DNA of 64,000 bases, from NCBI RefSeq assembly GCF_963506605.1, contig NC_083291.1, positions 24,428,001-24,492,000 on the forward strand. Reading direction: 5' to 3'. This document shows positions 1 to 64,000 of this stretch, piece after piece. The DNA is from Zootoca vivipara. Taxonomy: Eukaryota. The notes below the pieces were generated by a model. The model was not told the DNA's origin. It ran no database searches and saw only the letters and a program-made list of their open reading frames with translations. How positions within the stretch are numbered: the stretch's first letter is position 1; each line of letters begins with the position of its first letter. The position numbers and the translations under genes are program-made.

Positions 1-2337
1 AGGTTCTTTGTGTTGAAGTAGGATGACTGGGTCAGTCTTAATCGGAAATAACCATGACCCGTATTACTTTATTGTGACTTCTTCCTAACCCCCAAACCCA
101 AAATCTCTTAAAAGGATTTCCAGAAATAAGAGCCCAGAGCATAATAGCGTGTAAGAGCCAATACAGCACACAACTTCATGGATGATATGGACTGGAAAGT
201 GAGAAACTTATGGGCTGTGAACTCTTACTGATATGTTACATACATGGTTTTTTGTAATTCAGAAGCTGTCCTGGTCTTTAATGTTTGAAAGTTTTACGTG
301 ATGGAAGTCGCTATTTGAGTCCTGTAAAAACTAATGTGACACTAGAACACACTGGAGACTGAAATTGATTTTAGACAGGCTACTCTTCCCCATCATGTGC
401 ACATAATTTATCAGATAGATGCCTCTGGTCAAACAGATTTTGGAACCTATATAAAAACTTGCAGTACATACAGTATTATCAAAGGTTGAAGTTGGATGAG
501 TATACACATGAGTATACACATCCTTCCTTAAAATTGCCTTTGAGTCCCGGAAAAGGTGACTGTACTTAAGCTGTAGTGGGAGAGAGAAACTGATGGCAGA
601 GCACATGGGTGTGGGCAGGGGGGTAGCTGACCCCCTAGATCAAGTAAAACAATAGAAATATTTAACTAACTGACCATTTCACGTCAGTTCTGCCCCCTCA
701 ACAAAAATCCTGGCTATGGAGCAAATGGGTATGTGGTCTTTCGAGAAAGGCATTTTTATCTCAGCTTTGCAGCATCATATAAAATACCAAAACAAAGTGG
801 TATTTTGATCTCTGGTGCTTTTTAGAGTTAAGCAAACACTTTTCATAGGAGAAAGGAGGCAAAAAGATTATTCTTTACACAACTCTCTCCTACACTGCAG
901 AATTCACTTAGCATAGCTTTCCTCTGGTCTTGGGACATGACCCTTGGGTTTAGCAAACAGAAACTACCACAGGGAAAGAAAAGCAAAGGGTAGTGTGCTG
1001 AATGAAAGATTGATATCAATAGGTCATAGGGCCATTGTTTTGCTCAAAGGCTGCTTTAAGTATGCATTTACATTTCTGTTGAATATTCAGTAAGCATTTT
1101 TCCCTGCTATTATGTGTGTGCTGCTAGCATCCTGGTGCTCTGAAAGAAGGGTTAAGAGTTCAGAACATAAGCAATTGATGATAAATTCCAGCCTCTTAGG
1201 GGTCTGGGTCTCCTTTCCTTGCATCTGTTTCCATTGATGCATTTGCCGCTAGAAATGAATGTATTGTGGCATACAGAAGCATCTGCATATATTTGGTTTC
1301 CCCCTACATTGCAACCATCTCTGAATCTTTCTGAGAGTATATTTTAGTTTAATGATAGTCATGTCTCTTGACTTCTAATCACGTGAACACACCATTTGAG
1401 GACAAAGTAGATGTAATACAGAAGATTAGTGAGTAGTAGTTCCCCAAGTGCTGAATTCCTAATATACTCCCTTGCTGCTGTTGCTCTTGACACGTATTCA
1501 AAAAACTGAGATCTAATTGAAGAATTTCTTGCATCATGTTTAGTAGGTCCATAACAGAAAGGGTGGGTGTTGCTGTAGAAAAGTGAAGGTTTGTGGAACT
1601 TTCATCTTGGCTTGATATGCTTTTTTAAAGTTGTAAACTTATCGTAAATCATTTGTGGCCTGTAGGTGTCCTTGCTGCTGATTATTATTGTGGTCAAAGA
1701 AGCTTCACTTGTTTCTAGCCCTCCTTTAAAACACCTACATATTGAACTGGGGTTTGCATTTGAAGCAAAATATTCTCCTTTTTGTACATCCTTGTGTACA
1801 TCCACTTTCATTCATGTCTCAGCATTTTTTATGTCTCAGTGTAAATTGAACTGTGTTCTGTACAGTATTTTCCTTCCCTGCTTAACTAACTGGGCACAGT
1901 AGCCAAGCTAACATTCAGACAGAACTGTGCCAAAATAAACAAAAAGAAAAAACAACCATCCATGGAATTGCACCCTGGATGTTTGTACCAGGTTTCATTC
2001 TAATATTGTAGCCATGAGGTGTGAAAAAGAACAACATAAATATTCAGAGGAGAAGGAACATTCTTCCTCAGGATCTTTTCAGAATCCACTCCTCTCCCCT
2101 GCTGGAACACTGGGAAACTCCCATGAAACACGTTTATCTTTTGAAGTGAGTTAAATGCTTTTTGAGACAAGTTTTTATCTATATAAAAATGTTTGTACCT
2201 CATATTTTGGGAAAGACAATCTGCTGTGTTTGAGAATGATAATGAACTATTGAAAAGTGTTGTTATCCAGATTAAATTTGATATGCAATGTGCTTCTGGG
2301 CTCTTAGTAAAAGAACAAGTGTAATGTTCCTTTTAAT

Positions 2338-2340
<3 letters not shown>

Positions 2341-2397
<57 letters not shown>

Positions 2398-2428
2398 TGT
2401 GTGTTTGTGTGTGTGTATACACACACAC
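2341..2428. repeat. Compound microsatellite (CT)n(GT)n with short (CA)n
   Basis: Directly visible dinucleotide runs. Confidence 0.95.
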
Positions 2429-2594
2429 ATTTTAGTATGACACAGTATAAGACTGCTTCTCTTGACAGATAAAACACTTTCTTCCAATGCATGTCTTTGT
2501 TTCTATTTCCAATTCAACACTCCTCCCCTCAACAAAGCCATTCTCAGATGGCAAAAGCTAAGATACATTTGCTTAGGTAGGATAGATACAGCCA

Positions 2595-2596
<2 letters not shown>

Positions 2597-2640
<44 letters not shown>
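2597..2640. repeat. (TG)n microsatellite
   Basis: Directly visible run of about 22 TG units. Confidence 0.95.
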
Positions 2641-2642
<2 letters not shown>

Positions 2643-3220
2643 TCACTTGTATTGAGTATATTCACAATTTTGCTTAGACACAACTGAGACATTTGTACTT
2701 TGGAGACTGCAAGCTTATAGTGTTCTTGCTTGGGAGTAAGCACCACTAAACAGATTAGGTCTGTCTTCTGAGTTTTGCTCAAAGGTCTGTCTTCTGAGTT
2801 TTGCTCAATGCATAGCATTGCTCTGTAAATTTAATAAATTTGCCAAGTTGTATAATTATTGTATGCTAACTACCTTATAAATTATGCAATTTATATTAGA
2901 ACAGTAAGACAAATTTAGGTTTGATAAGAAAGGAGTGTATTTCAATTTCCCTATTTCTATTTTCCCTATGGCTGCAACAGTGTTACATCTTTAGCTGTAG
3001 TGCTAACATTTATTAACAAAGTGTCAAAATGGTGAGTTAAACCAAAGGCCTTATGTCACCAGGCCAATAAACTGTTTCAGTTTTAACAAACTGCCTTTTC
3101 CTGCCTGTCCCCTTTCCCTTCTTAGAATCTTCTGACATTGCAGCTTTGCAAGGTCCCCTCTCCACTTACCATGTAGCACCTGCATTTCCTCTTGTTGGAC
3201 GCATGTACAAGCACATACAC

Positions 3221-3356
3221 CAGGCACCCCCAAACTGCAGCCCTCCAGATGTTTTGGCCTACAACTCCCATAATCCCTAGCTAACAGGACCAGTGGTTGG
3301 GGAAGATGGGAATTGTAGTCCAAAACATCTGGAGGGCTGAAGTTTGGGGGTGCCTG
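3221..3356. mobile_element. Palindromic hAT-type MITE
   Basis: Ends CAGGCACCCCCAAACT...AGTTTGGGGGTGCCTG, inverted over almost its whole length. Perfect 8-bp TSD ACATACAC (3213-3220 / 3357-3364). Confidence 0.9.
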
Positions 3357-4763
3357 ACATACACAAATACAGTCATTTGATCAGCTGAGGCACTGGGGCA
3401 ATGCTTATCTGCTGCCCACACAACTCCTGCTCCCTCCCCGCAGCTTCCAGGTTTAGAGCTGAAGGGGATTGTTTTGATCTTCTGCAGAGGTGCAATGTGA
3501 TTGTTGTTGCTGTTGCTGTTTGTTTATCACATTTATATTCCATCTTGCTTATCTTCCAAGACTCTCAAAGTGGTGTGCAATGGTTCTCCTCCCCATTTCA
3601 TCCTCACAACAACCCTGTGACTGGCTCAAGGTTACCTAATGAGCTTCATGGCTGAGTGGGGATTCAAATCTTGCTCTCCCAGGCCCTAGTCCAACATTCT
3701 ACTCTACACTGGTTCTTCAGAGTGCTTGAGACACTGTAAATGGTTTCATATTATCATTGGAACAGCTCCATTAACTAGGCTAGAGAGGAGAGGTGGGGAT
3801 TTGCCCAAGGCCCACCCTGCTTCAGAACTGGTAGAGTAGAGTGGGATTTGGGTCATCACTCTCCCATTTAAAAGTCTGATCCACACAATCTGTGACACAT
3901 TGATAGACGTGGGTTGAAGATGGGGTTGCATTCACTCTGAAGATAAGCCATGACCACCCAAATCTTTCTGCATCATCATAGCTTCCTTGTCTCTGTGTAT
4001 AATAACTTTAAGTATGCTAAGATAACAGTTTGATTTAGATGGGTATCATTTGTGGTGGTGGTTTGGAAATATGTAGTATTGTGGCTTATGGAAAGTGTCT
4101 GCACTTCTGAAAAGCACGCCGCCAAGAATGATTTGTTAGTAGGGAAGGAGAGAGAAACAAGAATTCACTTTCAGTTGAGCCAACTAGGATCGTTTTGTTG
4201 TTACTGCTGTAATTCACGCTCTTTGTAAATTTTGGAGTGCACCTAAACTGGGAGGCTGTGTTGTTGTTTATATACATATATACTTGAGTACAGATTCCAG
4301 TATTCTTGTACTTCCTTTCAAACCCAGCCATTGTATCTGTTAAAATCTGGCTTGAGTCAGACTGAGACTCTTTGCCAAAATTCCTATCCAAAGGAGCCAA
4401 GTTCCTACTTTTGTTTTTTTGTATAACTTCTTGGTAATATAATTTTACAGTCACAGCAGTTTACAGTTTCATTCCTACTGTGATATGTCTTATAGCTCTA
4501 TTGGCAGGATTGGGAACTAACACGAGAGCTACCCACAATGACAGTTGAGAATGTAAAAATAAATTGGGGGGGGGGGTTACAGCTTTGTCTAATTGTCAAT
4601 CTGTTTATGTCAAAATACTCCTGCCACTGCTTCATAAGCAGCGCTTTACTAGTTGTTGATAAAATTCCGTTGTGATCCACTGCCCTTCCCTCTCATAGTG
4701 CCTCAGAAAGAATTACAGTGCCAAAGGCAAGTCAGTGGGGCTGGTAGCTAAGCGGTAGAGCCA

Positions 4764-4918
4764 CATAGGATCATAGAATTGTAGAGTTGGAGGGTACCCT
4801 GAGGGTCATCTAGTCCAGCCCCTGCAATGCAGGTATCCTGTCCAGAGTCGTTCCTGGGTGGACTCGAACTGCCAGCCTTCTGGTTAACAGCCGGATGCAC
4901 TGACCCATTGTACCACAG
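4764..4918 (-). mobile_element. tRNA-Asn-headed SINE with CR1-like 3' tail
   Basis: The minus strand reads CTGTGGTACAATGGGTCAGTGCATCCGGCTGTTAACCAGAAGGCTGGCAGTTCGAGTCCACCCAGGAACG, close to vertebrate tRNA-Asn(GTT). It is followed by ...GGACTAGATGACCCTC...CCAACTCTACAATTCTATGAT, a CR1-type end. Confidence 0.75.
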
Positions 4919-5206
4919 CATGCTTTGCATGAAAGTCGTTGGATCATTCTGCAGTACATATTATGATGAACTCAAGTACAGGGCATTGGACATTAGAAAG
5001 CTATTGCTGGGATGTACTTTGCTGCAAGGGGCCAATGATCTTCATAAGGTAATTCCACATGCTTAGTTATTCCTTTTTTTTCTTTTTTAATGGCAGTTCA
5101 GGGATCAATCAACATTAAATCTGCACTAGCCTTACATGTAGAACAGTAGGAAGCGATACCCTAGTAGGATTATGGGACTGATTTAGACACTGTGTTAAAA
5201 CCATAG

Positions 5207-5548
5207 GTAAAGCGACCCCTGATGGTTAGGTCCAGTCGCGGACGACTCTGGGGTTGCGGCACTCATCTCGCTTTATTGGCCGAGGGAACCAGCGTACAGC
5301 TTCCGGGTCATGTGGCCAGCATGACTAAGCTGCCTCTGGCGAACCAGAACAGCGCACGGGAACACCGTTTACCTTCCCACCGGAGCGGTATCTATTTATC
5401 TACTTGCACTTCGTGCTTTCGAACTGCTAGGTTGGCAGGAGCTGGGACAGAGCAACAGGAGCTCACCCCGTATGGGGTTTCGAACCACCGACCTTCTGAT
5501 TGGCAAGCCCTAGGCTCTGTGGTTTAACTCACAGCGCCACCCGCGTCC
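5207..5548 (-). mobile_element. Sauria SINE, full length
   Basis: Minus-strand 5' end GGACGCGGGTGGCGCTGTG..., typical body, tail next to GGTAAAG. 14-bp TSD TGTTAAAACCATAG (5193-5206 / 5549-5562). Confidence 0.9.
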
Positions 5549-6351
5549 TGTTAAAACCATAGTTAAGGTTAAAAATCCCTGCTGCACTTCTTCTTTCTCT
5601 CTCTGCTTGGGTTTACCGGGTAACAAACCAAACAGAAGCTGGCTTTGTTGTGTGTGTTTCTCTCCAAACAAACCATGAGTGGAAGCCAAGGCTTGCCCTT
5701 TGCTTATTACTTAAGGTTTGTTTTGGAGAAACAAGCCAGGAGAGCTGGTTCACACATAACTCAAAGACAGCCTCTGGTCTCTTTCTTCCCCAGTGTGCCA
5801 ATGGAAGCAACAGTGGAGGAGTACAGCATGGACTTTTGAGCAGTGTACACCAACATACTGCTTGTTCACATTAAACCCTTAACTATGGTTTAAAGTGATG
5901 TCTGAACCTGGCCATTAATCATGCACCTAATAGGTCAGGCATCTGATTATTCTATTTTCTAGAAGAAAGGAAATAATGAATTGTAACTATGTAAGATGTG
6001 CCAAAATGATTCATTGTCAAACTCAAAACATGTTAGGTACAAACATACAGTTCTTCTGGGGAAAAGAGCTAAACTAAAATAAAAGAGCATTCTACTCATA
6101 TTTACTGTTCAGCTTGATATTAGCTTTGCATTAAATTATTTCTACATGCAGTGGCTCTTTCCTTCCGCAATTTATAAATTGGACAGTTTTATTAAGTTTT
6201 TTTTAACTTAATAACATTGTGGCAAATAATTGATACTGTTTGAGCAACCATAGGGTAATCATATGTATGGAAATGAGTTTCAGGGTGTTGGGGATTTCTT
6301 GGGTTGAGTACAAACTACCCAGATGAATACATCAGAAGACTGGCTTAGTTT

Positions 6352-6740
6352 GCATGTAACACTAAGCTAAACCATGGCTTAGCACAAACCAATGAATGTG
6401 TGAGTTCCCAGAGCAAAGATTCCAGTCATTTTGCTCCTCTACTGCTACTGTTTTGCTGTAAACTAAGCCGGTTTTTGTCTTTGCATTATGTCCAAACCTG
6501 GGCTCATGGTTTATCTCCTGTAGACAAGCCATGTTCACTAAGCCATAGAACAAACCTTGGCTACAGCTTGTGGTTTGGCCAGAGCAAGAGATATCACAAG
6601 TCCAGGTTTCGATGTAACACTAAGCAAAAGCATGGGTTTACTCACAGAGGTTTGGGGACAGAAGGATCTGAAGTGACCATTATTTTATGCCCAGGAAATT
6701 GCACATTTAGGCTATGCCATGGTTTAGCTTAGTGTTGCAT
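6352..6740. mobile_element. Old inverted-repeat element (MITE-like)
   Basis: GCATGTAACACTAAGCTAAACCATGGC...GCCATGGTTTAGCTTAGTGTTGCATG terminal inverted repeats. Related AAACCATGGTT motifs occur near 5570-5900 and 56385-56540. Confidence 0.55.
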
Positions 6741-6928
6741 GTGTCCCAGGTCTGTGTGTCACAGTGCTACACTTTAAAAGTCCCCATGTTTTTGAAACAC
6801 TCCTCCTCAATAGGTGACATAGTGTTACATGAATATTGTTGCTCTGAGTCCCTTTCATTGTGCTCATTTTTTGAAAGAATATGTCTTTGCAGGTCTTGGT
6901 TTATTCTTAGCCTCTCACATTCTGAGTA

Positions 6929-7164
6929 CAGTGGTACCCTGGTTTAAGAACAGCTTAGTTTATGAACAACTTGGATTAAGAACGCTGCAAACCCGGAAGT
7001 AGGTGTTTTGGTTTGTGAACTTTGCCTTGGAATAAGAACATGTTTCGCTTCCTGTTGAGTGTGTTCCATTTGTAAATTGAGTCCCCCGCTGCTATGGGAA
7101 AGCACACATTGGTTTAAGAACGGGCTTTCGGAACTGATTAAGTTCGTAAACCAAAGTACCACTG
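6929..7164. mobile_element. Tc1/mariner-superfamily MITE (CAGTGGTACC ends)
   Basis: TA|CAGTGGTACCCTGGTTTAAGAAC...GTTCGTAAACCAAAGTACCACTG|TA. Confidence 0.9.
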
Positions 7165-8032
7165 TATTACCTTGGTATTTAGTTAAATAGTGAGGTCTGT
7201 TATGGATACTGTAATTTCTTTGCAACTGGCCATTTTGGCTTCATGGATTTGAAATGTCAAGGCACATTTGAACTTGAAAGAACTTAATTTTTGCAGCATT
7301 TTGACTATGAATATTTTTTACAACTGTCATTCCTTCCCTCAAAGGAGTCTGGAAATAGTATTTCAGGGCACTGGGAATTAGTGTGCCCCATAATCCCTTC
7401 TCACAGAACTACAATTCCCAGGGTATCTTGTGGGAGGAGAAATGATTCAACTGTTAAACCAGCCTGTGCAGTGTTTATACTTTCCAGCTCATTGATCCCA
7501 TTTCCCCATTGCTTAGGCCTCATGTGACATCTTAAAGTGGTTTGTCTAAGATGCTACATACCACAGTTACTCAGAGTTTTCTTGGCCATTTCCCTTACTC
7601 CCTTGTGATAATAATTACACAAGTCCACTAATTACATGAGCTCAGTATGTTGACTATTGGAGAGGAAACAGGATACCCCTTGTTGGATATTAGAAGAAAC
7701 GGGATACCCCATCTTTTAATGAAAATGCAACCTATTCTGCTTGCTACTACACAACACAATGCATCAACATTGTGTTAGACCTAATATTTTAATACATACT
7801 CATACTGTACCTTTTTTTTGCCTCTATCTTGAATTCTGTACCAGTACACACTGCAAGTTTAGATGTGCCTTTGGGGTACATTTCTGCATAAAGCCTAAGG
7901 TATACTTGGACAACCAAACTACCAACATCAAAGCTTATGGAATCCTTACCATTTGGTTACTATATTGATTGCTAAATTTTATGTCTATTTTTTATTTTGG
8001 TTGTAAGTAGTCCAGGGAATATTTTTTGGTAT

Positions 8033-9063
8033 TAGAATCATACAATTGTAGAGTTGGAAGAGACTATGAGAGTCATCTAGTCCAGGGGTCTGCAACCTGC
8101 GGCTCCAGAACTGCATGTGGCTCTTTTACACCTTTGCTGCGGCTCTGGAGCGGATACGAGGGGAGGAGGCGTCCGAGCCATGCGCCGCCTGAGCCATGCG
8201 GCGGCGGCGCGCTGTGCGCCTGCACCCCGCACGGCGCCTGCCGGAGTCCACAACTCCGCTGTGTGCGTGCGCTGTGCAAAAAGGATGCAAGGTGACGTTA
8301 GCAGCCCGGGGAGCGTGGTCGGCCCCCTCCCTGCATCAGCCCCTCCCCGCCGCATTTCTGCAGCCAATAGGCTCACGGGGGCGGGGTCGGAGTTATTTAT
8401 TTTTTTAAACAGGCGCGCTTCTTCCTGCCCAGCAGCAGAAAAGGCTTGCGGGCTCGGAGCGCGTGTTTGCTGCTGCTGCTCCTGCCTGCGGCCTGCCTGT
8501 GGCCTGCCTGTGGCCTCCTGCCGGCCTGGTCAGGAGATTGAGGTAGATGTATTAATCAATGGGTTGATTCAATATGAGGAAATTTTGTAAGTTCACTTGA
8601 TGGGACCAACACACATGAAACCATATAGGTGTCCTAAAAAGGGAGTCAGAGTTTTGCCCATTCCCAGTAATCAAGGCAGCCCAAACTCAAAGCCCAAAGT
8701 TATTTTTATAATGACGAGGATGACATTGGGCCCTCATTATTAATTATTATTTACATCAGGCACTGATTATGATTTATGGTACACTGGGGCCCTGATTAAT
8801 TTTCTATGGCATTTTGGGGCATTGATGATTGGGCATAGCAAATTTTGCTATGGGGCCCTCTGATTTCTAATTACGTCCCTGTTTTGCGGCTCCCAGTTTA
8901 TTTTTTTTCTTCGGAAATGGGTCCAAGTGGCTCTTTTTGTCTTAAAGGTTGCAGACCCCTGATCTAGTCCAATCCCCTGCAATGCAGGAATCTTTTGCCC
9001 AGTATGGTGCTTGAACCCACGACCCTGAGGTTAAGTCTCATGCTCTACCGACTGAACTATCCA
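8033..9063 (-). mobile_element. tRNA-Lys-headed SINE with CR1-like tail, split by a hAT insertion
   Basis: Tail at 8033-8082, remainder at 8962-9063. The head reads TAGTTCAGTCGGTAGAGCATGAGACTTAACCTCAGGGTCGTGGGTTCAAG on the minus strand (tRNA-Lys(CTT)-like). Confidence 0.75.
8083..8961. mobile_element. Non-autonomous hAT DNA transposon with GC-rich cargo
   Basis: Perfect 16-bp TIR CAGGGGTCTGCAACCT / AGGTTGCAGACCCCTG. Perfect 8-bp TSD ATCTAGTC (8075-8082 / 8962-8969). No transposase ORF. Confidence 0.93.
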
Positions 9064-9597
9064 ACGTTATTTTTGTTGGCATCTGTCTGTCTTGAGAGAC
9101 AATGGAGTGTGCATCTAGGGCTGAAGACAAAGCAGTGGAGAATCGAAGTGCCTGCTGTGCCTGCAGAAACTGGTAACTCACAACTACTGTCTCCTACACT
9201 GATTTGCTGCGTTGCAGCACTGAAGTGACCTCTCTGGGGCACAAGCCTGGGCAGTGTGTATGGAGGTCCTGGGTTGCTCTGTAAACTAGACACACACACA
9301 CACCCCTGGTGTGCAAAGTGTGGTGCAAAGGAAAGTAGAGCAATACACTTGGCATCAGCTTTGCTGCAGGAGTTGCCGGAAGGAGGCATACATGGTGCCA
9401 TCAAACTGCCTTAGGGACTCCACCGGATTTGTGTACGGTTTACTTGTTAGCTTTTTCTTCTCCCGAAGATCGCCTGCAAGGCAGCGGGTATAGATTTTTT
9501 CTTGGGGATGACTCACAAAGCCTTTCTCACGAATGAGTATAGCTGCAAAGCAGCAGAGGTTTCAAATCAGAGTTATCCTTCTCCTAGATGGGCTACT

Positions 9598-9729
9598 GGT
9601 AAAGCCTGAGACTCTTAATCTCAGGGTCATGGGTTTGATACCCACATTGGGTGATAGATTCCAACATTGCAGGGGCTTGGTCTACATGACCTTCATGGTC
9701 CCTTCCAACTCTACGATTCTATGATTCTA
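9598..9729 (+). mobile_element. tRNA-Lys-headed SINE with CR1-like tail (5'-truncated)
   Basis: GAGACTCTTAATCTCAGGGTCATGGGTTTGA matches tRNA-Lys(CTT). Ends CCCTTCCAACTCTACGATTCTATGATTCTA. Confidence 0.75.
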
Positions 9730-11199
9730 CCTTCCCTGGTTGATGAGCCCCATATGCCCCTCATTTCCCTCTACAGCACATGAATCCAACATTAAATTAT
9801 TACAACTTAAAAGAGCTACTGGACATCTGCCCTTCAGATATTCACATTAACATTAGATGATTTTTTAATTATAAGTTGAAGCCTAATAGCGCATTCTAGA
9901 ACGTATTGCCACTTATACTAACTTTGCTTAGGTAACAGATAAAATTAACTATCTAAAAATTTCTTGCCATGAAATTCACATCTGTATAATTGATTTAAAA
10001 ATAGTTGGCTCTTGTGAGCCAATAGAGCAACAATAGATTTTTTTTAAAAATAAAAAACCCCAGAACATTGAGCTTTGTTCTACACGGAGGGAGGGTAGCC
10101 AGATGGCACAAGTTTAAGGCCTTAATAAGATTTGACCTGGGGGTAGGGTGGGGGGTTATGTATCATTTCCGGTGACTTGGGTTGCACTTCTTTGCATATT
10201 TTGAAATGGAGCTAGAGAGTCACTTTGTGAACAGTTTATTCAGCAGAATACTGGGATTGGAGTCCTAAAATCAGAACTCTGAATAATGAAATCATATCTA
10301 AAGCATACAGCTGTAGTTGTACCTTGTAGAAGAGGAATAATCCTGCAGACTTTAGAAAAGAAGTACAGTGACTTGAAAGATGTAAACAAATTATTGGTTG
10401 TTTTTTTAAATACAGTGAGTGAATTTGAGCTTTTCATTGATTCATTTGTTACATGCATAATCCCACCTTTCCTCCATGGAACTGAAAGTGAGGTTCATGG
10501 TGTTCCTGGGCAGTGTGCAGTCTGGGTACAGACAAGAACCAAACCTGTTTAAATTTAGCAAGGTGGCTATATCACATATCTTCAGACCAGCAGGAGTTTT
10601 TATATAGAAATGTATATCTAGAACTAATCTGTAATTTTAAATAATTAAGATGTTTTGGGATGGGGGTAATAGAAACAAATTAGAAAATATTACCAGGGTA
10701 TTTTGCAAACATACTGGCAAAAGTTTTTAGTGACATTCGTAATACTTTGAAAACATGTACTGATAAGTGTATATAATATCTATATAATATAGGCAAAAGT
10801 AAATGCTGAGCTTGAATATTGCCCTTCATGAAAACAAGACTGGGACAGATGCTCACTAATTGGAGCGAGACCAAGACAGACAGGGAGAGTGAAAGTTAAT
10901 TTATGTTTGACGGGCCATGAAATAACTTTTTCATTTTGGCCGTAGCATGTCATTCTGTCTGACTATTAATGTGAATTGCTGTACTAAGCACTTCCATCCA
11001 CTATAAGATCCTCAAGGCGAGGCAACAGAATCCTGCTTGATTTTGTTCATATATACTTCTGTTTTAAGGTGCAAGTCACCTTGTGAGTTTAACCTACTTG
11101 AAGTCTGTTGTGAAGAATTCTGCCATCTGTATTTAAATATTCTGCAGTTGTCATGAACAAGCACTTGGAAAATTGATAGGTATTCAGTAATGGTGTTGT

Positions 11200-11400
11200 A
11201 TACCTGAAGGAGCGTCTCCACCCCCGTTGTTCAGCCTGAACACTGAGGTCCCATTCTGGGGGTCTTCTGTCAGTTCCCTCACTGAAAAGTGCAGTTACAG
11301 GGAACCAGGCAGAGGGCCTTCTCGGTCGTGGCGCAATCCCTGTGGAACGCCCTCCCATCAGATGTCAAGGGAATAAACATCTATCTGACTTTTAGAAGCA
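11200..11400 (+). mobile_element. L2-like LINE 3' fragment
   Basis: GGGCCTTCTCGGTCGTGGCG...CCTGTGGAACGCCCTCCC (the AFS.VAP.LWN.LP motif of the L2/CR1-group ORF2 end). Confidence 0.6.
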
Positions 11401-11850
11401 AAAAGCAAAAGCAAAAAAAAAACTGATGCAAAAACCCATCAAGCATGTGCACAAAAATAAGGGGTTTTGCTGGGGGGGGGTTGCTTTTTATGCTGCTGAA
11501 TATATAATTTACACTTACATGACTAATACTTAAACAATGATTTGTCAGAATACTTGTCATAACCTAAGGTTTTAGTCAAAATATTGTAGGCAAAATGAAT
11601 AAAACATTTTGGGGGAACAGAAGTGCAGGATTGAGGGAGAAAATTCATCTAACCTTATATATATTCAAGTTATGAGAAGTAAAGATGCATTCAGCTACAT
11701 GGGCTGCTGTGCAGACTGACATGAGCTAGTATGTTATAACTAATGGGCTTCTTATATTCATGCATTGTTAATGTTACGCTCAGACATGTGGAGCTTATAC
11801 TGCAGTCCAGCATGTAAAGTTACCAGATATACTCAGTTCTGCATATAGTA

Positions 11851-12093
11851 CAGTGGTACCTCTACTTACAAATAACTCTACTTACGAATGTTTCTACTTA
11901 CGAATGGAGCTCCGTCCGCCATCTTGGATGCGGTTTAGATAGGATTTTTTCTACTTACGAATGTTTAGATAGGGTTGCTTCTACTTACGAATTTTTTCTC
12001 CCAATGCATTCCTATGGGATTCGACTTACAATTTTTTTTGACTTACGAATGTGCGTTCGGAACGCATTAAATTCGTAAGTAGAGGTACCACTG
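11851..12093. mobile_element. Tc1/mariner-superfamily MITE
   Basis: TA|CAGTGGTACCTCTACTTAC...GTAAGTAGAGGTACCACTG|TA, with several internal CTACTTACGAAT motifs. Confidence 0.92.
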
Positions 12094-13014
12094 TAACTGA
12101 TTATATTGGAGGTGAGTTTGCAGGTCTCACAACCTGTCAAGGAAAAATGGTACATGATCTTGGAAACCCATGTCTTTTATTTTTTAAACAATATCCTTTA
12201 TTATAAGCTTAAAAATGTACCCTCCTTCATTGTGCGACTTCAAATATGGCATAGAATGGTCTTGACATTGTGGAACATATTGAGAATTGTATTAACTTTA
12301 AGGTGAAACCATACATTCTCAGGTGAACTTCCAGAAAAATTATTATGGACAACAGGAACAGCTGGTTGCCTGGTATTTTTTATTATCTGGGGCCAATATG
12401 GCAATAATGATGCCAACTGTCTTATAATGAAAACAGCATTCAAGTAGTTGGCAGTTTCCAATTAGTTGCTCCGTTTACTGGAAAGAACAACTTTCAGCAG
12501 CCTTATAGGTTTTATTTCACTTGGCAGTAATTGGAGTAGGTGAACAACAACCGGCTGGAGTTTACAATGCAGGGCTGGCAGAGAGGCAACTGATATGTGA
12601 ACTGGAGAAGCAGCAAAAAGAGTGTGATCAACTCTGAGAACAGCAGCAGAGGAAAGATTGCATAGTCTAGTTTCAGAAGTGGTATATATCCATATTCAGA
12701 CAGATTATTTAATAAGCCTTCTTGCCCATCCTCCACAAAAGATCCCAGGGTGGATTACAGCAATAAAATACACAATTTTAAAAAGTTAAAACCATTGCTA
12801 AGAAAATTATTCCAAATGGAACAAAACTGTATAAATTGAGAGGAAGAGGTGTGTCCCACAAAACAAAGGTGCGAAATCCTTACAACAAAAATACTGGATG
12901 CGCCTTTGTAGACAGGGTTCCACAATGTAGGGGCTGCTACAGAGAAAGCCCTACCTGGGCTGCCATTCCCTGCACTTTTGAGTGTGGTGGCACTACCAAA
13001 AGAGCCCACTCTGC

Positions 13015-13882
13015 TAGGCCTGGGCGACATATCAATATATTGCCCAGGACCGGTATGAGAGGCAGACCATGATGGTGGTTTCACTCAGTGGTATATCACT
13101 AATAAAACTGCCGTCACTCCTGAGTTTCTCTAGTGCCCAGCGCAGCGAGGGAGAAACAAGCTTCAGCTGGCCGCTGGAGGCAGAGGGACTCAGAGTTGTG
13201 GCGGTTTCAACAATGATATACCGCTGACTGAAACCGCCACCACAGCTTGCCCCTCATGCCAGCACAGAGTGAGAATCAAGATGCATCAGCCAGGTGCCAA
13301 TACAGCTTGTTCCTCCCTCTTTTTCTTTAAACTTCTTGACTGAGGAGTGCACGGCTGCCCTCACCTCAGCCAAGCAGATTTACGGAACCCCCAACCCACC
13401 ACTGGCTCGCACGAGCCAGGGATGGGGGCTCTGTTAAACTGTAACTGCTCTCGGCTGAAGAAGCCCCGATCCTTCCCCTGCTTGCACATGAGCAGGAGGA
13501 GGATCTGGGCTCCCTCAGCTGGGGAGCAGGAGGCTTTGCGCTCCCCGGCTGAGGTGTGCAAATAAGCCCCTGTCCCTCTGGCATGTGTGCACACCAGTTG
13601 GGGATCTTGCTGGGCCGGGGGGCGAGAGCCTTCGTGCTTCCCGGCTGAGAAAGCCCTGCCAGTGAAGGCGAAGGGAGCCCTGGTGACAGAACCTGTAGCA
13701 GCACACTCTCCATCTTCAGGCAAGGGAGAGGGTGAACAAGCGGCCTCTTTCTCCCAGGAGGAGGAGGAGGCCTACCCCCTGGGAAGCTGTTAAATGTCCA
13801 CTTCTTTTTCACCGGTATATTTTCTTGTTGGAACACCTACCATGATGTCAATAAAGGTATGGCAATTTATCGCACGGCCCTA
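13015..13882. mobile_element. Probable hAT-like non-autonomous element
   Basis: Imperfect TIR TAGGCCTGGGCGACA / TATCGCACGGCCCTA around a GC-rich interior that has an internal inverted repeat (about 13072-13240). No clear TSD. Sits in a minus-strand L2 remnant. Confidence 0.5.
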
Positions 13883-16231
13883 GAAGGAATGGAAACCCCC
13901 TCTCTGATATTGACTAACCTGATTTCTGAAGGCAGGGACAACTACTGGTAGGTGAAAGATTGGTTGGCTTAGTCAATATGCTTGTATGGGAGAAGGCAGT
14001 TCTTCATTACCCTGTCCTAGACCTTTTAGATCTTTGTAAACTAAATCTAGCACTCTGAAGTATTGCCAGAAGTTAATGAATATCTAAAGTGAATCTGTAG
14101 ATAGGCAGGGAAAGATTGCTGTCTAAAGTCCTGGAGAGCCACTGTCAGTGCATGTGTAGACAACAGAGCTAGATAGACCAATGGTCTGACTCTGTATAAG
14201 ACACTTCCTTATGTCCCTAGAGACCCTCAATGTTTCTGCAGCTGGAGTAACGTCCACATCAGTTCTTTTTACCTCACACCAGTACTTTCCTGATTATTTC
14301 CTTGCATCATAACAATGTGCACCCATTCCTCTATTTTTACATTGTTTTCCCAGAGTCCTCTGGCCTATTTAGAGTACTTCTCCCTGCCCCATATGACGAC
14401 CCTATGTCTACAGTCGAAGTAAATTTTGCCTATGAAGCCAATTCTAGCTGTCCACGTTTAGGTTTGTAGCTTGTTTTCTGAACAGGGTTGAATTGCTATT
14501 ATATGGCAAGTTAGTTAGAGGTCCCCTGAGCTAATGTTATAACTGCTAGAAGGAAAGTCTGTATGTACTGATAAAAATAATTGTCAGCTTCCTGTTTTGA
14601 ACTGTGCATTCTATTGCTATGGCATATTTTGTCTGGGCCACTTGACCAGGACATTCCTTTAACAGAAGAGGCTCCTCTGTAGAGTTTATTATGACAGTGC
14701 TCAAGGTGAGATGATTCATGGGAGCACAGAGCATAGTTTTCTGGATTATTATTTTTTGCTATTATTAAAAGAGGCAGCTGGTTAAAATGTAAAATATGGG
14801 ACATTTTCAGGTATACCATATGAACTCCATATATAGATACTTGCATGAATGAATGCTGGAGTGGTCTGGTTCACCAGCTGCATCCCCCCCCTCTCCCATT
14901 CAACAGAAATGTACATATAAGAAGGTGCTATTTTGTATTACTATGTTTGACTGTATTCATCTTTTCTCTAAAAATTAAAATGATAAATATAAAAATTGAA
15001 AATGTCAAGTGGAGACAAAATTCTAAATAGTATAAACTTTTCCCGCTCACCTAAATACAGAATGGTGGTACTACAACATAGATGTGGCTTTCACAGATGG
15101 TGCATGACAGCTGAGTTGTGCACATGGGCAACAATACAAATCTGTTTCCTCACCCTATGTGAATGTTTGAAGTCAGAGTATTAAAAATACATTTTGATCG
15201 GTATAAGTGTACTGCAGGGGAGTTCTGTCTGTTAAATAGGAATCGCCCATCGTAAGGTAGTTTCCCAAGTATTTCGTGGTATGAAATGGGGGGTCTGCTA
15301 TTGGCAAGATAGTGTCAAAAATTCCACTGAGGATATGTAAGCTTTGATCATTTCTAATTTAGCTCTCTCTAGTTCAGGCTTCAGTTTCTCTCCTTCCCCC
15401 CACCCTTGGCAGCCATCCCCACCCACCCCTCTGCATAACTTTGCTTATGTTGTTCTAAAATCCCCATTCTCCTGTACGGGAGAAATGTGATCCTGCGTGG
15501 GTTGTCACCACCCATCTCACCACTGGTTATAAAGTATTTCTGTACCACCATCATAAAATATCAGTGTTGTGTACAACATAAAGACATAAAATACCATTAA
15601 AACAAGACAAATAATAATTTAAGCGATTAAACTACTGGGTAATCAAAACTTTATACAACTACTGTTATAAGAACAACCTTCAAGAGACACCTGAAAGTCA
15701 AAAGTAAGAGTGCCTGCTGAATCTCTTGGAAGAGTGTTCCACAGCAAATCTTATCCGTATTGGATATAACTGGGGGGGAACTGCTCATTCTGCTACACCC
15801 AAGTCCCTCCCTCCTTTCTGCAAAATGCCTGCAACAGGGGGTGCTTTGAAATAGCAAAGGGGGACTACTGCACTTTCTCCCTCAAACTTAATTGCCTCTC
15901 CCCTCCTTTATCTCTGCCAGAATTCTCACTCACTTTCAAGCCACTAATGTGAATATATCACTAATGTGAATATATGTGAACAGACAGTAAAATAACTTTT
16001 GAAGTGCGTTGAAATGAAAGCAACTGTTTTGTAGCACCTCACAGGTTTATATGTCATAAGCTTTTGCATACCCAGAGTCCATTTCATCGCAGTCATAAAT
16101 TGGTAACACTTCTGATGTACCGTACCGGTAATTTGTCACCACAAGAACTCTTTTTCCTCTTTTCACCTGACTTGTTCATAAATATTTGTCCTGTCTGGCT
16201 TTGTTTCATGAACCAAATTCATAGGAGGAGG

Positions 16232-16636
16232 GAACGGGGGAGGTTGGGGAAGCCCTTAAACAATGTTTATGTATAATTAATGATTATAATAGTTTTGTTT
16301 TTTGTTTTTCTTTGTTTTTTCTTTGTTCTTTTTCTTTTGGGGGGGTTCTTCTTTTTTGTGTAAAGTTAACAAGATGTGTTTGGACAGATAGTTGGGTGGA
16401 CACCCTCCTTCATTTTCCCTTGTCATTCTAGAGCTTCCTGGTGGCAGGAGGGGGCTCTGGGGAGGAGAAGAGGGGGGAGGGGACAAACCCAATTATAAAA
16501 TGGACCGCCTTCGACTGTCCACTTTGCATGGGACTCTCTCGTGGCAGGAGGGGGCCCGTGGGGGGTAGAAGAAGGGGGATAATATGTTATGTATGTCTTG
16601 TTTTAATGTGTATAATCAATAAAAAATATTATTAAA
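16232..16636 (+). mobile_element. 5'-truncated non-LTR retrotransposon 3' UTR (L1-like)
   Basis: 17-bp TSD AAATTCATAGGAGGAGG (16215-16231 / 16637-16653). Ends with AATAAA and an A-rich tail. Confidence 0.7.
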
Positions 16637-18623
16637 AAATTCATAGGAGGAGGAGTGACCGCACAAATCAGAGCATTTTTTGAGTTTTTCCATTTTTGTA
16701 GTTTTTTGCTGGGGGGGGGGGGTCAAAATTCCATGGTTGGGAATCAATTAGAAATAGGAAATTGTCAACTTGTTATGTGAATGCTTGCCTAACAGATTAT
16801 TTCCAGGGAAAGCATTGTTTTGGGAAGCCAGATCTGCATGTACTGACCTAGATGGTCCATTGATCAGACTCACTATAAAACAGCTTTCTATGTAAGTCTT
16901 CAGAGCAGAGCTAATCTGGCTACAAAATAAGTATCAAATGTAACAAGGAACTTGCTTAATCATAAGGGGGAAGTGGAAGGCACCATCCCAAACTGTGGAA
17001 TGCCCACCAGGAACCACTGGGGAACTAGTTTCCTGTAGCCTGAATGTGAAAAATGTTAAGTATTCTAAATGGAAAGCTGTAACATTGACTTATAAATAAG
17101 GTGGAACCACGCTCCTTTAAAGACAGCAGTCAGGATCTAGAGAACATGGAAAGTGGCTTGCTGCATTCAGGGGGGCTTTGGACATCTGTTTCTTAAATTG
17201 CAGCCCTCCTTGTTGCACTTCAAGCTTTGTTCCTAATATTGAGGGGACTTGCAAAAGCAGCTTGTGATACGGCATGATGGGAATAAGCTGTTTGAAGAAA
17301 AACGAGGCCAAAATCCCACTGGGCATGTGCAAGCTCTTGGGCTTGCCAGAAGCAGTTTGTTGTGTCCCCATATATTTTGTGCAGCCATGACAGGAACTGT
17401 GCTCCAGTAGCTGTGGTAAAGCCAGCTAGTTTGCTAGCGAGATGGCTCAGGCTTCAAATGATGTGAACTGGCTGTAGTCCATGAACAAACAACATCCAGA
17501 GGCCAAGTACTGGGTAGGGCTGGACATGTTTTTACTGAATGCAGAATAGTGGCTTCATAACAGAACACTGTTTTTCCATACTTCGTGCTGATCAGGGAGG
17601 AAAAGGAGGGGGGAAAGAGCAGTGATGTAGGGAAGGGAAGGAAAAGGGAACTCCAAACCAAAAGAATTTCTGTGGCATAATATGACTAGTAGCAATTGCT
17701 GCGGGACATTCTACAAGCTATTTTTTTCCAGCTTCATGGGCTAGCAGTGGCATTTCAAGTGTATGGGTGGAAGAAAGCATGAAGGGCTCTTTTAAAACAT
17801 CATGTTCCTTTTCCTCTTCAACAGTTTGGTTGAAATAGTTTTTTTTTAATACTTGAAATTAAATGCAGTTGAAGAAAACAAAAATGCACACCAAATGAAA
17901 GCCAAGCTTTGAGAGAGAGACTGCTCAACTGGAAAACTCTCAGGGCAGTGTACATAATAAAATTATTAATTCATAAAATCATCAAAGCTGTTCACAAGTA
18001 TACATAAAATAATTATCAACAAAATATGGATAAAATCAGAAAATCTTTTAAAAACAATATAGATGACATTATATGTCTGGGTAGGTTTTCTGAAATAAAC
18101 AGGTTTTCAGCAGGGATTTAAACCATTTAGTGAGGGTGCCTATATAGGAAGTGTCTGTAAAGCAAACATTATTTTAGGTTTTGAGAGGAAGGATACTGTA
18201 CTTGGAAGAATGTTCTGGTAAAATCTGTTAAGCACTGCAGTCTGTATAATTTTCAGTGTGTTGGGAGTGTAAGCTTTCATGTTACAGGGAAATTCTTGCC
18301 GGGCATAAGTATTCAAAGCAAGAAGAGTGGCTTATAGCGTCTAGATTTAAACATGTTTATACAATTTGAAAGCTTATGACATTAGGTGGTCCAGGAAAAG
18401 ACCACCTCATTTACACTATGGTATTGGGGAAACCAGCATGGACACAAAACTGTGGCCTCTAGAAGTAGATTGTCACATATGTAGTGTTAAGGATATGACA
18501 GTCTAAATACTTGGCTTTAAATAATACCTTGGCAACAGATTCAGTTCAAAGAAGCCATATCAATGACCGACTGGCTATGTTTTGCCTCATGTTGATGGCT
18601 TTGGGGTTTGCTGTTCTGTAGTT

Positions 18624-18644
18624 TTGTGTGTGTGTGTGTGTGTG

Positions 18645-18693
<49 letters not shown>
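18624..18693. repeat. (TG)n(TCTG)n compound microsatellite
   Basis: Directly visible. Confidence 0.95.
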
Positions 18694-18694
<1 letters not shown>

Positions 18695-20174
18695 CAAGGG
18701 ATGAACATACACATGCAGTTCAGAACTGGTCTAACTTCTCCAATAGGTTTTTATATATACAGATTGCCACAGAGAAGAAATTGTGCTTCAGTATTAAAGT
18801 TCTATGTTTAGTATTATAATAAAATTGCCTATCCTTCTAGTTACTATTCTCCCACATATTTGTAACCTGTTAAATATCTAACCTGACCCGTGTAACACAC
18901 AAGATATACATAACTGTCTATTATAGCCTTCCAGCATACGATGTGTTTTCATTAGATCTTATTGCCACTTGCCTTGGGCTGATCTTATGCAAAAAGGAAG
19001 AGGCATATTGCCAACTTTCAGAGCAGTCCTATAGATAGGGGTAAGCATGTGACCCTAAACCTGATTTCGTGCCGTCCTTGGCCTAATTTCAGAAGCCCTA
19101 TGCTAGCTTATAATTTCAGATCTCTGTTCCTCCTCTAAGGGTGGTGCAGAAAGAGGAAGAGGGCAAGGGGTGGCCCTACCTACCACCACTCACTTTGGCC
19201 TGATAAAAGGCATATTATACCATTATTGAAGAGTAAAGCATTCTACATTACATTCATGTATTGCTATAGAGGAAAGGGGAGAGGAAAGAGTGGAGACAGT
19301 ATCCTGTAGGATTTTATATTTAGTGATTTCAGAAAGTATACATTGTATTTTTAAGCAGCACAAGTTTACCAATACTGTTAAGTGCATATATACAAATAAA
19401 ATAAATGCATACATTAAAATCAGTAAAGGTATTTTGTTGTACCTTGCCATCTGAGCTGCTTCAGTGTCTGTTTAAAAAAACAAATGAGCTTTTTTCCACT
19501 ACTGCATATATACGTGTATCTTAATGTATTGGCAGTAAGACACATGCCAACCTCTTGTTGTGCACCCACCCCTGTTTTATTACACCTTAGAAAGTGACAA
19601 AGGAAACAGGTGAATAGACTTTTATCGAAAAGCTGAGGGAGAATAAATGGCAGAGGTTCTGTGCTCTTTGGCTCACTCTGGCTTAAGTAGTTACATTGAA
19701 ATTGTCAATTGGAAATGAAATTGGCCACTGTTAAATTCATAGCAGTTTGAGAAACTCATGCGAGGCATGACACTTGGTTATTTATCTGCTAACATTTGTA
19801 CTTGATGCTTTAGTCTGGCAACAACTCTGTGAAGATAGGCTGATGCAAGGAGGCAATGGCAACTTTCCCTTAAGTCCCCTCCATTGAGCCTTAAAAGCTG
19901 AGCAGATTCTCTGAACTAGGTTACCCGCATCTCAGAACTTAGTTCTGTAATCTTTGCACAAAGGTCTCACTTAACTTGTGCTTGTGTATTCTTGGAATAC
20001 AAATATTAAGTCAATGAACAAGTATACATTGTTAATCTGGAGAAAATGTTTTGGCAGTGCTTGAAGAAATGTCTTCCTCCTGTACTAGAATCATAAAGAC
20101 TGAAGCCATGATAGCTAGATTTGAGTATATGGTCTGTGTTTTCAAATGCATTTTTTCCCTTTCTTTACTTGCAG

Positions 20175-20245
20175 GTGGTGGTGGTGCTTCCTTCCAGTGC
20201 CAGTTAATCCATCAAGACCACATCTGTACAGATGACAGTGACAAG
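20175..20245 (+). CDS. RNF38: Candidate upstream exon of RNF38 (GGGASFQCQLIHQDHICTDDSDK)
   Basis: Strong pyrimidine tract and acceptor TTTTTTCCCTTTCTTTACTTGCAG, donor AAG|GTAACT. The frame is open and ends in phase 0, compatible with the exon at 47209. Assignment to RNF38 is inference. Confidence 0.5.
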
Positions 20246-22267
20246 GTAACTGAATTAAATTAGTTTCCTTCAGGTATTAAAAGTGCCAATCTTATGCAAT
20301 TGAAAGTCTGGTCAGCTGAAGTTTTATAGCAAAACAACTTATTTGTCTCAAGAGGATGTTGCTCTGTATTAAAAAGGTGTACTTTTGTGTCAGTTGTTTT
20401 GATTTTTCTATTGGCACCACCCCATGCAATGATGGGTGATAACTTGTAGACAGAGAATTTCTTTTCTTCCTCTCGCAAAGTACAGCTTCTCTCATTTGGT
20501 TCCTTTTGCCTTGCAAAGTATGAAAAAGTGTTGTGTGTGGGAATTTTTGGTTTCTGTTATAAATATTCCCTTTGATTCAGAAAAGGTTTGGGTCTCCTTT
20601 CCTTCACTCCCCAAACTCACTTTGGGCCTACCTCAAACACTGAGATTACATGGGTATGTGGTTGCAATGCAGAGTTGTGGGTAAAATGTGATAAGTTGTT
20701 TGTGTAAGCTGCTTCCTATTATGTAGATTTTAACTATACTGATGCTACTCTTCAAATATGGCAAATGTGTGGTTAGCATAAACTGTTGGTGCGGAGCTCT
20801 TTTCAGATTATAAATTAATGCACACTTCTCAGATTATAGGACTAATTTCCATGGCTTCCTGAGCTTCACAGGAAGGAGAAAACAACAACAAACTATTGAA
20901 TAAGTTTGTCATTGGAGAAAATTGTATGCCTCTATAAGTTCGTCGCAACTTGGAAGCAGTAGAGAGGATAAACTGCATAGGTGTCTCCCTTCCCACACCC
21001 TGGACCTAGGACGAGAAGGTTCTCTCACCAGCTCTTCTGGCTACTTCAGGCTATGACAGATGAAATGGTCTTGTTTTTAGTCACCTTGGATTATCTGTAC
21101 AGCAAATTCTGAAGTTGAGAAGCGTCTCACTTAGAGCTGTAAACATTATTCTGTGCATCTCTTCCACTCAGCCATTCAAGGGAGACGAAAAATGTACTTG
21201 CTTCTGAGCTAAGGACTTTAAGAGGATGTGGTAGCTACCTTTCCCCACCGCCTACAATTCAAATTCTTCTGATGAATAAGGAAGGTGACAGTTCTCTCAG
21301 GTTGGAGCAGGGGTAGAGGTTCTAGAAGCTATGATATCACTTTGAGTACTGTGGGTTCAAGGAATCTCATGACAGAACTGAAAGAGGGTTCAGATCTTAG
21401 CTTAGTGATGAATAGGGTGACTTTGTGGGGAGGGATTGCTTTCTCTGCTTTAGTTGCCCAGTTGTAAAATGAGGGAAATAATGCATAAAGCTGGCTGCGT
21501 GGAGAGAGTGTGTGTGTGTGTGCCATGGAAAGCACATCTGAATAATCACGTGCAATATAAGTACTTAAAAGAAATTACTATTTGAGAAGTGATGCTTTTG
21601 AGTTTGCACTTTTTGTGCTTTGTTTTTAAGTACTGTATGCTAATATGCATTATTTTACCTTTTGCTTTTTAAAATTTCATCTTTGGTTTTAAGAGCAGTT
21701 GAAGTAGGATTTGTCCTCCATTAGTGTTGGTGGCATTTTGTTGTCTTTGGGGAGGGTGCTAAATATAGTTGTTCTCACATCACCTTTTGTGCGGAAACTG
21801 GCCACTGTTAGACTAAGTTTTAAAAAGAAGAATGAATAGGAGGTACAAGTCCTGGTAATCTCTTTATAAATGCTTTTTCATATCAGTATGTAATCCATTT
21901 GTTGTAAACCAGAGTCTAGAATATAAAATACATGCCAAAAGAGTTTTGAATAACATCAGTCCTCATATTTCCACTTAAATTTATTGATTTTTCTTTCACT
22001 TGGACACTGGTGGTGGTGCTGTGTGTGCATAGATATTCACTGCTGATTCCATAGGAAAGATTATGTGATTGCACCCACCCATGTGATTTGGTCATTAGAT
22101 AGTCACCCAGCTGCTAATGGATAAATAGATCTCTTATGGTTAGGAAGACATATAGATATGATCTGAGACCAGCAAAAAGCCAGAGTTAGGCTTTTAATGT
22201 GTGGCCTTAAGAGAACATATGTCTGAAGCATCACTGATACTTCTCAGAATCTTTTTAAGAGTACCGG

Positions 22268-22618
22268 TGTTGTGTATTGAGTCAAAGGATTTTATATCTG
22301 TATTATTATTGTCTGTATTTGCATTAGGATAAAGTAACTGCCTTTTGGTTCCAGAGGGTACAGCTACTATTGGTTCATTTAAGCTGCTGTATTTGGATCC
22401 TCTGTCTTATTGGTTTCCTCCAAAAGGCAGCACTGTGATTGCTTGATATTGTTCCCTCCAAAATGTATCCCTTCCTAGCTAGTCCCCTGTCCCTATAAAT
22501 GTAGCTTTCCTCTCCTCAGTCTTCAGTCTTGTTCACTTTAATAAAGAGCTGTTACTAGAGAACTGTCTCCAGCATGTTATGTCAAGAGAGCTGAAATCAC
22601 AAACCCCACGTCACAACA
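22268..22618 (+). repeat. 5' LTR
   Basis: TGTTGTG...CACAACA. TATAAA at 22494, AATAAA at 22540. No difference from the 3' LTR seen by eye. Confidence 0.97.
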
Positions 22619-22620
22619 AC

Positions 22621-22638
22621 TGGCGACGAGGATGGGAT
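22621..22638 (+). other. Primer-binding site for tRNA-Ser(GCT)
   Basis: TGGCGACGAGGATGGGAT is complementary to the tRNA-Ser(GCT) 3' end ATCCCATCCTCGTCG-CCA and starts 2 nt after the LTR. Confidence 0.85.
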
Positions 22639-22745
22639 CCGGAATGCTGAGGAGCGGTTAAACACAGCCCTGCCTCAGAGTCCGGATAGCAACTGAGAAC
22701 AAGACTCACTGGCCAGCTGAGAAGACGACCCTGCCCGCTAGGACA

Positions 22746-23495
22746 ATGGAGAGTCCAAGGGTATTGGAGCCCTTCCAGCCATCAGAGCCCCACACGTGGG
22801 AAGACTACGTCGAACGCTTCGAGTTCTTTGCAGTGGCTCAAGGGATCACCGATGCCAGCAAAAGAAGGGCCACATTCCTGAGCTACTGTGGGCCCGAGAC
22901 CTTCAAGCTGGCCAAGGCATTGCTTGCTCCAGCGAAGCTGAGTGAAACATCTCTCAAAGATATTCTTGCCTGCCTAACGAGCCACTTGGCGCCTACTGAG
23001 ACCAAGATAGCCCGGCGGATGGAGTTCCATAAGAGGCAGCAGCGTGCTGGGGAGTCTGTATCCACATTTCTGGCTGAGCTCCGGAAGCTCGCTCAGCACT
23101 GCGGCTTCCAAAATCTGGAAGAGACTCTCCTGGATCGGTTTATTGGGGGTCTGAGCAGCAAGAAAGCCAGAAGACGCATCGTGGCTAAAGAAGAGGTTAC
23201 CCTTGCTTCAGCCTTGAAGGAGGCCACCGCCACGGAGAATTATGAAAGAGAGGAGCTTGATGCCAGTCGCAAGGCCACTAAGCCACAGATAGAAGTTGCA
23301 CATGCCATGGATGAGCTAGAGGCTACTCCGAGCCAGAGCCCAGTCCGTGGGGTCGAGTCGGTGCGTCAGGCCTGCACAGTGCACAAAGATCGCCGAGGCA
23401 GTTGCCCAGGTTGTGGCGGAAACCATGAGCGGAAGAGTTGTCGTTTCAGGGTTGCTCTTGAATTACGGTTTGGCATTTTATCTGGGTGGACATAA
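22746..23495 (+). CDS. gag: Gag, C-terminally truncated
   Basis: WEDYVERFEFF...FHKRQQRAGESVSTFLAELRKLAQHCGF...DRFIGG, plus one zinc knuckle CPGCGGNHERKSC. The stop codon lies inside the inverted insert. Confidence 0.9.
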   Translation: MESPRVLEPFQPSEPHTWEDYVERFEFFAVAQGITDASKRRATFLSYCGPETFKLAKALLAPAKLSETSLKDILACLTSHLAPTETKIARRMEFHKRQQRAGESVSTFLAELRKLAQHCGFQNLEETLLDRFIGGLSSKKARRRIVAKEEVTLASALKEATATENYEREELDASRKATKPQIEVAHAMDELEATPSQSPVRGVESVRQACTVHKDRRGSCPGCGGNHERKSCRFRVALELRFGILSGWT

Positions 23496-26229
23496 TCCAG
23501 CACCGTTACCAGTCTTCTACCTAAGAGCAGCTCGGCTGGCGACTTGCCATAAATTGGTCAAGCAGGGAGTTCTCTCACCCGTGGACTCTGCTAAGTGGGA
23601 GACTCCAATCGTCACACCCCTTAAAGCAAATGGGGAAGTCAGGATCTGTGCAGATTACAAATGTACTATCAATAAGGCACTCAGGGGAAACTCATACCCC
23701 ATTCCGGTCGTATCACATCTGTTGGCTAAACTGGCTGGGGGCAAGGTGTTTGCCAAAATTGACCTGGCACAAGCTTACCAACAGCTGCCAGTAACCCCAC
23801 AATCAGCGGAAGCACAGACTATTGTCACACATAAAGGGGCGTTCAGAGTTAACAGATTACAGTTCGGAGTTTGTGTGGCCCCAGGGATTTTTCAAGGGCT
23901 CATGGAACGCCTGTTAAGAGGTCTGCCGGGGGTCTTGCCATTTTTTGATGACGTTTTGATTGCTGGAAAAGACCCACAGGAACTGGTTGCGCGTGTCCGT
24001 GCAGTGTTGCTCAAGTTCAAGGAGGTGGGGTTGCAGCTGAAAAAGGAAAAATGCAGTTTTGGGGTGCCAACGGTGGATTTCTTGGGGTTTAAAATTGATG
24101 CATCAGGCATCCACCCCACAGATGCTAAGATTAAGGCCATCATCGAGGCACCACGACCACAGAACAAGACGGAGTTGCAGTCATTCCTGGGACTTATTAA
24201 CTTTTATCATTCGTTCTTACCCCAGAAAGCTTCGGTAGCTGAACCATTACATAGACTATTGCAGAAAAAGAAAGTGTGGCGATGGGGGCGGGAGCAGCAG
24301 AAGGCTTTTGACTCCTTGCGAGGAATGCTGAGTAGCAGGAGCGTCCTTGCTCATTATGATGAGTCAAAGCCGCTGGTCCTGGCATGTGATGCCTCTCAAT
24401 ACGGTCTGGGGGCTGTGCTGAGTCATAGGGAACCGGATGGGTCGGAAAAGCCCATCTCTTTCTATTCCCGTACGTTGTCGCCCACGGAGCGCAACTATGC
24501 TCAAATTGATAAAGAGTCACTGGCTATTGTGTCCGGAATCAAAAGGTTCTATGATTATTTGTACGGTCGCCATTTCTCCATTGAAACGGACCACAAACCA
24601 CTGTTAGGGTTGTTCAACCCAAACAAACAAACGCCACAAATTCTCTCCCCCAGAATGTTGCGTTGGTCAATATTCCTGAATGGGTTCCAGTACACCTTGA
24701 CCCATGTGCCGGGGAAACAGTTGTGCCATGCTGATGCGCTGAGTCGATTGCCCCTTCCTGGCGGGAGCAATGAGGATCCTGCTCCGGCGGAGCACATTAT
24801 GATGCTAGAAACACTTCCGGGGGCTCCTGTAACAGCTACGGATATAGCTGAGAAAACGAGGAAAGATGCTGTTCTCTCCCGTGTGCTCACTTGGGTGGGG
24901 AGGGGGTGGCCAGGTGGTCCGCATGAAGAAAAATTCAGGCCTTATGCGACAAGGCAGCACGAATTGTCCATGCATAAGGGTTGTCTCCTATGGGGAGATA
25001 GGGTGATCATCCCAGCACCACTGAGAAACAGGGTTCTTGAGACGCTTCACATGGGACACCCGGGAATGGTCAGGATGAAGTCACTAGCCCGATGTTATGT
25101 GTGGTGGCCTGGAATGGACCAGAACATAGAACAATGGGTACGAACATGCAAGGCATGCCAAGAGGTGCGGCCAGAAGTGGCCAGAGCACCAGTCCACTGG
25201 TGGGAGCAGTCCAGGACTCCCTGGAGCCGGCTGCACATAGATTTTGCTGGGCCATTCCAAGGGAAGGTCTTTTTGGTTATCGTTGATGCATATTCCAAAT
25301 GGTTAGAAGTGGCGATGGTCCCTAGCATGGCATCAGCTGCCGTAATCAAGGTGTTGAGGCAGCTGTTTGCTACCCACGGGTTACCTGAGACCATTGTATC
25401 AGATAATGGGGCAGCTTTTGTATCCCAAGAATTCAGGGCATTCTTGGCTGATAACTTTATAAGAGGGGTCACATCCGCGCCCTTTCACCCATCCTCCAAT
25501 GGGCAGGCTGAGCGCATGGTAAGAACAGCCAAAGAATCCATTGCGCGCTTAATGGAGGGTAACTGGTCGGCTCGCATTGCGCGAATGTTATTTTTGCAGC
25601 ATGCGACGCCGTGTACTGCGACGGGCAAGTCGCCAGCCGAGCTGCTCTTAGGTAGAAGACTGGTAACGGTGCTGGATTATGTCCACCCAGATAAAATGCC
25701 AAACCGTAATTCAAGAGCAACCCCCCAGGCTGAGACTGACACAACAAGGTATCTCGCCCCTGAAGATCTGGTCTGGGTGAGGAACTATTCACGAGGTCCG
25801 CGGTGGGTGGCTGGTGTGATCACCCGGGCTAGTGGACCTGTGTCTTATTATGTGACCTTGGAAAATGGGCAAGTTTGGAAGAGACATATAGATCAGCTGA
25901 GGCGCCGGGCGCTCAGCAGGGAGGAGTCAGATAATTCATCCCTGGCTAATGACGCACAGCTGCGAGACCAGAGTGAAGATGGCCCAGAGGTGCAGTCACC
26001 AGGGGCTTCAGCAAATGAACCAGGGTCTGCTAGTCCTCATGATGACGAGGTACAGGTCGGGGACCCTGAGATGTCTGGGACTCCATCTGTTCCTGATGAA
26101 ACCCCTATAGCAGCCCCTCCACCACAGGTAACACCCAATCCAGAACCTGCAACACCTGTTGTCAGGAGATCAGGTAGAAGTTGTAGGACCCCACAGTACC
26201 TGAGGGATTACGTCTGCTGTGCTCACTAG
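23425..26229 (+). CDS. pol: Pol (RT, RNase H, integrase) lacking protease
   Basis: RT motifs VRICADYK, KIDL.QAYQQ, RLQFG, FFDD. RNase H motifs CDAS, IDKE, TDHKPL, ADALSR. Integrase HHCC (LHMGH...CKAC) and DDE (HIDF, SDNG, AERMV). Native homology starts near 23549; first in-frame ATG at 23425. Confidence 0.92.
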   Translation: MSGRVVVSGLLLNYGLAFYLGGHNPAPLPVFYLRAARLATCHKLVKQGVLSPVDSAKWETPIVTPLKANGEVRICADYKCTINKALRGNSYPIPVVSHLLAKLAGGKVFAKIDLAQAYQQLPVTPQSAEAQTIVTHKGAFRVNRLQFGVCVAPGIFQGLMERLLRGLPGVLPFFDDVLIAGKDPQELVARVRAVLLKFKEVGLQLKKEKCSFGVPTVDFLGFKIDASGIHPTDAKIKAIIEAPRPQNKTELQSFLGLINFYHSFLPQKASVAEPLHRLLQKKKVWRWGREQQKAFDSLRGMLSSRSVLAHYDESKPLVLACDASQYGLGAVLSHREPDGSEKPISFYSRTLSPTERNYAQIDKESLAIVSGIKRFYDYLYGRHFSIETDHKPLLGLFNPNKQTPQILSPRMLRWSIFLNGFQYTLTHVPGKQLCHADALSRLPLPGGSNEDPAPAEHIMMLETLPGAPVTATDIAEKTRKDAVLSRVLTWVGRGWPGGPHEEKFRPYATRQHELSMHKGCLLWGDRVIIPAPLRNRVLETLHMGHPGMVRMKSLARCYVWWPGMDQNIEQWVRTCKACQEVRPEVARAPVHWWEQSRTPWSRLHIDFAGPFQGKVFLVIVDAYSKWLEVAMVPSMASAAVIKVLRQLFATHGLPETIVSDNGAAFVSQEFRAFLADNFIRGVTSAPFHPSSNGQAERMVRTAKESIARLMEGNWSARIARMLFLQHATPCTATGKSPAELLLGRRLVTVLDYVHPDKMPNRNSRATPQAETDTTRYLAPEDLVWVRNYSRGPRWVAGVITRASGPVSYYVTLENGQVWKRHIDQLRRRALSREESDNSSLANDAQLRDQSEDGPEVQSPGASANEPGSASPHDDEVQVGDPEMSGTPSVPDETPIAAPPPQVTPNPEPATPVVRRSGRSCRTPQYLRDYVCCAH

Positions 26230-26240
26230 GGGGGGAGGGG
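26228..26240 (+). other. Polypurine tract
   Basis: An uninterrupted 13-nt A/G tract directly before the 3' LTR, overlapping the pol stop codon. Confidence 0.9.
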
Positions 26241-26591
26241 TGTTGTGTATTGAGTCAAAGGATTTTATATCTGTATTATTATTGTCTGTATTTGCATTAG
26301 GATAAAGTAACTGCCTTTTGGTTCCAGAGGGTACAGCTACTATTGGTTCATTTAAGCTGCTGTATTTGGATCCTCTGTCTTATTGGTTTCCTCCAAAAGG
26401 CAGCACTGTGATTGCTTGATATTGTTCCCTCCAAAATGTATCCCTTCCTAGCTAGTCCCCTGTCCCTATAAATGTAGCTTTCCTCTCCTCAGTCTTCAGT
26501 CTTGTTCACTTTAATAAAGAGCTGTTACTAGAGAACTGTCTCCAGCATGTTATGTCAAGAGAGCTGAAATCACAAACCCCACGTCACAACA
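26241..26591 (+). repeat. 3' LTR
   Basis: 351 bp, apparently identical to 22268-22618. Confidence 0.97.
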
Positions 26592-29500
26592 ACCACTGAT
26601 TCTTCAAGACTGTGTGCATGTTTTCTAGCTGAAATCTGCTTGGGCTTTAGGAGCCAGTATATCTGAAATTGTCTGCTGTTATAAAAAAAGAGGTTTGAAA
26701 AACTGCTGCTTTAAGTGCATCAAGAAAAACAGGTGACAGAAAAACTTCACTTCTGAGTATTGCCTTCAGTTTCTTAGTGTGATTGTGACTTCACAAGTAA
26801 CATTTTTAATGTGCTATTTTAAGCATTTTCCAGTTTGCAGCTCCCTTCTCACTTATTTTGACTAACCTTTGTTTTAAATCCAGTCATTAGTTATTCTCTA
26901 TCTGTGGCATCAACAACATAAACTTTCCTCCACAGAGTGTTTTCACTGAAAATAGTGTCTGCAGCTGATGAAATGTGCCCACCCCCACCCTACATCTGAT
27001 CAATGATTCTCTTTGATTTGTGCTTCACTTCCTGGATTCTCCACAGGAAAGTGTGTTTCCTGTTAAAGAGCTGCTTCCCTATCAGTTTATTTAATTAGAA
27101 TTTACCATATTTCAACATCTTGCAGTTCACTAGCAACATCCCTTCAGTTGCCTTACCCATACGAATTGTTATGTACTGACAGGTATTATGCTGGATAAAC
27201 TAGAGCTGATTAAAGGCAATGGGTATAGGGCTGTAGGGCTGCTCTGGAACACAGGGGGAAATGATGGTGATGATTATTTTAGACTGGTGGATTTATAAAG
27301 TTAGGTGAATTTATCTGAATATATTTCTAGATTTAGAAAGCTCTGCAGCATATTCTACAGATCATACATAGGCAGAGCCTAGAAAGGCACAAATATAACT
27401 GCATTTTAAAGGCAATACAATAACATTAGAATCTGATTTATCCTGCTTTCTTCCTCCCATTACTCTGCTAAAGAACTGCTCTGCAGAATGTTCTTACTCC
27501 TGTGAAGTAAAAAAACAACATACAAATATTCTTTCTTTTTAGTTTCTCTTCATTTTTTCCTTATTTTGTGGTGTCTACCAACTTTGCCCTTTAATATTTT
27601 AAGTTCTGATTTTTATAGCCACCTCTTCATCCCTACCCTTTCTATTTCCATAACAACTCCAAAGATATTCTATTGTGGCACCTTGATCTGAGCATGCTCC
27701 AGTGAGTTTCATTGTTGTACCCTTACTCTAATTCTATGCTTTTCCCCAAAAGTTTTTACTTTTCAGTTGATATTTTAGAGCCTCTTATTAGCATGGAACT
27801 GATTGAAGGATTATTAATATTGATTTCTTGGTAAAAGGTGCCTAGTTTTAATTATGATATTACTTGGTACCTATTTCTCTCAAGGATACCAGGTAGTTTT
27901 GTGGCTCTGTTGTTACTTTATCAAAGTCAACCAAACTGTCCATTTTAATAAAATAGCACTATCTGGAAATTGAAATGTGTCACTACCTAAATATTTTCCA
28001 CACTTAAAATAGTTTACTTTGATTCAGGAAGGAGCACAGTCCATATGATTTAAGAAATTCTATAATCCAGCTTCCAGTAGTGGTAGTTTTTCTTTTCTTT
28101 TCTTGCATTCTTCTGATGTATGATTCCTAAAACTACAGGAGGTGTTGAAGAAGAACTTTTCTAAAGTGGATTTTGTGTTTTTGTTAATGTACCCCTTCAA
28201 CGCTTGCAAAGGGAGGGGAGACTGCTTGGGAGTCTGTGACAAAAGGCTTGGGAAATGAGCATCTCTCCTAACAACTGTAGCTTCCAGCACTGTGTATATT
28301 CACTTGACTTGAGAGTTCTGACATTTCAGCACAGTATAGAACTGAACTATTATTGCTCCATAAAATAACTTGGAACCTGTAAATGAAAATACTGTTGTAT
28401 GTATCTTTTTAAAATTAAATGACATTTCTGTGCCAGAGAGGCAGGTTTCATTGCTTTCTAAAAGGCAAAGAAGTTGCAAAAATGCTGTTTAGTAATGTTC
28501 CCCGGAGGTAAGACCAGATAGGAAATAATTTTATAGGGCTAGTGAAACTGCATTTTGTGTATTTTTTACATCAGGCAGAAGAATATTCAAAATGTGAAGT
28601 AAGTGTATATCACATATAAAAAAGAAATACTGTCAGTGGTTGCATTATTATGCTGTAACCTACACTGCATTTTATTTTAAAACATTTCTCAGCTGCTCTA
28701 GTGTAACACATACACTACATTTTATTTTAAAACATTTCTCAGCTGCTGTTTTGAAGCTTAAGGTGGTTTACACAATTAAAACAAAAATGAAAATACAGAA
28801 TAGACAGCAACTGGGGATGGGGGCAGGGGGGAGAGCAAGCCAAAACCCAAACAGAATAGATGTGCTTTACAACCCTTCCTAAAGGCTAATATGGAGTGGG
28901 AGCCACACCTCTTGGGAGAGATCATGCCCATAGCATTGGGGAAAATGTATATTGATTGCTTCTAGCTGCAACAGTTTGTATTTCATGTGTAGAAGGAAGA
29001 CAAAGCAGGGTCCGAGTAAATGACTGAAGATGGCACGGAGAACTATCTAGACATAGAATCCAGAACAGACAAAATCAGTGTGCCTTTAATTCATTTAGTT
29101 CACAAAATGTTTTCCAGGAAACTCTGTGATTCTTTAGAAGCTCCTAAATGAGATCAGAAATGATGAGCTGACTTAGGGGATCATTTGCCTGCCCACCATC
29201 AGTCGTGTGTGTGTGTGTGTGTTATGCCAGGCATTCAGTTGATCTTTGATGGTGCTGAGGCCTGAAAGATATGTCAGCTGAGCATGCAACCTAGAACATG
29301 CCTTAGCAGGAAACTCATTGTGTAGAGTGGACTCTGAAAGTAAAGCGTTCAAAAACCACAGGCACAACTTTACAGCTGAAAAATTATACAAAAACCTATT
29401 CCTAGACATTCTTCACTGTTCCCCAACCCCAATGTATATTATCATCTTTTTATGTTTTTCCATGTCTCTCCATGCTTCTTGCTACATTCCTTTTGGAGCT

Positions 29501-31476
29501 AGTTATTATTTTGGTCCTGTTAGACTGAAACAGAAAGTTTGCTTTTAAAAAAGAAATGTGTCCCTTTCTTTAGGCTGTGTTTTGTGACTGGCTACATAAT
29601 TTGTTTGGGGCTGTTCTCTTGGAAGAAGGTATCACTTCGCTTTACCTCAGGATATACTGTATACTCAGCAGATGTAGAGAAGAGGAAATGACGACAATAT
29701 TTATTATTGGTATCTTATTTGCTTGGTATCTATGGAATGTGAGAGAGATTTTTTAAAAGGTTCAGGAGAAAAATATTGTTTTCAAATTGTTTATGATTAT
29801 ATAGAGCATTTCCTAATGTAGTCTTTTTTCTGTCTGCTGCATTTTCATTACTGAAGTTAGCCAAATTCAGCAACACCCCAGCAAAAAATAACCTTGGGGT
29901 GTACATGTGTGGAAGAGTGATAAGGTTTTTTTATTTCTTTATAATGGTGTAGCATCAGAAACAGGGCAAATGTGAGTGTTTGATGCTCCTCATGTGAATG
30001 TCATAGGCACTGATCAATAGGTGCCTGTGATACTAGTGCAATAGTAGTAAAATGCCTTTGTCACAGATTTGCACTTGATAGGGCAAGTACGAATTTACCA
30101 ATGAAACTGCTTGCTGAGATGGCGTAATGTGTGCATGCACACATGTGCCTGCCTATCTGGTAATCATCCACATCTGGAACAATCGTAAATATTTCTGAAT
30201 GAATTATGAAAAATTACCAGTGAAACATGCCCCCATGCACTAGGTTTGTGTTTAATCAAGGGGATAGCTTCCCTGGCTTTTTCACACCACTGCCACAGTG
30301 CAGCAATGTCTGCTCTGATCTTGACTTCTGGTCTTTCCCAGTCTATGCTATCCACTACAACTTATTTCCACCTGAACTAATATAGCTGCTTGTGGTTCCC
30401 ATGGTGACTGGCATTAGCATTAGATAATGCCATGTTCTGTTGCAGCTGCCAACAAAAGCCAGGCTCCTATCCTGGTATTTTTGGCTTACTCTCTGCTCTA
30501 GTGCTGGCTGCTATTATGAGGTATGCTTTGTGCCACATGTTTCAACAGTTACATAAAACGTCCCGATTTTTTAAAGCGTATTAAAATTGCTACAGTAATT
30601 TTTGACTACTTGTGTACCAGGTTTTCTCTTGTGGAATAATGGCAACAATTTTGATGTCCCTTTGACTTGAGTGAGTTGGTGGGGCAAAGAAGTATTTGTG
30701 TATTTGTACATTTTCAATGCACTCTCAATCTTCTATTGTTGAAGGGGTGGGCTCTCTTTTGGCAGGGAGGTGTTTCTGTCAACTGCAAGGGCTCTACTGC
30801 TGTGGAGGCTTCGGCTTTGCCCAGGCAGGTGGAAGGCTACTGCTGGCAATAGGAAGTGTGGGAGACCAGGGCATTTTGGGGCAGGCAACCAGAGGCGTAC
30901 CTAGGCTCCTTTGCATCCTTGGTAAGCAGCTGTATTGACACCTCTGAAGCCGGGAGAGACCATGGACAAGAAACTGAAAAAAAGGTTGTTTTTTGTCTTT
31001 TGCACTACACCAGCGACTTCCTCCGTGGAAGGAACTTCCTCCACCTCCCTCTCCTCCTCCATTGGTCCATCTGCCTGCCTGCCTGCCTTCATGTGGCGGC
31101 CCATGCCAGCAGCCAGATTCCTCTGTTGAGGTGCCCGGAAGAGCCTGTGTTCCTTGCCTGGCCACTCAGAGAAGTAGAGGAGTGGCCCCAGAACACACAG
31201 ATGGGTGGAGTCCTAGCCACTCCGAGCCAGAGTAGAGAGGTACAATTTATCACCAAACTTAAAACTACGGAGAAACCTGGTCTAAATAAAGACATTGGAT
31301 TCTTATCTCATTATACATGATAAAGCTATCTTTAACCATCTCACCCCTTGCTTTTCCTGTGGGACCAATCGTAAACAGTCGTAAATTCTTCCTGTAAGAC
31401 CAAATGCAGCCATAAACAGTCCGGCCCCTCCCCACCCTCTCACTATATGTGGGGATCTGGTGACTTCCGTTTCAGT

Positions 31477-31570
31477 GTATCTGAAGAAGTGTGCATGCAC
31501 ACAAAAGCTCATACCAATGACAAACTTAGTTGGTCTCTAAGGTGCTACTGGAAGGAATTTTTTTTATTCT
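31477..31570. mobile_element. Penelope-like short fragment
   Basis: CTGAAGAAGTGTGCATGCAC...AAAGCTCATACC...TTGGTCTCTAAGGTGCTACTGG, the same family as 38810-38980. The family name is from recall of reptile Penelope-like ends. Confidence 0.55.
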
Positions 31571-33585
31571 GTTGTCTTAGTTAAAGAAACAATATATATG
31601 ATTCTTGGTTTGTTTTTTAGAGCAATCTGTTGAGCAAATCTGTTATTTTGTAATGTTTGAGTGCTCAGTCTTTTGACCCTATGCTATATCTATATACATT
31701 TTCATTCTATTAAAATCAAGGGAAACATCCAAGCCTTTAAGTCAAATTGGGCAACTTGCTTTAAAAAAATCTATCCCCTTTCAACTCTCCCCATTGTGTG
31801 TTGGTGGTGGTGTTTGCACTTCACTGCTTTTGATCTGTCGTCAGTGTTGTATCCTCATGAGTTTTGTATTGGTGCCTCTTTCGGAGGGGGCAGCCACAGC
31901 CACCACTACTTATTTGCATAAAATAATGTCACTGTGAAAATTGCTGATTAAAAAATTGCTGATTAATTAGCCTTGAGGTTGAGCTTTAAAAATGCAGCTG
32001 GGAAGCGAATATAGCAGCCAAAGTACTTTGAAAAATAGACAGGCATACTATTGTCAGCCAAAGTGATTGGCTGATCCTAGCTCAGTGGAGGAAAGTATTG
32101 CAAGAAGAGAAATGGAAAAGTGTCTTTCTCTTCTCTTCAGTCTGACCCCCCTCTTTTTATAAGACCCTGCATGAAAGTGGCCTCCCTAACTCTTCCCCAC
32201 TGGCTCACATGGGACCAGCGCAGATAGTTGGGCCTAGTGAGCACTTAGTGCTCCCAACCCATATAGTTGTGACTTGTGGGTTGCCATCTGTTTTTATTCT
32301 GATCTTAATCTGATTTTAAGCTGTATTTTAATCAATTGTTTGACTTGTTTGGTGTATTGTACCGGTATATTTTGATGTTCGCTGCCCTGAGCCCGGTCCT
32401 GGCCGGGGAGGGTGGGGTATAAGTAATTATTATTATTATTATTACTCTCCTGTGATTTTACTAGTACCCTCATTTTTGGAGTCAAATGTGACTGTTTTGA
32501 ATTATTTTCAATTGGCCATTTATATGTATATTTAATTTAATAGCACAATGGTAATGGCTCCCAGTTGGTTTGACAGCACTTATATCTTACACCAGGTCTT
32601 GGGCACCACTCAAGCTGAAGTCCAGGTTGCCACCCCTCTGGTCAGTACCAGGACCACTGTTCTAGGGCACAGTCACTTAAGATACATAGAACTTCACTTA
32701 AGATACATAGAACTTTTATCTCTTAGTCAGTGTTGGAACACACATGTAGCCAGTCCATGTGCAGCTAGTTAAAGGCTCCCATTACTACAACATTTCCTCT
32801 TTTGGATGCTTCATTGATTTCAGCTTTCATCTCAAGATCTCTGAGCATTTTGATACCATGTTCACATTAATAATTTTTTGGGACCTGGTATCACTGCCCA
32901 CAACAATTTTATGGAGGAATATTCCCCTTTTAGAATTTCTGGCTTACTGGCCTTAGTGTCCTTTCTGACATACAGAGCAACATCACCTCCAGTGAGTCCT
33001 TGCTGTAGAGTTCTCTCCATTCTACCAGATTTCTGTTATGCCCATTATATCAATGCTGTCCTGCAAAACTAAATACTCCCATTTATGGCTCTGTTGGTTC
33101 TTGGGTTCACAGAAGAAAGCCAGTCTAGGACCATGTAACACCCCCCATACCCTATTTATAATAGGTTAGAACTCATAAAAGCATCAACAATAGGATCTAA
33201 TTTAAAGAGTAAAATACTTTTAAATGTGACTTGGATTCCCCCCCCCCAAAATCTATGGTTCTTAGATTGGTTATTGTTTTGTAGAATGAACCTTAAAGCT
33301 TGTTGGAATCGATATTGGCCATATTACCCTAGTGTCTTTCTGATGCACCTACCCAACAAGGGAAAGTGTCTCTTTCAAAATAATTTTTTGAAAGGAATAT
33401 AAATAGCTTTGGGAATCTTTGCCTGTCAAAATGTTGTGCTAGGCTTAGCAACAGTTGCTAATCTAGGTCCACCCAATGAGAAAATAAATTCTGAAATTGG
33501 CCTGCCAGCCACATCTAGATAGTAATTACTATAAAAGCAGATGGGTTTCTTTGCCTTCCCATTAAGACAGTTTGCCCTATGTTTA

Positions 33586-36500
33586 CCGTGTTTCTCATAT
33601 TTTAAGGCATCCCCAAAAAATAAGCCATGACAGGATTTCTAAGGGTTGGTGAAAAATAAGACATACCCCGAAAATAAGCCATGTCGTGTAGCCCCGACCG
33701 AGCGAGAGGCGAAGGCGCGGGACCCAGCAGGAGCTCCCTGCCTGCTTCCCCGAGCCGTCGCGCATCGGGGGACAGAGCCGAAGATCGGAGGGCGCTCCTT
33801 GCTGGGCTTGACAAGCCCGGCAAACAGCGCCCGCCGATCTTCGGACCTGTGCTGTGTGACAGGCAGGGGTGGGGGGAAGCGGAGATCGTTCTCCGCTCTC
33901 CCCCCACCCCCGCCTGTCACCAAAGATCGGCGGGCGCTCCTTGCTGGGCTTGACAAGCCCGGCAAACAGCGCCCGCCGATCTTCGGACCTGTCCTGTGTG
34001 ACAGGCGGGGGTGGGGGGGGAAGCGGAGATCGTTCTCCGCTCTCCCCCCACCCCCGCCTGTCACCAAAGATCGGCGGGCGCTGTTTGCTGGGCTTGACAA
34101 GCCCGGCAAACAGCGCCCGCCGATCTTCGGACCTGTCCTGTGTGACAGGCGGGGGTGGGGGGGAAGCGGAGATCGTTCTCCGCTCTCCCCCCACCCCCGC
34201 CTGTCACCAAAGATCGGCGGGCACTGTTTGCTGGGCTTGACAAGCCCGGCAAACAGCGCCCGCCGATCTTCGGACCTGTCCTGTGTGACAGGTGGGGGTG
34301 GGGGGGGGAAGCGGAGATCGTTCTCTGCTCTCCGCCCACCCCCGCCTGTCACCGAAGATCGGCGGGCGCTCCTAGCTGGGCTTGACAAGCCCGGCAAACA
34401 GCGCCCGCCGATCTTCGGCCCTGTGCTGTGTGACAGGCGGGGGTGGGCGAGAAGCGGAGATCGTTCTCCGCTCTCCCCCCACCCCCGCCTGTCACCAAAG
34501 ATCGGCGGGCGCTCCTTGCTGGGCTTGACAAGCCCGGCAAACAGCGCCCGCCGACCTGTGCTGTGTGACAGGCGGGGGTGGGGGAGAAGCGGAGATCGTT
34601 CTCCGCTCTCCGCCCACCCCCGCCTGTCACCAAAGATCGGCGGGCGCTCCTTGCTGGGCTTGACAAGCCCGGCAAACAGCACCCGCCGACCTGTGCTGTG
34701 TGACAGGCGGGGGTGGGGGAGAAGCGGAGATCGTTCTCCGCTCTCCCCCCACCCCCGCCTGTCACCAAAGATCGGCGGGCACTGTTTGCTGGGCTTGACA
34801 AGCCCGGCAAACAGCGCCCGCCGATCTTCGGACCTGTCCTGTGTGACAGGTGGGGGTGGGGGGGGAAGCGGAGATCGTTCTCTGCTCTCCGCCCACCCCC
34901 GCCTGTCACCGAAGATCGGCGGGCGCTCCTAGCTGGGCTTGACAAGCCCGGCAAACAGCGCCCGCCGATCTTCGGCCCTGTGCTGTGTGACAGGCGGGGG
35001 TGGGCGAGAAGCGGAGATCGTTCTCCGCTCTCCCCCCACCCCCGCCTGTCACCAAAGATCGGCGGGCGCTCCTTGCTGGGCTTGACAAGCCCGGCAAACA
35101 GCGCCCGCCGACCTGTGCTGTGTGACAGGCGGGGGTGGGGGAGAAGCGGAGATCGTTCTCCGCTCTCCGCCCACCCCCGCCTGTCACCAAAGATCGGCGG
35201 GCGCTCCTTGCTGGGCTTGACAAGCCCGGCAAACAGCACCCGCCGACCTGTGCTGTGTGACAGGCGGGGGTGGGGGGGGAAGCGGAGATCGTTCTCTGCT
35301 CTCCGCCCACCCCCGCCTGTCACCGAAGATCGGCGGGCGCTCCTAGCTGGGCTTGACAAGCCCGGCAAACAGCGCCCGCCGATCTTCGGCCCTGTGCTGT
35401 GTGACAGGCGGGGGTGGGCGAGAAGCGGAGATCGTTCTCCGCTCTCCCCCCACCCCCGCCTGTCACCAAAGATCGGCGGGCGCTCCTTGCTGGGCTTGAC
35501 AAGCCCGGCAAACAGCGCCCGCCGATCTTCGGACCTGTCCTGTGTGACAGGCGGGGGTGGGGGGGAAGCGGAGATCGTGCTCCGCTCTCCCCCCACCCCC
35601 GCCTGTCACCAAAGATCGGCGGGCGCTCCTTGCTGGGCTTGACAAGCCCGGCAAACAGCGCCCGCCGATCTTCGGACCTGTCCTGTGTGACAGGCGGGGG
35701 TGGGGGGGGAAGCGGAGATCGTTCTCCGCTCTCCCCCCACCCCCGCCTGTCACCAAAGATCGGCGGGCGCTCCTTGCTGGGCTTGACAAGCCCGGCAAAC
35801 AGCGCCCGCCGATCTTCGGACCTGTCCTGTGTGACAGGCGGGGGTGGGGGGGAAGCGGAGATCGTTCTCCGCTCTCCCCCCACCCCCGCCTGTCACCAAA
35901 GATCGGCGGGCGCTCCTAGCTGGGCTTGACAAGCCCGGCAAACAGCGCCCGCCGACCTGTGCTGTGTGACAGGCGGGGGTGGGGGGGAAGCGGAGATCGT
36001 TCTCCGCTCTCCGCCCACCCCCGCCTGTCACCGAAGATCGGCGGGCGCTGTTTGCTGGGCTTGACAAGCCCGGCAAACAGCGCCTGCCGATCTTCGGACC
36101 TGTCCTGTGTGACAGGCGGGGGTGGGGGGGAAGCGGAGATCGTTCTCCGCTCTCCCCCCACCCCCGCCTGTCACCAAAGATCGGCGGGCGCTCCTTGCTG
36201 GGCTTGACAAGCCCGGCAAACAGCGCCCGCCGATCTTCGGACCTGTCCTGTGTGACAGGGGGGGTGGGGGGGAAGCGGAGATCGTGCTCCGCTCTCCCCC
36301 CACCCCCGCCTGTCACCAAAGATCGGCGGGCGCTGTTTGCTGGGCTTGACAAGCCCGGCAAACAGCGCCCGCCGATCTTCGGCCCTGTGCTGTGTGACAG
36401 GCGGGGGTGGGGGAGAAGCGGAGATCGTTCTCCGCTCTCCCCCCATCCCCGCCTGTCACCGAAGATCGGCGGGCGCTCCTTGCTGGGCTTGACAAGCCCG

Positions 36501-36619
36501 GCAAACAGCGCCCGCGTGCACTTTATTAAAAAATAAGACATCCCTCAAAAATAAGCCATGTCGTGTTTTTTTGAAGAAAAAATTAATATAAGACATGACT
36601 TATAATATGAGAAACACGG
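33586..36619. mobile_element. TA-flanked MITE (CCGTGTTTCTCATAT ends; pogo/Tigger-like) carrying a satellite
   Basis: TA|CCGTGTTTCTCATATT...AATATGAGAAACACGG|TA, subterminal AAAATAAGCC/AAAATAAGAC motifs. Same ends as the 235-bp copy at 49478. Confidence 0.92.
33778..36514. repeat. GC-rich tandem repeat, ~143-bp unit (135-bp variant), about 19-20 copies
   Basis: GGGCTTGACAAGCCC recurs 20 times from 33804 to about 36485 at 135-145 bp spacing. Each unit is made of two hairpins. Confidence 0.97.
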
Positions 36620-37129
36620 TATTTAATCAGTTGCCTAATCAGATTGGTAGGATGTTCTGGTGTTTTGAAGGGACAATGGGCGTGAGGCAGGTTTTGGGGG
36701 GCTAAACAGAGCTGGGGGTTTGCTCTCTTGAATTCTGGATTTATCACTCTAAGCAGCTCTCATTGTCGCACTGTCAAGGTCTCTCTTTCTCTCTCCCCCT
36801 CCCCCTCCTTTCATATTTATTGTAAAGACTGATAATTACCCGTGTTATTAACCTTTTTTAAAAATCGGTTTTTGAGACTTAAGGCAGGGTTTAGTGCTTC
36901 CTCCGCTTAGATTTCAACCCTCGCCTCGTAAGGCAAAACGTTCATGTACTCTGGTTCTATGTTTCCCGTCAGCCGCCTCCTGCCTGCTCAGAAAACAGGC
37001 CACGAAGGAAGCAACCCTCGTTGTTCGTCTTCCAGCAGCTGTTAACTCAAAGCTACTGTATACTGCTGTCGACGTGGAGGCTCCATCTGGAAGAAGGGGA
37101 ACTACTGTACTTGCAGCCCAAGCAGAAGG

Positions 37130-38100
37130 TGGGCCTAGCAGGGAACGGGTGGGAGGAAGCGGCAGCTACAAATTGAAACTAAAAAGCGGCCTCGGCTCCG
37201 CCTCCCTTAAAGGAAAGAGCCGATACAGGAAGGGCTGTTCTGTAACCACGTGCGCAGGCGCCACAAAAAAAGCCAAAAACAACAAACCGTTTCTTTTTTA
37301 ACATACAGCGCGTGCGTGTCGGTGCTGCCTGCGTCATCGCGTTGACGTAAAGCAGACCTACCCTGTGTGGTGGTCTCCGCGTAACTGAGCTAAAACAAAG
37401 GAAGACGCGGGCGGGCGGAGGGGAGGGGGAGAAAAAAAAGGAGGCGGAGCCCGAGGGCTCGCGGGCGGGCTGGGGAGCTTGGCAACCGCGATTGGTAAGC
37501 CGGGAAGTCAATTCAGGTTACGTCACTATCCCTGCTGGCCGAATGGTAGGTGGAGGGGGTCCAAAGAGAGGGGGCGGGGCTGTAGCATCATGGAGAGCGG
37601 CGGAGGTGGCGGCGGCGGCGGGCTTGGCGGATGCTGGCGGCAGCCGTGGGAGGGGACGGCTCCGGGAGTGGTGGCGGCGGCGCCGCGGCCGGGCGCTCGT
37701 TGAGCGGCGCGGCGCGGTCGGGTCCTCCCTGCTTGTGATGGGCGGATGGAGTCGCGCTGATTATCCCGGAAGCCATTGCAGGGGGAGGAGGAGGAGGTGG
37801 TGCTGGTGTGGAGAGCCCGGGCCTGCTGCTGCTGCTGCTGCCAGCGGTGGCCGCCGTCCCCAGACCGGAGGAGTTTCCTGCTGCCTCCGCTCAGGTACCT
37901 GTGCCTGTGTGGGGAGAGCGAGAAATCTGGGATCGGTTTATCTCTCTCCCCTCCCGCTCCCAGTTCGGCTCCATTCCATCAGGCTCTGCCATTCCTGGCT
38001 TACAGATAACGGGTTTTCTCTCAAAAAACCCGGGGAGGGATGATACACTCTTTTCGGAAACCAACCCGGCCGGGGGGAGCTGTCTGCAAGACGCTGCTAA
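37130..38100 (+). promoter_or_regulatory. RNF38: CpG-island promoter of RNF38
   Basis: High GC and CpG. E-box CACGTG 37247, NRF1-like TGCGCAGGCGC 37251, CRE-like TGCGTCA 37330, TGACGTAA 37343, TTACGTCA 37518, reverse CCAAT near 37491, GC box near 37571. Confidence 0.8.
37530..37894 (+). other. RNF38: Probable first exon of RNF38 (start approximate), with several uORFs
   Basis: GC-rich leader ending in donor CAG|GTACCT at 37894/37895. ATGs at 37543, 37590, 37631, 37738 and 37746, none reaching the RNF38 coding exons in frame without a stop. Confidence 0.65.
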
Positions 38101-38774
38101 CCTCTGAGGGGTTTTCCCGCCCCATGGACGGATGGGCGGTTGACACGTCTCCAGTTTGTCCCGATAGGTAAATTAGCAAAAGGAAGGAACAGCAAAAAAA
38201 CAAAAAAAAACTATGAATAAAGGGCAGCAGGACCCACTGAAAGCAGTGGCCCCAAATGGCTGTCGGGAGGGGTGTGTGCTTGCTTTGATTCCCCACCAAC
38301 ACTTTCCCGAGTGGAAAACGAGTCTTGTCCCTTGTGTCTCCTACCCAACTATAAACAACCCTCTATTGTGCATTGTTATGTGTTTGCAGAGGGCATGTTG
38401 ATTTTTTAATGAAAAACCCTATTTGCCTTTATTTTAATTTATATATTATTTAAAATGCAAATGAGCACAGTGTTTTATAGGGTAATTTAATCAGCACACC
38501 TCCTTCCTTGCCCTATGGAGCAGGGGAGGAGGAGACAAGGAAAACTGCACAGTTGTGCTCACCTTTTTAGTTGTAGGTGACTTCTGAGGGAGAAGTGAAT
38601 GGGTTCTAAGTGCTTAGAAGTTAACCCAGCCATCTTTCTTTTTTTGGAACAGATTTCCTATAAATTGACCAAATACAGATAATCGTCTTACTAAAAGTGT
38701 TTGTACAAAGGAGCATGGCAAACTAAGCCACAGTGGCCACATATGGGGTAGTGTAGTAAATCATTAGAATCAGT

Positions 38775-38980
38775 TACATGTGTGTTACAGCTGTGTTGGC
38801 CTGGTGTAGTCGAAACAAAATTTTAAAAAATCCTTCCAGTAGCACCTTAAAGACCAACTAAATTTGTCATTGGTATGAGCTTTCGTGTGCATGCACGCTT
38901 CTTCACACGAAAGCTCATACCAATGACAAACTTACCGTAGTTGGTCTCTAAGGTGCTACTGCAAAGAATTTTTTATTTTG
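38775..38980. mobile_element. Palindromic Penelope-like insertion
   Basis: Head-to-head inverted arms (CCAGTAGCACCTTA.AGACCAAC / GTTGGTCTCTAAGGTGCTACTG). Flanked by the 12-bp direct repeat ATTAGAATCAGT (38763 / 38981). Confidence 0.65.
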
Positions 38981-39511
38981 ATTAGAATCAGTATTTGCTA
39001 GTGCTGAATGATACTTATATAGTTTTGAAACATTTTTCCTAGTATTGTGTCACAAGAGATTTTGTTAGTGCTGTAAGGATATCCTTTTAGAGAAATGAGT
39101 TTATTCTAATTACTGTTATAGCCCCCATTCTTTACTCCACCTCCCTAAAGTTGTTGCTGCTATTTTCAAGTGCTTTGAGAATAAACACGTAAAGAATTAA
39201 GTGTGGCGAGATGGTTTTTTTAGTAGCAGTTTTAGTCCAGGTACAAAAAGCATTTATATGTTGTTCTTCTGAAATAGGTGGAGTGGACAGAGAAAACATT
39301 GGAAGGGAGAGGAAAAAGTATTCAGTGAAGAATGAAAAGAAAGGTTGGTGTGACAGCAGTGTAAGGAATTGTATGACAGTGTCTACATGGATTATTGAAA
39401 AGCTATACAATTTCTTTAATTGTATACTTAGCAGTTTTCCTGAAGACACATTGCATACTTGTGTAAAATTAGTCCACTTTGTTTCCATAGTTGTGCATGA
39501 TTAGTGTAGAT

Positions 39512-39649
39512 CAGTGTTTCTCAACCAGTGTGCCTCCAGATGTTTTGGGACTACAACTCCCATCATCCCTAGCTAGCAAGACCAGTGGTCAGGAATGATG
39601 GGAGTTGTAGTCCCAAAACATCTGGAGGGACACTGGTTGAGAAACACTG
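39512..39649. mobile_element. Palindromic hAT-type MITE
   Basis: CAGTGTTTCTCAACC...GGTTGAGAAACACTG. Perfect 8-bp TSD GTGTAGAT. Same interior as 3221-3356. Confidence 0.92.
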
Positions 39650-39959
39650 GTGTAGATAGTACTTGTAGGGCAGATCTGGGGGTTTACATTTTGGTAAACA
39701 GTAGTGTTTGCCATTATTTCAAGAATGGTGTCAATGTGAGTTGTGCAGTTTCTCTTACATCGTATGGTTAAAAAATATTTTTTCTCTGAACCACTCAGCC
39801 TTTATCTTTTCTGCTAGCATTACTGCTCTGTCATTCCTTAAGTCTTATTGGTTATTGCATATGTTAACTTTTTCTTGTGTAGACAATATTTCTTGTGTAG
39901 GTAAATGTGTGGAACTGTACATACACATGAAGCAACAAACAGCTTTTGTTGGTTACCTT

Positions 39960-40680
39960 TGTTGGGAGAGAGGCAGGGGGACTATGGCCCTGTTAATTCT
40001 CCTTGATATCTCAGTTGCTTTCAGTACTTTTGAGTATGGCATTCTTCTGGAGTGGTGGTCCAAATTCAAAGTGGTGGGCGGCACCACTTTTTGTTGTCCC
40101 AGTTCTGCTTGGATGGTCATTCTTCAAAAGTGGTGCTTGGGGAATATTTTCTGGCCCCATGGAGCCTTCAGTGTGGGGTTCTGCAGCGTTTGATTTTACT
40201 CCTATGCTGTTCAACATCTACATGAAACTGCTGAGTGAGGATCATCTGGACTTTTGAGAGTGTATTGTCAGCAATGTGCTGATGACACACAACTCTCCCT
40301 TTTCTTTTGCGTGCGCAGGTGTGGCAGTGGATGTGCTAGGTTGATACCTTGCCTCAGTAAGGGACGGGATGAGAGCCAATAATCTGAAGCTTAATCCGGG
40401 CACAACTGAGGCACTGTGTTAGTTCCCTAGACTGGGTGGGTGGGGTGTGGCATGCTCTGGATGACATTTCGTTCTCCCTGAAGGAGGAGCAGGTACCTAG
40501 CTTGGAGGTACTTGTGGATCAATTACTGTCACTTGTGACTGAAGTGCTTACAGTGATGTGGAATGCCTTCCATAAGCTTTGTCTGGTGGTCCAGGTGAAC
40601 CATCATCTGGACAGGGACTGCCTAACTTCTGTTGTCTACACTCTGGTAACTTCAAGTTTAGACTATTGCAATGTGTTACA
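39960..40680 (+). mobile_element. Degenerate L2-like LINE reverse transcriptase fragment
   Basis: Frameshifted motifs LILLD.S.AF, PMLFNIYM, ADDTQL, LVTSSLDYCN. Confidence 0.75.
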
Positions 40681-43600
40681 TATATACACTAAGTCTATAC
40701 CTTTATAAATATTTTACTTTTTACCTATACACTAGCTCACTCTTTGAAGTATATTGTGGCCCATTGTGAGAAAAATTGATGCTTTTCTGTTCTATATGCA
40801 TTGTTTTATTGTTTAAAATGCATACATGCAAGTCCTTGCACCTGGAAAGAAATTCTAGTTGAGTACTTTTAGAATAGTAGAAATAAAAGTGTACACTAAA
40901 TATGTGTACATAAATATATATTTGTGAGGAAGAGGGGTTATTTGAGGCATAATATCTTTAGATATCCAGAACTCTCTTTAAAAGCTTATGAACTGCTGAA
41001 CCTATTTTTAAAAAAAAGCATGTGTGGTATCCAGTGGTTCACCGTCCCCTCTGCAGTCTTCCCATCCCATCCCCCTCTGTCTGGAGCCTCATGCAAGACA
41101 TACCTGTGCAAATTTGGCCAATCCCCCACACAGACTTCATGACAGAGCCCATTCTGTTCAGATGAGTCCTCAGAGAAGGAGGGGAGAGAAACATTGGTTC
41201 TGTGAGGAGTCTTCCATTCACACAATTGTTGGATACAACCCCATGTAATTAAGAACATGTTGGGATTTTAATTAAAACTTTTTTTTCCTGTACTTGGGAA
41301 TGTATAACCACGTCCAACAAATATTTTTGTTCATTCATTTTTTTAACTACCACTACTTGTTCGGGGTTTCTTCATCTGTGAAAAACTTAATTCAAAAAAA
41401 CCTGGCACCCATGTCAGGTCCGTGCAGTTCACATATATCCTGCTAACTGCCTGTCCTATATACACCTGGAGACCTGGAAACTACCGGTAGCTATTTGAAG
41501 AGTTTAACTCCTATTGTATTTATCCAATATTATAACAGAACAAAAGGCTGTATTCAGTGAAGTCCTGTGAGTGTAAGAACTTCCTCTCTCATTTCTTTGT
41601 GTGGCCTTGCACATACCGTAAAATCTGTTCTGGGGTTCCCCAACCCTCCAGAGCAGGGTTGTTGTTTTTTGGAGGGCACACAAGGAGATGAAGAGGAAGT
41701 ACAGTACTGTTACGCAGGTACTGTGTTGGATGCAGTATATTTTTTAGTCAATTTGAGTTGTACAGATTAACGGATTACAGTAAATTATTGGAGGGACGTT
41801 TTCTTGCACTGTTCTTGCATTTGAAAACAAAAACTGTATCGCCTCAAATATTTTTATTTTCTCACACTTCCGACTCACAACTTTTCCATAAACAAGTAAA
41901 ATACATTAGATATGCCAGAATGATACATATCTGGAGATTGGTTGAGTAACACATAACCTTTAAGCTATGAAAGACCTCCTAGGTGGCCAACTTTAATAGC
42001 ATTTAGACAAGCCCCAGCCAGAGGAAAACATAAAATTGAATGTGTAAATTAGAGTGATCATATCATTCTGTTGCTGAAGCTTAAGACATCTTGCCAGAAA
42101 GATCTAACCAATGATCAATACCATAATATGTGAGCTTTTCTAGTGCCATATCTCCTGTATTTCTAAGATGAAATCACTTTAGGGAAGAAACTGACTGGTG
42201 CCTAATGTGTTTTGTAGCAGCCTTAATCTGATATCTAAAGTTGACAGTTTATTTAAAGTTTGATTTAAAAATAAATAAATAGATCAAAAATATTTAAATT
42301 GCTTAGAAAAATCAATTTTCTAGTGATTTGCCATTTTCTTAACAAGGTTGTTATAAGTACTGGTTTGCAGCTAAATCGAGTTCCAAAAACAACGAAGTAT
42401 AATCCAAAATCTTTTGAACATATAGTCCATGTACCTTTGAAGAATTACCTTATTTGAGACATTTTGAAGTCATACAAGGACACTACACAAGATCCCTTAC
42501 TGTAATATTTCAAATAGGATTGCCACGTAAGGAGGATCTAAGACAGCACGAGCATCTGGACCAAAAATAATTCTTAAGCAAATGCCACAGCTGCGTATAT
42601 TGTCACAAGTATTCTGGCTCTAAGGATTGCTGTTGATGATAAAGTTGGAAAAATGTCTTTGTGGCCCACTAAATTGCAGCATATGACCAAGGTGGATAGG
42701 AAATCTGAATTAGACCAATTGGGGGAAAACATATATGGAACAATTGCTTGTTTATGTTACTGATTTAGAAGTATTTAATGATGAAATGTTTGGGCTACAT
42801 GGGGCTGCCTTTTTTAAAAAAATATTTTTATTGAAGGTTTTCTCAGTTTACAAAGACGTGTACAATGTCTCTCATAACATTTTTACAGATCAGTTTCAAT
42901 TGTTGAGACATTGGGGAGGAAAAGGGGGGAGAATGGGGCTGCCTTTTTAAAGGTAGTCTGGAAACTGTTTGGTTCCAACGTACAATCACCAGTTGCTAGT
43001 AGGGGCAAGGAGCTTTGATGTATGTTATACAAATTCTGCATCAATTACATTGGTTGCCAATATGTTTCCAAAATTAATTTTAAATTGCTTATGCTACCCT
43101 TTTAAAGTCCCCAAAGGCCTAGAAACAGTGTACAAAGGACCAACTGCACACACATGAACCTACCCAGACTGAGCTTCAGAGGCCCTGCTGTCTGTTCCAT
43201 TGCTAGTGAAGGTTAGGTTGGCAAGTGAAAGAGACACAACCTTTTAATTGGTGACTGCGCTATGAAAGTCTTTTCCCCAGGTGCTCCATCAAGCTCTCTT
43301 CCACTCTTTAGGTACATGCTTATATTCCAAAACACCACTATGGGGTGCTTTTATGTTGATTTTATACCTAATCCTGTTGTTTTTAAATTTTGTGTTTATA
43401 TGTTTGAAATATTAATTGTTCTTTCTTTAACAAATAACTGATGATAAAATTGCTGCTTTGGAAACATACAAAAAGGTTGTAAAGCCTGCAAATTATTTAA
43501 TGTGTGTCTCTCATATGTGGTCTAAATTGCAAAATATTCTGTTTGGACATATGGTGTGCAAAAAAAGGATGTCCTGAGCCTGCACTAATACACCATTCTG

Positions 43601-46139
43601 TAGAGGTAAAATTGTAACTTGTATTGATCTTTATTCTTGCAATCAGTAATTTCTTGATCAGATCTAATTTGGCTTCTAAGAAGTTATGATTTCTAGTGTA
43701 AAGGAGACAGCTTTTCTGAGTCTTATGGTGGTATTTTGAGTAATTCCATTCCAGTTCCTAAATATGCAGAATTTCTAGTTTAATATTTGGTGCACCTTCT
43801 TAGGTAATGTACTAGAGAAAAAGAAATAAAAGAAATAATGTTTAGCCTAAGGTTTTTCCAGTACCAGTAGCAAGGAGGTAATACCTGGCACAGAATGAAA
43901 ACATGACAATTTGGTGGCTGAAGAAAGAGTTGCTTTATCTCCTGTCTTCCTGCTACTTTTTTTCTCCTCCTTGTGTGTGTCTTGCATGCACACACACACT
44001 TTTTATAATACAGTATTTTGGCATTGCTGTTTTTCATACAATGATAGAGGTGGGCCACATTTTTAGAAGTCAGTAGTATATAGGGATAGGTGCTTCAATG
44101 GGTAGCTGGGAGAAAGCTGAAGTTAGACGACTGTGTGTGGTGTAGCATTTATGCCACAAAGCATTGCATAATTGCCATATTTTTCTGTTAATAAAACAAG
44201 CATTGTGTTTTTTTAATTATTACAAAGTCTCTAAAATCTGTAGAAACAAAATATTCACAAATAAGATGGATTTCATCAAGAGGTTGTGTGCCGCACAAGA
44301 GAAGCAAGAGTGCATTTTTGCTCCAACGTCTTTTCTGGTGATGCAATTATTTGTGTATATTAAGTCTTCATGGAGAAAGTAGGTTGACCTAGAGCACTTA
44401 CTGTGTGCCATTACTAACTCAATATTAGTTTGCGTAAGCATTGTGTTCACACCAGTGTTTGGAAATGACTTGGGGGAGGGGAGTGGATAGTGTGTGCAGT
44501 TCTGGTTGAAAATATTGCACTCTAAAGACTAATTTCTTTTTGGCTTGACAGTATTGAAAATCTTTAATAGGGGGCTGCAGCCATAGAAGTAAGGCATTGT
44601 TTGTGTCCTTGTAGGGAGTAGGGAAGCACAACCAAGGGCATAAGTAGGACTGGATTGTTTGACTTTTATAGTATCCGCTGCACTATCAGGCAGTTGGGAG
44701 AGCGAGAGAGAGAGAGACAACAGCGCAAGTAGCACCCAGCTGTTCTGGTGCACAGTGATTTGTTCCCTTCATAAATATTGTGTCTGTTAAAAGCTTTAGC
44801 TGTTTAAATACATGGGTTTTAATGGTGCAGGACGTGGGCTTAAGGTGGGTTTATTAATGGTTGATGTTTGGAATGGGTCAGATTTTGTTTAGTAGCAAAG
44901 CAGATTTTAAGTTTGGAGTGAGGGAGAGCTTGGCTTAGAAACAAGTGAAATTCTTGAATTCCTTTCTGTTACTGCAAATGAAGTGTTACCACTGGGGTGT
45001 TCCAATTTCCCCCCTGAATTGGAGACTTTGATTTAGAATTTAAAAGCTGTCAGCATCCAGCACTTAATACACAATAGCATGGAGTGTGTAGATGCCCTAA
45101 ATATGGTAATTTGCAGTGAGTTTATTGTATATAATCATAAAAGAAACTTTGGTAAAACTAATCTTACTATTTCTCGATATAGATTTTTCCCATGGTTGAA
45201 TTTAAGCTTTGTTGTTAATAGTATGATAGGTTGTGAGGAACTGATTATTGGAAATATATCAGTGCCTCCAGACAGAGCTAGCATAAATTAAATGATGAAG
45301 TGTCTCACTTCCGCTGGGGAATGGTTTGTGCACATTCTCTGATGAATGCTAAGGGTTGTTGGTTTTTTTAACCGATTTTAATTTGGATATTTCTTCTTAC
45401 AAAGAAATTCATACGAATGTGGTGATGATGTCAGTGCTTGTACAGTGAATGTCTGATGTTGCTGCAATTTTAAGCAAACTTTCCTAGGAGCAAGTCCCAC
45501 TGAACTTAGGTATAATACATAATATTGTGCTATACATGAGCTATAAGTTTTACTATTTTATGGTCTTGTAGCTTTGAGAAAGTACCGTAACTTAGATGAA
45601 ATTTGTTCACAAAGCCAGTATGTGAAAAATGAGGGGGGAAGTTGTGGACCCAAGTGCTGATTTGCATGCAACAGGAAGCCAGCACTCTGTTTTCTTTCCT
45701 TCTGGCACAACAGAGGGGTTGGCATTCATTTGAGAAGTGTGCACCAGGATCCTTGTTCCCAGAAAGCCAAGTTTATTTAATTGTAGCTTTTCGTTAATTT
45801 GTGAACAGCTCAGTTTTCACACCTAGGCAGTATGAACCACAGAGCCGGAAATTCTTGGGCAACCAGGAACTTGAAGTAGTATCTGAGCTGTGCCAGTAGA
45901 GGAGCGTTTCCAATAGCATATATGAAACTTGAGCATTTTCTCATGCTTTGATAAAGTAGACTGAAGATAGTAGTCACCCAGCTTATCAGATTTGCAGTAT
46001 GAGACTATGCTCTCCCTACCCCTTTCTGTTGCCTTTCCTCACCTCATTTTAAATAAATAAATAAATGGTGGAACTGTTACTGTAACTATCCACAGGTCAG
46101 GATGCAACCCATTTGTGGGTCTCAGCCCCACTAATATTT

Positions 46140-46500
46140 ATTTATTTATTGCCCAGCCTTTACTGTAAGGTCCTAGGGTAGGTGACAACATCAAAACACA
46201 ATATTAAAAGCAGTTTAAAACAAGTTACGATCATCAAAATAAGGTGGGTCCTTAAAATATACATCCCAAGTTTCAAAAGCCAGGGTTAAAGAGGTGTGTC
46301 TTCAGCTTTCTGCAGAAGCTGTATAATGAAGGGGCCAGATGGACCTCTGTGGGGAGTGAGTTCCACAGCTTGTTGGCCACTACAGAGAATGCCCTCTCCC
46401 AGGCTGCCAGCCCCCAAGCCTCTTGACGGAGGAGGAACTACTGAGGGCTGCCTCTGCTAATCTCAGCAACCTAGGGGAGGGGGTAGTCTTTCAGATTTGG
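46140..46500 (-). mobile_element. L2-like LINE 3' fragment
   Basis: (TTTA)n tail, then GTTCCACAG...GGCCACTACAGAGAATGCCCT (reverse of the AFSVVA..LWN motif). Confidence 0.55.
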
Positions 46501-47208
46501 GGGCCCACTTGAATATGAATAAGGGCTGTATTAATGGCATCCCACATATGGTAGTCACCACAAAGTCATCATTTACAGGTACATAACTGTATATTAACCT
46601 AAAGGTGGGTAGTGTTCTGTTTCCATAATTTGTGTATTTGTCTTTTAAGCTGCACTGACCTGTCAAAGATAATATCTTTCAGATAAATGAAAACTGTATT
46701 TAAATACGTACATCTTAGATACTGTAAATACTATATGTATTAGAAAAGTACCGGTAACTGTAAGGGATATATTAAAGCTAGCTCAGCAGTGTAAATCACA
46801 TACCTAGTGGGTGTTGAGTGTACTTGTTGAGCTGCAACTCCATCTGTCTGTAGCTCCTTTAAGAATCCACAAACCTAGAGCCTATTGACATGAAAGTTGT
46901 GCTTAAGCAAGCATATTTCAAAATGGGTATACCGTAACCCTTATTCCCTTGTAACAATTCTCAGTTTGTACTCTGTTCTCTTCATTTTCCCCAGACATAA
47001 GAGAAAAAGTTTAGAGAGAATATGAGCAATAAACTACAATATTACCGAAGTTGTGAAACATCGAGACATTTAATCTCCAATTTGTTCTTTGGAAATGTAT
47101 AATGCCTAGTTCATTTCTTTCTTTCGGAAATGATTGTCCTAATAAATGATGATCTAAGTTACCCATTACTTTTTGATTTATTTATTTTATTACTCCTTTG
47201 CCCCACAG

Positions 47209-47402
47209 AGTGAAGATAGTCCAAGTCCCAAGAGACAGCGTCTTTCTCATTCAGTGTTTGACTATACAGCAGCATCACCAGCCCCATCACCACCAATGCG
47301 ACCATGGGAGATGACATCAAATAGGCAGCCTCCTTCAGCTCGACCAAGCCAACATCACTTCTCAGGGGAACGCTGCAACACACCTGCACGCAACAGAAGG
47401 AG
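47209..47402 (+). CDS. RNF38: RNF38 coding exon (SEDSPSPKRQRLS...MRPWEM...RNRR)
   Basis: Near-identical to vertebrate RNF38. CAG acceptor, non-canonical donor AG|GCAAGT. First in-frame ATG at 47296. Confidence 0.93.
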
Positions 47403-48329
47403 GCAAGTATAATAGCTGGACAATGGTTCTTAAGTCAGCCTTCCTGAGGATTGGAGCTGCTTACATATCAAGCTCTTTATTGAACAGCCATTTTCTAAGC
47501 TATCAAGTTTTATTACTATTAGAGTTAATTAAATAGTTATTTAAGGAGGTAGTGGTGTGTCTACTCTCCAGGTGTACATGTTTGTGGGTGCTAGTGTCCT
47601 GGAAGTCATGAGAACTTCACCAAGAATGTAGTGTTTTGTACTGAGACAAGTGAGTCTTATTACCTTATTGTACTGGTATTGTGAGAACTGATGCCTACTA
47701 CTTAGTTTACATCTTCTTCTTTTTGGTTTTTGACTGCCCGTGTTTAGTTATATTTAGTTTGGGTTTTTTTTAAAAGTTCATCTTCTTTCAAGGAATGCAT
47801 TATGTTTCCCACCCACCCCTTGTCTTCACAATAGAACTAAGGAGCGTTTGGCTTAACAATTGCACCAAATCGCCTAAGGAGCTTGACAGAGATGCCAACT
47901 GAGAAATAAACCTAAACAAAACTCCAAAGGAATATACCATGTCCGGCTACTCTTAGTAGTATTAACTTATTTTGTTGTGGTGCGAGTCGCGAACTTCATG
48001 GAGCTAAAATTGTACTGTGTTTCCAGGCACATACAAATGATTGATTGTCTTATAATTCTATCTTAAAATGCATTATTATTATTATTGTTGTTGTTGTTGT
48101 TTTGCTTAATGACTGTGGAGACAAAACTGAGGACAACTTTACAGCATTTGCTATAAAGACTGGTGAAAATGGATCTTCTTCGTAGTGCTTCCAGTAATGT
48201 GTTACCAGGGTGTTTTTTCCACATGTGTAAATTCCCTCCCTTCATGTTTGTATCTTATCCTTTCTCCAGGGAGTTCAGTATAGCATACATGTGAATTATT
48301 CACATTTATTTTTTATTTAATAATAATAA

Positions 48330-48366
<37 letters not shown>

Positions 48367-49477
48367 GCCACAACCCTTTGATGTAGGTTAGGCTGAGAAA
48401 TAACAAATGGGCCAAGGTCATTCCGTGAATTCATAGATGATAAAGGAATTGAACCCGCATCTCCATGATCAAAGCCCACCACTTTAAGAATGATCCTGTG
48501 GTAGAAGCAGTTTTAGATTGCCCCAGGCTGACTTTTCCGTGCACTGTAATGGGCTTAAAAGATTACATGAAATCTATCCTGTGCTGAGCTCATGTCATGT
48601 CCTACAGCATTGGTGAAGTTTCATGTAACTTTTGTGTCTTTGATGTGAAAGCCAGTCTTGGGCTGACCAATAACTGGCTATCATTGTTGTTTATAATTTA
48701 ATATATTTATATGCTGGTTTTAGGATGACTCTCAAAAATGGCTTACATGAAAATAAGTATCAATTAAAGCCATATAATAAAACAGGAAAGAATAATACTT
48801 TTTTGAAAGCTAGATTTCTCCTCTGAAGAGAAGGTGGTCCTTAGGTAGTCCTGTCTAATATTGGAGAAGGAAAGCTCACCTCAGCTGGAATTTGGGAGCT
48901 ATGAGGAGAGGAAGAAAGCAGTGAGAGGAAGTCTCAAAAAGAAGACTTTTAAAAGTCATGTGAATGAACCCAGAGCTTTGGAACACTTCTTGCTTGACAG
49001 TAAATTCCTCTTACCTACTATCAAGTTGTCCAATAATATGCATTAAGATTGCAGTGTGGAAGAAAAACCACCACATTTACATGATGGTCACGGAAAAGTT
49101 TGTCAGTTGGCAGCAGTCATCACAGGAAGAGTTAGTTACATAACTTCCAACTCATGTGATAAGTTCCGCTTGACCTTCATTACTGTTAACTCTGAATTTC
49201 AGGGAGAAAGGCGCTAGGTGATCGCTTTGGTATTATTATTTGGTTGGAAACTACAGATGATTGTAATCCATATTTTCTTATAGCTGCCAAGTTTTTTTAA
49301 GCAACTGCTATTTGCCTTCCGGTATTCTGTTTTCTTGATAAGGAAAATGATGTTAAGTGTTTACAGATCCATCCGATTTACATAAATTTTGGAATGCAGA
49401 AAGAAAATTACAAGTTTGAAGTTCATAGTCCATCCTTGAACAAAGGAGCTTCAGGGGGATTAACACTACATGTATTA

Positions 49478-49712
49478 CCGTGTTTCTCATATTATAAGAC
49501 ATGTCTTATATTTATTTTTTCCTCAAAAAAACACACTATGGCTTATTTTCAAGGGATGTCTTATTTTTTTCCTCCTCCTTCTGCCGTGGCCGGCATTGCT
49601 GCTACGCCTATCACTATGTCTTATTTTCGGGGTATGGCTTATATTCCTTGAATGCTTAAAAATCCTGCTATGGCTTATTTTATGGGTATGTCTTAAAATA
49701 TGAGAAACAGGG
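49478..49712. mobile_element. Short (235-bp) copy of the CCGTGTTTCTCATAT MITE
   Basis: TA|CCGTGTTTCTCATATTATAAGAC...AATATGAGAAACAGGG|TA. Opposite orientation to 33586-36619. Confidence 0.9.
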
Positions 49713-50039
49713 TAATTGGCTTGCTAATGCCAGGACTTCTGTGTCATCAACTACTGTTTGTGTGAATAGCCACTGTTAATTAAAACCATTATCACTGGCT
49801 GTACTTTTCTGCATTTCATATCCTTCTGACCTCTGATTATAATCCTTTCCCCTGCATACAGTCACGTGTATATGTACTAGCAACTCAGATTAACATTTCA
49901 TGCAGCTGATGGAATAGTCCAAGAAAGCTTATGCCATAATAAAAGTGTACATCTTTAAGGGGCCACAAGATTCTTTGTTTAATCTAGAAGGGAAAGGTGT
50001 GTAAAAATAAATAAATTTGTCCAATTTGATTATTTGCAG

Positions 50040-50247
50040 CCCTCCCGTTAGACGCCAGAGAGCAAGAAGAGATCGATTATCTCGACATAATTCCATTAGT
50101 CAAGATGAGAACTACCATCTCCCCTACGGACAACAAGCAATAGAAGAACCCCGAGCCTTCCACCCTCCGAATGTATCTCCCCGTATGTTGCACCCAGCTG
50201 CTCATCCACCACAGCAAAACGCAGTGATGGTTGACATTCATGAACAG
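50040..50247 (+). CDS. RNF38: RNF38 coding exon (SPPVRRQRARRDRL...VDIHEQ)
   Basis: Protein match; AG acceptor, GTATTT donor. Confidence 0.95.
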
Positions 50248-50499
50248 GTATTTGAAAAGATGGAGCAGTGTATTCCTAACTCCTGGTAGATAGGTTACAC
50301 TTTGTGATTTAAAATTGGAGGTTACACTTCCCTTGTGCGCCAAAAAGGTTTTTTAATTTCTAATGTATAAAGATAACACCCCTCTCCTCACTGTTTTGGG
50401 TGTGCTGCCTCTGAGGCTGGATAATGGTTTTCTGTTCAATGGCTCTCAATGCAGACAGTCTAATCACAGCTGCTGCAGAGACATGGGGGGTGTTGCTGT

Positions 50500-50745
50500 A
50501 ATAAAAGCCCTGCTTGATCAGACCAAAGGCCCATCCAATCCAGCATCCTGTTCTCACAGTGGCCAACCAGATGCCTGTGGGAAGACCATAAGCAGGACAT
50601 AACCCAGTAACACTCTTCCCCCCTCATGTTCCCTAACAACTGGTACCTAGAAGTATACATCCTCAATACTGGAGCTATTACACAGCTGTCGTGACTTACA
50701 GTCATTGAAAACCATAGCCTTCATGAATTTGTCTAATCTTTTAAA
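50500..50745 (-). mobile_element. CR1-like LINE 3' fragment
   Basis: GATCAGACCAAAGGCCCATC...CCAGCATCCTGTTCTCACAGTGGCCAACCAGATGCC. A related copy lies in the opposite orientation near 61740-61915. Confidence 0.55.
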
Positions 50746-51210
50746 TCCGTGTTTGGCTAAAGGCCACACATCTTCACATTGAGGGTATTTGTCTCTTAAC
50801 ATTTCACACTATGCTGTTCCTGTTGTCCACAAGACAAATGCAGTCATGTGATTGCATGAATTCAGAATGGCATGGAGAACAATACATACTTGCTTTACAG
50901 AAAGAAGGGTGCTGGGGGGGGCAGAAGATGGTAACTCTTGCCATTTCTTCTCAATTGACTTGATTCAATTTTTAGAAGGTCAGTGGTGACTTGCACAATT
51001 TCACTATAGGTAGCCAGTTGACAGTATTTGTGAACAGTGTCCTAACCTGGTTATAGTGCATATGTGGAAACCTGGAACTGAGTCATCTCGAGTGTTTTCA
51101 TATATTTTGTTTCTAAATCCTGTCTTTGTTTGGTTTTGAAATATTTGCTAATAGTCTTCGTGCTGTGAAAGAAAAAAGGGAAAAGTTGAGCATCCTTCTG
51201 AGGTTGGTAA

Positions 51211-51507
<297 letters not shown>

Positions 51508-51988
51508 TGAATTTTCTCTATATTTACTTGGAAATCACGTATTACGTAGGGTGGTGTGACTTCTAGTTAAGTGTAAAGATGATTTTAGCCTTCATATGAG
51601 AATACTTCATCAAGATTTTATGTATATTCCACAAACTTTTAATTATTTTATCGGTAGAATTTTGTGGGGTGGGGGGGTTGGATGATTGTTAGCCTTCTGT
51701 GCTCTGTAAAATAATTAGCACACTGAAACTCTTGAAAAAATCTAAAACATAATCCCTTTCTATGCAGTAAAAAAATCTGAACCCAAGTAATCCAGATTTA
51801 TGGTCCAAAGAGAGATGGAGCCTCATCCTCCGTGTTCAGATTTCAACAACTTCTGTCTTTATTTTGTTTCTCCATCTTTTCCATGGGAACTCTGTTCGCT
51901 ATGGATTGTGCTTTATTCTTAAGAATGTAATGAGGAATCAAATACTATGTTTTCTATAACGTTTGTGAATGTTTCTTTTCTTTTTCAG

Positions 51989-52159
51989 ATGCTTCAGGCA
52001 TGTTCTGTTCAACACTTACCAGTTCCATACGCGGCATTCCCACCTCTCATTTCTAGTGATCCGTTTCTTTTGCATCCTCCACACCTCTCCCCACATCATG
52101 CTCCACACCTGCCACCTCCAGGCCAGTTCGTTCCCTTTCAGACACAACAGTCTCGGTCG
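51989..52159 (+). CDS. RNF38: RNF38 coding exon (MLQACSVQHL...QQSRS)
   Basis: Protein match; AG acceptor, GTAGGT donor. Confidence 0.96.
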
Positions 52160-53370
52160 GTAGGTATCTTTTAAAAAGCAAAACAAAAAAAACCTTACTT
52201 CCTCTAGTAGTTGGTTCTGGAACAGTGGATTTAAGGTGGGATGTGTTGGTTGGCTGCCTGGAAAAGGAGCCAAAATCTTTCAGCCAAAAATCATGAAAAC
52301 CTTTCAAGTTAGAGCAAAGCTTCTAGTATAGAAGTCTGTGAACTGCAAATTCTGATCTACGAGCTGAAAGCCGTAGCTGCTTTAATTTCCAGTCTGCTAG
52401 AAAAGCAGAAGCAAAATGGAATCTGAGTGTTTTCCAGCACTAGTTTCAGAGAAACTGAACTACAGAGAAAAAAGCTGGAGCTCTTACTATTTCGAATGGC
52501 CGTGTTCCTTTTTAAGCCTTAAGTGCATCTAGAGATTGAGAGCTTTTTTGAAAGATGGCATTTCATATTTGCAGTCCATGGTGTGTGTTAAATTTCTTTA
52601 CATCCCATACTATTAACCATTGTTATACGGCACACATAGTATTTGAGAGGTTCAGATGGGCTTTTTAATCTCATTTGTGGAAAAACGGTCTCCTGGTGCT
52701 TCCAAAAAGGTATTCGAACTGAAACTCAAAGCAGATCTATAGGGGATTCTATAATTGTGAGACAGTTGCTGATAATTTCTCTCTGAAGGAAAAGTGGGCT
52801 ATGTAGAATGGAATGAATGGTGATATAGACCTCTCTGTCCTTCAGCACAGTGGGTGCCTGTTCCTTATCATTTTAGTTTTTCCTATCATCCAGAAATAGA
52901 AAAGTACAACTAATTTGGTTGATAAACTGCAATGAGAGTTAATGTAGGACAGGGTTTCACAAAATGGGATTGCCTGATCCCCTGCTTTCCCAGGGAAGGG
53001 GCATTGCATGTGCATAAAATTGGTGGGTCACCCTGTAACAATAGAAATCTGATGATAAGTAACCTGATAGGCAACCAGAGCAGCTCTTGAGTGGACTGAA
53101 TGTGCAACAAAATGTGGCCTTCTCAGCCTCCAGGTTTAAAAGTGGAGGCTAGCACACACTCAAAAAACACCCCACTCTGAAAGCCTCAAGCTAGGGATGT
53201 AAAAGGTCATTTTGCATTCTAAGCAACCAGAGTGTTACCACGTATACTGTAGATACAGATCCTGGAACAAATGAATGTTCTCGGTTACGTAGTAGCAGGA
53301 AAAAGTGGCACAAAATCATAACATTTGTACTGAAATAGGCAGCAAATATCTAATTACAATTTGATAAATA

Positions 53371-53780
53371 CAGTGGTACCTCGGTTTAAGTACACAATTG
53401 GTTCCGGAAGTCTGTATTTAACCTGAAGCGAACTTTCCCATTGAAAGTAATGGAAAGTGGATTAATCCATTCCAGACGGTCCACGGAGTACTTAAACTGA
53501 AGCGTACTTAACCTGAAGCGAACTTTCCCATTGAAAGTAATGGAAAGTGGATTAATCCGTAACAGATGGGTCCACGAAGTACTCAACCTGAAGCATGCTA
53601 ACCCGAAGTATGAGTGTAATTGGTTCTGGAAGTCCGTACTTAACCTGAAGCATACTTAACCTGAAGCGAACTTTCCCATTGAAAGTAATGGAAAGTGGAT
53701 TAATCTGTTCTAGGCGGGTCCGCGGAGTACTTAAACTGAAAGTACTGAAACCGAAGCGTCCTTAAACCGAGGTATGGCTG
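53371..53780. mobile_element. Tc1/mariner-superfamily MITE with internal triplication
   Basis: TA|CAGTGGTACCTCGGTTTAAG...CTTAAACCGAGGTATGGCTG|TA. The block AACCTGAAGCGAACTTTCCCATTGAAAGTAATGGAAAGTGGATTAATC occurs three times. Confidence 0.88.
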
Positions 53781-54000
53781 TACTCGGAACAGAGTTATTA
53801 AGCATGAGAAACTTGAATTTCTGACAAAATACACAGTGAAAACACACACCAATTGAAAAAAGTCATACTTCAGTGCAGTATGAATATGTTTTTACTGTGT
53901 AATATTGACTAGATAAACTTTGACAAATAACTATTCTTGGCAAATAACTGGTAAATTTTATGTTTCACAAATGTTCGTGCTTTTTTCCCCTCTCCCATAG

Positions 54001-54162
54001 CCTCTTCAAAGGATAGAGAATGAAGTAGAGTTGCTTGGAGACCATCTTCCTGTAGGAGGTTTCACCTATCCGCCTTCAGCCCACCCACCAACATTGCCTC
54101 CCTCAGCCCCACTGCAGTTCTTAACGCATGACCCTTTGCACCAAGAGGTGTCCTTTGGAATA
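54001..54162 (+). CDS. RNF38: RNF38 coding exon (PLQRIENEVE...VSFGI)
   Basis: Protein match; TAG acceptor, GTAAGT donor. Confidence 0.96.
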
Positions 54163-54517
54163 GTAAGTGATGGCTTTCAGCATTTTGCTGTGATTTTCAC
54201 TACACATTTATTTCACATTATGATTCTACTAGCATGTTCTGAATTGTTTCCCTGCCCCCTTTGAACGTGCACATTTACTTATTTATTTACATTAACCTAA
54301 ACATGTGCAACTTGGAAACAGAAAATAATTGAGCCTTGGTTGGGTAGAGAGATGCTCTCGTGGGTGGAAGGAAGGGAAGGTGATACATGCCGATTTTTTA
54401 TTTTCAAAGCAGCTACCCCTATCCCCCCCCCAAAAAAAAATCAGCTCCAGAGGGTTGGGGGGAGGATGGGAGGAAGCACTGGGGACTGCTGGGGTGCTGT
54501 GGGAATCAGCAGAACTA

Positions 54518-55438
54518 CCGTATATACTGGCGTATTAGACGGCTTTTGAACCCAGGAATTTTTTTTCAAAAGTTCGGGGCCCGTCTTATACGCCGGGTCC
54601 AAGAATCTGCAGTCACCGCATACGGTGGGGGGAGCTCAAAAACGGCCGCATCCCCACTGTATGCAGTGACCCTATGAACGCAAAGAAGCGCGCTCGTGAG
54701 GGGGCTGCTCCCCGCCAGGGAGAATGGCTCCCTCATGGCTTTGTGACCTGGATCAGCGCAGAGATACAGTTTTGTGTATTTCATTGGTGTCAAGCTGCTG
54801 CCTCTTCTCTTTTTGTCAGCGCAAAGCAAAGGGATCTCTCTGTCTCTCTCTCTCTCTCTCCGCTCTCTCTTTCACTGCTGCTCAGCGTCTTTCGCTGGCT
54901 GTGTGAGCCTCCGATGTCTCTGCCCCTCTATCGCTATCCTCTCTATGGTTTCTTTCCCCCCCTTTTGCTCGATGTCTCTGCCTCCCTCTCCCTCTCCCTG
55001 GCTTCTATTCCCCTTTTGCTCACTGAGCCAGCCTCGTTGTCTCTCTCTCCGCTCTCTCTTTCACTGCTGCTCAGCGTCTTTCGCTGGCTGTGTGAGCCTC
55101 CGATGTCTCTGCCCCTCTATCGCTATCCTCTCTATGGTTTCTTTCCCCCCCTTTTGCTCGATGTCTCTGCCTCCCTCTCCCTCTCCCTCCTTTTGATCGA
55201 TGTCTCTGCTTCTCTATCTCTCCTCTCTCTGGCTTCTTTCCCCCTCTCAATAACTAAGCAAGCAAGCAAACAAACAAACCACCATTTCCCCGGCTGCAGA
55301 CTTGAGTGCTGGAGAAGACAGCCTCCCCTCCCCTCCCCGCCAAAAAAGGGCTGGAGTACATCCCAAATTCTATATTTTAATTTGAAAAGTAAGGGGTCGT
55401 CTTATACGCCCAGTCACCTTATACGCCAGCATATACGG
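54518..55438. mobile_element. TA-flanked MITE (CCGTATAT ends) with internal pyrimidine-rich duplication
   Basis: TA|CCGTATATACTGGCGTAT...ATACGCCAGCATATACGG|TA, subterminal CGTCTTATACG motifs. A ~150-bp block is duplicated with 189-bp period. Confidence 0.88.
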
Positions 55439-55742
55439 TAGCCCCCACCCCCAAGAGTGCCCAGTTTGCAGAACAGGATTCTTTACTAGATTTGACTTGG
55501 TTTCTAATCCACAAGTGGAAAAAACCCTCCTTTTCATAGATCAGCAGGTTTGAATCCAACTCTAGAATTGGGACCAGTCTAAACAGAAGTTTTTCATCAA
55601 ATTTCCGATAAGCCAGAAATGGAATTGTTTGGTTAAGGGAAGATTCACTGCGGTGAAAACGCTTCTGAAATGTAAAAGTATGACTTTTCCAGTGCCACCG
55701 TGGGCTGATGGACTGCTGAAATTTCCCCCCTGTTTGCATTAG

Positions 55743-55849
55743 CCTTACCCGCCTTTCATGCCTCGAAGACTCACAGGACGCAGCAGATATCGATCTCAAC
55801 AGCCAATACCGCCACCTCCTTACCATCCCAGCCTATTGCCATATGTGCT
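55743..55849 (+). CDS. RNF38: RNF38 coding exon (PYPPFMPRRLTGRSRYRSQQ...PYVL)
   Basis: Translated by hand (absent from the ORF track); TAG acceptor, GTAAGT donor. Confidence 0.95.
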
Positions 55850-57146
55850 GTAAGTCTCATTGTCTTTGTAGCTGTCCTTGGTAGCCTGGCTGTAGGAAGG
55901 ATAACACCGTTTTCTGAAAACAGCAGCCTAGAGTTGTCCCCCATAAAGGGCACCCTCTGCTTCAGTACAAGACAGGTTAAGGGAGACCTCAAATATTTTT
56001 ATTGGTAACTAGTGTGGATGCTGTAACATGATCCTAAGTGCTTCAAGTAAACAGAGCAATCCTATGAGAAGTTCTCCTACCCATCCCCATTATGATGAAC
56101 TGTGGCCTTACAAGAACAGCACTGCGTTTTCATGCTGCTCGCATTCATTGAAATGAGACTTGGAGAATTTTCTTGCTTTGTTTCCCTCCTCTGTACCCTG
56201 CAACAAATGAGAGCAGTCCCTGCCTCTCAGCCAAACCCTCTGGGTGTGCCAGAGGACTGAGAGGGTACAAGTAAACCAAGCCTTGGTTGTGGTACAATCT
56301 TCATATGAAGCATGTGGTCTGCCCTTCTCAGATGAATTATTGTGGGCCGAAACATGTTTAAACAAGGCTTTTAAATCCAATGCCAAACCATGGTTGAAAA
56401 ACATCATGGTTTGTACGCCAACAATAAACCATGACTTCACATCACGCTTTGTTTCCAGAAAACAAAACATGGTTAGTTTTCTGGGTTAGCCAAACTGGAC
56501 TTTGAATAAACAAACCATAGCTTGGCATTATGTGTGAATCAGGCCACTCTGTAAGCAGGTGGTATTATATGTTTTAATAGCTTCAGTGCTTCTGTACGTG
56601 AACCTGTGACAGAGAAATGTTTTTCCTTCTGCTGCCCAATTCACAATTACTTAGAGCCTGCCTGTGCCTTCTGAGGTATACCAGGTGCCTACTGAGTAAA
56701 GGGTCTTAATGGTGGTGGCACCTTGACTGGCAATGTTCTCTACAGGGAGGCTTGCTAAGCTCTTGTCATGTGATTTTGACACTAGGCAGAGGCACTTACG
56801 GTAGATTATTGTAATTTTAACCTTTTCTAAGCCAGCCTGGAACCCATTTAAAGGGCAACGCATCAATCAAATATCAAAATGAATAATAAGCTAAGTTAAA
56901 ATACATTTTAAAAAACACCTGTCCAGCTTGCCTCTCTGGAAGCATGGGCATGTGTGATCCAATGTGGAGAGCCAGCTTTATACAGATTAGTTAATAGCAT
57001 GACCTAGTACTGAATTGGAACCAAATTTGTATTTAAATTCTTGACCAGTTTTGAAAGCCTTTAGGCACAGACCCAAAATTAGCAGCTCTTTCTCTGTATG
57101 TGTACAAGTAGTAAATCATGATGCTAACTTCCTTTTTTTCCTGCAG

Positions 57147-57231
57147 ATCAATGCTTCCAGTGCCACCCGCAGTTGGCCCAGCCTTCAGTTTTGAGCTGGA
57201 TGTAGAAGACGGCGAGGTGGAAAACTATGAG
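57147..57231 (+). CDS. RNF38: RNF38 coding exon (SMLPVPPAVG...VENYE)
   Basis: Protein match; CAG acceptor, GTTGGT donor. Confidence 0.95.
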
Positions 57232-57361
57232 GTTGGTTACAGATTCCACATTTATGCAAACCATGAGGCTTTGAATACATTCCTTAAATTGGTTCCTGAA
57301 TATGTTGCTTATTAAACTAGCAAACTGCATTTTGCTGGAATGACAAAAAATAATAATGCAG

Positions 57362-57712
57362 AAAGGTAAAGGGACCCCTGACCATTAGGTCCAGTCGTGA
57401 CCGACTCTGGGGTTGCGGCGCTCATCTTGCTCTATTTGCCGAGGGAGCCGGCGTACAGCTTCCAGGTCATGTGGCCAGCATGACTAAGCCGCTTCTGGTG
57501 AACCAGAGCCGCACACGGAAACGCCATTTACCTTCCCACCGGAGCAGTACCTATTTATCTATTCGCACTTTGACGTGCTTTTGAACTGCTAGGTTGGCAG
57601 GAGCTGGGACTGAACAACGGCAGCTCACCCTGTTGCGGGGATTTGAACCGCCAACCTTCTGATCGGCAAGCCCTAGACTTTGTGGTTTAACCCACAGCAC
57701 CACCCGCATCCC
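57362..57712 (-). mobile_element. Sauria SINE, full length
   Basis: Homologous to 5207-5548. 11-bp TSD TAATAATGCAG. Confidence 0.9.

Positions 57713-64000: not shown

Follow-up and report, generated by a model that had tools for sequence, protein, structure and literature searches.

Candidate excision scars of CCG-ended, TA-targeting transposons in a 64-kb window of the Zootoca vivipara genome

Introduction

Three short words, TACCGTA, TACGGTA and TACCGGTA, recur in a 64-kb stretch of Zootoca vivipara DNA, hereafter the window, meaning the whole stretch that was analyzed. All ten occurrences outside intact elements have the form TA-x-TA, and the same window holds TA-flanked transposons that begin with CCG. 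Are these words the footprints left behind when such elements were excised? An earlier note, made from the letters of the window, proposed that they are. Here, we follow up that proposal by comparing word counts with background expectations, by characterizing the resident elements and by searching paralogues and relatives for the corresponding empty sites.

Results

Excess of scar-type words in the window

The word positions given in the earlier note all proved exact (Table 1). It had guessed that each word should occur about once or less per window; we found ten outside intact elements against about 1-2 expected in total, in DNA with a CpG observed/expected ratio of 0.38. Compared to Markov expectations from the window (orders 1-4), TACCGGTA occurs 4 times against 0.11-0.29, TACCGTA 6 times against 0.55-1.4 and TACGGTA twice against 0.5-1.3, the latter two counts each including one end of intact element B. 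The predicted excess over a Markov background is thus present within the window. Among the 256 TA-NNNN-TA words TACCGGTA ranks first in enrichment, as does TACCGTA among the 64 TA-NNN-TA words, and CCGG with other A/T flanks, our matched control, occurs 0-1 times for each flank. When we simulated 300 third-order Markov sequences and summed the three words, the mean was 1.1 and the maximum 6; none of the 300 reached 10, and none contained 4 copies of TACCGGTA.

Neither half-word, TACCG or CGGTA, is enriched (18 of each versus 12-18 expected), indicating that the excess is a property of the symmetric whole word. As classes, TA-NNN-TA and TA-NNNN-TA show no overall excess (ratios of 1.13 and 1.24, mid-range among 16 dinucleotide classes); the signal is limited to particular words. 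With the two intact element ends removed, the 7-mers number 6 against 1.1-1.7 expected, which is marginal when taken alone, and their split between TACCGTA and TACGGTA is 5:1 rather than the expected 1:1, a departure within sampling error. The most enriched one-mismatch neighbor of TACCGGTA is its CpG-decay form, TACTGGTA/TACCAGTA (6 versus 1.8 expected), as expected for older scars. Flank-mutated neighbors of TACCGGTA are not enriched in the window.

Some of the words form tight pairs, with spacings of 132 bp, 181 bp and 5 bp, and scars may be locally concentrated in this window. The density first put forward, about one event per 6 kb, should be read as a ceiling; subtracting chance occurrences gives about one per 8 kb. 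Between 41.3 and 47.1 kb, four of the five words lie in single-copy DNA as judged by relatives' depth, and so are not repeat-internal words. Independent assemblies of the source species contain 0.98-0.99 of the 31-mers sampled from this interval, which leaves little room for a polishing artefact.

Table 1. Scar-type words, candidate scars and intact elements in the 64-kb window.
Feature	Position	Strand	Remarks
TACCGGTA outside intact elements	16123, 32360, 41482, 46749		exact word positions
TACCGTA outside intact elements	16118, 38933, 41614, 45583, 46930		exact word positions
TACGGTA outside intact elements	56797		exact word position
TACCGTA	54516		left end of intact element B
TACGGTA	55434		right end of intact element B
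Candidate double scar TACCG-TACCGG-TA	16118..16130		TA-CCG-TA then CCGG-TA; from sequence
Candidate +6 scar TACCGGTA	32360..32367		within tail of interspersed repeat
Scar TACCGTA, +5, verified	38933..38939		arm 2 of palindromic repeat; paralogue alignment
Candidate +6 scar TACCGGTA	41482..41489		single-copy DNA by relatives' depth
Ambiguous TACCGTA	41614..41620		adjoins high-copy repeat piece 41621-41656
Scar TACCGTA, +5, lineage-specific, verified	45583..45589		relatives' contigs
Candidate +6 scar TACCGGTA	46749..46756		single-copy DNA; coverage is single contigs of X5 and X6
Candidate +5 scar TACCGTA	46930..46936		181 bp from the 46749 scar; coverage is one X5 contig
Candidate +5 scar TACGGTA	56797..56803		other mismatch-repair outcome; from sequence
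Intact element A'	33586-36619 (3034 bp); with TA flanks 33584..36621	+	CCG...CGG ends, satellite inside
Intact MITE A	49478-49712 (235 bp); with TA flanks 49476..49714	+	right end GGG
Intact element B	54518-55438 (921 bp); with TA flanks 54516..55440	+	TIR CCGTATATACTGGCGTAT.AG

Resident elements and their relatives in metagenomes

The three resident elements, A', A and B, are as the earlier note described them, including the GGG end of A. All three have TA on either side, carry terminal inverted repeats (TIRs) of 21-29 bp and begin with CCG, and two of the three end with CGG, so that the inner letters of the scars match resident element ends. A' and A have a TIR in common, CCGTGTTTCTCATATT.TAAG; element B carries subterminal CTTATACGCC repeats. 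No transposase ORF was found in the window, so that the superfamily was assigned from the TA duplication and the footprint form. None of the ten ORFs adjoining the scars had an exact match in the protein collection. A hairpin at 13050-13240, considered as two abutting CCG ends, was rejected as a separate local hairpin.

A scan with the B-type TIR recovered 25 independent animal-host metagenome contigs, in which 34 of 38 ends are TA-flanked; the A-type TIR had no matches in metagenome contigs. There was no autonomous copy in the 25 contigs, and the sole DDE_3 hint in these loci fell below threshold and outside the TIR-bounded elements. Scar words are not in excess in the 25 contigs (8 versus about 6; 2 versus 0.6), and those present are mostly element ends.

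Comparison with empty sites

At two of the nine sites, 38933 and 45583, the comparison sequence has a plain TA. The repeat arm at 38933 reads ACT-TACCGTA-GTT. Two paralogous copies, its inverted partner at 38806-38905 and another at 31475-31580, have ACT/ATT-TA-GTT instead. An unbiased alignment of the window to itself showed no other 5-6 bp indel between paralogues, and the consensus of the aligned copies polarizes the change as an insertion. Upon searching reconstructed empty sites against the window with sensitive BLAST, a spanning match was found for 38933 only.

At 45583, exactly five letters are absent at place 45582 from single-copy contigs of X5, X7 and X14, which represent organisms B, D and E; the remaining letters there read AAG-TA-ACT. 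With X6 the alignment is interrupted at 45584, and its 187 intervening letters are nearer to the scar-less form (188) than to the scarred form (193). The relatives have a plain TA at 45583 with no element, and we found no element-occupied site, either orthologous or polymorphic. Thus, of the expectation that the ancestral state would be a single TA and that some lineages would still hold the element, the first part stands at 38933 from two paralogues and at 45583 from organisms B, D and E in an unrooted comparison, while no lineage was found holding an element at a scar. A further 5-bp difference from the relatives listed for 41.3-47.1 kb, at 43843, has the form TA-NNN-TA as well. TACAGTA at 44009 was considered as a lineage-specific scar and rejected, as it differs from the relatives by substitutions and not by length.

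The other seven sites are candidate scars, which word enrichment suggests. The sequence at 16118-16130 fits two successive rounds of insertion and excision, in which the later element used the right-hand TA of the earlier scar, but slippage may alternatively have duplicated the 5 bp TACCG. For the repeat tail surrounding 32360 the window offers no alignable paralogue, so that enrichment is the evidence for this site. Among the differences listed, no indel common to three relatives falls at 41482 or 41614, suggesting that these words either predate the species split or are not scars. The word at 41614 adjoins a high-copy repeat piece, which has a depth of 80-170 and shows loose ends at 41621 and 41656, and is therefore ambiguous: besides a scar, it may represent the degraded end of an element starting with CCGTA, or a word that arose by chance at the edge of the repeat.

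A putative route from element to scar

Enrichment, resident elements and the plain TA at 38933 and 45583 support the interpretation as excision scars. We consider it probable that most of the words are donor-site scars of non-autonomous, TA-targeting CCG...CGG elements of the Tc1/mariner/pogo type, although which resident element would pair with which scar, like the class of transposase, is a matter of conjecture.

We propose that such an element would insert at a TA, duplicating it. At excision, cleavage by the transposase would fall precisely at the end of the element on the transferred strand and 3 nt within it on the opposite strand, so that each flank would retain TA plus a 3-nt 3′ overhang, CCG. 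End joining in full register would pair C:G, C:C and G:C, and repair of the central mismatch would yield either TACCGTA or TACGGTA, lengthening the site by 5 bp. Ends joined with a shift of one position would instead use a perfect 2-bp CG/GC microhomology with a one-nucleotide fill-in on each strand, giving TACCGGTA and a net gain of 6 bp.

Alternative explanations

Some of the words might instead be the outermost letters of degraded or truncated elements starting with CCGTA, or chance occurrences at repeat boundaries. The intact ends of element B do spell TACCGTA and TACGGTA, B-type TIRs begin with CCGTA directly after the TA, and the metagenome copies of the words point the same way; at 41614, beside the repeat piece, the word is followed by CCGTAAAATCTG, which loosely resembles CCGTATATACTG of B. 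Yet TACCGGTA cannot be produced in this manner, the changes at 38933 and 45583 are clean 5-bp additions between colinear flanks, and the other words are not followed by TIR-like sequence, and we regard such an origin as unlikely. Chance combined with uneven CpG content, or an artefact of assembly or polishing, strikes us as extremely improbable. The CpG-rich satellite distorts k-mer expectations, but it raises them instead of lowering them; the 7-mers are marginal alone, but the observed total was never reached in simulation, the sampled words recur in independent assemblies, and 38933 and 45583 pass independent tests.

For 45583 (and 43843) the polarity could also be reversed, the longer form being ancestral and the relatives' ancestor having lost 5 bp by slippage between TA repeats. 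The four relatives have in common most of their substitutions relative to the source species, together with a roughly 171-letter insertion at 45607. Since these differences are mostly common and the comparison is unrooted, the difference at 45583 could have arisen on the relatives' branch through a TA-to-TA microhomology deletion, and because the four are possibly one clade, either direction costs one event. We nevertheless think a loss very unlikely, as it leaves unexplained both why the lost letters are the terminal CCG of resident elements and why the words are in excess across the window, and the paralogue consensus at 38933 indicates insertion. Excision scarring remains our preferred reading of most of the words.

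Discussion

If the excess holds genome-wide, scars of this kind would count the germline excisions of a vertebrate DNA transposon family directly, and not only its surviving insertions, a kind of count that is seldom available. They would permit estimates of excision versus retention, dating of bursts by the CpG decay of scars and tests of local hopping, and would measure the share of cut-and-paste events in small indels and new CpGs. Among closely related species, scars would serve as clean presence/absence markers, as at 45583. A wider conjecture, which we hold to be doubtful, is that in this lineage a few TA-targeting MITE families, with CCG ends and perhaps also CAG ends, have left more excision scars than there are resident copies, and that these scars make up most lineage-specific 5-6 bp insertions, with tight pairs being trails of individual elements that hopped over very short ranges along the chromosome.

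A close parallel to the proposed scars is Sleeping Beauty. Tc1/mariner footprints consist of 2-4 nt from either end of the element, and the Sleeping Beauty footprint, TACAGTA or TACTGTA, arises from 3-nt 3′ overhangs by end joining across a central mismatch (PMC6943129). Here too the form is TA, three terminal nucleotides and TA, with a net gain of 5 bp, making TACCGTA and TACGGTA the exact CCG analogues. The terminal triplet is CCG here and CAG there; the last two letters of CCG are self-complementary and would allow the second paired register and the +6 form TACCGGTA, which CAG ends cannot. The scars described here are fixed in the germline, whereas Sleeping Beauty footprints are experimental products.

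The earlier note called such a record overlooked, which stands for this lineage only, as fossil Tc1/mariner-type scars have been described in plants (PMC1925063, PMC1636448). In Triticeae introns, footprints of Stowaway MITEs were recognized as TA-site scars in non-coding DNA by species comparison, and repeated insertion at one TA, next to a scar already present (PMC1925063), parallels the candidate double scar at 16118-16130. The Stowaway study followed one plant locus through many taxa and found variable 1-4 bp remnants (PMC1925063), in contrast to the several sites and two stereotyped forms in one animal window. In Arabidopsis, for the MITE Emigrant and pogo-like Lemi1, empty sites have extra nucleotides matching the TIR ends (PMC1636448). 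Element B is similar to Emigrant in being TA-flanked and in having a TIR with subterminal repeats of the inner TIR half (CTTATACGCC), but the two have no sequence relationship, and no partner transposase was found for B. A literature search by sequence string returned unrelated primer matches only.

In lizards, the Anolis carolinensis elements TcMar-N1 to N17 are abundant, TA-flanked, non-autonomous Tc1/mariner elements, some of them young, for which no autonomous partner was found, described in a paper that does not mention footprints (PMC3014272). Likened by description, they are the kind of element able to leave such scars in a lizard. The chemistry of excision has long been known; what this window adds is a fairly dense fossil record of probable CCG-type scars.

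Enrichment of the candidate scar words

The coordinates that the earlier note had given for the scar words, read as candidate excision footprints of CCG-ended transposons, were each correct when rechecked in the window, and the two copies that it left out are indeed ends of an intact element (see table). CpG is depleted, as supposed (observed/expected 0.38), and the counts expected under Markov backgrounds of orders 1-4 are 0.11-0.29 for the 8-mer and 0.5-1.4 for either 7-mer. Outside intact elements we observed 10 scar words (12 in total), compared to a mean of 1.1 and a maximum of 6 in 300 third-order Markov simulations. The proposed density of about 1 per 6 kb is the upper bound; allowing for chance words, the window holds roughly one scar every 6-8 kb.

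Scar words, intact elements and other features of the window
Feature	Position	Description
8-mer TACCGGTA	16123, 32360, 41482, 46749	exact word
TACCGTA	16118, 38933, 41614, 45583, 46930	exact word
TACGGTA	56797	exact word
Further 7-mer copies	54516, 55434	TA-flanked ends of intact element B, not scars
Element A	49478-49712 (235 bp)	TIR CCGTGTTTCTCATATT.TAAG; starts CCG; TA both sides
Element A'	33586-36619 (3034 bp)	TIR CCGTGTTTCTCATATT.TAAG as in A; satellite inside; starts CCG; TA both sides
Element B	54518-55438	TIR CCGTATATACTGGCGTAT.AG; subterminal CTTATACGCC repeats; starts CCG; TA both sides
MITEs with CAGTGGTACC... ends	6927-7166, 11849-12095, 53369-53782	TA-flanked
TACCGGGTA	5614-5622	single copy; candidate scar, of the kind expected from a CCG/GGG-ended element such as the 49478 copy
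TA-flanked segment	6363-6731	365 bp; inverted ends of 14 bp without mismatch (AGCTAAACCATGGC); candidate for a further MITE family
Gypsy-type LTR retrotransposon	22746-26229	gag-like ORF; 960-aa pol ORF (RT, RNase H, integrase domains)

Against the Markov background of the window, TACCGGTA ranks first for enrichment among the 256 TA-NNNN-TA words, as does TACCGTA among the 64 TA-NNN-TA words. The CCGG core with other A/T flanks, used as a control, occurs 0-1 times per word. Neither half-word, TACCG or CGGTA, is enriched in the window, indicating that it is the complete symmetric word that is in excess. Counted by themselves, the 7-mers would be marginal, and the statistical weight rests on the 8-mer and the combined count. 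The CpG-decay form of the 8-mer, TACTGGTA/TACCAGTA, is the most enriched of its one-mismatch neighbors (6 copies vs 1.8 expected), consistent with what ageing 8-mer scars should become.

Resident elements and a proposed route to two scar forms

Excision footprints are a well-known property of the Tc1/mariner superfamily. Its transposases cut the non-transferred strand slightly inward of the element end, by a few nucleotides, and after end joining 2-4 terminal nucleotides remain between two TA dinucleotides; the Sleeping Beauty footprint is accordingly TACAGTA or TACTGTA (PMC6943129). Excision of a CCG-ended element would leave a 3′ overhang CCG on each flank. Overhangs in full register would form C:G, C:C and G:C pairs, and mismatch repair would yield TACCGTA or TACGGTA (+5 bp). 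Upon a one-nucleotide shift, the terminal CG of one overhang would be fully paired with the opposite overhang's GC, and fill-in of one nucleotide per strand would produce TACCGGTA (+6 bp).

The window does hold TA-flanked elements starting with CCG, in three intact copies. The 21-bp TIR of element B also has exact matches in 25 contigs from a scan of public metagenome contigs (JGI, L001-L025). ORFs for Forkhead, C2H2 zinc fingers, GWT1 and reverse transcriptase show that these contigs, with a CpG observed/expected of 0.79, stem from an animal host. TA adjoins 34 of 38 element ends, and the TA-flanked MITEs bounded by this TIR (about 320-820 bp) resemble element B only over 25-50 bp at their ends, and in exceptional cases over as much as 88 bp. 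The B-type TIR thus marks a widespread family with a firm TA target, and its presence in animal-host contigs implies past activity of related transposases in distant animals. Neither the 64-kb window nor the 25 metagenome contigs yielded a transposase.

For the CAGTGGTACC-ended MITEs, the predicted scars TACAGTA/TACTGTA occur 20 times vs 10-11 expected, with seven copies in 41.3-47.1 kb. One of this class, at 44009, was ruled out as a young scar, as relatives differ there by substitutions only.

Empty sites

A scar should have a single-TA empty state, and this was found at 38933. The word lies within one arm of a palindromic repeat, whose partner arm and third copy (31.5 kb) read ...ACAAA(C/T)T-TA-GTTGGTCT... 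with a plain TA; the 38933 arm carries 5 extra letters, giving TACCGTA. In a whole-window self-alignment with the satellite excluded, this was the sole 5-6 bp indel among 14 scored gaps, the 38933 scar being counted twice among them.

We compared 41300-47100, which holds five scar words, with contigs assembled from public runs of four relatives of the source species. These runs contain 17-23% of the 31-mers of this stretch, corresponding to roughly 5% divergence. The earlier note anticipated a plain TA in orthologs from related lizards. At 45583 this is seen in three relatives (organisms B, D and E), whose single-copy contigs have 5 letters fewer at place 45582, giving AAG-TA-ACT instead of the window's AAG-TACCGTA-ACT. 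In the fourth relative the alignment is interrupted at this TA, and the length of the intervening piece better suits the scar-less form. Most of what separates the relatives from the source species is common to them, so the direction of change, probably a gain in the source lineage, is inferred from this comparison of the source species with its four relatives.

Among the indels listed for this stretch, the only other 5-bp difference is at 43843-43849, where all four relatives are 5 letters shorter and have a plain TA in place of TAGCCTA. This word has the form TA-NNN-TA, and its GCC core matches none of the elements seen in the window. At the candidate scars 41482 and 41614 no indel common to three relatives is among those listed, and the candidates 46749 and 46930 are covered by single contigs only. 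The relatives carry the DNA around four of the five words as a single copy, and these four are therefore not internal to a repeat. The exception, 41614, is ambiguous as a scar because a high-copy repeat piece begins directly after it, at 41621. Sampled words of the stretch are present in independent source-species assemblies at 0.98-0.99, so that no more than one or two of these five words could be assembly artefacts.

The relatives' contigs also carry letters absent from the window: 105-147 at or replacing 43565-43607, and ~171 at 45607, a block within which organism B contigs break, as at a repeat.

A possible double scar and clustering

The 13-mer TACCG-TACCGG-TA at 16118-16130 may record two rounds, with the second insertion into the TA on the right of the earlier scar. 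Slippage duplication of TACCG would be an alternative origin; the double scar resembles the documented re-insertion of Stowaway elements next to an older footprint (PMC1925063).

With the double scar counted as one, five of the nine sites fall inside 5.4 kb; relative to random, TA-matched placement P is about 0.02, for an interval picked after the fact. The sites 41482/41614 are 132 bp apart, 46749/46930 181 bp and the two words of the double scar 5 bp; the double scar aside, finding at least two pairs no more than 200 bp apart again has P about 0.02 under such placement. The clustering suggests, and does not establish, re-insertion at short range or else a local hot spot.

Discussion

Enrichment, resident elements and the empty sites at 38933 and 45583 support the interpretation of these words as excision scars of CCG-ended, TA-targeting transposons, and with it the conclusion that one CCG-ended family leaves two stereotyped scar forms in an animal genome. 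Such scars would form a record of germline excision that can be counted, which gives them moderate interest. Fossil footprints of plant MITEs have been found by comparing species (PMC1925063, PMC1636448). A survey of Anolis DNA transposons describes 17 TA-flanked families that are non-autonomous and lack partners; it makes no mention of footprints (PMC3014272). In contrast to CAG ends of the Sleeping Beauty type, for which the second register should be impossible, CCG ends would permit it, which would explain the occurrence of the 8-mer alongside the 7-mers in the CCG family.

Follow-up and report, generated by a model that had tools for sequence, protein, structure and literature searches.

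Template switching by reverse transcriptase gives deletions with insertions (PMC3187697), inversions occur in defective HIV proviruses (PMC9278108), and in one HIV study proviruses with inversions made up 6% of 531 (PMC6235535). The locus described here, a retrotransposon copy in a window of 64,000 nt (the whole stretch of Zootoca vivipara DNA that was analysed), is like these retroviral cases (PMC3187697, PMC6235535, PMC9278108) in having an internal deletion filled by rearranged element sequence, intact long terminal repeats (LTRs) and a single defective copy. It differs from them in being a vertebrate-type Ty3/Gypsy element in the germline and in having kept the source of the inserted sequence, which gives a perfect hairpin. 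Copying of nascent minus-strand DNA, which we infer for this locus, lies outside what the available text of those three accounts describes, and no paper on it was found in a literature search that was thin on subscription papers.

Inverted repeats edited by ADAR, such as inverted Alu pairs and the palindromes of C. elegans (PMC7084138), likewise place two inverted arms in one transcript with clustered A>G changes on both, whereas here both arms lie within one LTR element; retrotransposons are described in that source as normally lacking such inverted repeats. Mu killer (PMC3440606) and composite insertions of Ac/Ds (10.1101/2020.01.07.897926) share with our locus an inverted duplication of transposon coding sequence and read-through transcription (which here depends on sequencing run X1 being RNA), but both concern DNA transposons of plants, their inverted duplications are much longer, and siRNAs and silencing are demonstrated for them only. 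MMB-TI (PMC8421209) is alike as an inverted templated patch at a deletion, present as a germline variant, but here the template is 2 kb off and not within 100 bp, and there is homology at one junction only. The element itself resembles the Mag lineage of Ty3/Gypsy (PMC3286476) in that its family members are about 4.9 kb long, have short LTRs and a primer of the tRNA-Ser type, show target-site duplications (TSDs) that are mostly of 5 nt and often contain a single ORF, a likeness by features, and a Ser primer is also listed outside Mag in the table of that paper. Element and hairpin may both belong to known kinds; literature listings covering few subscription papers turned up no account of an inversion that is edited, self-derived and contained in a single LTR element, which is weak evidence that the exact combination has gone unreported.

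Structure of the element and its family

Self-comparison showed that positions 23449-23548 are the exact reverse complement of 25624-25723, as had been claimed in an earlier reading of this DNA (the sequence-only reading), giving two arms of 100 nt with 2,075 nt between them and a match that breaks off sharply at both ends without any extension. The first arm is the inverted (minus-strand) insert and the second, on the plus strand in the 3' part of the integrase region, is its source. Both lie in a Ty3/Gypsy copy of 4,324 nt (22268-26591) with the following features, all on the plus strand: direct 5' and 3' LTRs (22268-22618 and 26241-26591), each of 351 nt, running from TG to CA and identical to one another; a primer-binding site (PBS, 22621-22638) whose 18 nt are the complement of the host tRNA-Ser(GCT) 3' end once CCA is added; a polypurine tract (PPT, 26226-26240) preceding the 3' LTR; and Pfam domains in the order reverse transcriptase (RT), RNase H and integrase. 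The best PDB match of a sibling ORF is Ty3 Gag-Pol (E 1e-88). Priming by tRNA-Ser or -Leu is a mark of the Mag lineage, not exclusive to it, and the PBS together with the size suggests that this element is Mag-like. The target-site pentamers on the plus strand (22263-22267 on the left and 26592-26596 on the right) match at 3/5 positions, the last two bases of the left one (GG) being the same as the two bases before the 3' LTR. One sibling, L018, has the same GG/AC mismatch, and a perfect 5-nt TSD is found in 14/18 siblings.

A 301-nt query gave 1,243 candidate loci in the 1.44 Gb genome (48 contigs), and the insert was spanned by only one of the 40 scored, which is this copy. Twenty other family loci were fetched, chosen as close relatives and not at random, of which 18 have two LTRs; L031 and L033, with only one LTR in the fetched stretch, are left out of the 18-copy counts. 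These 18 siblings are mostly 4,916-4,921 nt in length, 12 of them carry a single uninterrupted frame of 1,374-1,386 codons and 10 have identical LTRs, and since identical LTRs, uninterrupted frames and perfect TSDs are common among them, the family is taken to be young. None of the 20 relatives has an inverted self-match inside the element sequence (the only two inverted matches lay at the ends of a small insert, in L019, and in flanking DNA, in L031), so that the arm pair described here is not a product of chance.

Comparison with family members also allowed the deletion to be sized, as the sequence-only reading had proposed: 9/11 siblings have 693 nt between the positions of the two junctions, and the other two have 692 and 700 nt. 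The first 3 nt of the insert (GGG) are also the sibling letters, so that the inserted length is 97-100 nt and 690-693 nt were lost. The source 100 nt were found letter-for-letter in 14/18 siblings, and so, while the deletion was indeed patched by antisense family sequence, what had been called the element's own sequence is that of the family, and the template is not tied to this copy.

Origin of the insert

The reading that we favour, with somewhat better than even confidence, is that this is one defective copy in which 693 nt were exchanged for a 100-nt inverted piece of integrase, probably by a double template switch in reverse transcription, and that its RNA is likely to be an edited hairpin; an effect on the family is not part of this claim. 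Minus-strand synthesis would have proceeded leftwards to 23549 and there, without homology, switched to minus-strand cDNA at 25624 that had been made earlier and was single-stranded; 100 nt would have been copied before the strand re-annealed on the gag RNA by way of a 7/8 match, and the rearranged product would have been integrated once. At the gag-side junction (23449-23456, plus strand) the insert has 3 exact bases and 7/8 bases overall in common with the siblings, for which a simulation gave a chance of about 3e-4 per junction, under a criterion set after the match had been seen. The mismatched base of these 8 is the source letter, which suggests that the strand grew leftwards: for a strand extending rightwards from gag no more than the 3 exact bases would have been of use, while one extending leftwards would have carried the 8-mer from the source at its 3' end, with all 8 nt available for annealing. 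Copying of minus-strand cDNA also predicts both that the source should lie 3' of the break and that the insert should be inverted. The junction polarity thus fits leftward minus-strand synthesis, though the direction and the position of the source are by themselves weak discriminators against DNA repair, and the RT-side junction (23548/23549), which has 0 bases in common with the source, counts against the RT view. Template switching, which the sequence-only reading had named, is the likeliest origin by inference from this polarity, with repair as another possible one.

In the repair account, the same structure and edited hairpin would have come from the mending of a break after integration, by polymerase-theta end joining or microhomology-mediated fork switching, with this or any sibling copy as template. 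Hundreds of identical templates would have been at hand (438 candidates), inverted templated insertions persist as germline variants (PMC8421209), and this copy, with 8 near-private substitutions of which 2 are CpG transitions (other copies have 4-28), may be long resident. However, the reported events use microhomology-flanked templates within about 100 bp (the search in PMC8421209 extending only within 100 bp), whereas here 2 kb separate the template from the patch, and no base is shared at the point of departure; moreover, an intact allele at the site was not seen, in data poorly able to show one. We regard repair as possible but rather doubtful, and keep to the double template switch in what follows.

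Coding consequences and propagation

The truncated gag (22746-23495, plus strand) keeps the first zinc knuckle and ends prematurely at a stop codon within the insert (23493-23495), just where the sequence-only reading had placed it. In sibling L015 three things are encoded in the missing stretch, namely the second zinc knuckle, the protease with its motif VDSGS and the RT start, and so the protease region was indeed replaced. The insert does come after the first zinc knuckle, but the second was also lost, and KLVKQG on its other side, which had been taken for the RT start, is not so, because the 31 residues ahead of it align with the Ty3 RT structure; at least 31 RT residues are gone and the remaining RT is cut. 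The remainder of pol (23549-26229, plus strand), comprising this N-terminally cut RT, RNase H and integrase, has no stop and belongs to a stop-to-stop frame of 969 codons (23320-26229) which passes through the insert; besides the three pol domains, Pfam gives a weak Retrotrans_gag match (E 1.9e-4) below the curated cut-off.

An ATG at 23425, said to be a new opening of the pol frame, does have a frame running through the insert, but is itself not new, being present in 11/11 siblings, with an A at -3; the novelty lies solely in its being connected in frame with pol. Because 14 ATGs lie upstream of it within the element, a useful protein from this ATG is unlikely, and the N-terminus of RT is missing in any case, so the earlier suggestion of a meaningful protease-less Pol did not hold up. 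It is likewise very unlikely that the copy founded or belongs to a non-autonomous subfamily that propagates, or that it supplies such a Pol, even though its LTRs, PBS and PPT are intact, its pol frame is open and the ATG has its A at -3: those upstream ATGs and the cut RT start stand against the protein, the duplex and its editing would be expected to hinder export and copying, and exact patterns across each junction gave one genome match per junction (1.44 Gb, one assembly), which means that no subfamily is found here by the junction search that the sequence-only reading had suggested. Two probes for private alleles also matched once, at this copy, and so no mother or sister copy was identified with them.

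Likely transcription and editing of the hairpin

The two arms were, as claimed before, able to form a perfect 100-bp duplex, with a predicted energy of -209.7 kcal/mol compared to -30.5 and -23.7 for the arms alone. Evidence on its transcription comes from contigs of sequencing runs, of which X1 looks like an RNA run by its contig volume (135 million letters of contigs, compared to 1,281 for the DNA-like X3) and its family-to-flank depth ratio (about 5, compared to about 200 in X3). A contig of X1 with a depth of 37 spans the 5' flank into the LTR, the plus strand has an excess of T over A on both sides of the element (z 5.5 and 5.7), and about 48 kb upstream of it there is a CpG island. The copy is thus likely, on the footing that X1 is RNA, to be read through in the sense direction by a plus-strand host transcript. 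As to the host gene, there was no Pfam match at curated cut-offs for 150/153 window frames of at least 72 codons outside the element and a tandem array, nor for 30 frames made up of 29 from 35 crude exon candidates and one from the CpG island. An OAR-domain gene was considered for this upstream CpG-island frame and set aside, the Atlas leads being only weak (score 0.81).

In such a host plus-strand transcript through the copy, the arms would pair and leave the 2,075 nt between them as a loop, and the expected result of editing is a weaker duplex, not a supply of substrate for Dicer. Seven differences could be typed in X1, and 7/7 are A>G on plus-strand RNA. Those on the insert arm form a cluster (23492-23511, plus strand; at 23492, 23494, 23495, 23502, 23508 and 23511) in three low-depth contigs with different combinations, which is likely to reflect A-to-I editing; the one on the source arm is a T>C at 23479 on a contig with the source flank, equivalent to A>G at 25693. 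One of the A>G contigs passes the RT junction by 5 nt. The 8 listed X1 contigs carry 36 differences in all, of which only these 7 positions could be typed, most being too near contig ends, and the supporting depth of the edited contigs is 2-10. Whether a change appears as A>G or T>C tracks the flank, a pairing which is predicted by a plus-strand transcript with both arms edited. ADAR sites are depleted of a 5' G. Such a G precedes 0/7 of the edited sites, in a stretch (23479-23522) where only 1/10 of the As has one. Two of the A>G sites fall in the premature gag stop, and reading on past it would lengthen gag by no more than 19 codons, up to a further stop at 23550.

These findings make it likely that a plus-strand hairpin RNA from this locus is edited by ADAR, as seen in one RNA-like run. 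The sequence-only reading had looked to A-to-I edits on the 100 bp, and changes of the ADAR type are present on both arms in X1 but do not recur in X2 (one unedited contig) or X21 (two reads), so that there is no repeat in a second library. The 7 A>G letters have depth 0 in X2, X21 and X3 (for X3 with the limit that contigs drop rare variants), and four of them also have depth 0 in X5 and X7.

Possible silencing of the family

Trans-silencing has precedents in maize, with long inverted duplications and siRNAs (PMC3440606; 10.1101/2020.01.07.897926), and a long hairpin in mouse gave RNAi mainly in oocytes, with little somatic siRNA and no transcriptional trans silencing (PMC3245926). Could the present copy be a killer allele of this kind, shutting down the family in trans through siRNAs made from the hairpin (in oocytes, for example), in the manner of Mu killer in maize? 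It is true that its perfect duplex comes from a coding region shared letter-for-letter by 14/18 siblings, that X1 (RNA-like) points to read-through from the flank, and that long hairpins give RNAi in mouse oocytes (PMC3245926). However, its stem is of 100 bp compared to the hairpin RNA of about 4 kb of Mu killer (PMC3440606), and mouse somatic cells process a long hairpin poorly and without trans silencing (PMC3245926). Moreover, editing was seen here, and editing in C. elegans keeps palindromes from Dicer (PMC7084138), though in mouse siRNA processing is not prevented by it. Family contigs are also abundant in X1 itself, at depths of 103-231 compared to 4-8 at the junctions, contig depth being a poor measure of expression with no matched non-carrier for comparison. 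Trans-silencing by the hairpin is unsupported, and we give a killer allele very little credence; just as improbable, in our judgement, is the fuller version in which a slip of RT made, in one step, a segregating Mu-killer-like allele of an active vertebrate LTR family, with germ-line siRNAs or piRNAs damping that family.

Support for the junctions and apparent polymorphism of the insertion

For placement of contigs at the junctions a narrow stretch (23431-23566) was used, in which flank-only family contigs were not counted, and a junction was required to have 31 letters on both sides, a bar hardly reachable for short contigs inside a repeat. The left junction is crossed by one X1 contig at depth 4.2, whose 70 nt divide into 27 on the gag side and 43 within the insert, and the right junction by a ninth X1 contig, additional to the 8 that are listed, of depth 8.2 (from depth bins), running from about 23525 to past 23566 with about 24 and at least 18 letters on its two sides; neither reaches 31 letters on both sides. 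Branches would be expected at 23451 and 23549, and it is there that long X1 family contigs end and begin, respectively. The junctions were found in X1 only, that is in 1/4 runs on the narrow stretch and 1/7 runs overall. X3 gave no junction among 19 contigs, none of which reached a flank, and as contigs drop rare variants this blank is not absence. In X2, which is from the same study as X1 and may represent a non-carrier, there was a single unedited source-type contig and no junction, while X21 (raw RNA) gave 2 reads in about 6% of the run and so has no power; flank depth on the narrow stretch was 0 in X2, X3 and X21. The junctions are real, and the least probable reading of all, that of an assembly or polishing chimera whose round length of 100 is a read or gap size, is unlikely because, for all that the length is exactly 100 nt, that near-identical copies number in the hundreds and that the DNA-like X3 has no junction contig, X1 contigs cross both junctions at the assembly coordinates, long X1 family contigs stop at 23451 and start at 23549, and the true length is 97-100 through the ambiguity at the junction.

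Contigs of X5 and X7, from two other studies, leave the reference at 22265 and run on for 2,096 and 328 letters respectively, and from this departure point they appear to represent the empty site. Those of X1 and X3, both belonging to one study, reach 28 and 15 nt into the LTR. Taken with the identical LTRs of the copy, this makes the insertion young and apparently polymorphic.

Significance

The rearrangement is a tidy one-off, a probable double template switch that has left its junction polarity legible, and it shows how one LTR copy, once rearranged, can turn into a likely target of ADAR on its own. If the insertion is polymorphic, carriers and non-carriers could be compared for whether a short, self-derived hairpin starts silencing in the vertebrate germ line. 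Should the killer reading prove true, the locus would be a natural experiment on how a new retrotransposon begins to be silenced, a single stem being contested by ADAR and Dicer.

Other features of the family, the window and its surroundings

Internal deletions were also present in further copies of this Ty3/Gypsy family, namely in the sibling copy at locus L007 and in contigs of X3, a DNA-like sequencing run, where comparison with the window gave joints of internally deleted copies at 22564-23772, 23804-23972 and 22328-22404; none of the joints listed for 21600-24000 changed strand. The 3' LTR of another sibling, L019, carries a MITE-like insert of 90 nt (element positions 4588-4677). Its inverted ends are 24 nt long and it shows a duplication of 8 nt; a second copy of this insert lies in the flank of L019 itself.

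Elsewhere in the window, 33781-36515 is occupied by a GC-rich tandem array of 19.4 copies with a period of 143 nt and 93% matches. This array has approximately 77% similarity to its own reverse complement, and a CpG island lies immediately downstream of it, at about 37-38 kb. A perfect direct repeat of 149 nt occupies 54851-54999 and 55040-55188. A further CpG island, about 48 kb upstream on contig G000:C16 (L040:3364-3891), contains a + strand, Ala/Pro-rich frame which starts with ATG and closes at a splice-donor-like site, and which is a candidate first exon of the putative host gene.

Target-site duplication of the window copy

The TSD pentamers of the window copy (22263-22267, left; 26592-26596, right) are imperfect, and a 5-nt TSD mismatch of this one form, ending GG on the left versus AC on the right, was found in two of 19 copies, the other being L018. 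The GG closing the left pentamer is identical to the final two bases of the PPT, suggesting that the end dinucleotide of unprocessed cDNA may have been retained at gap repair.
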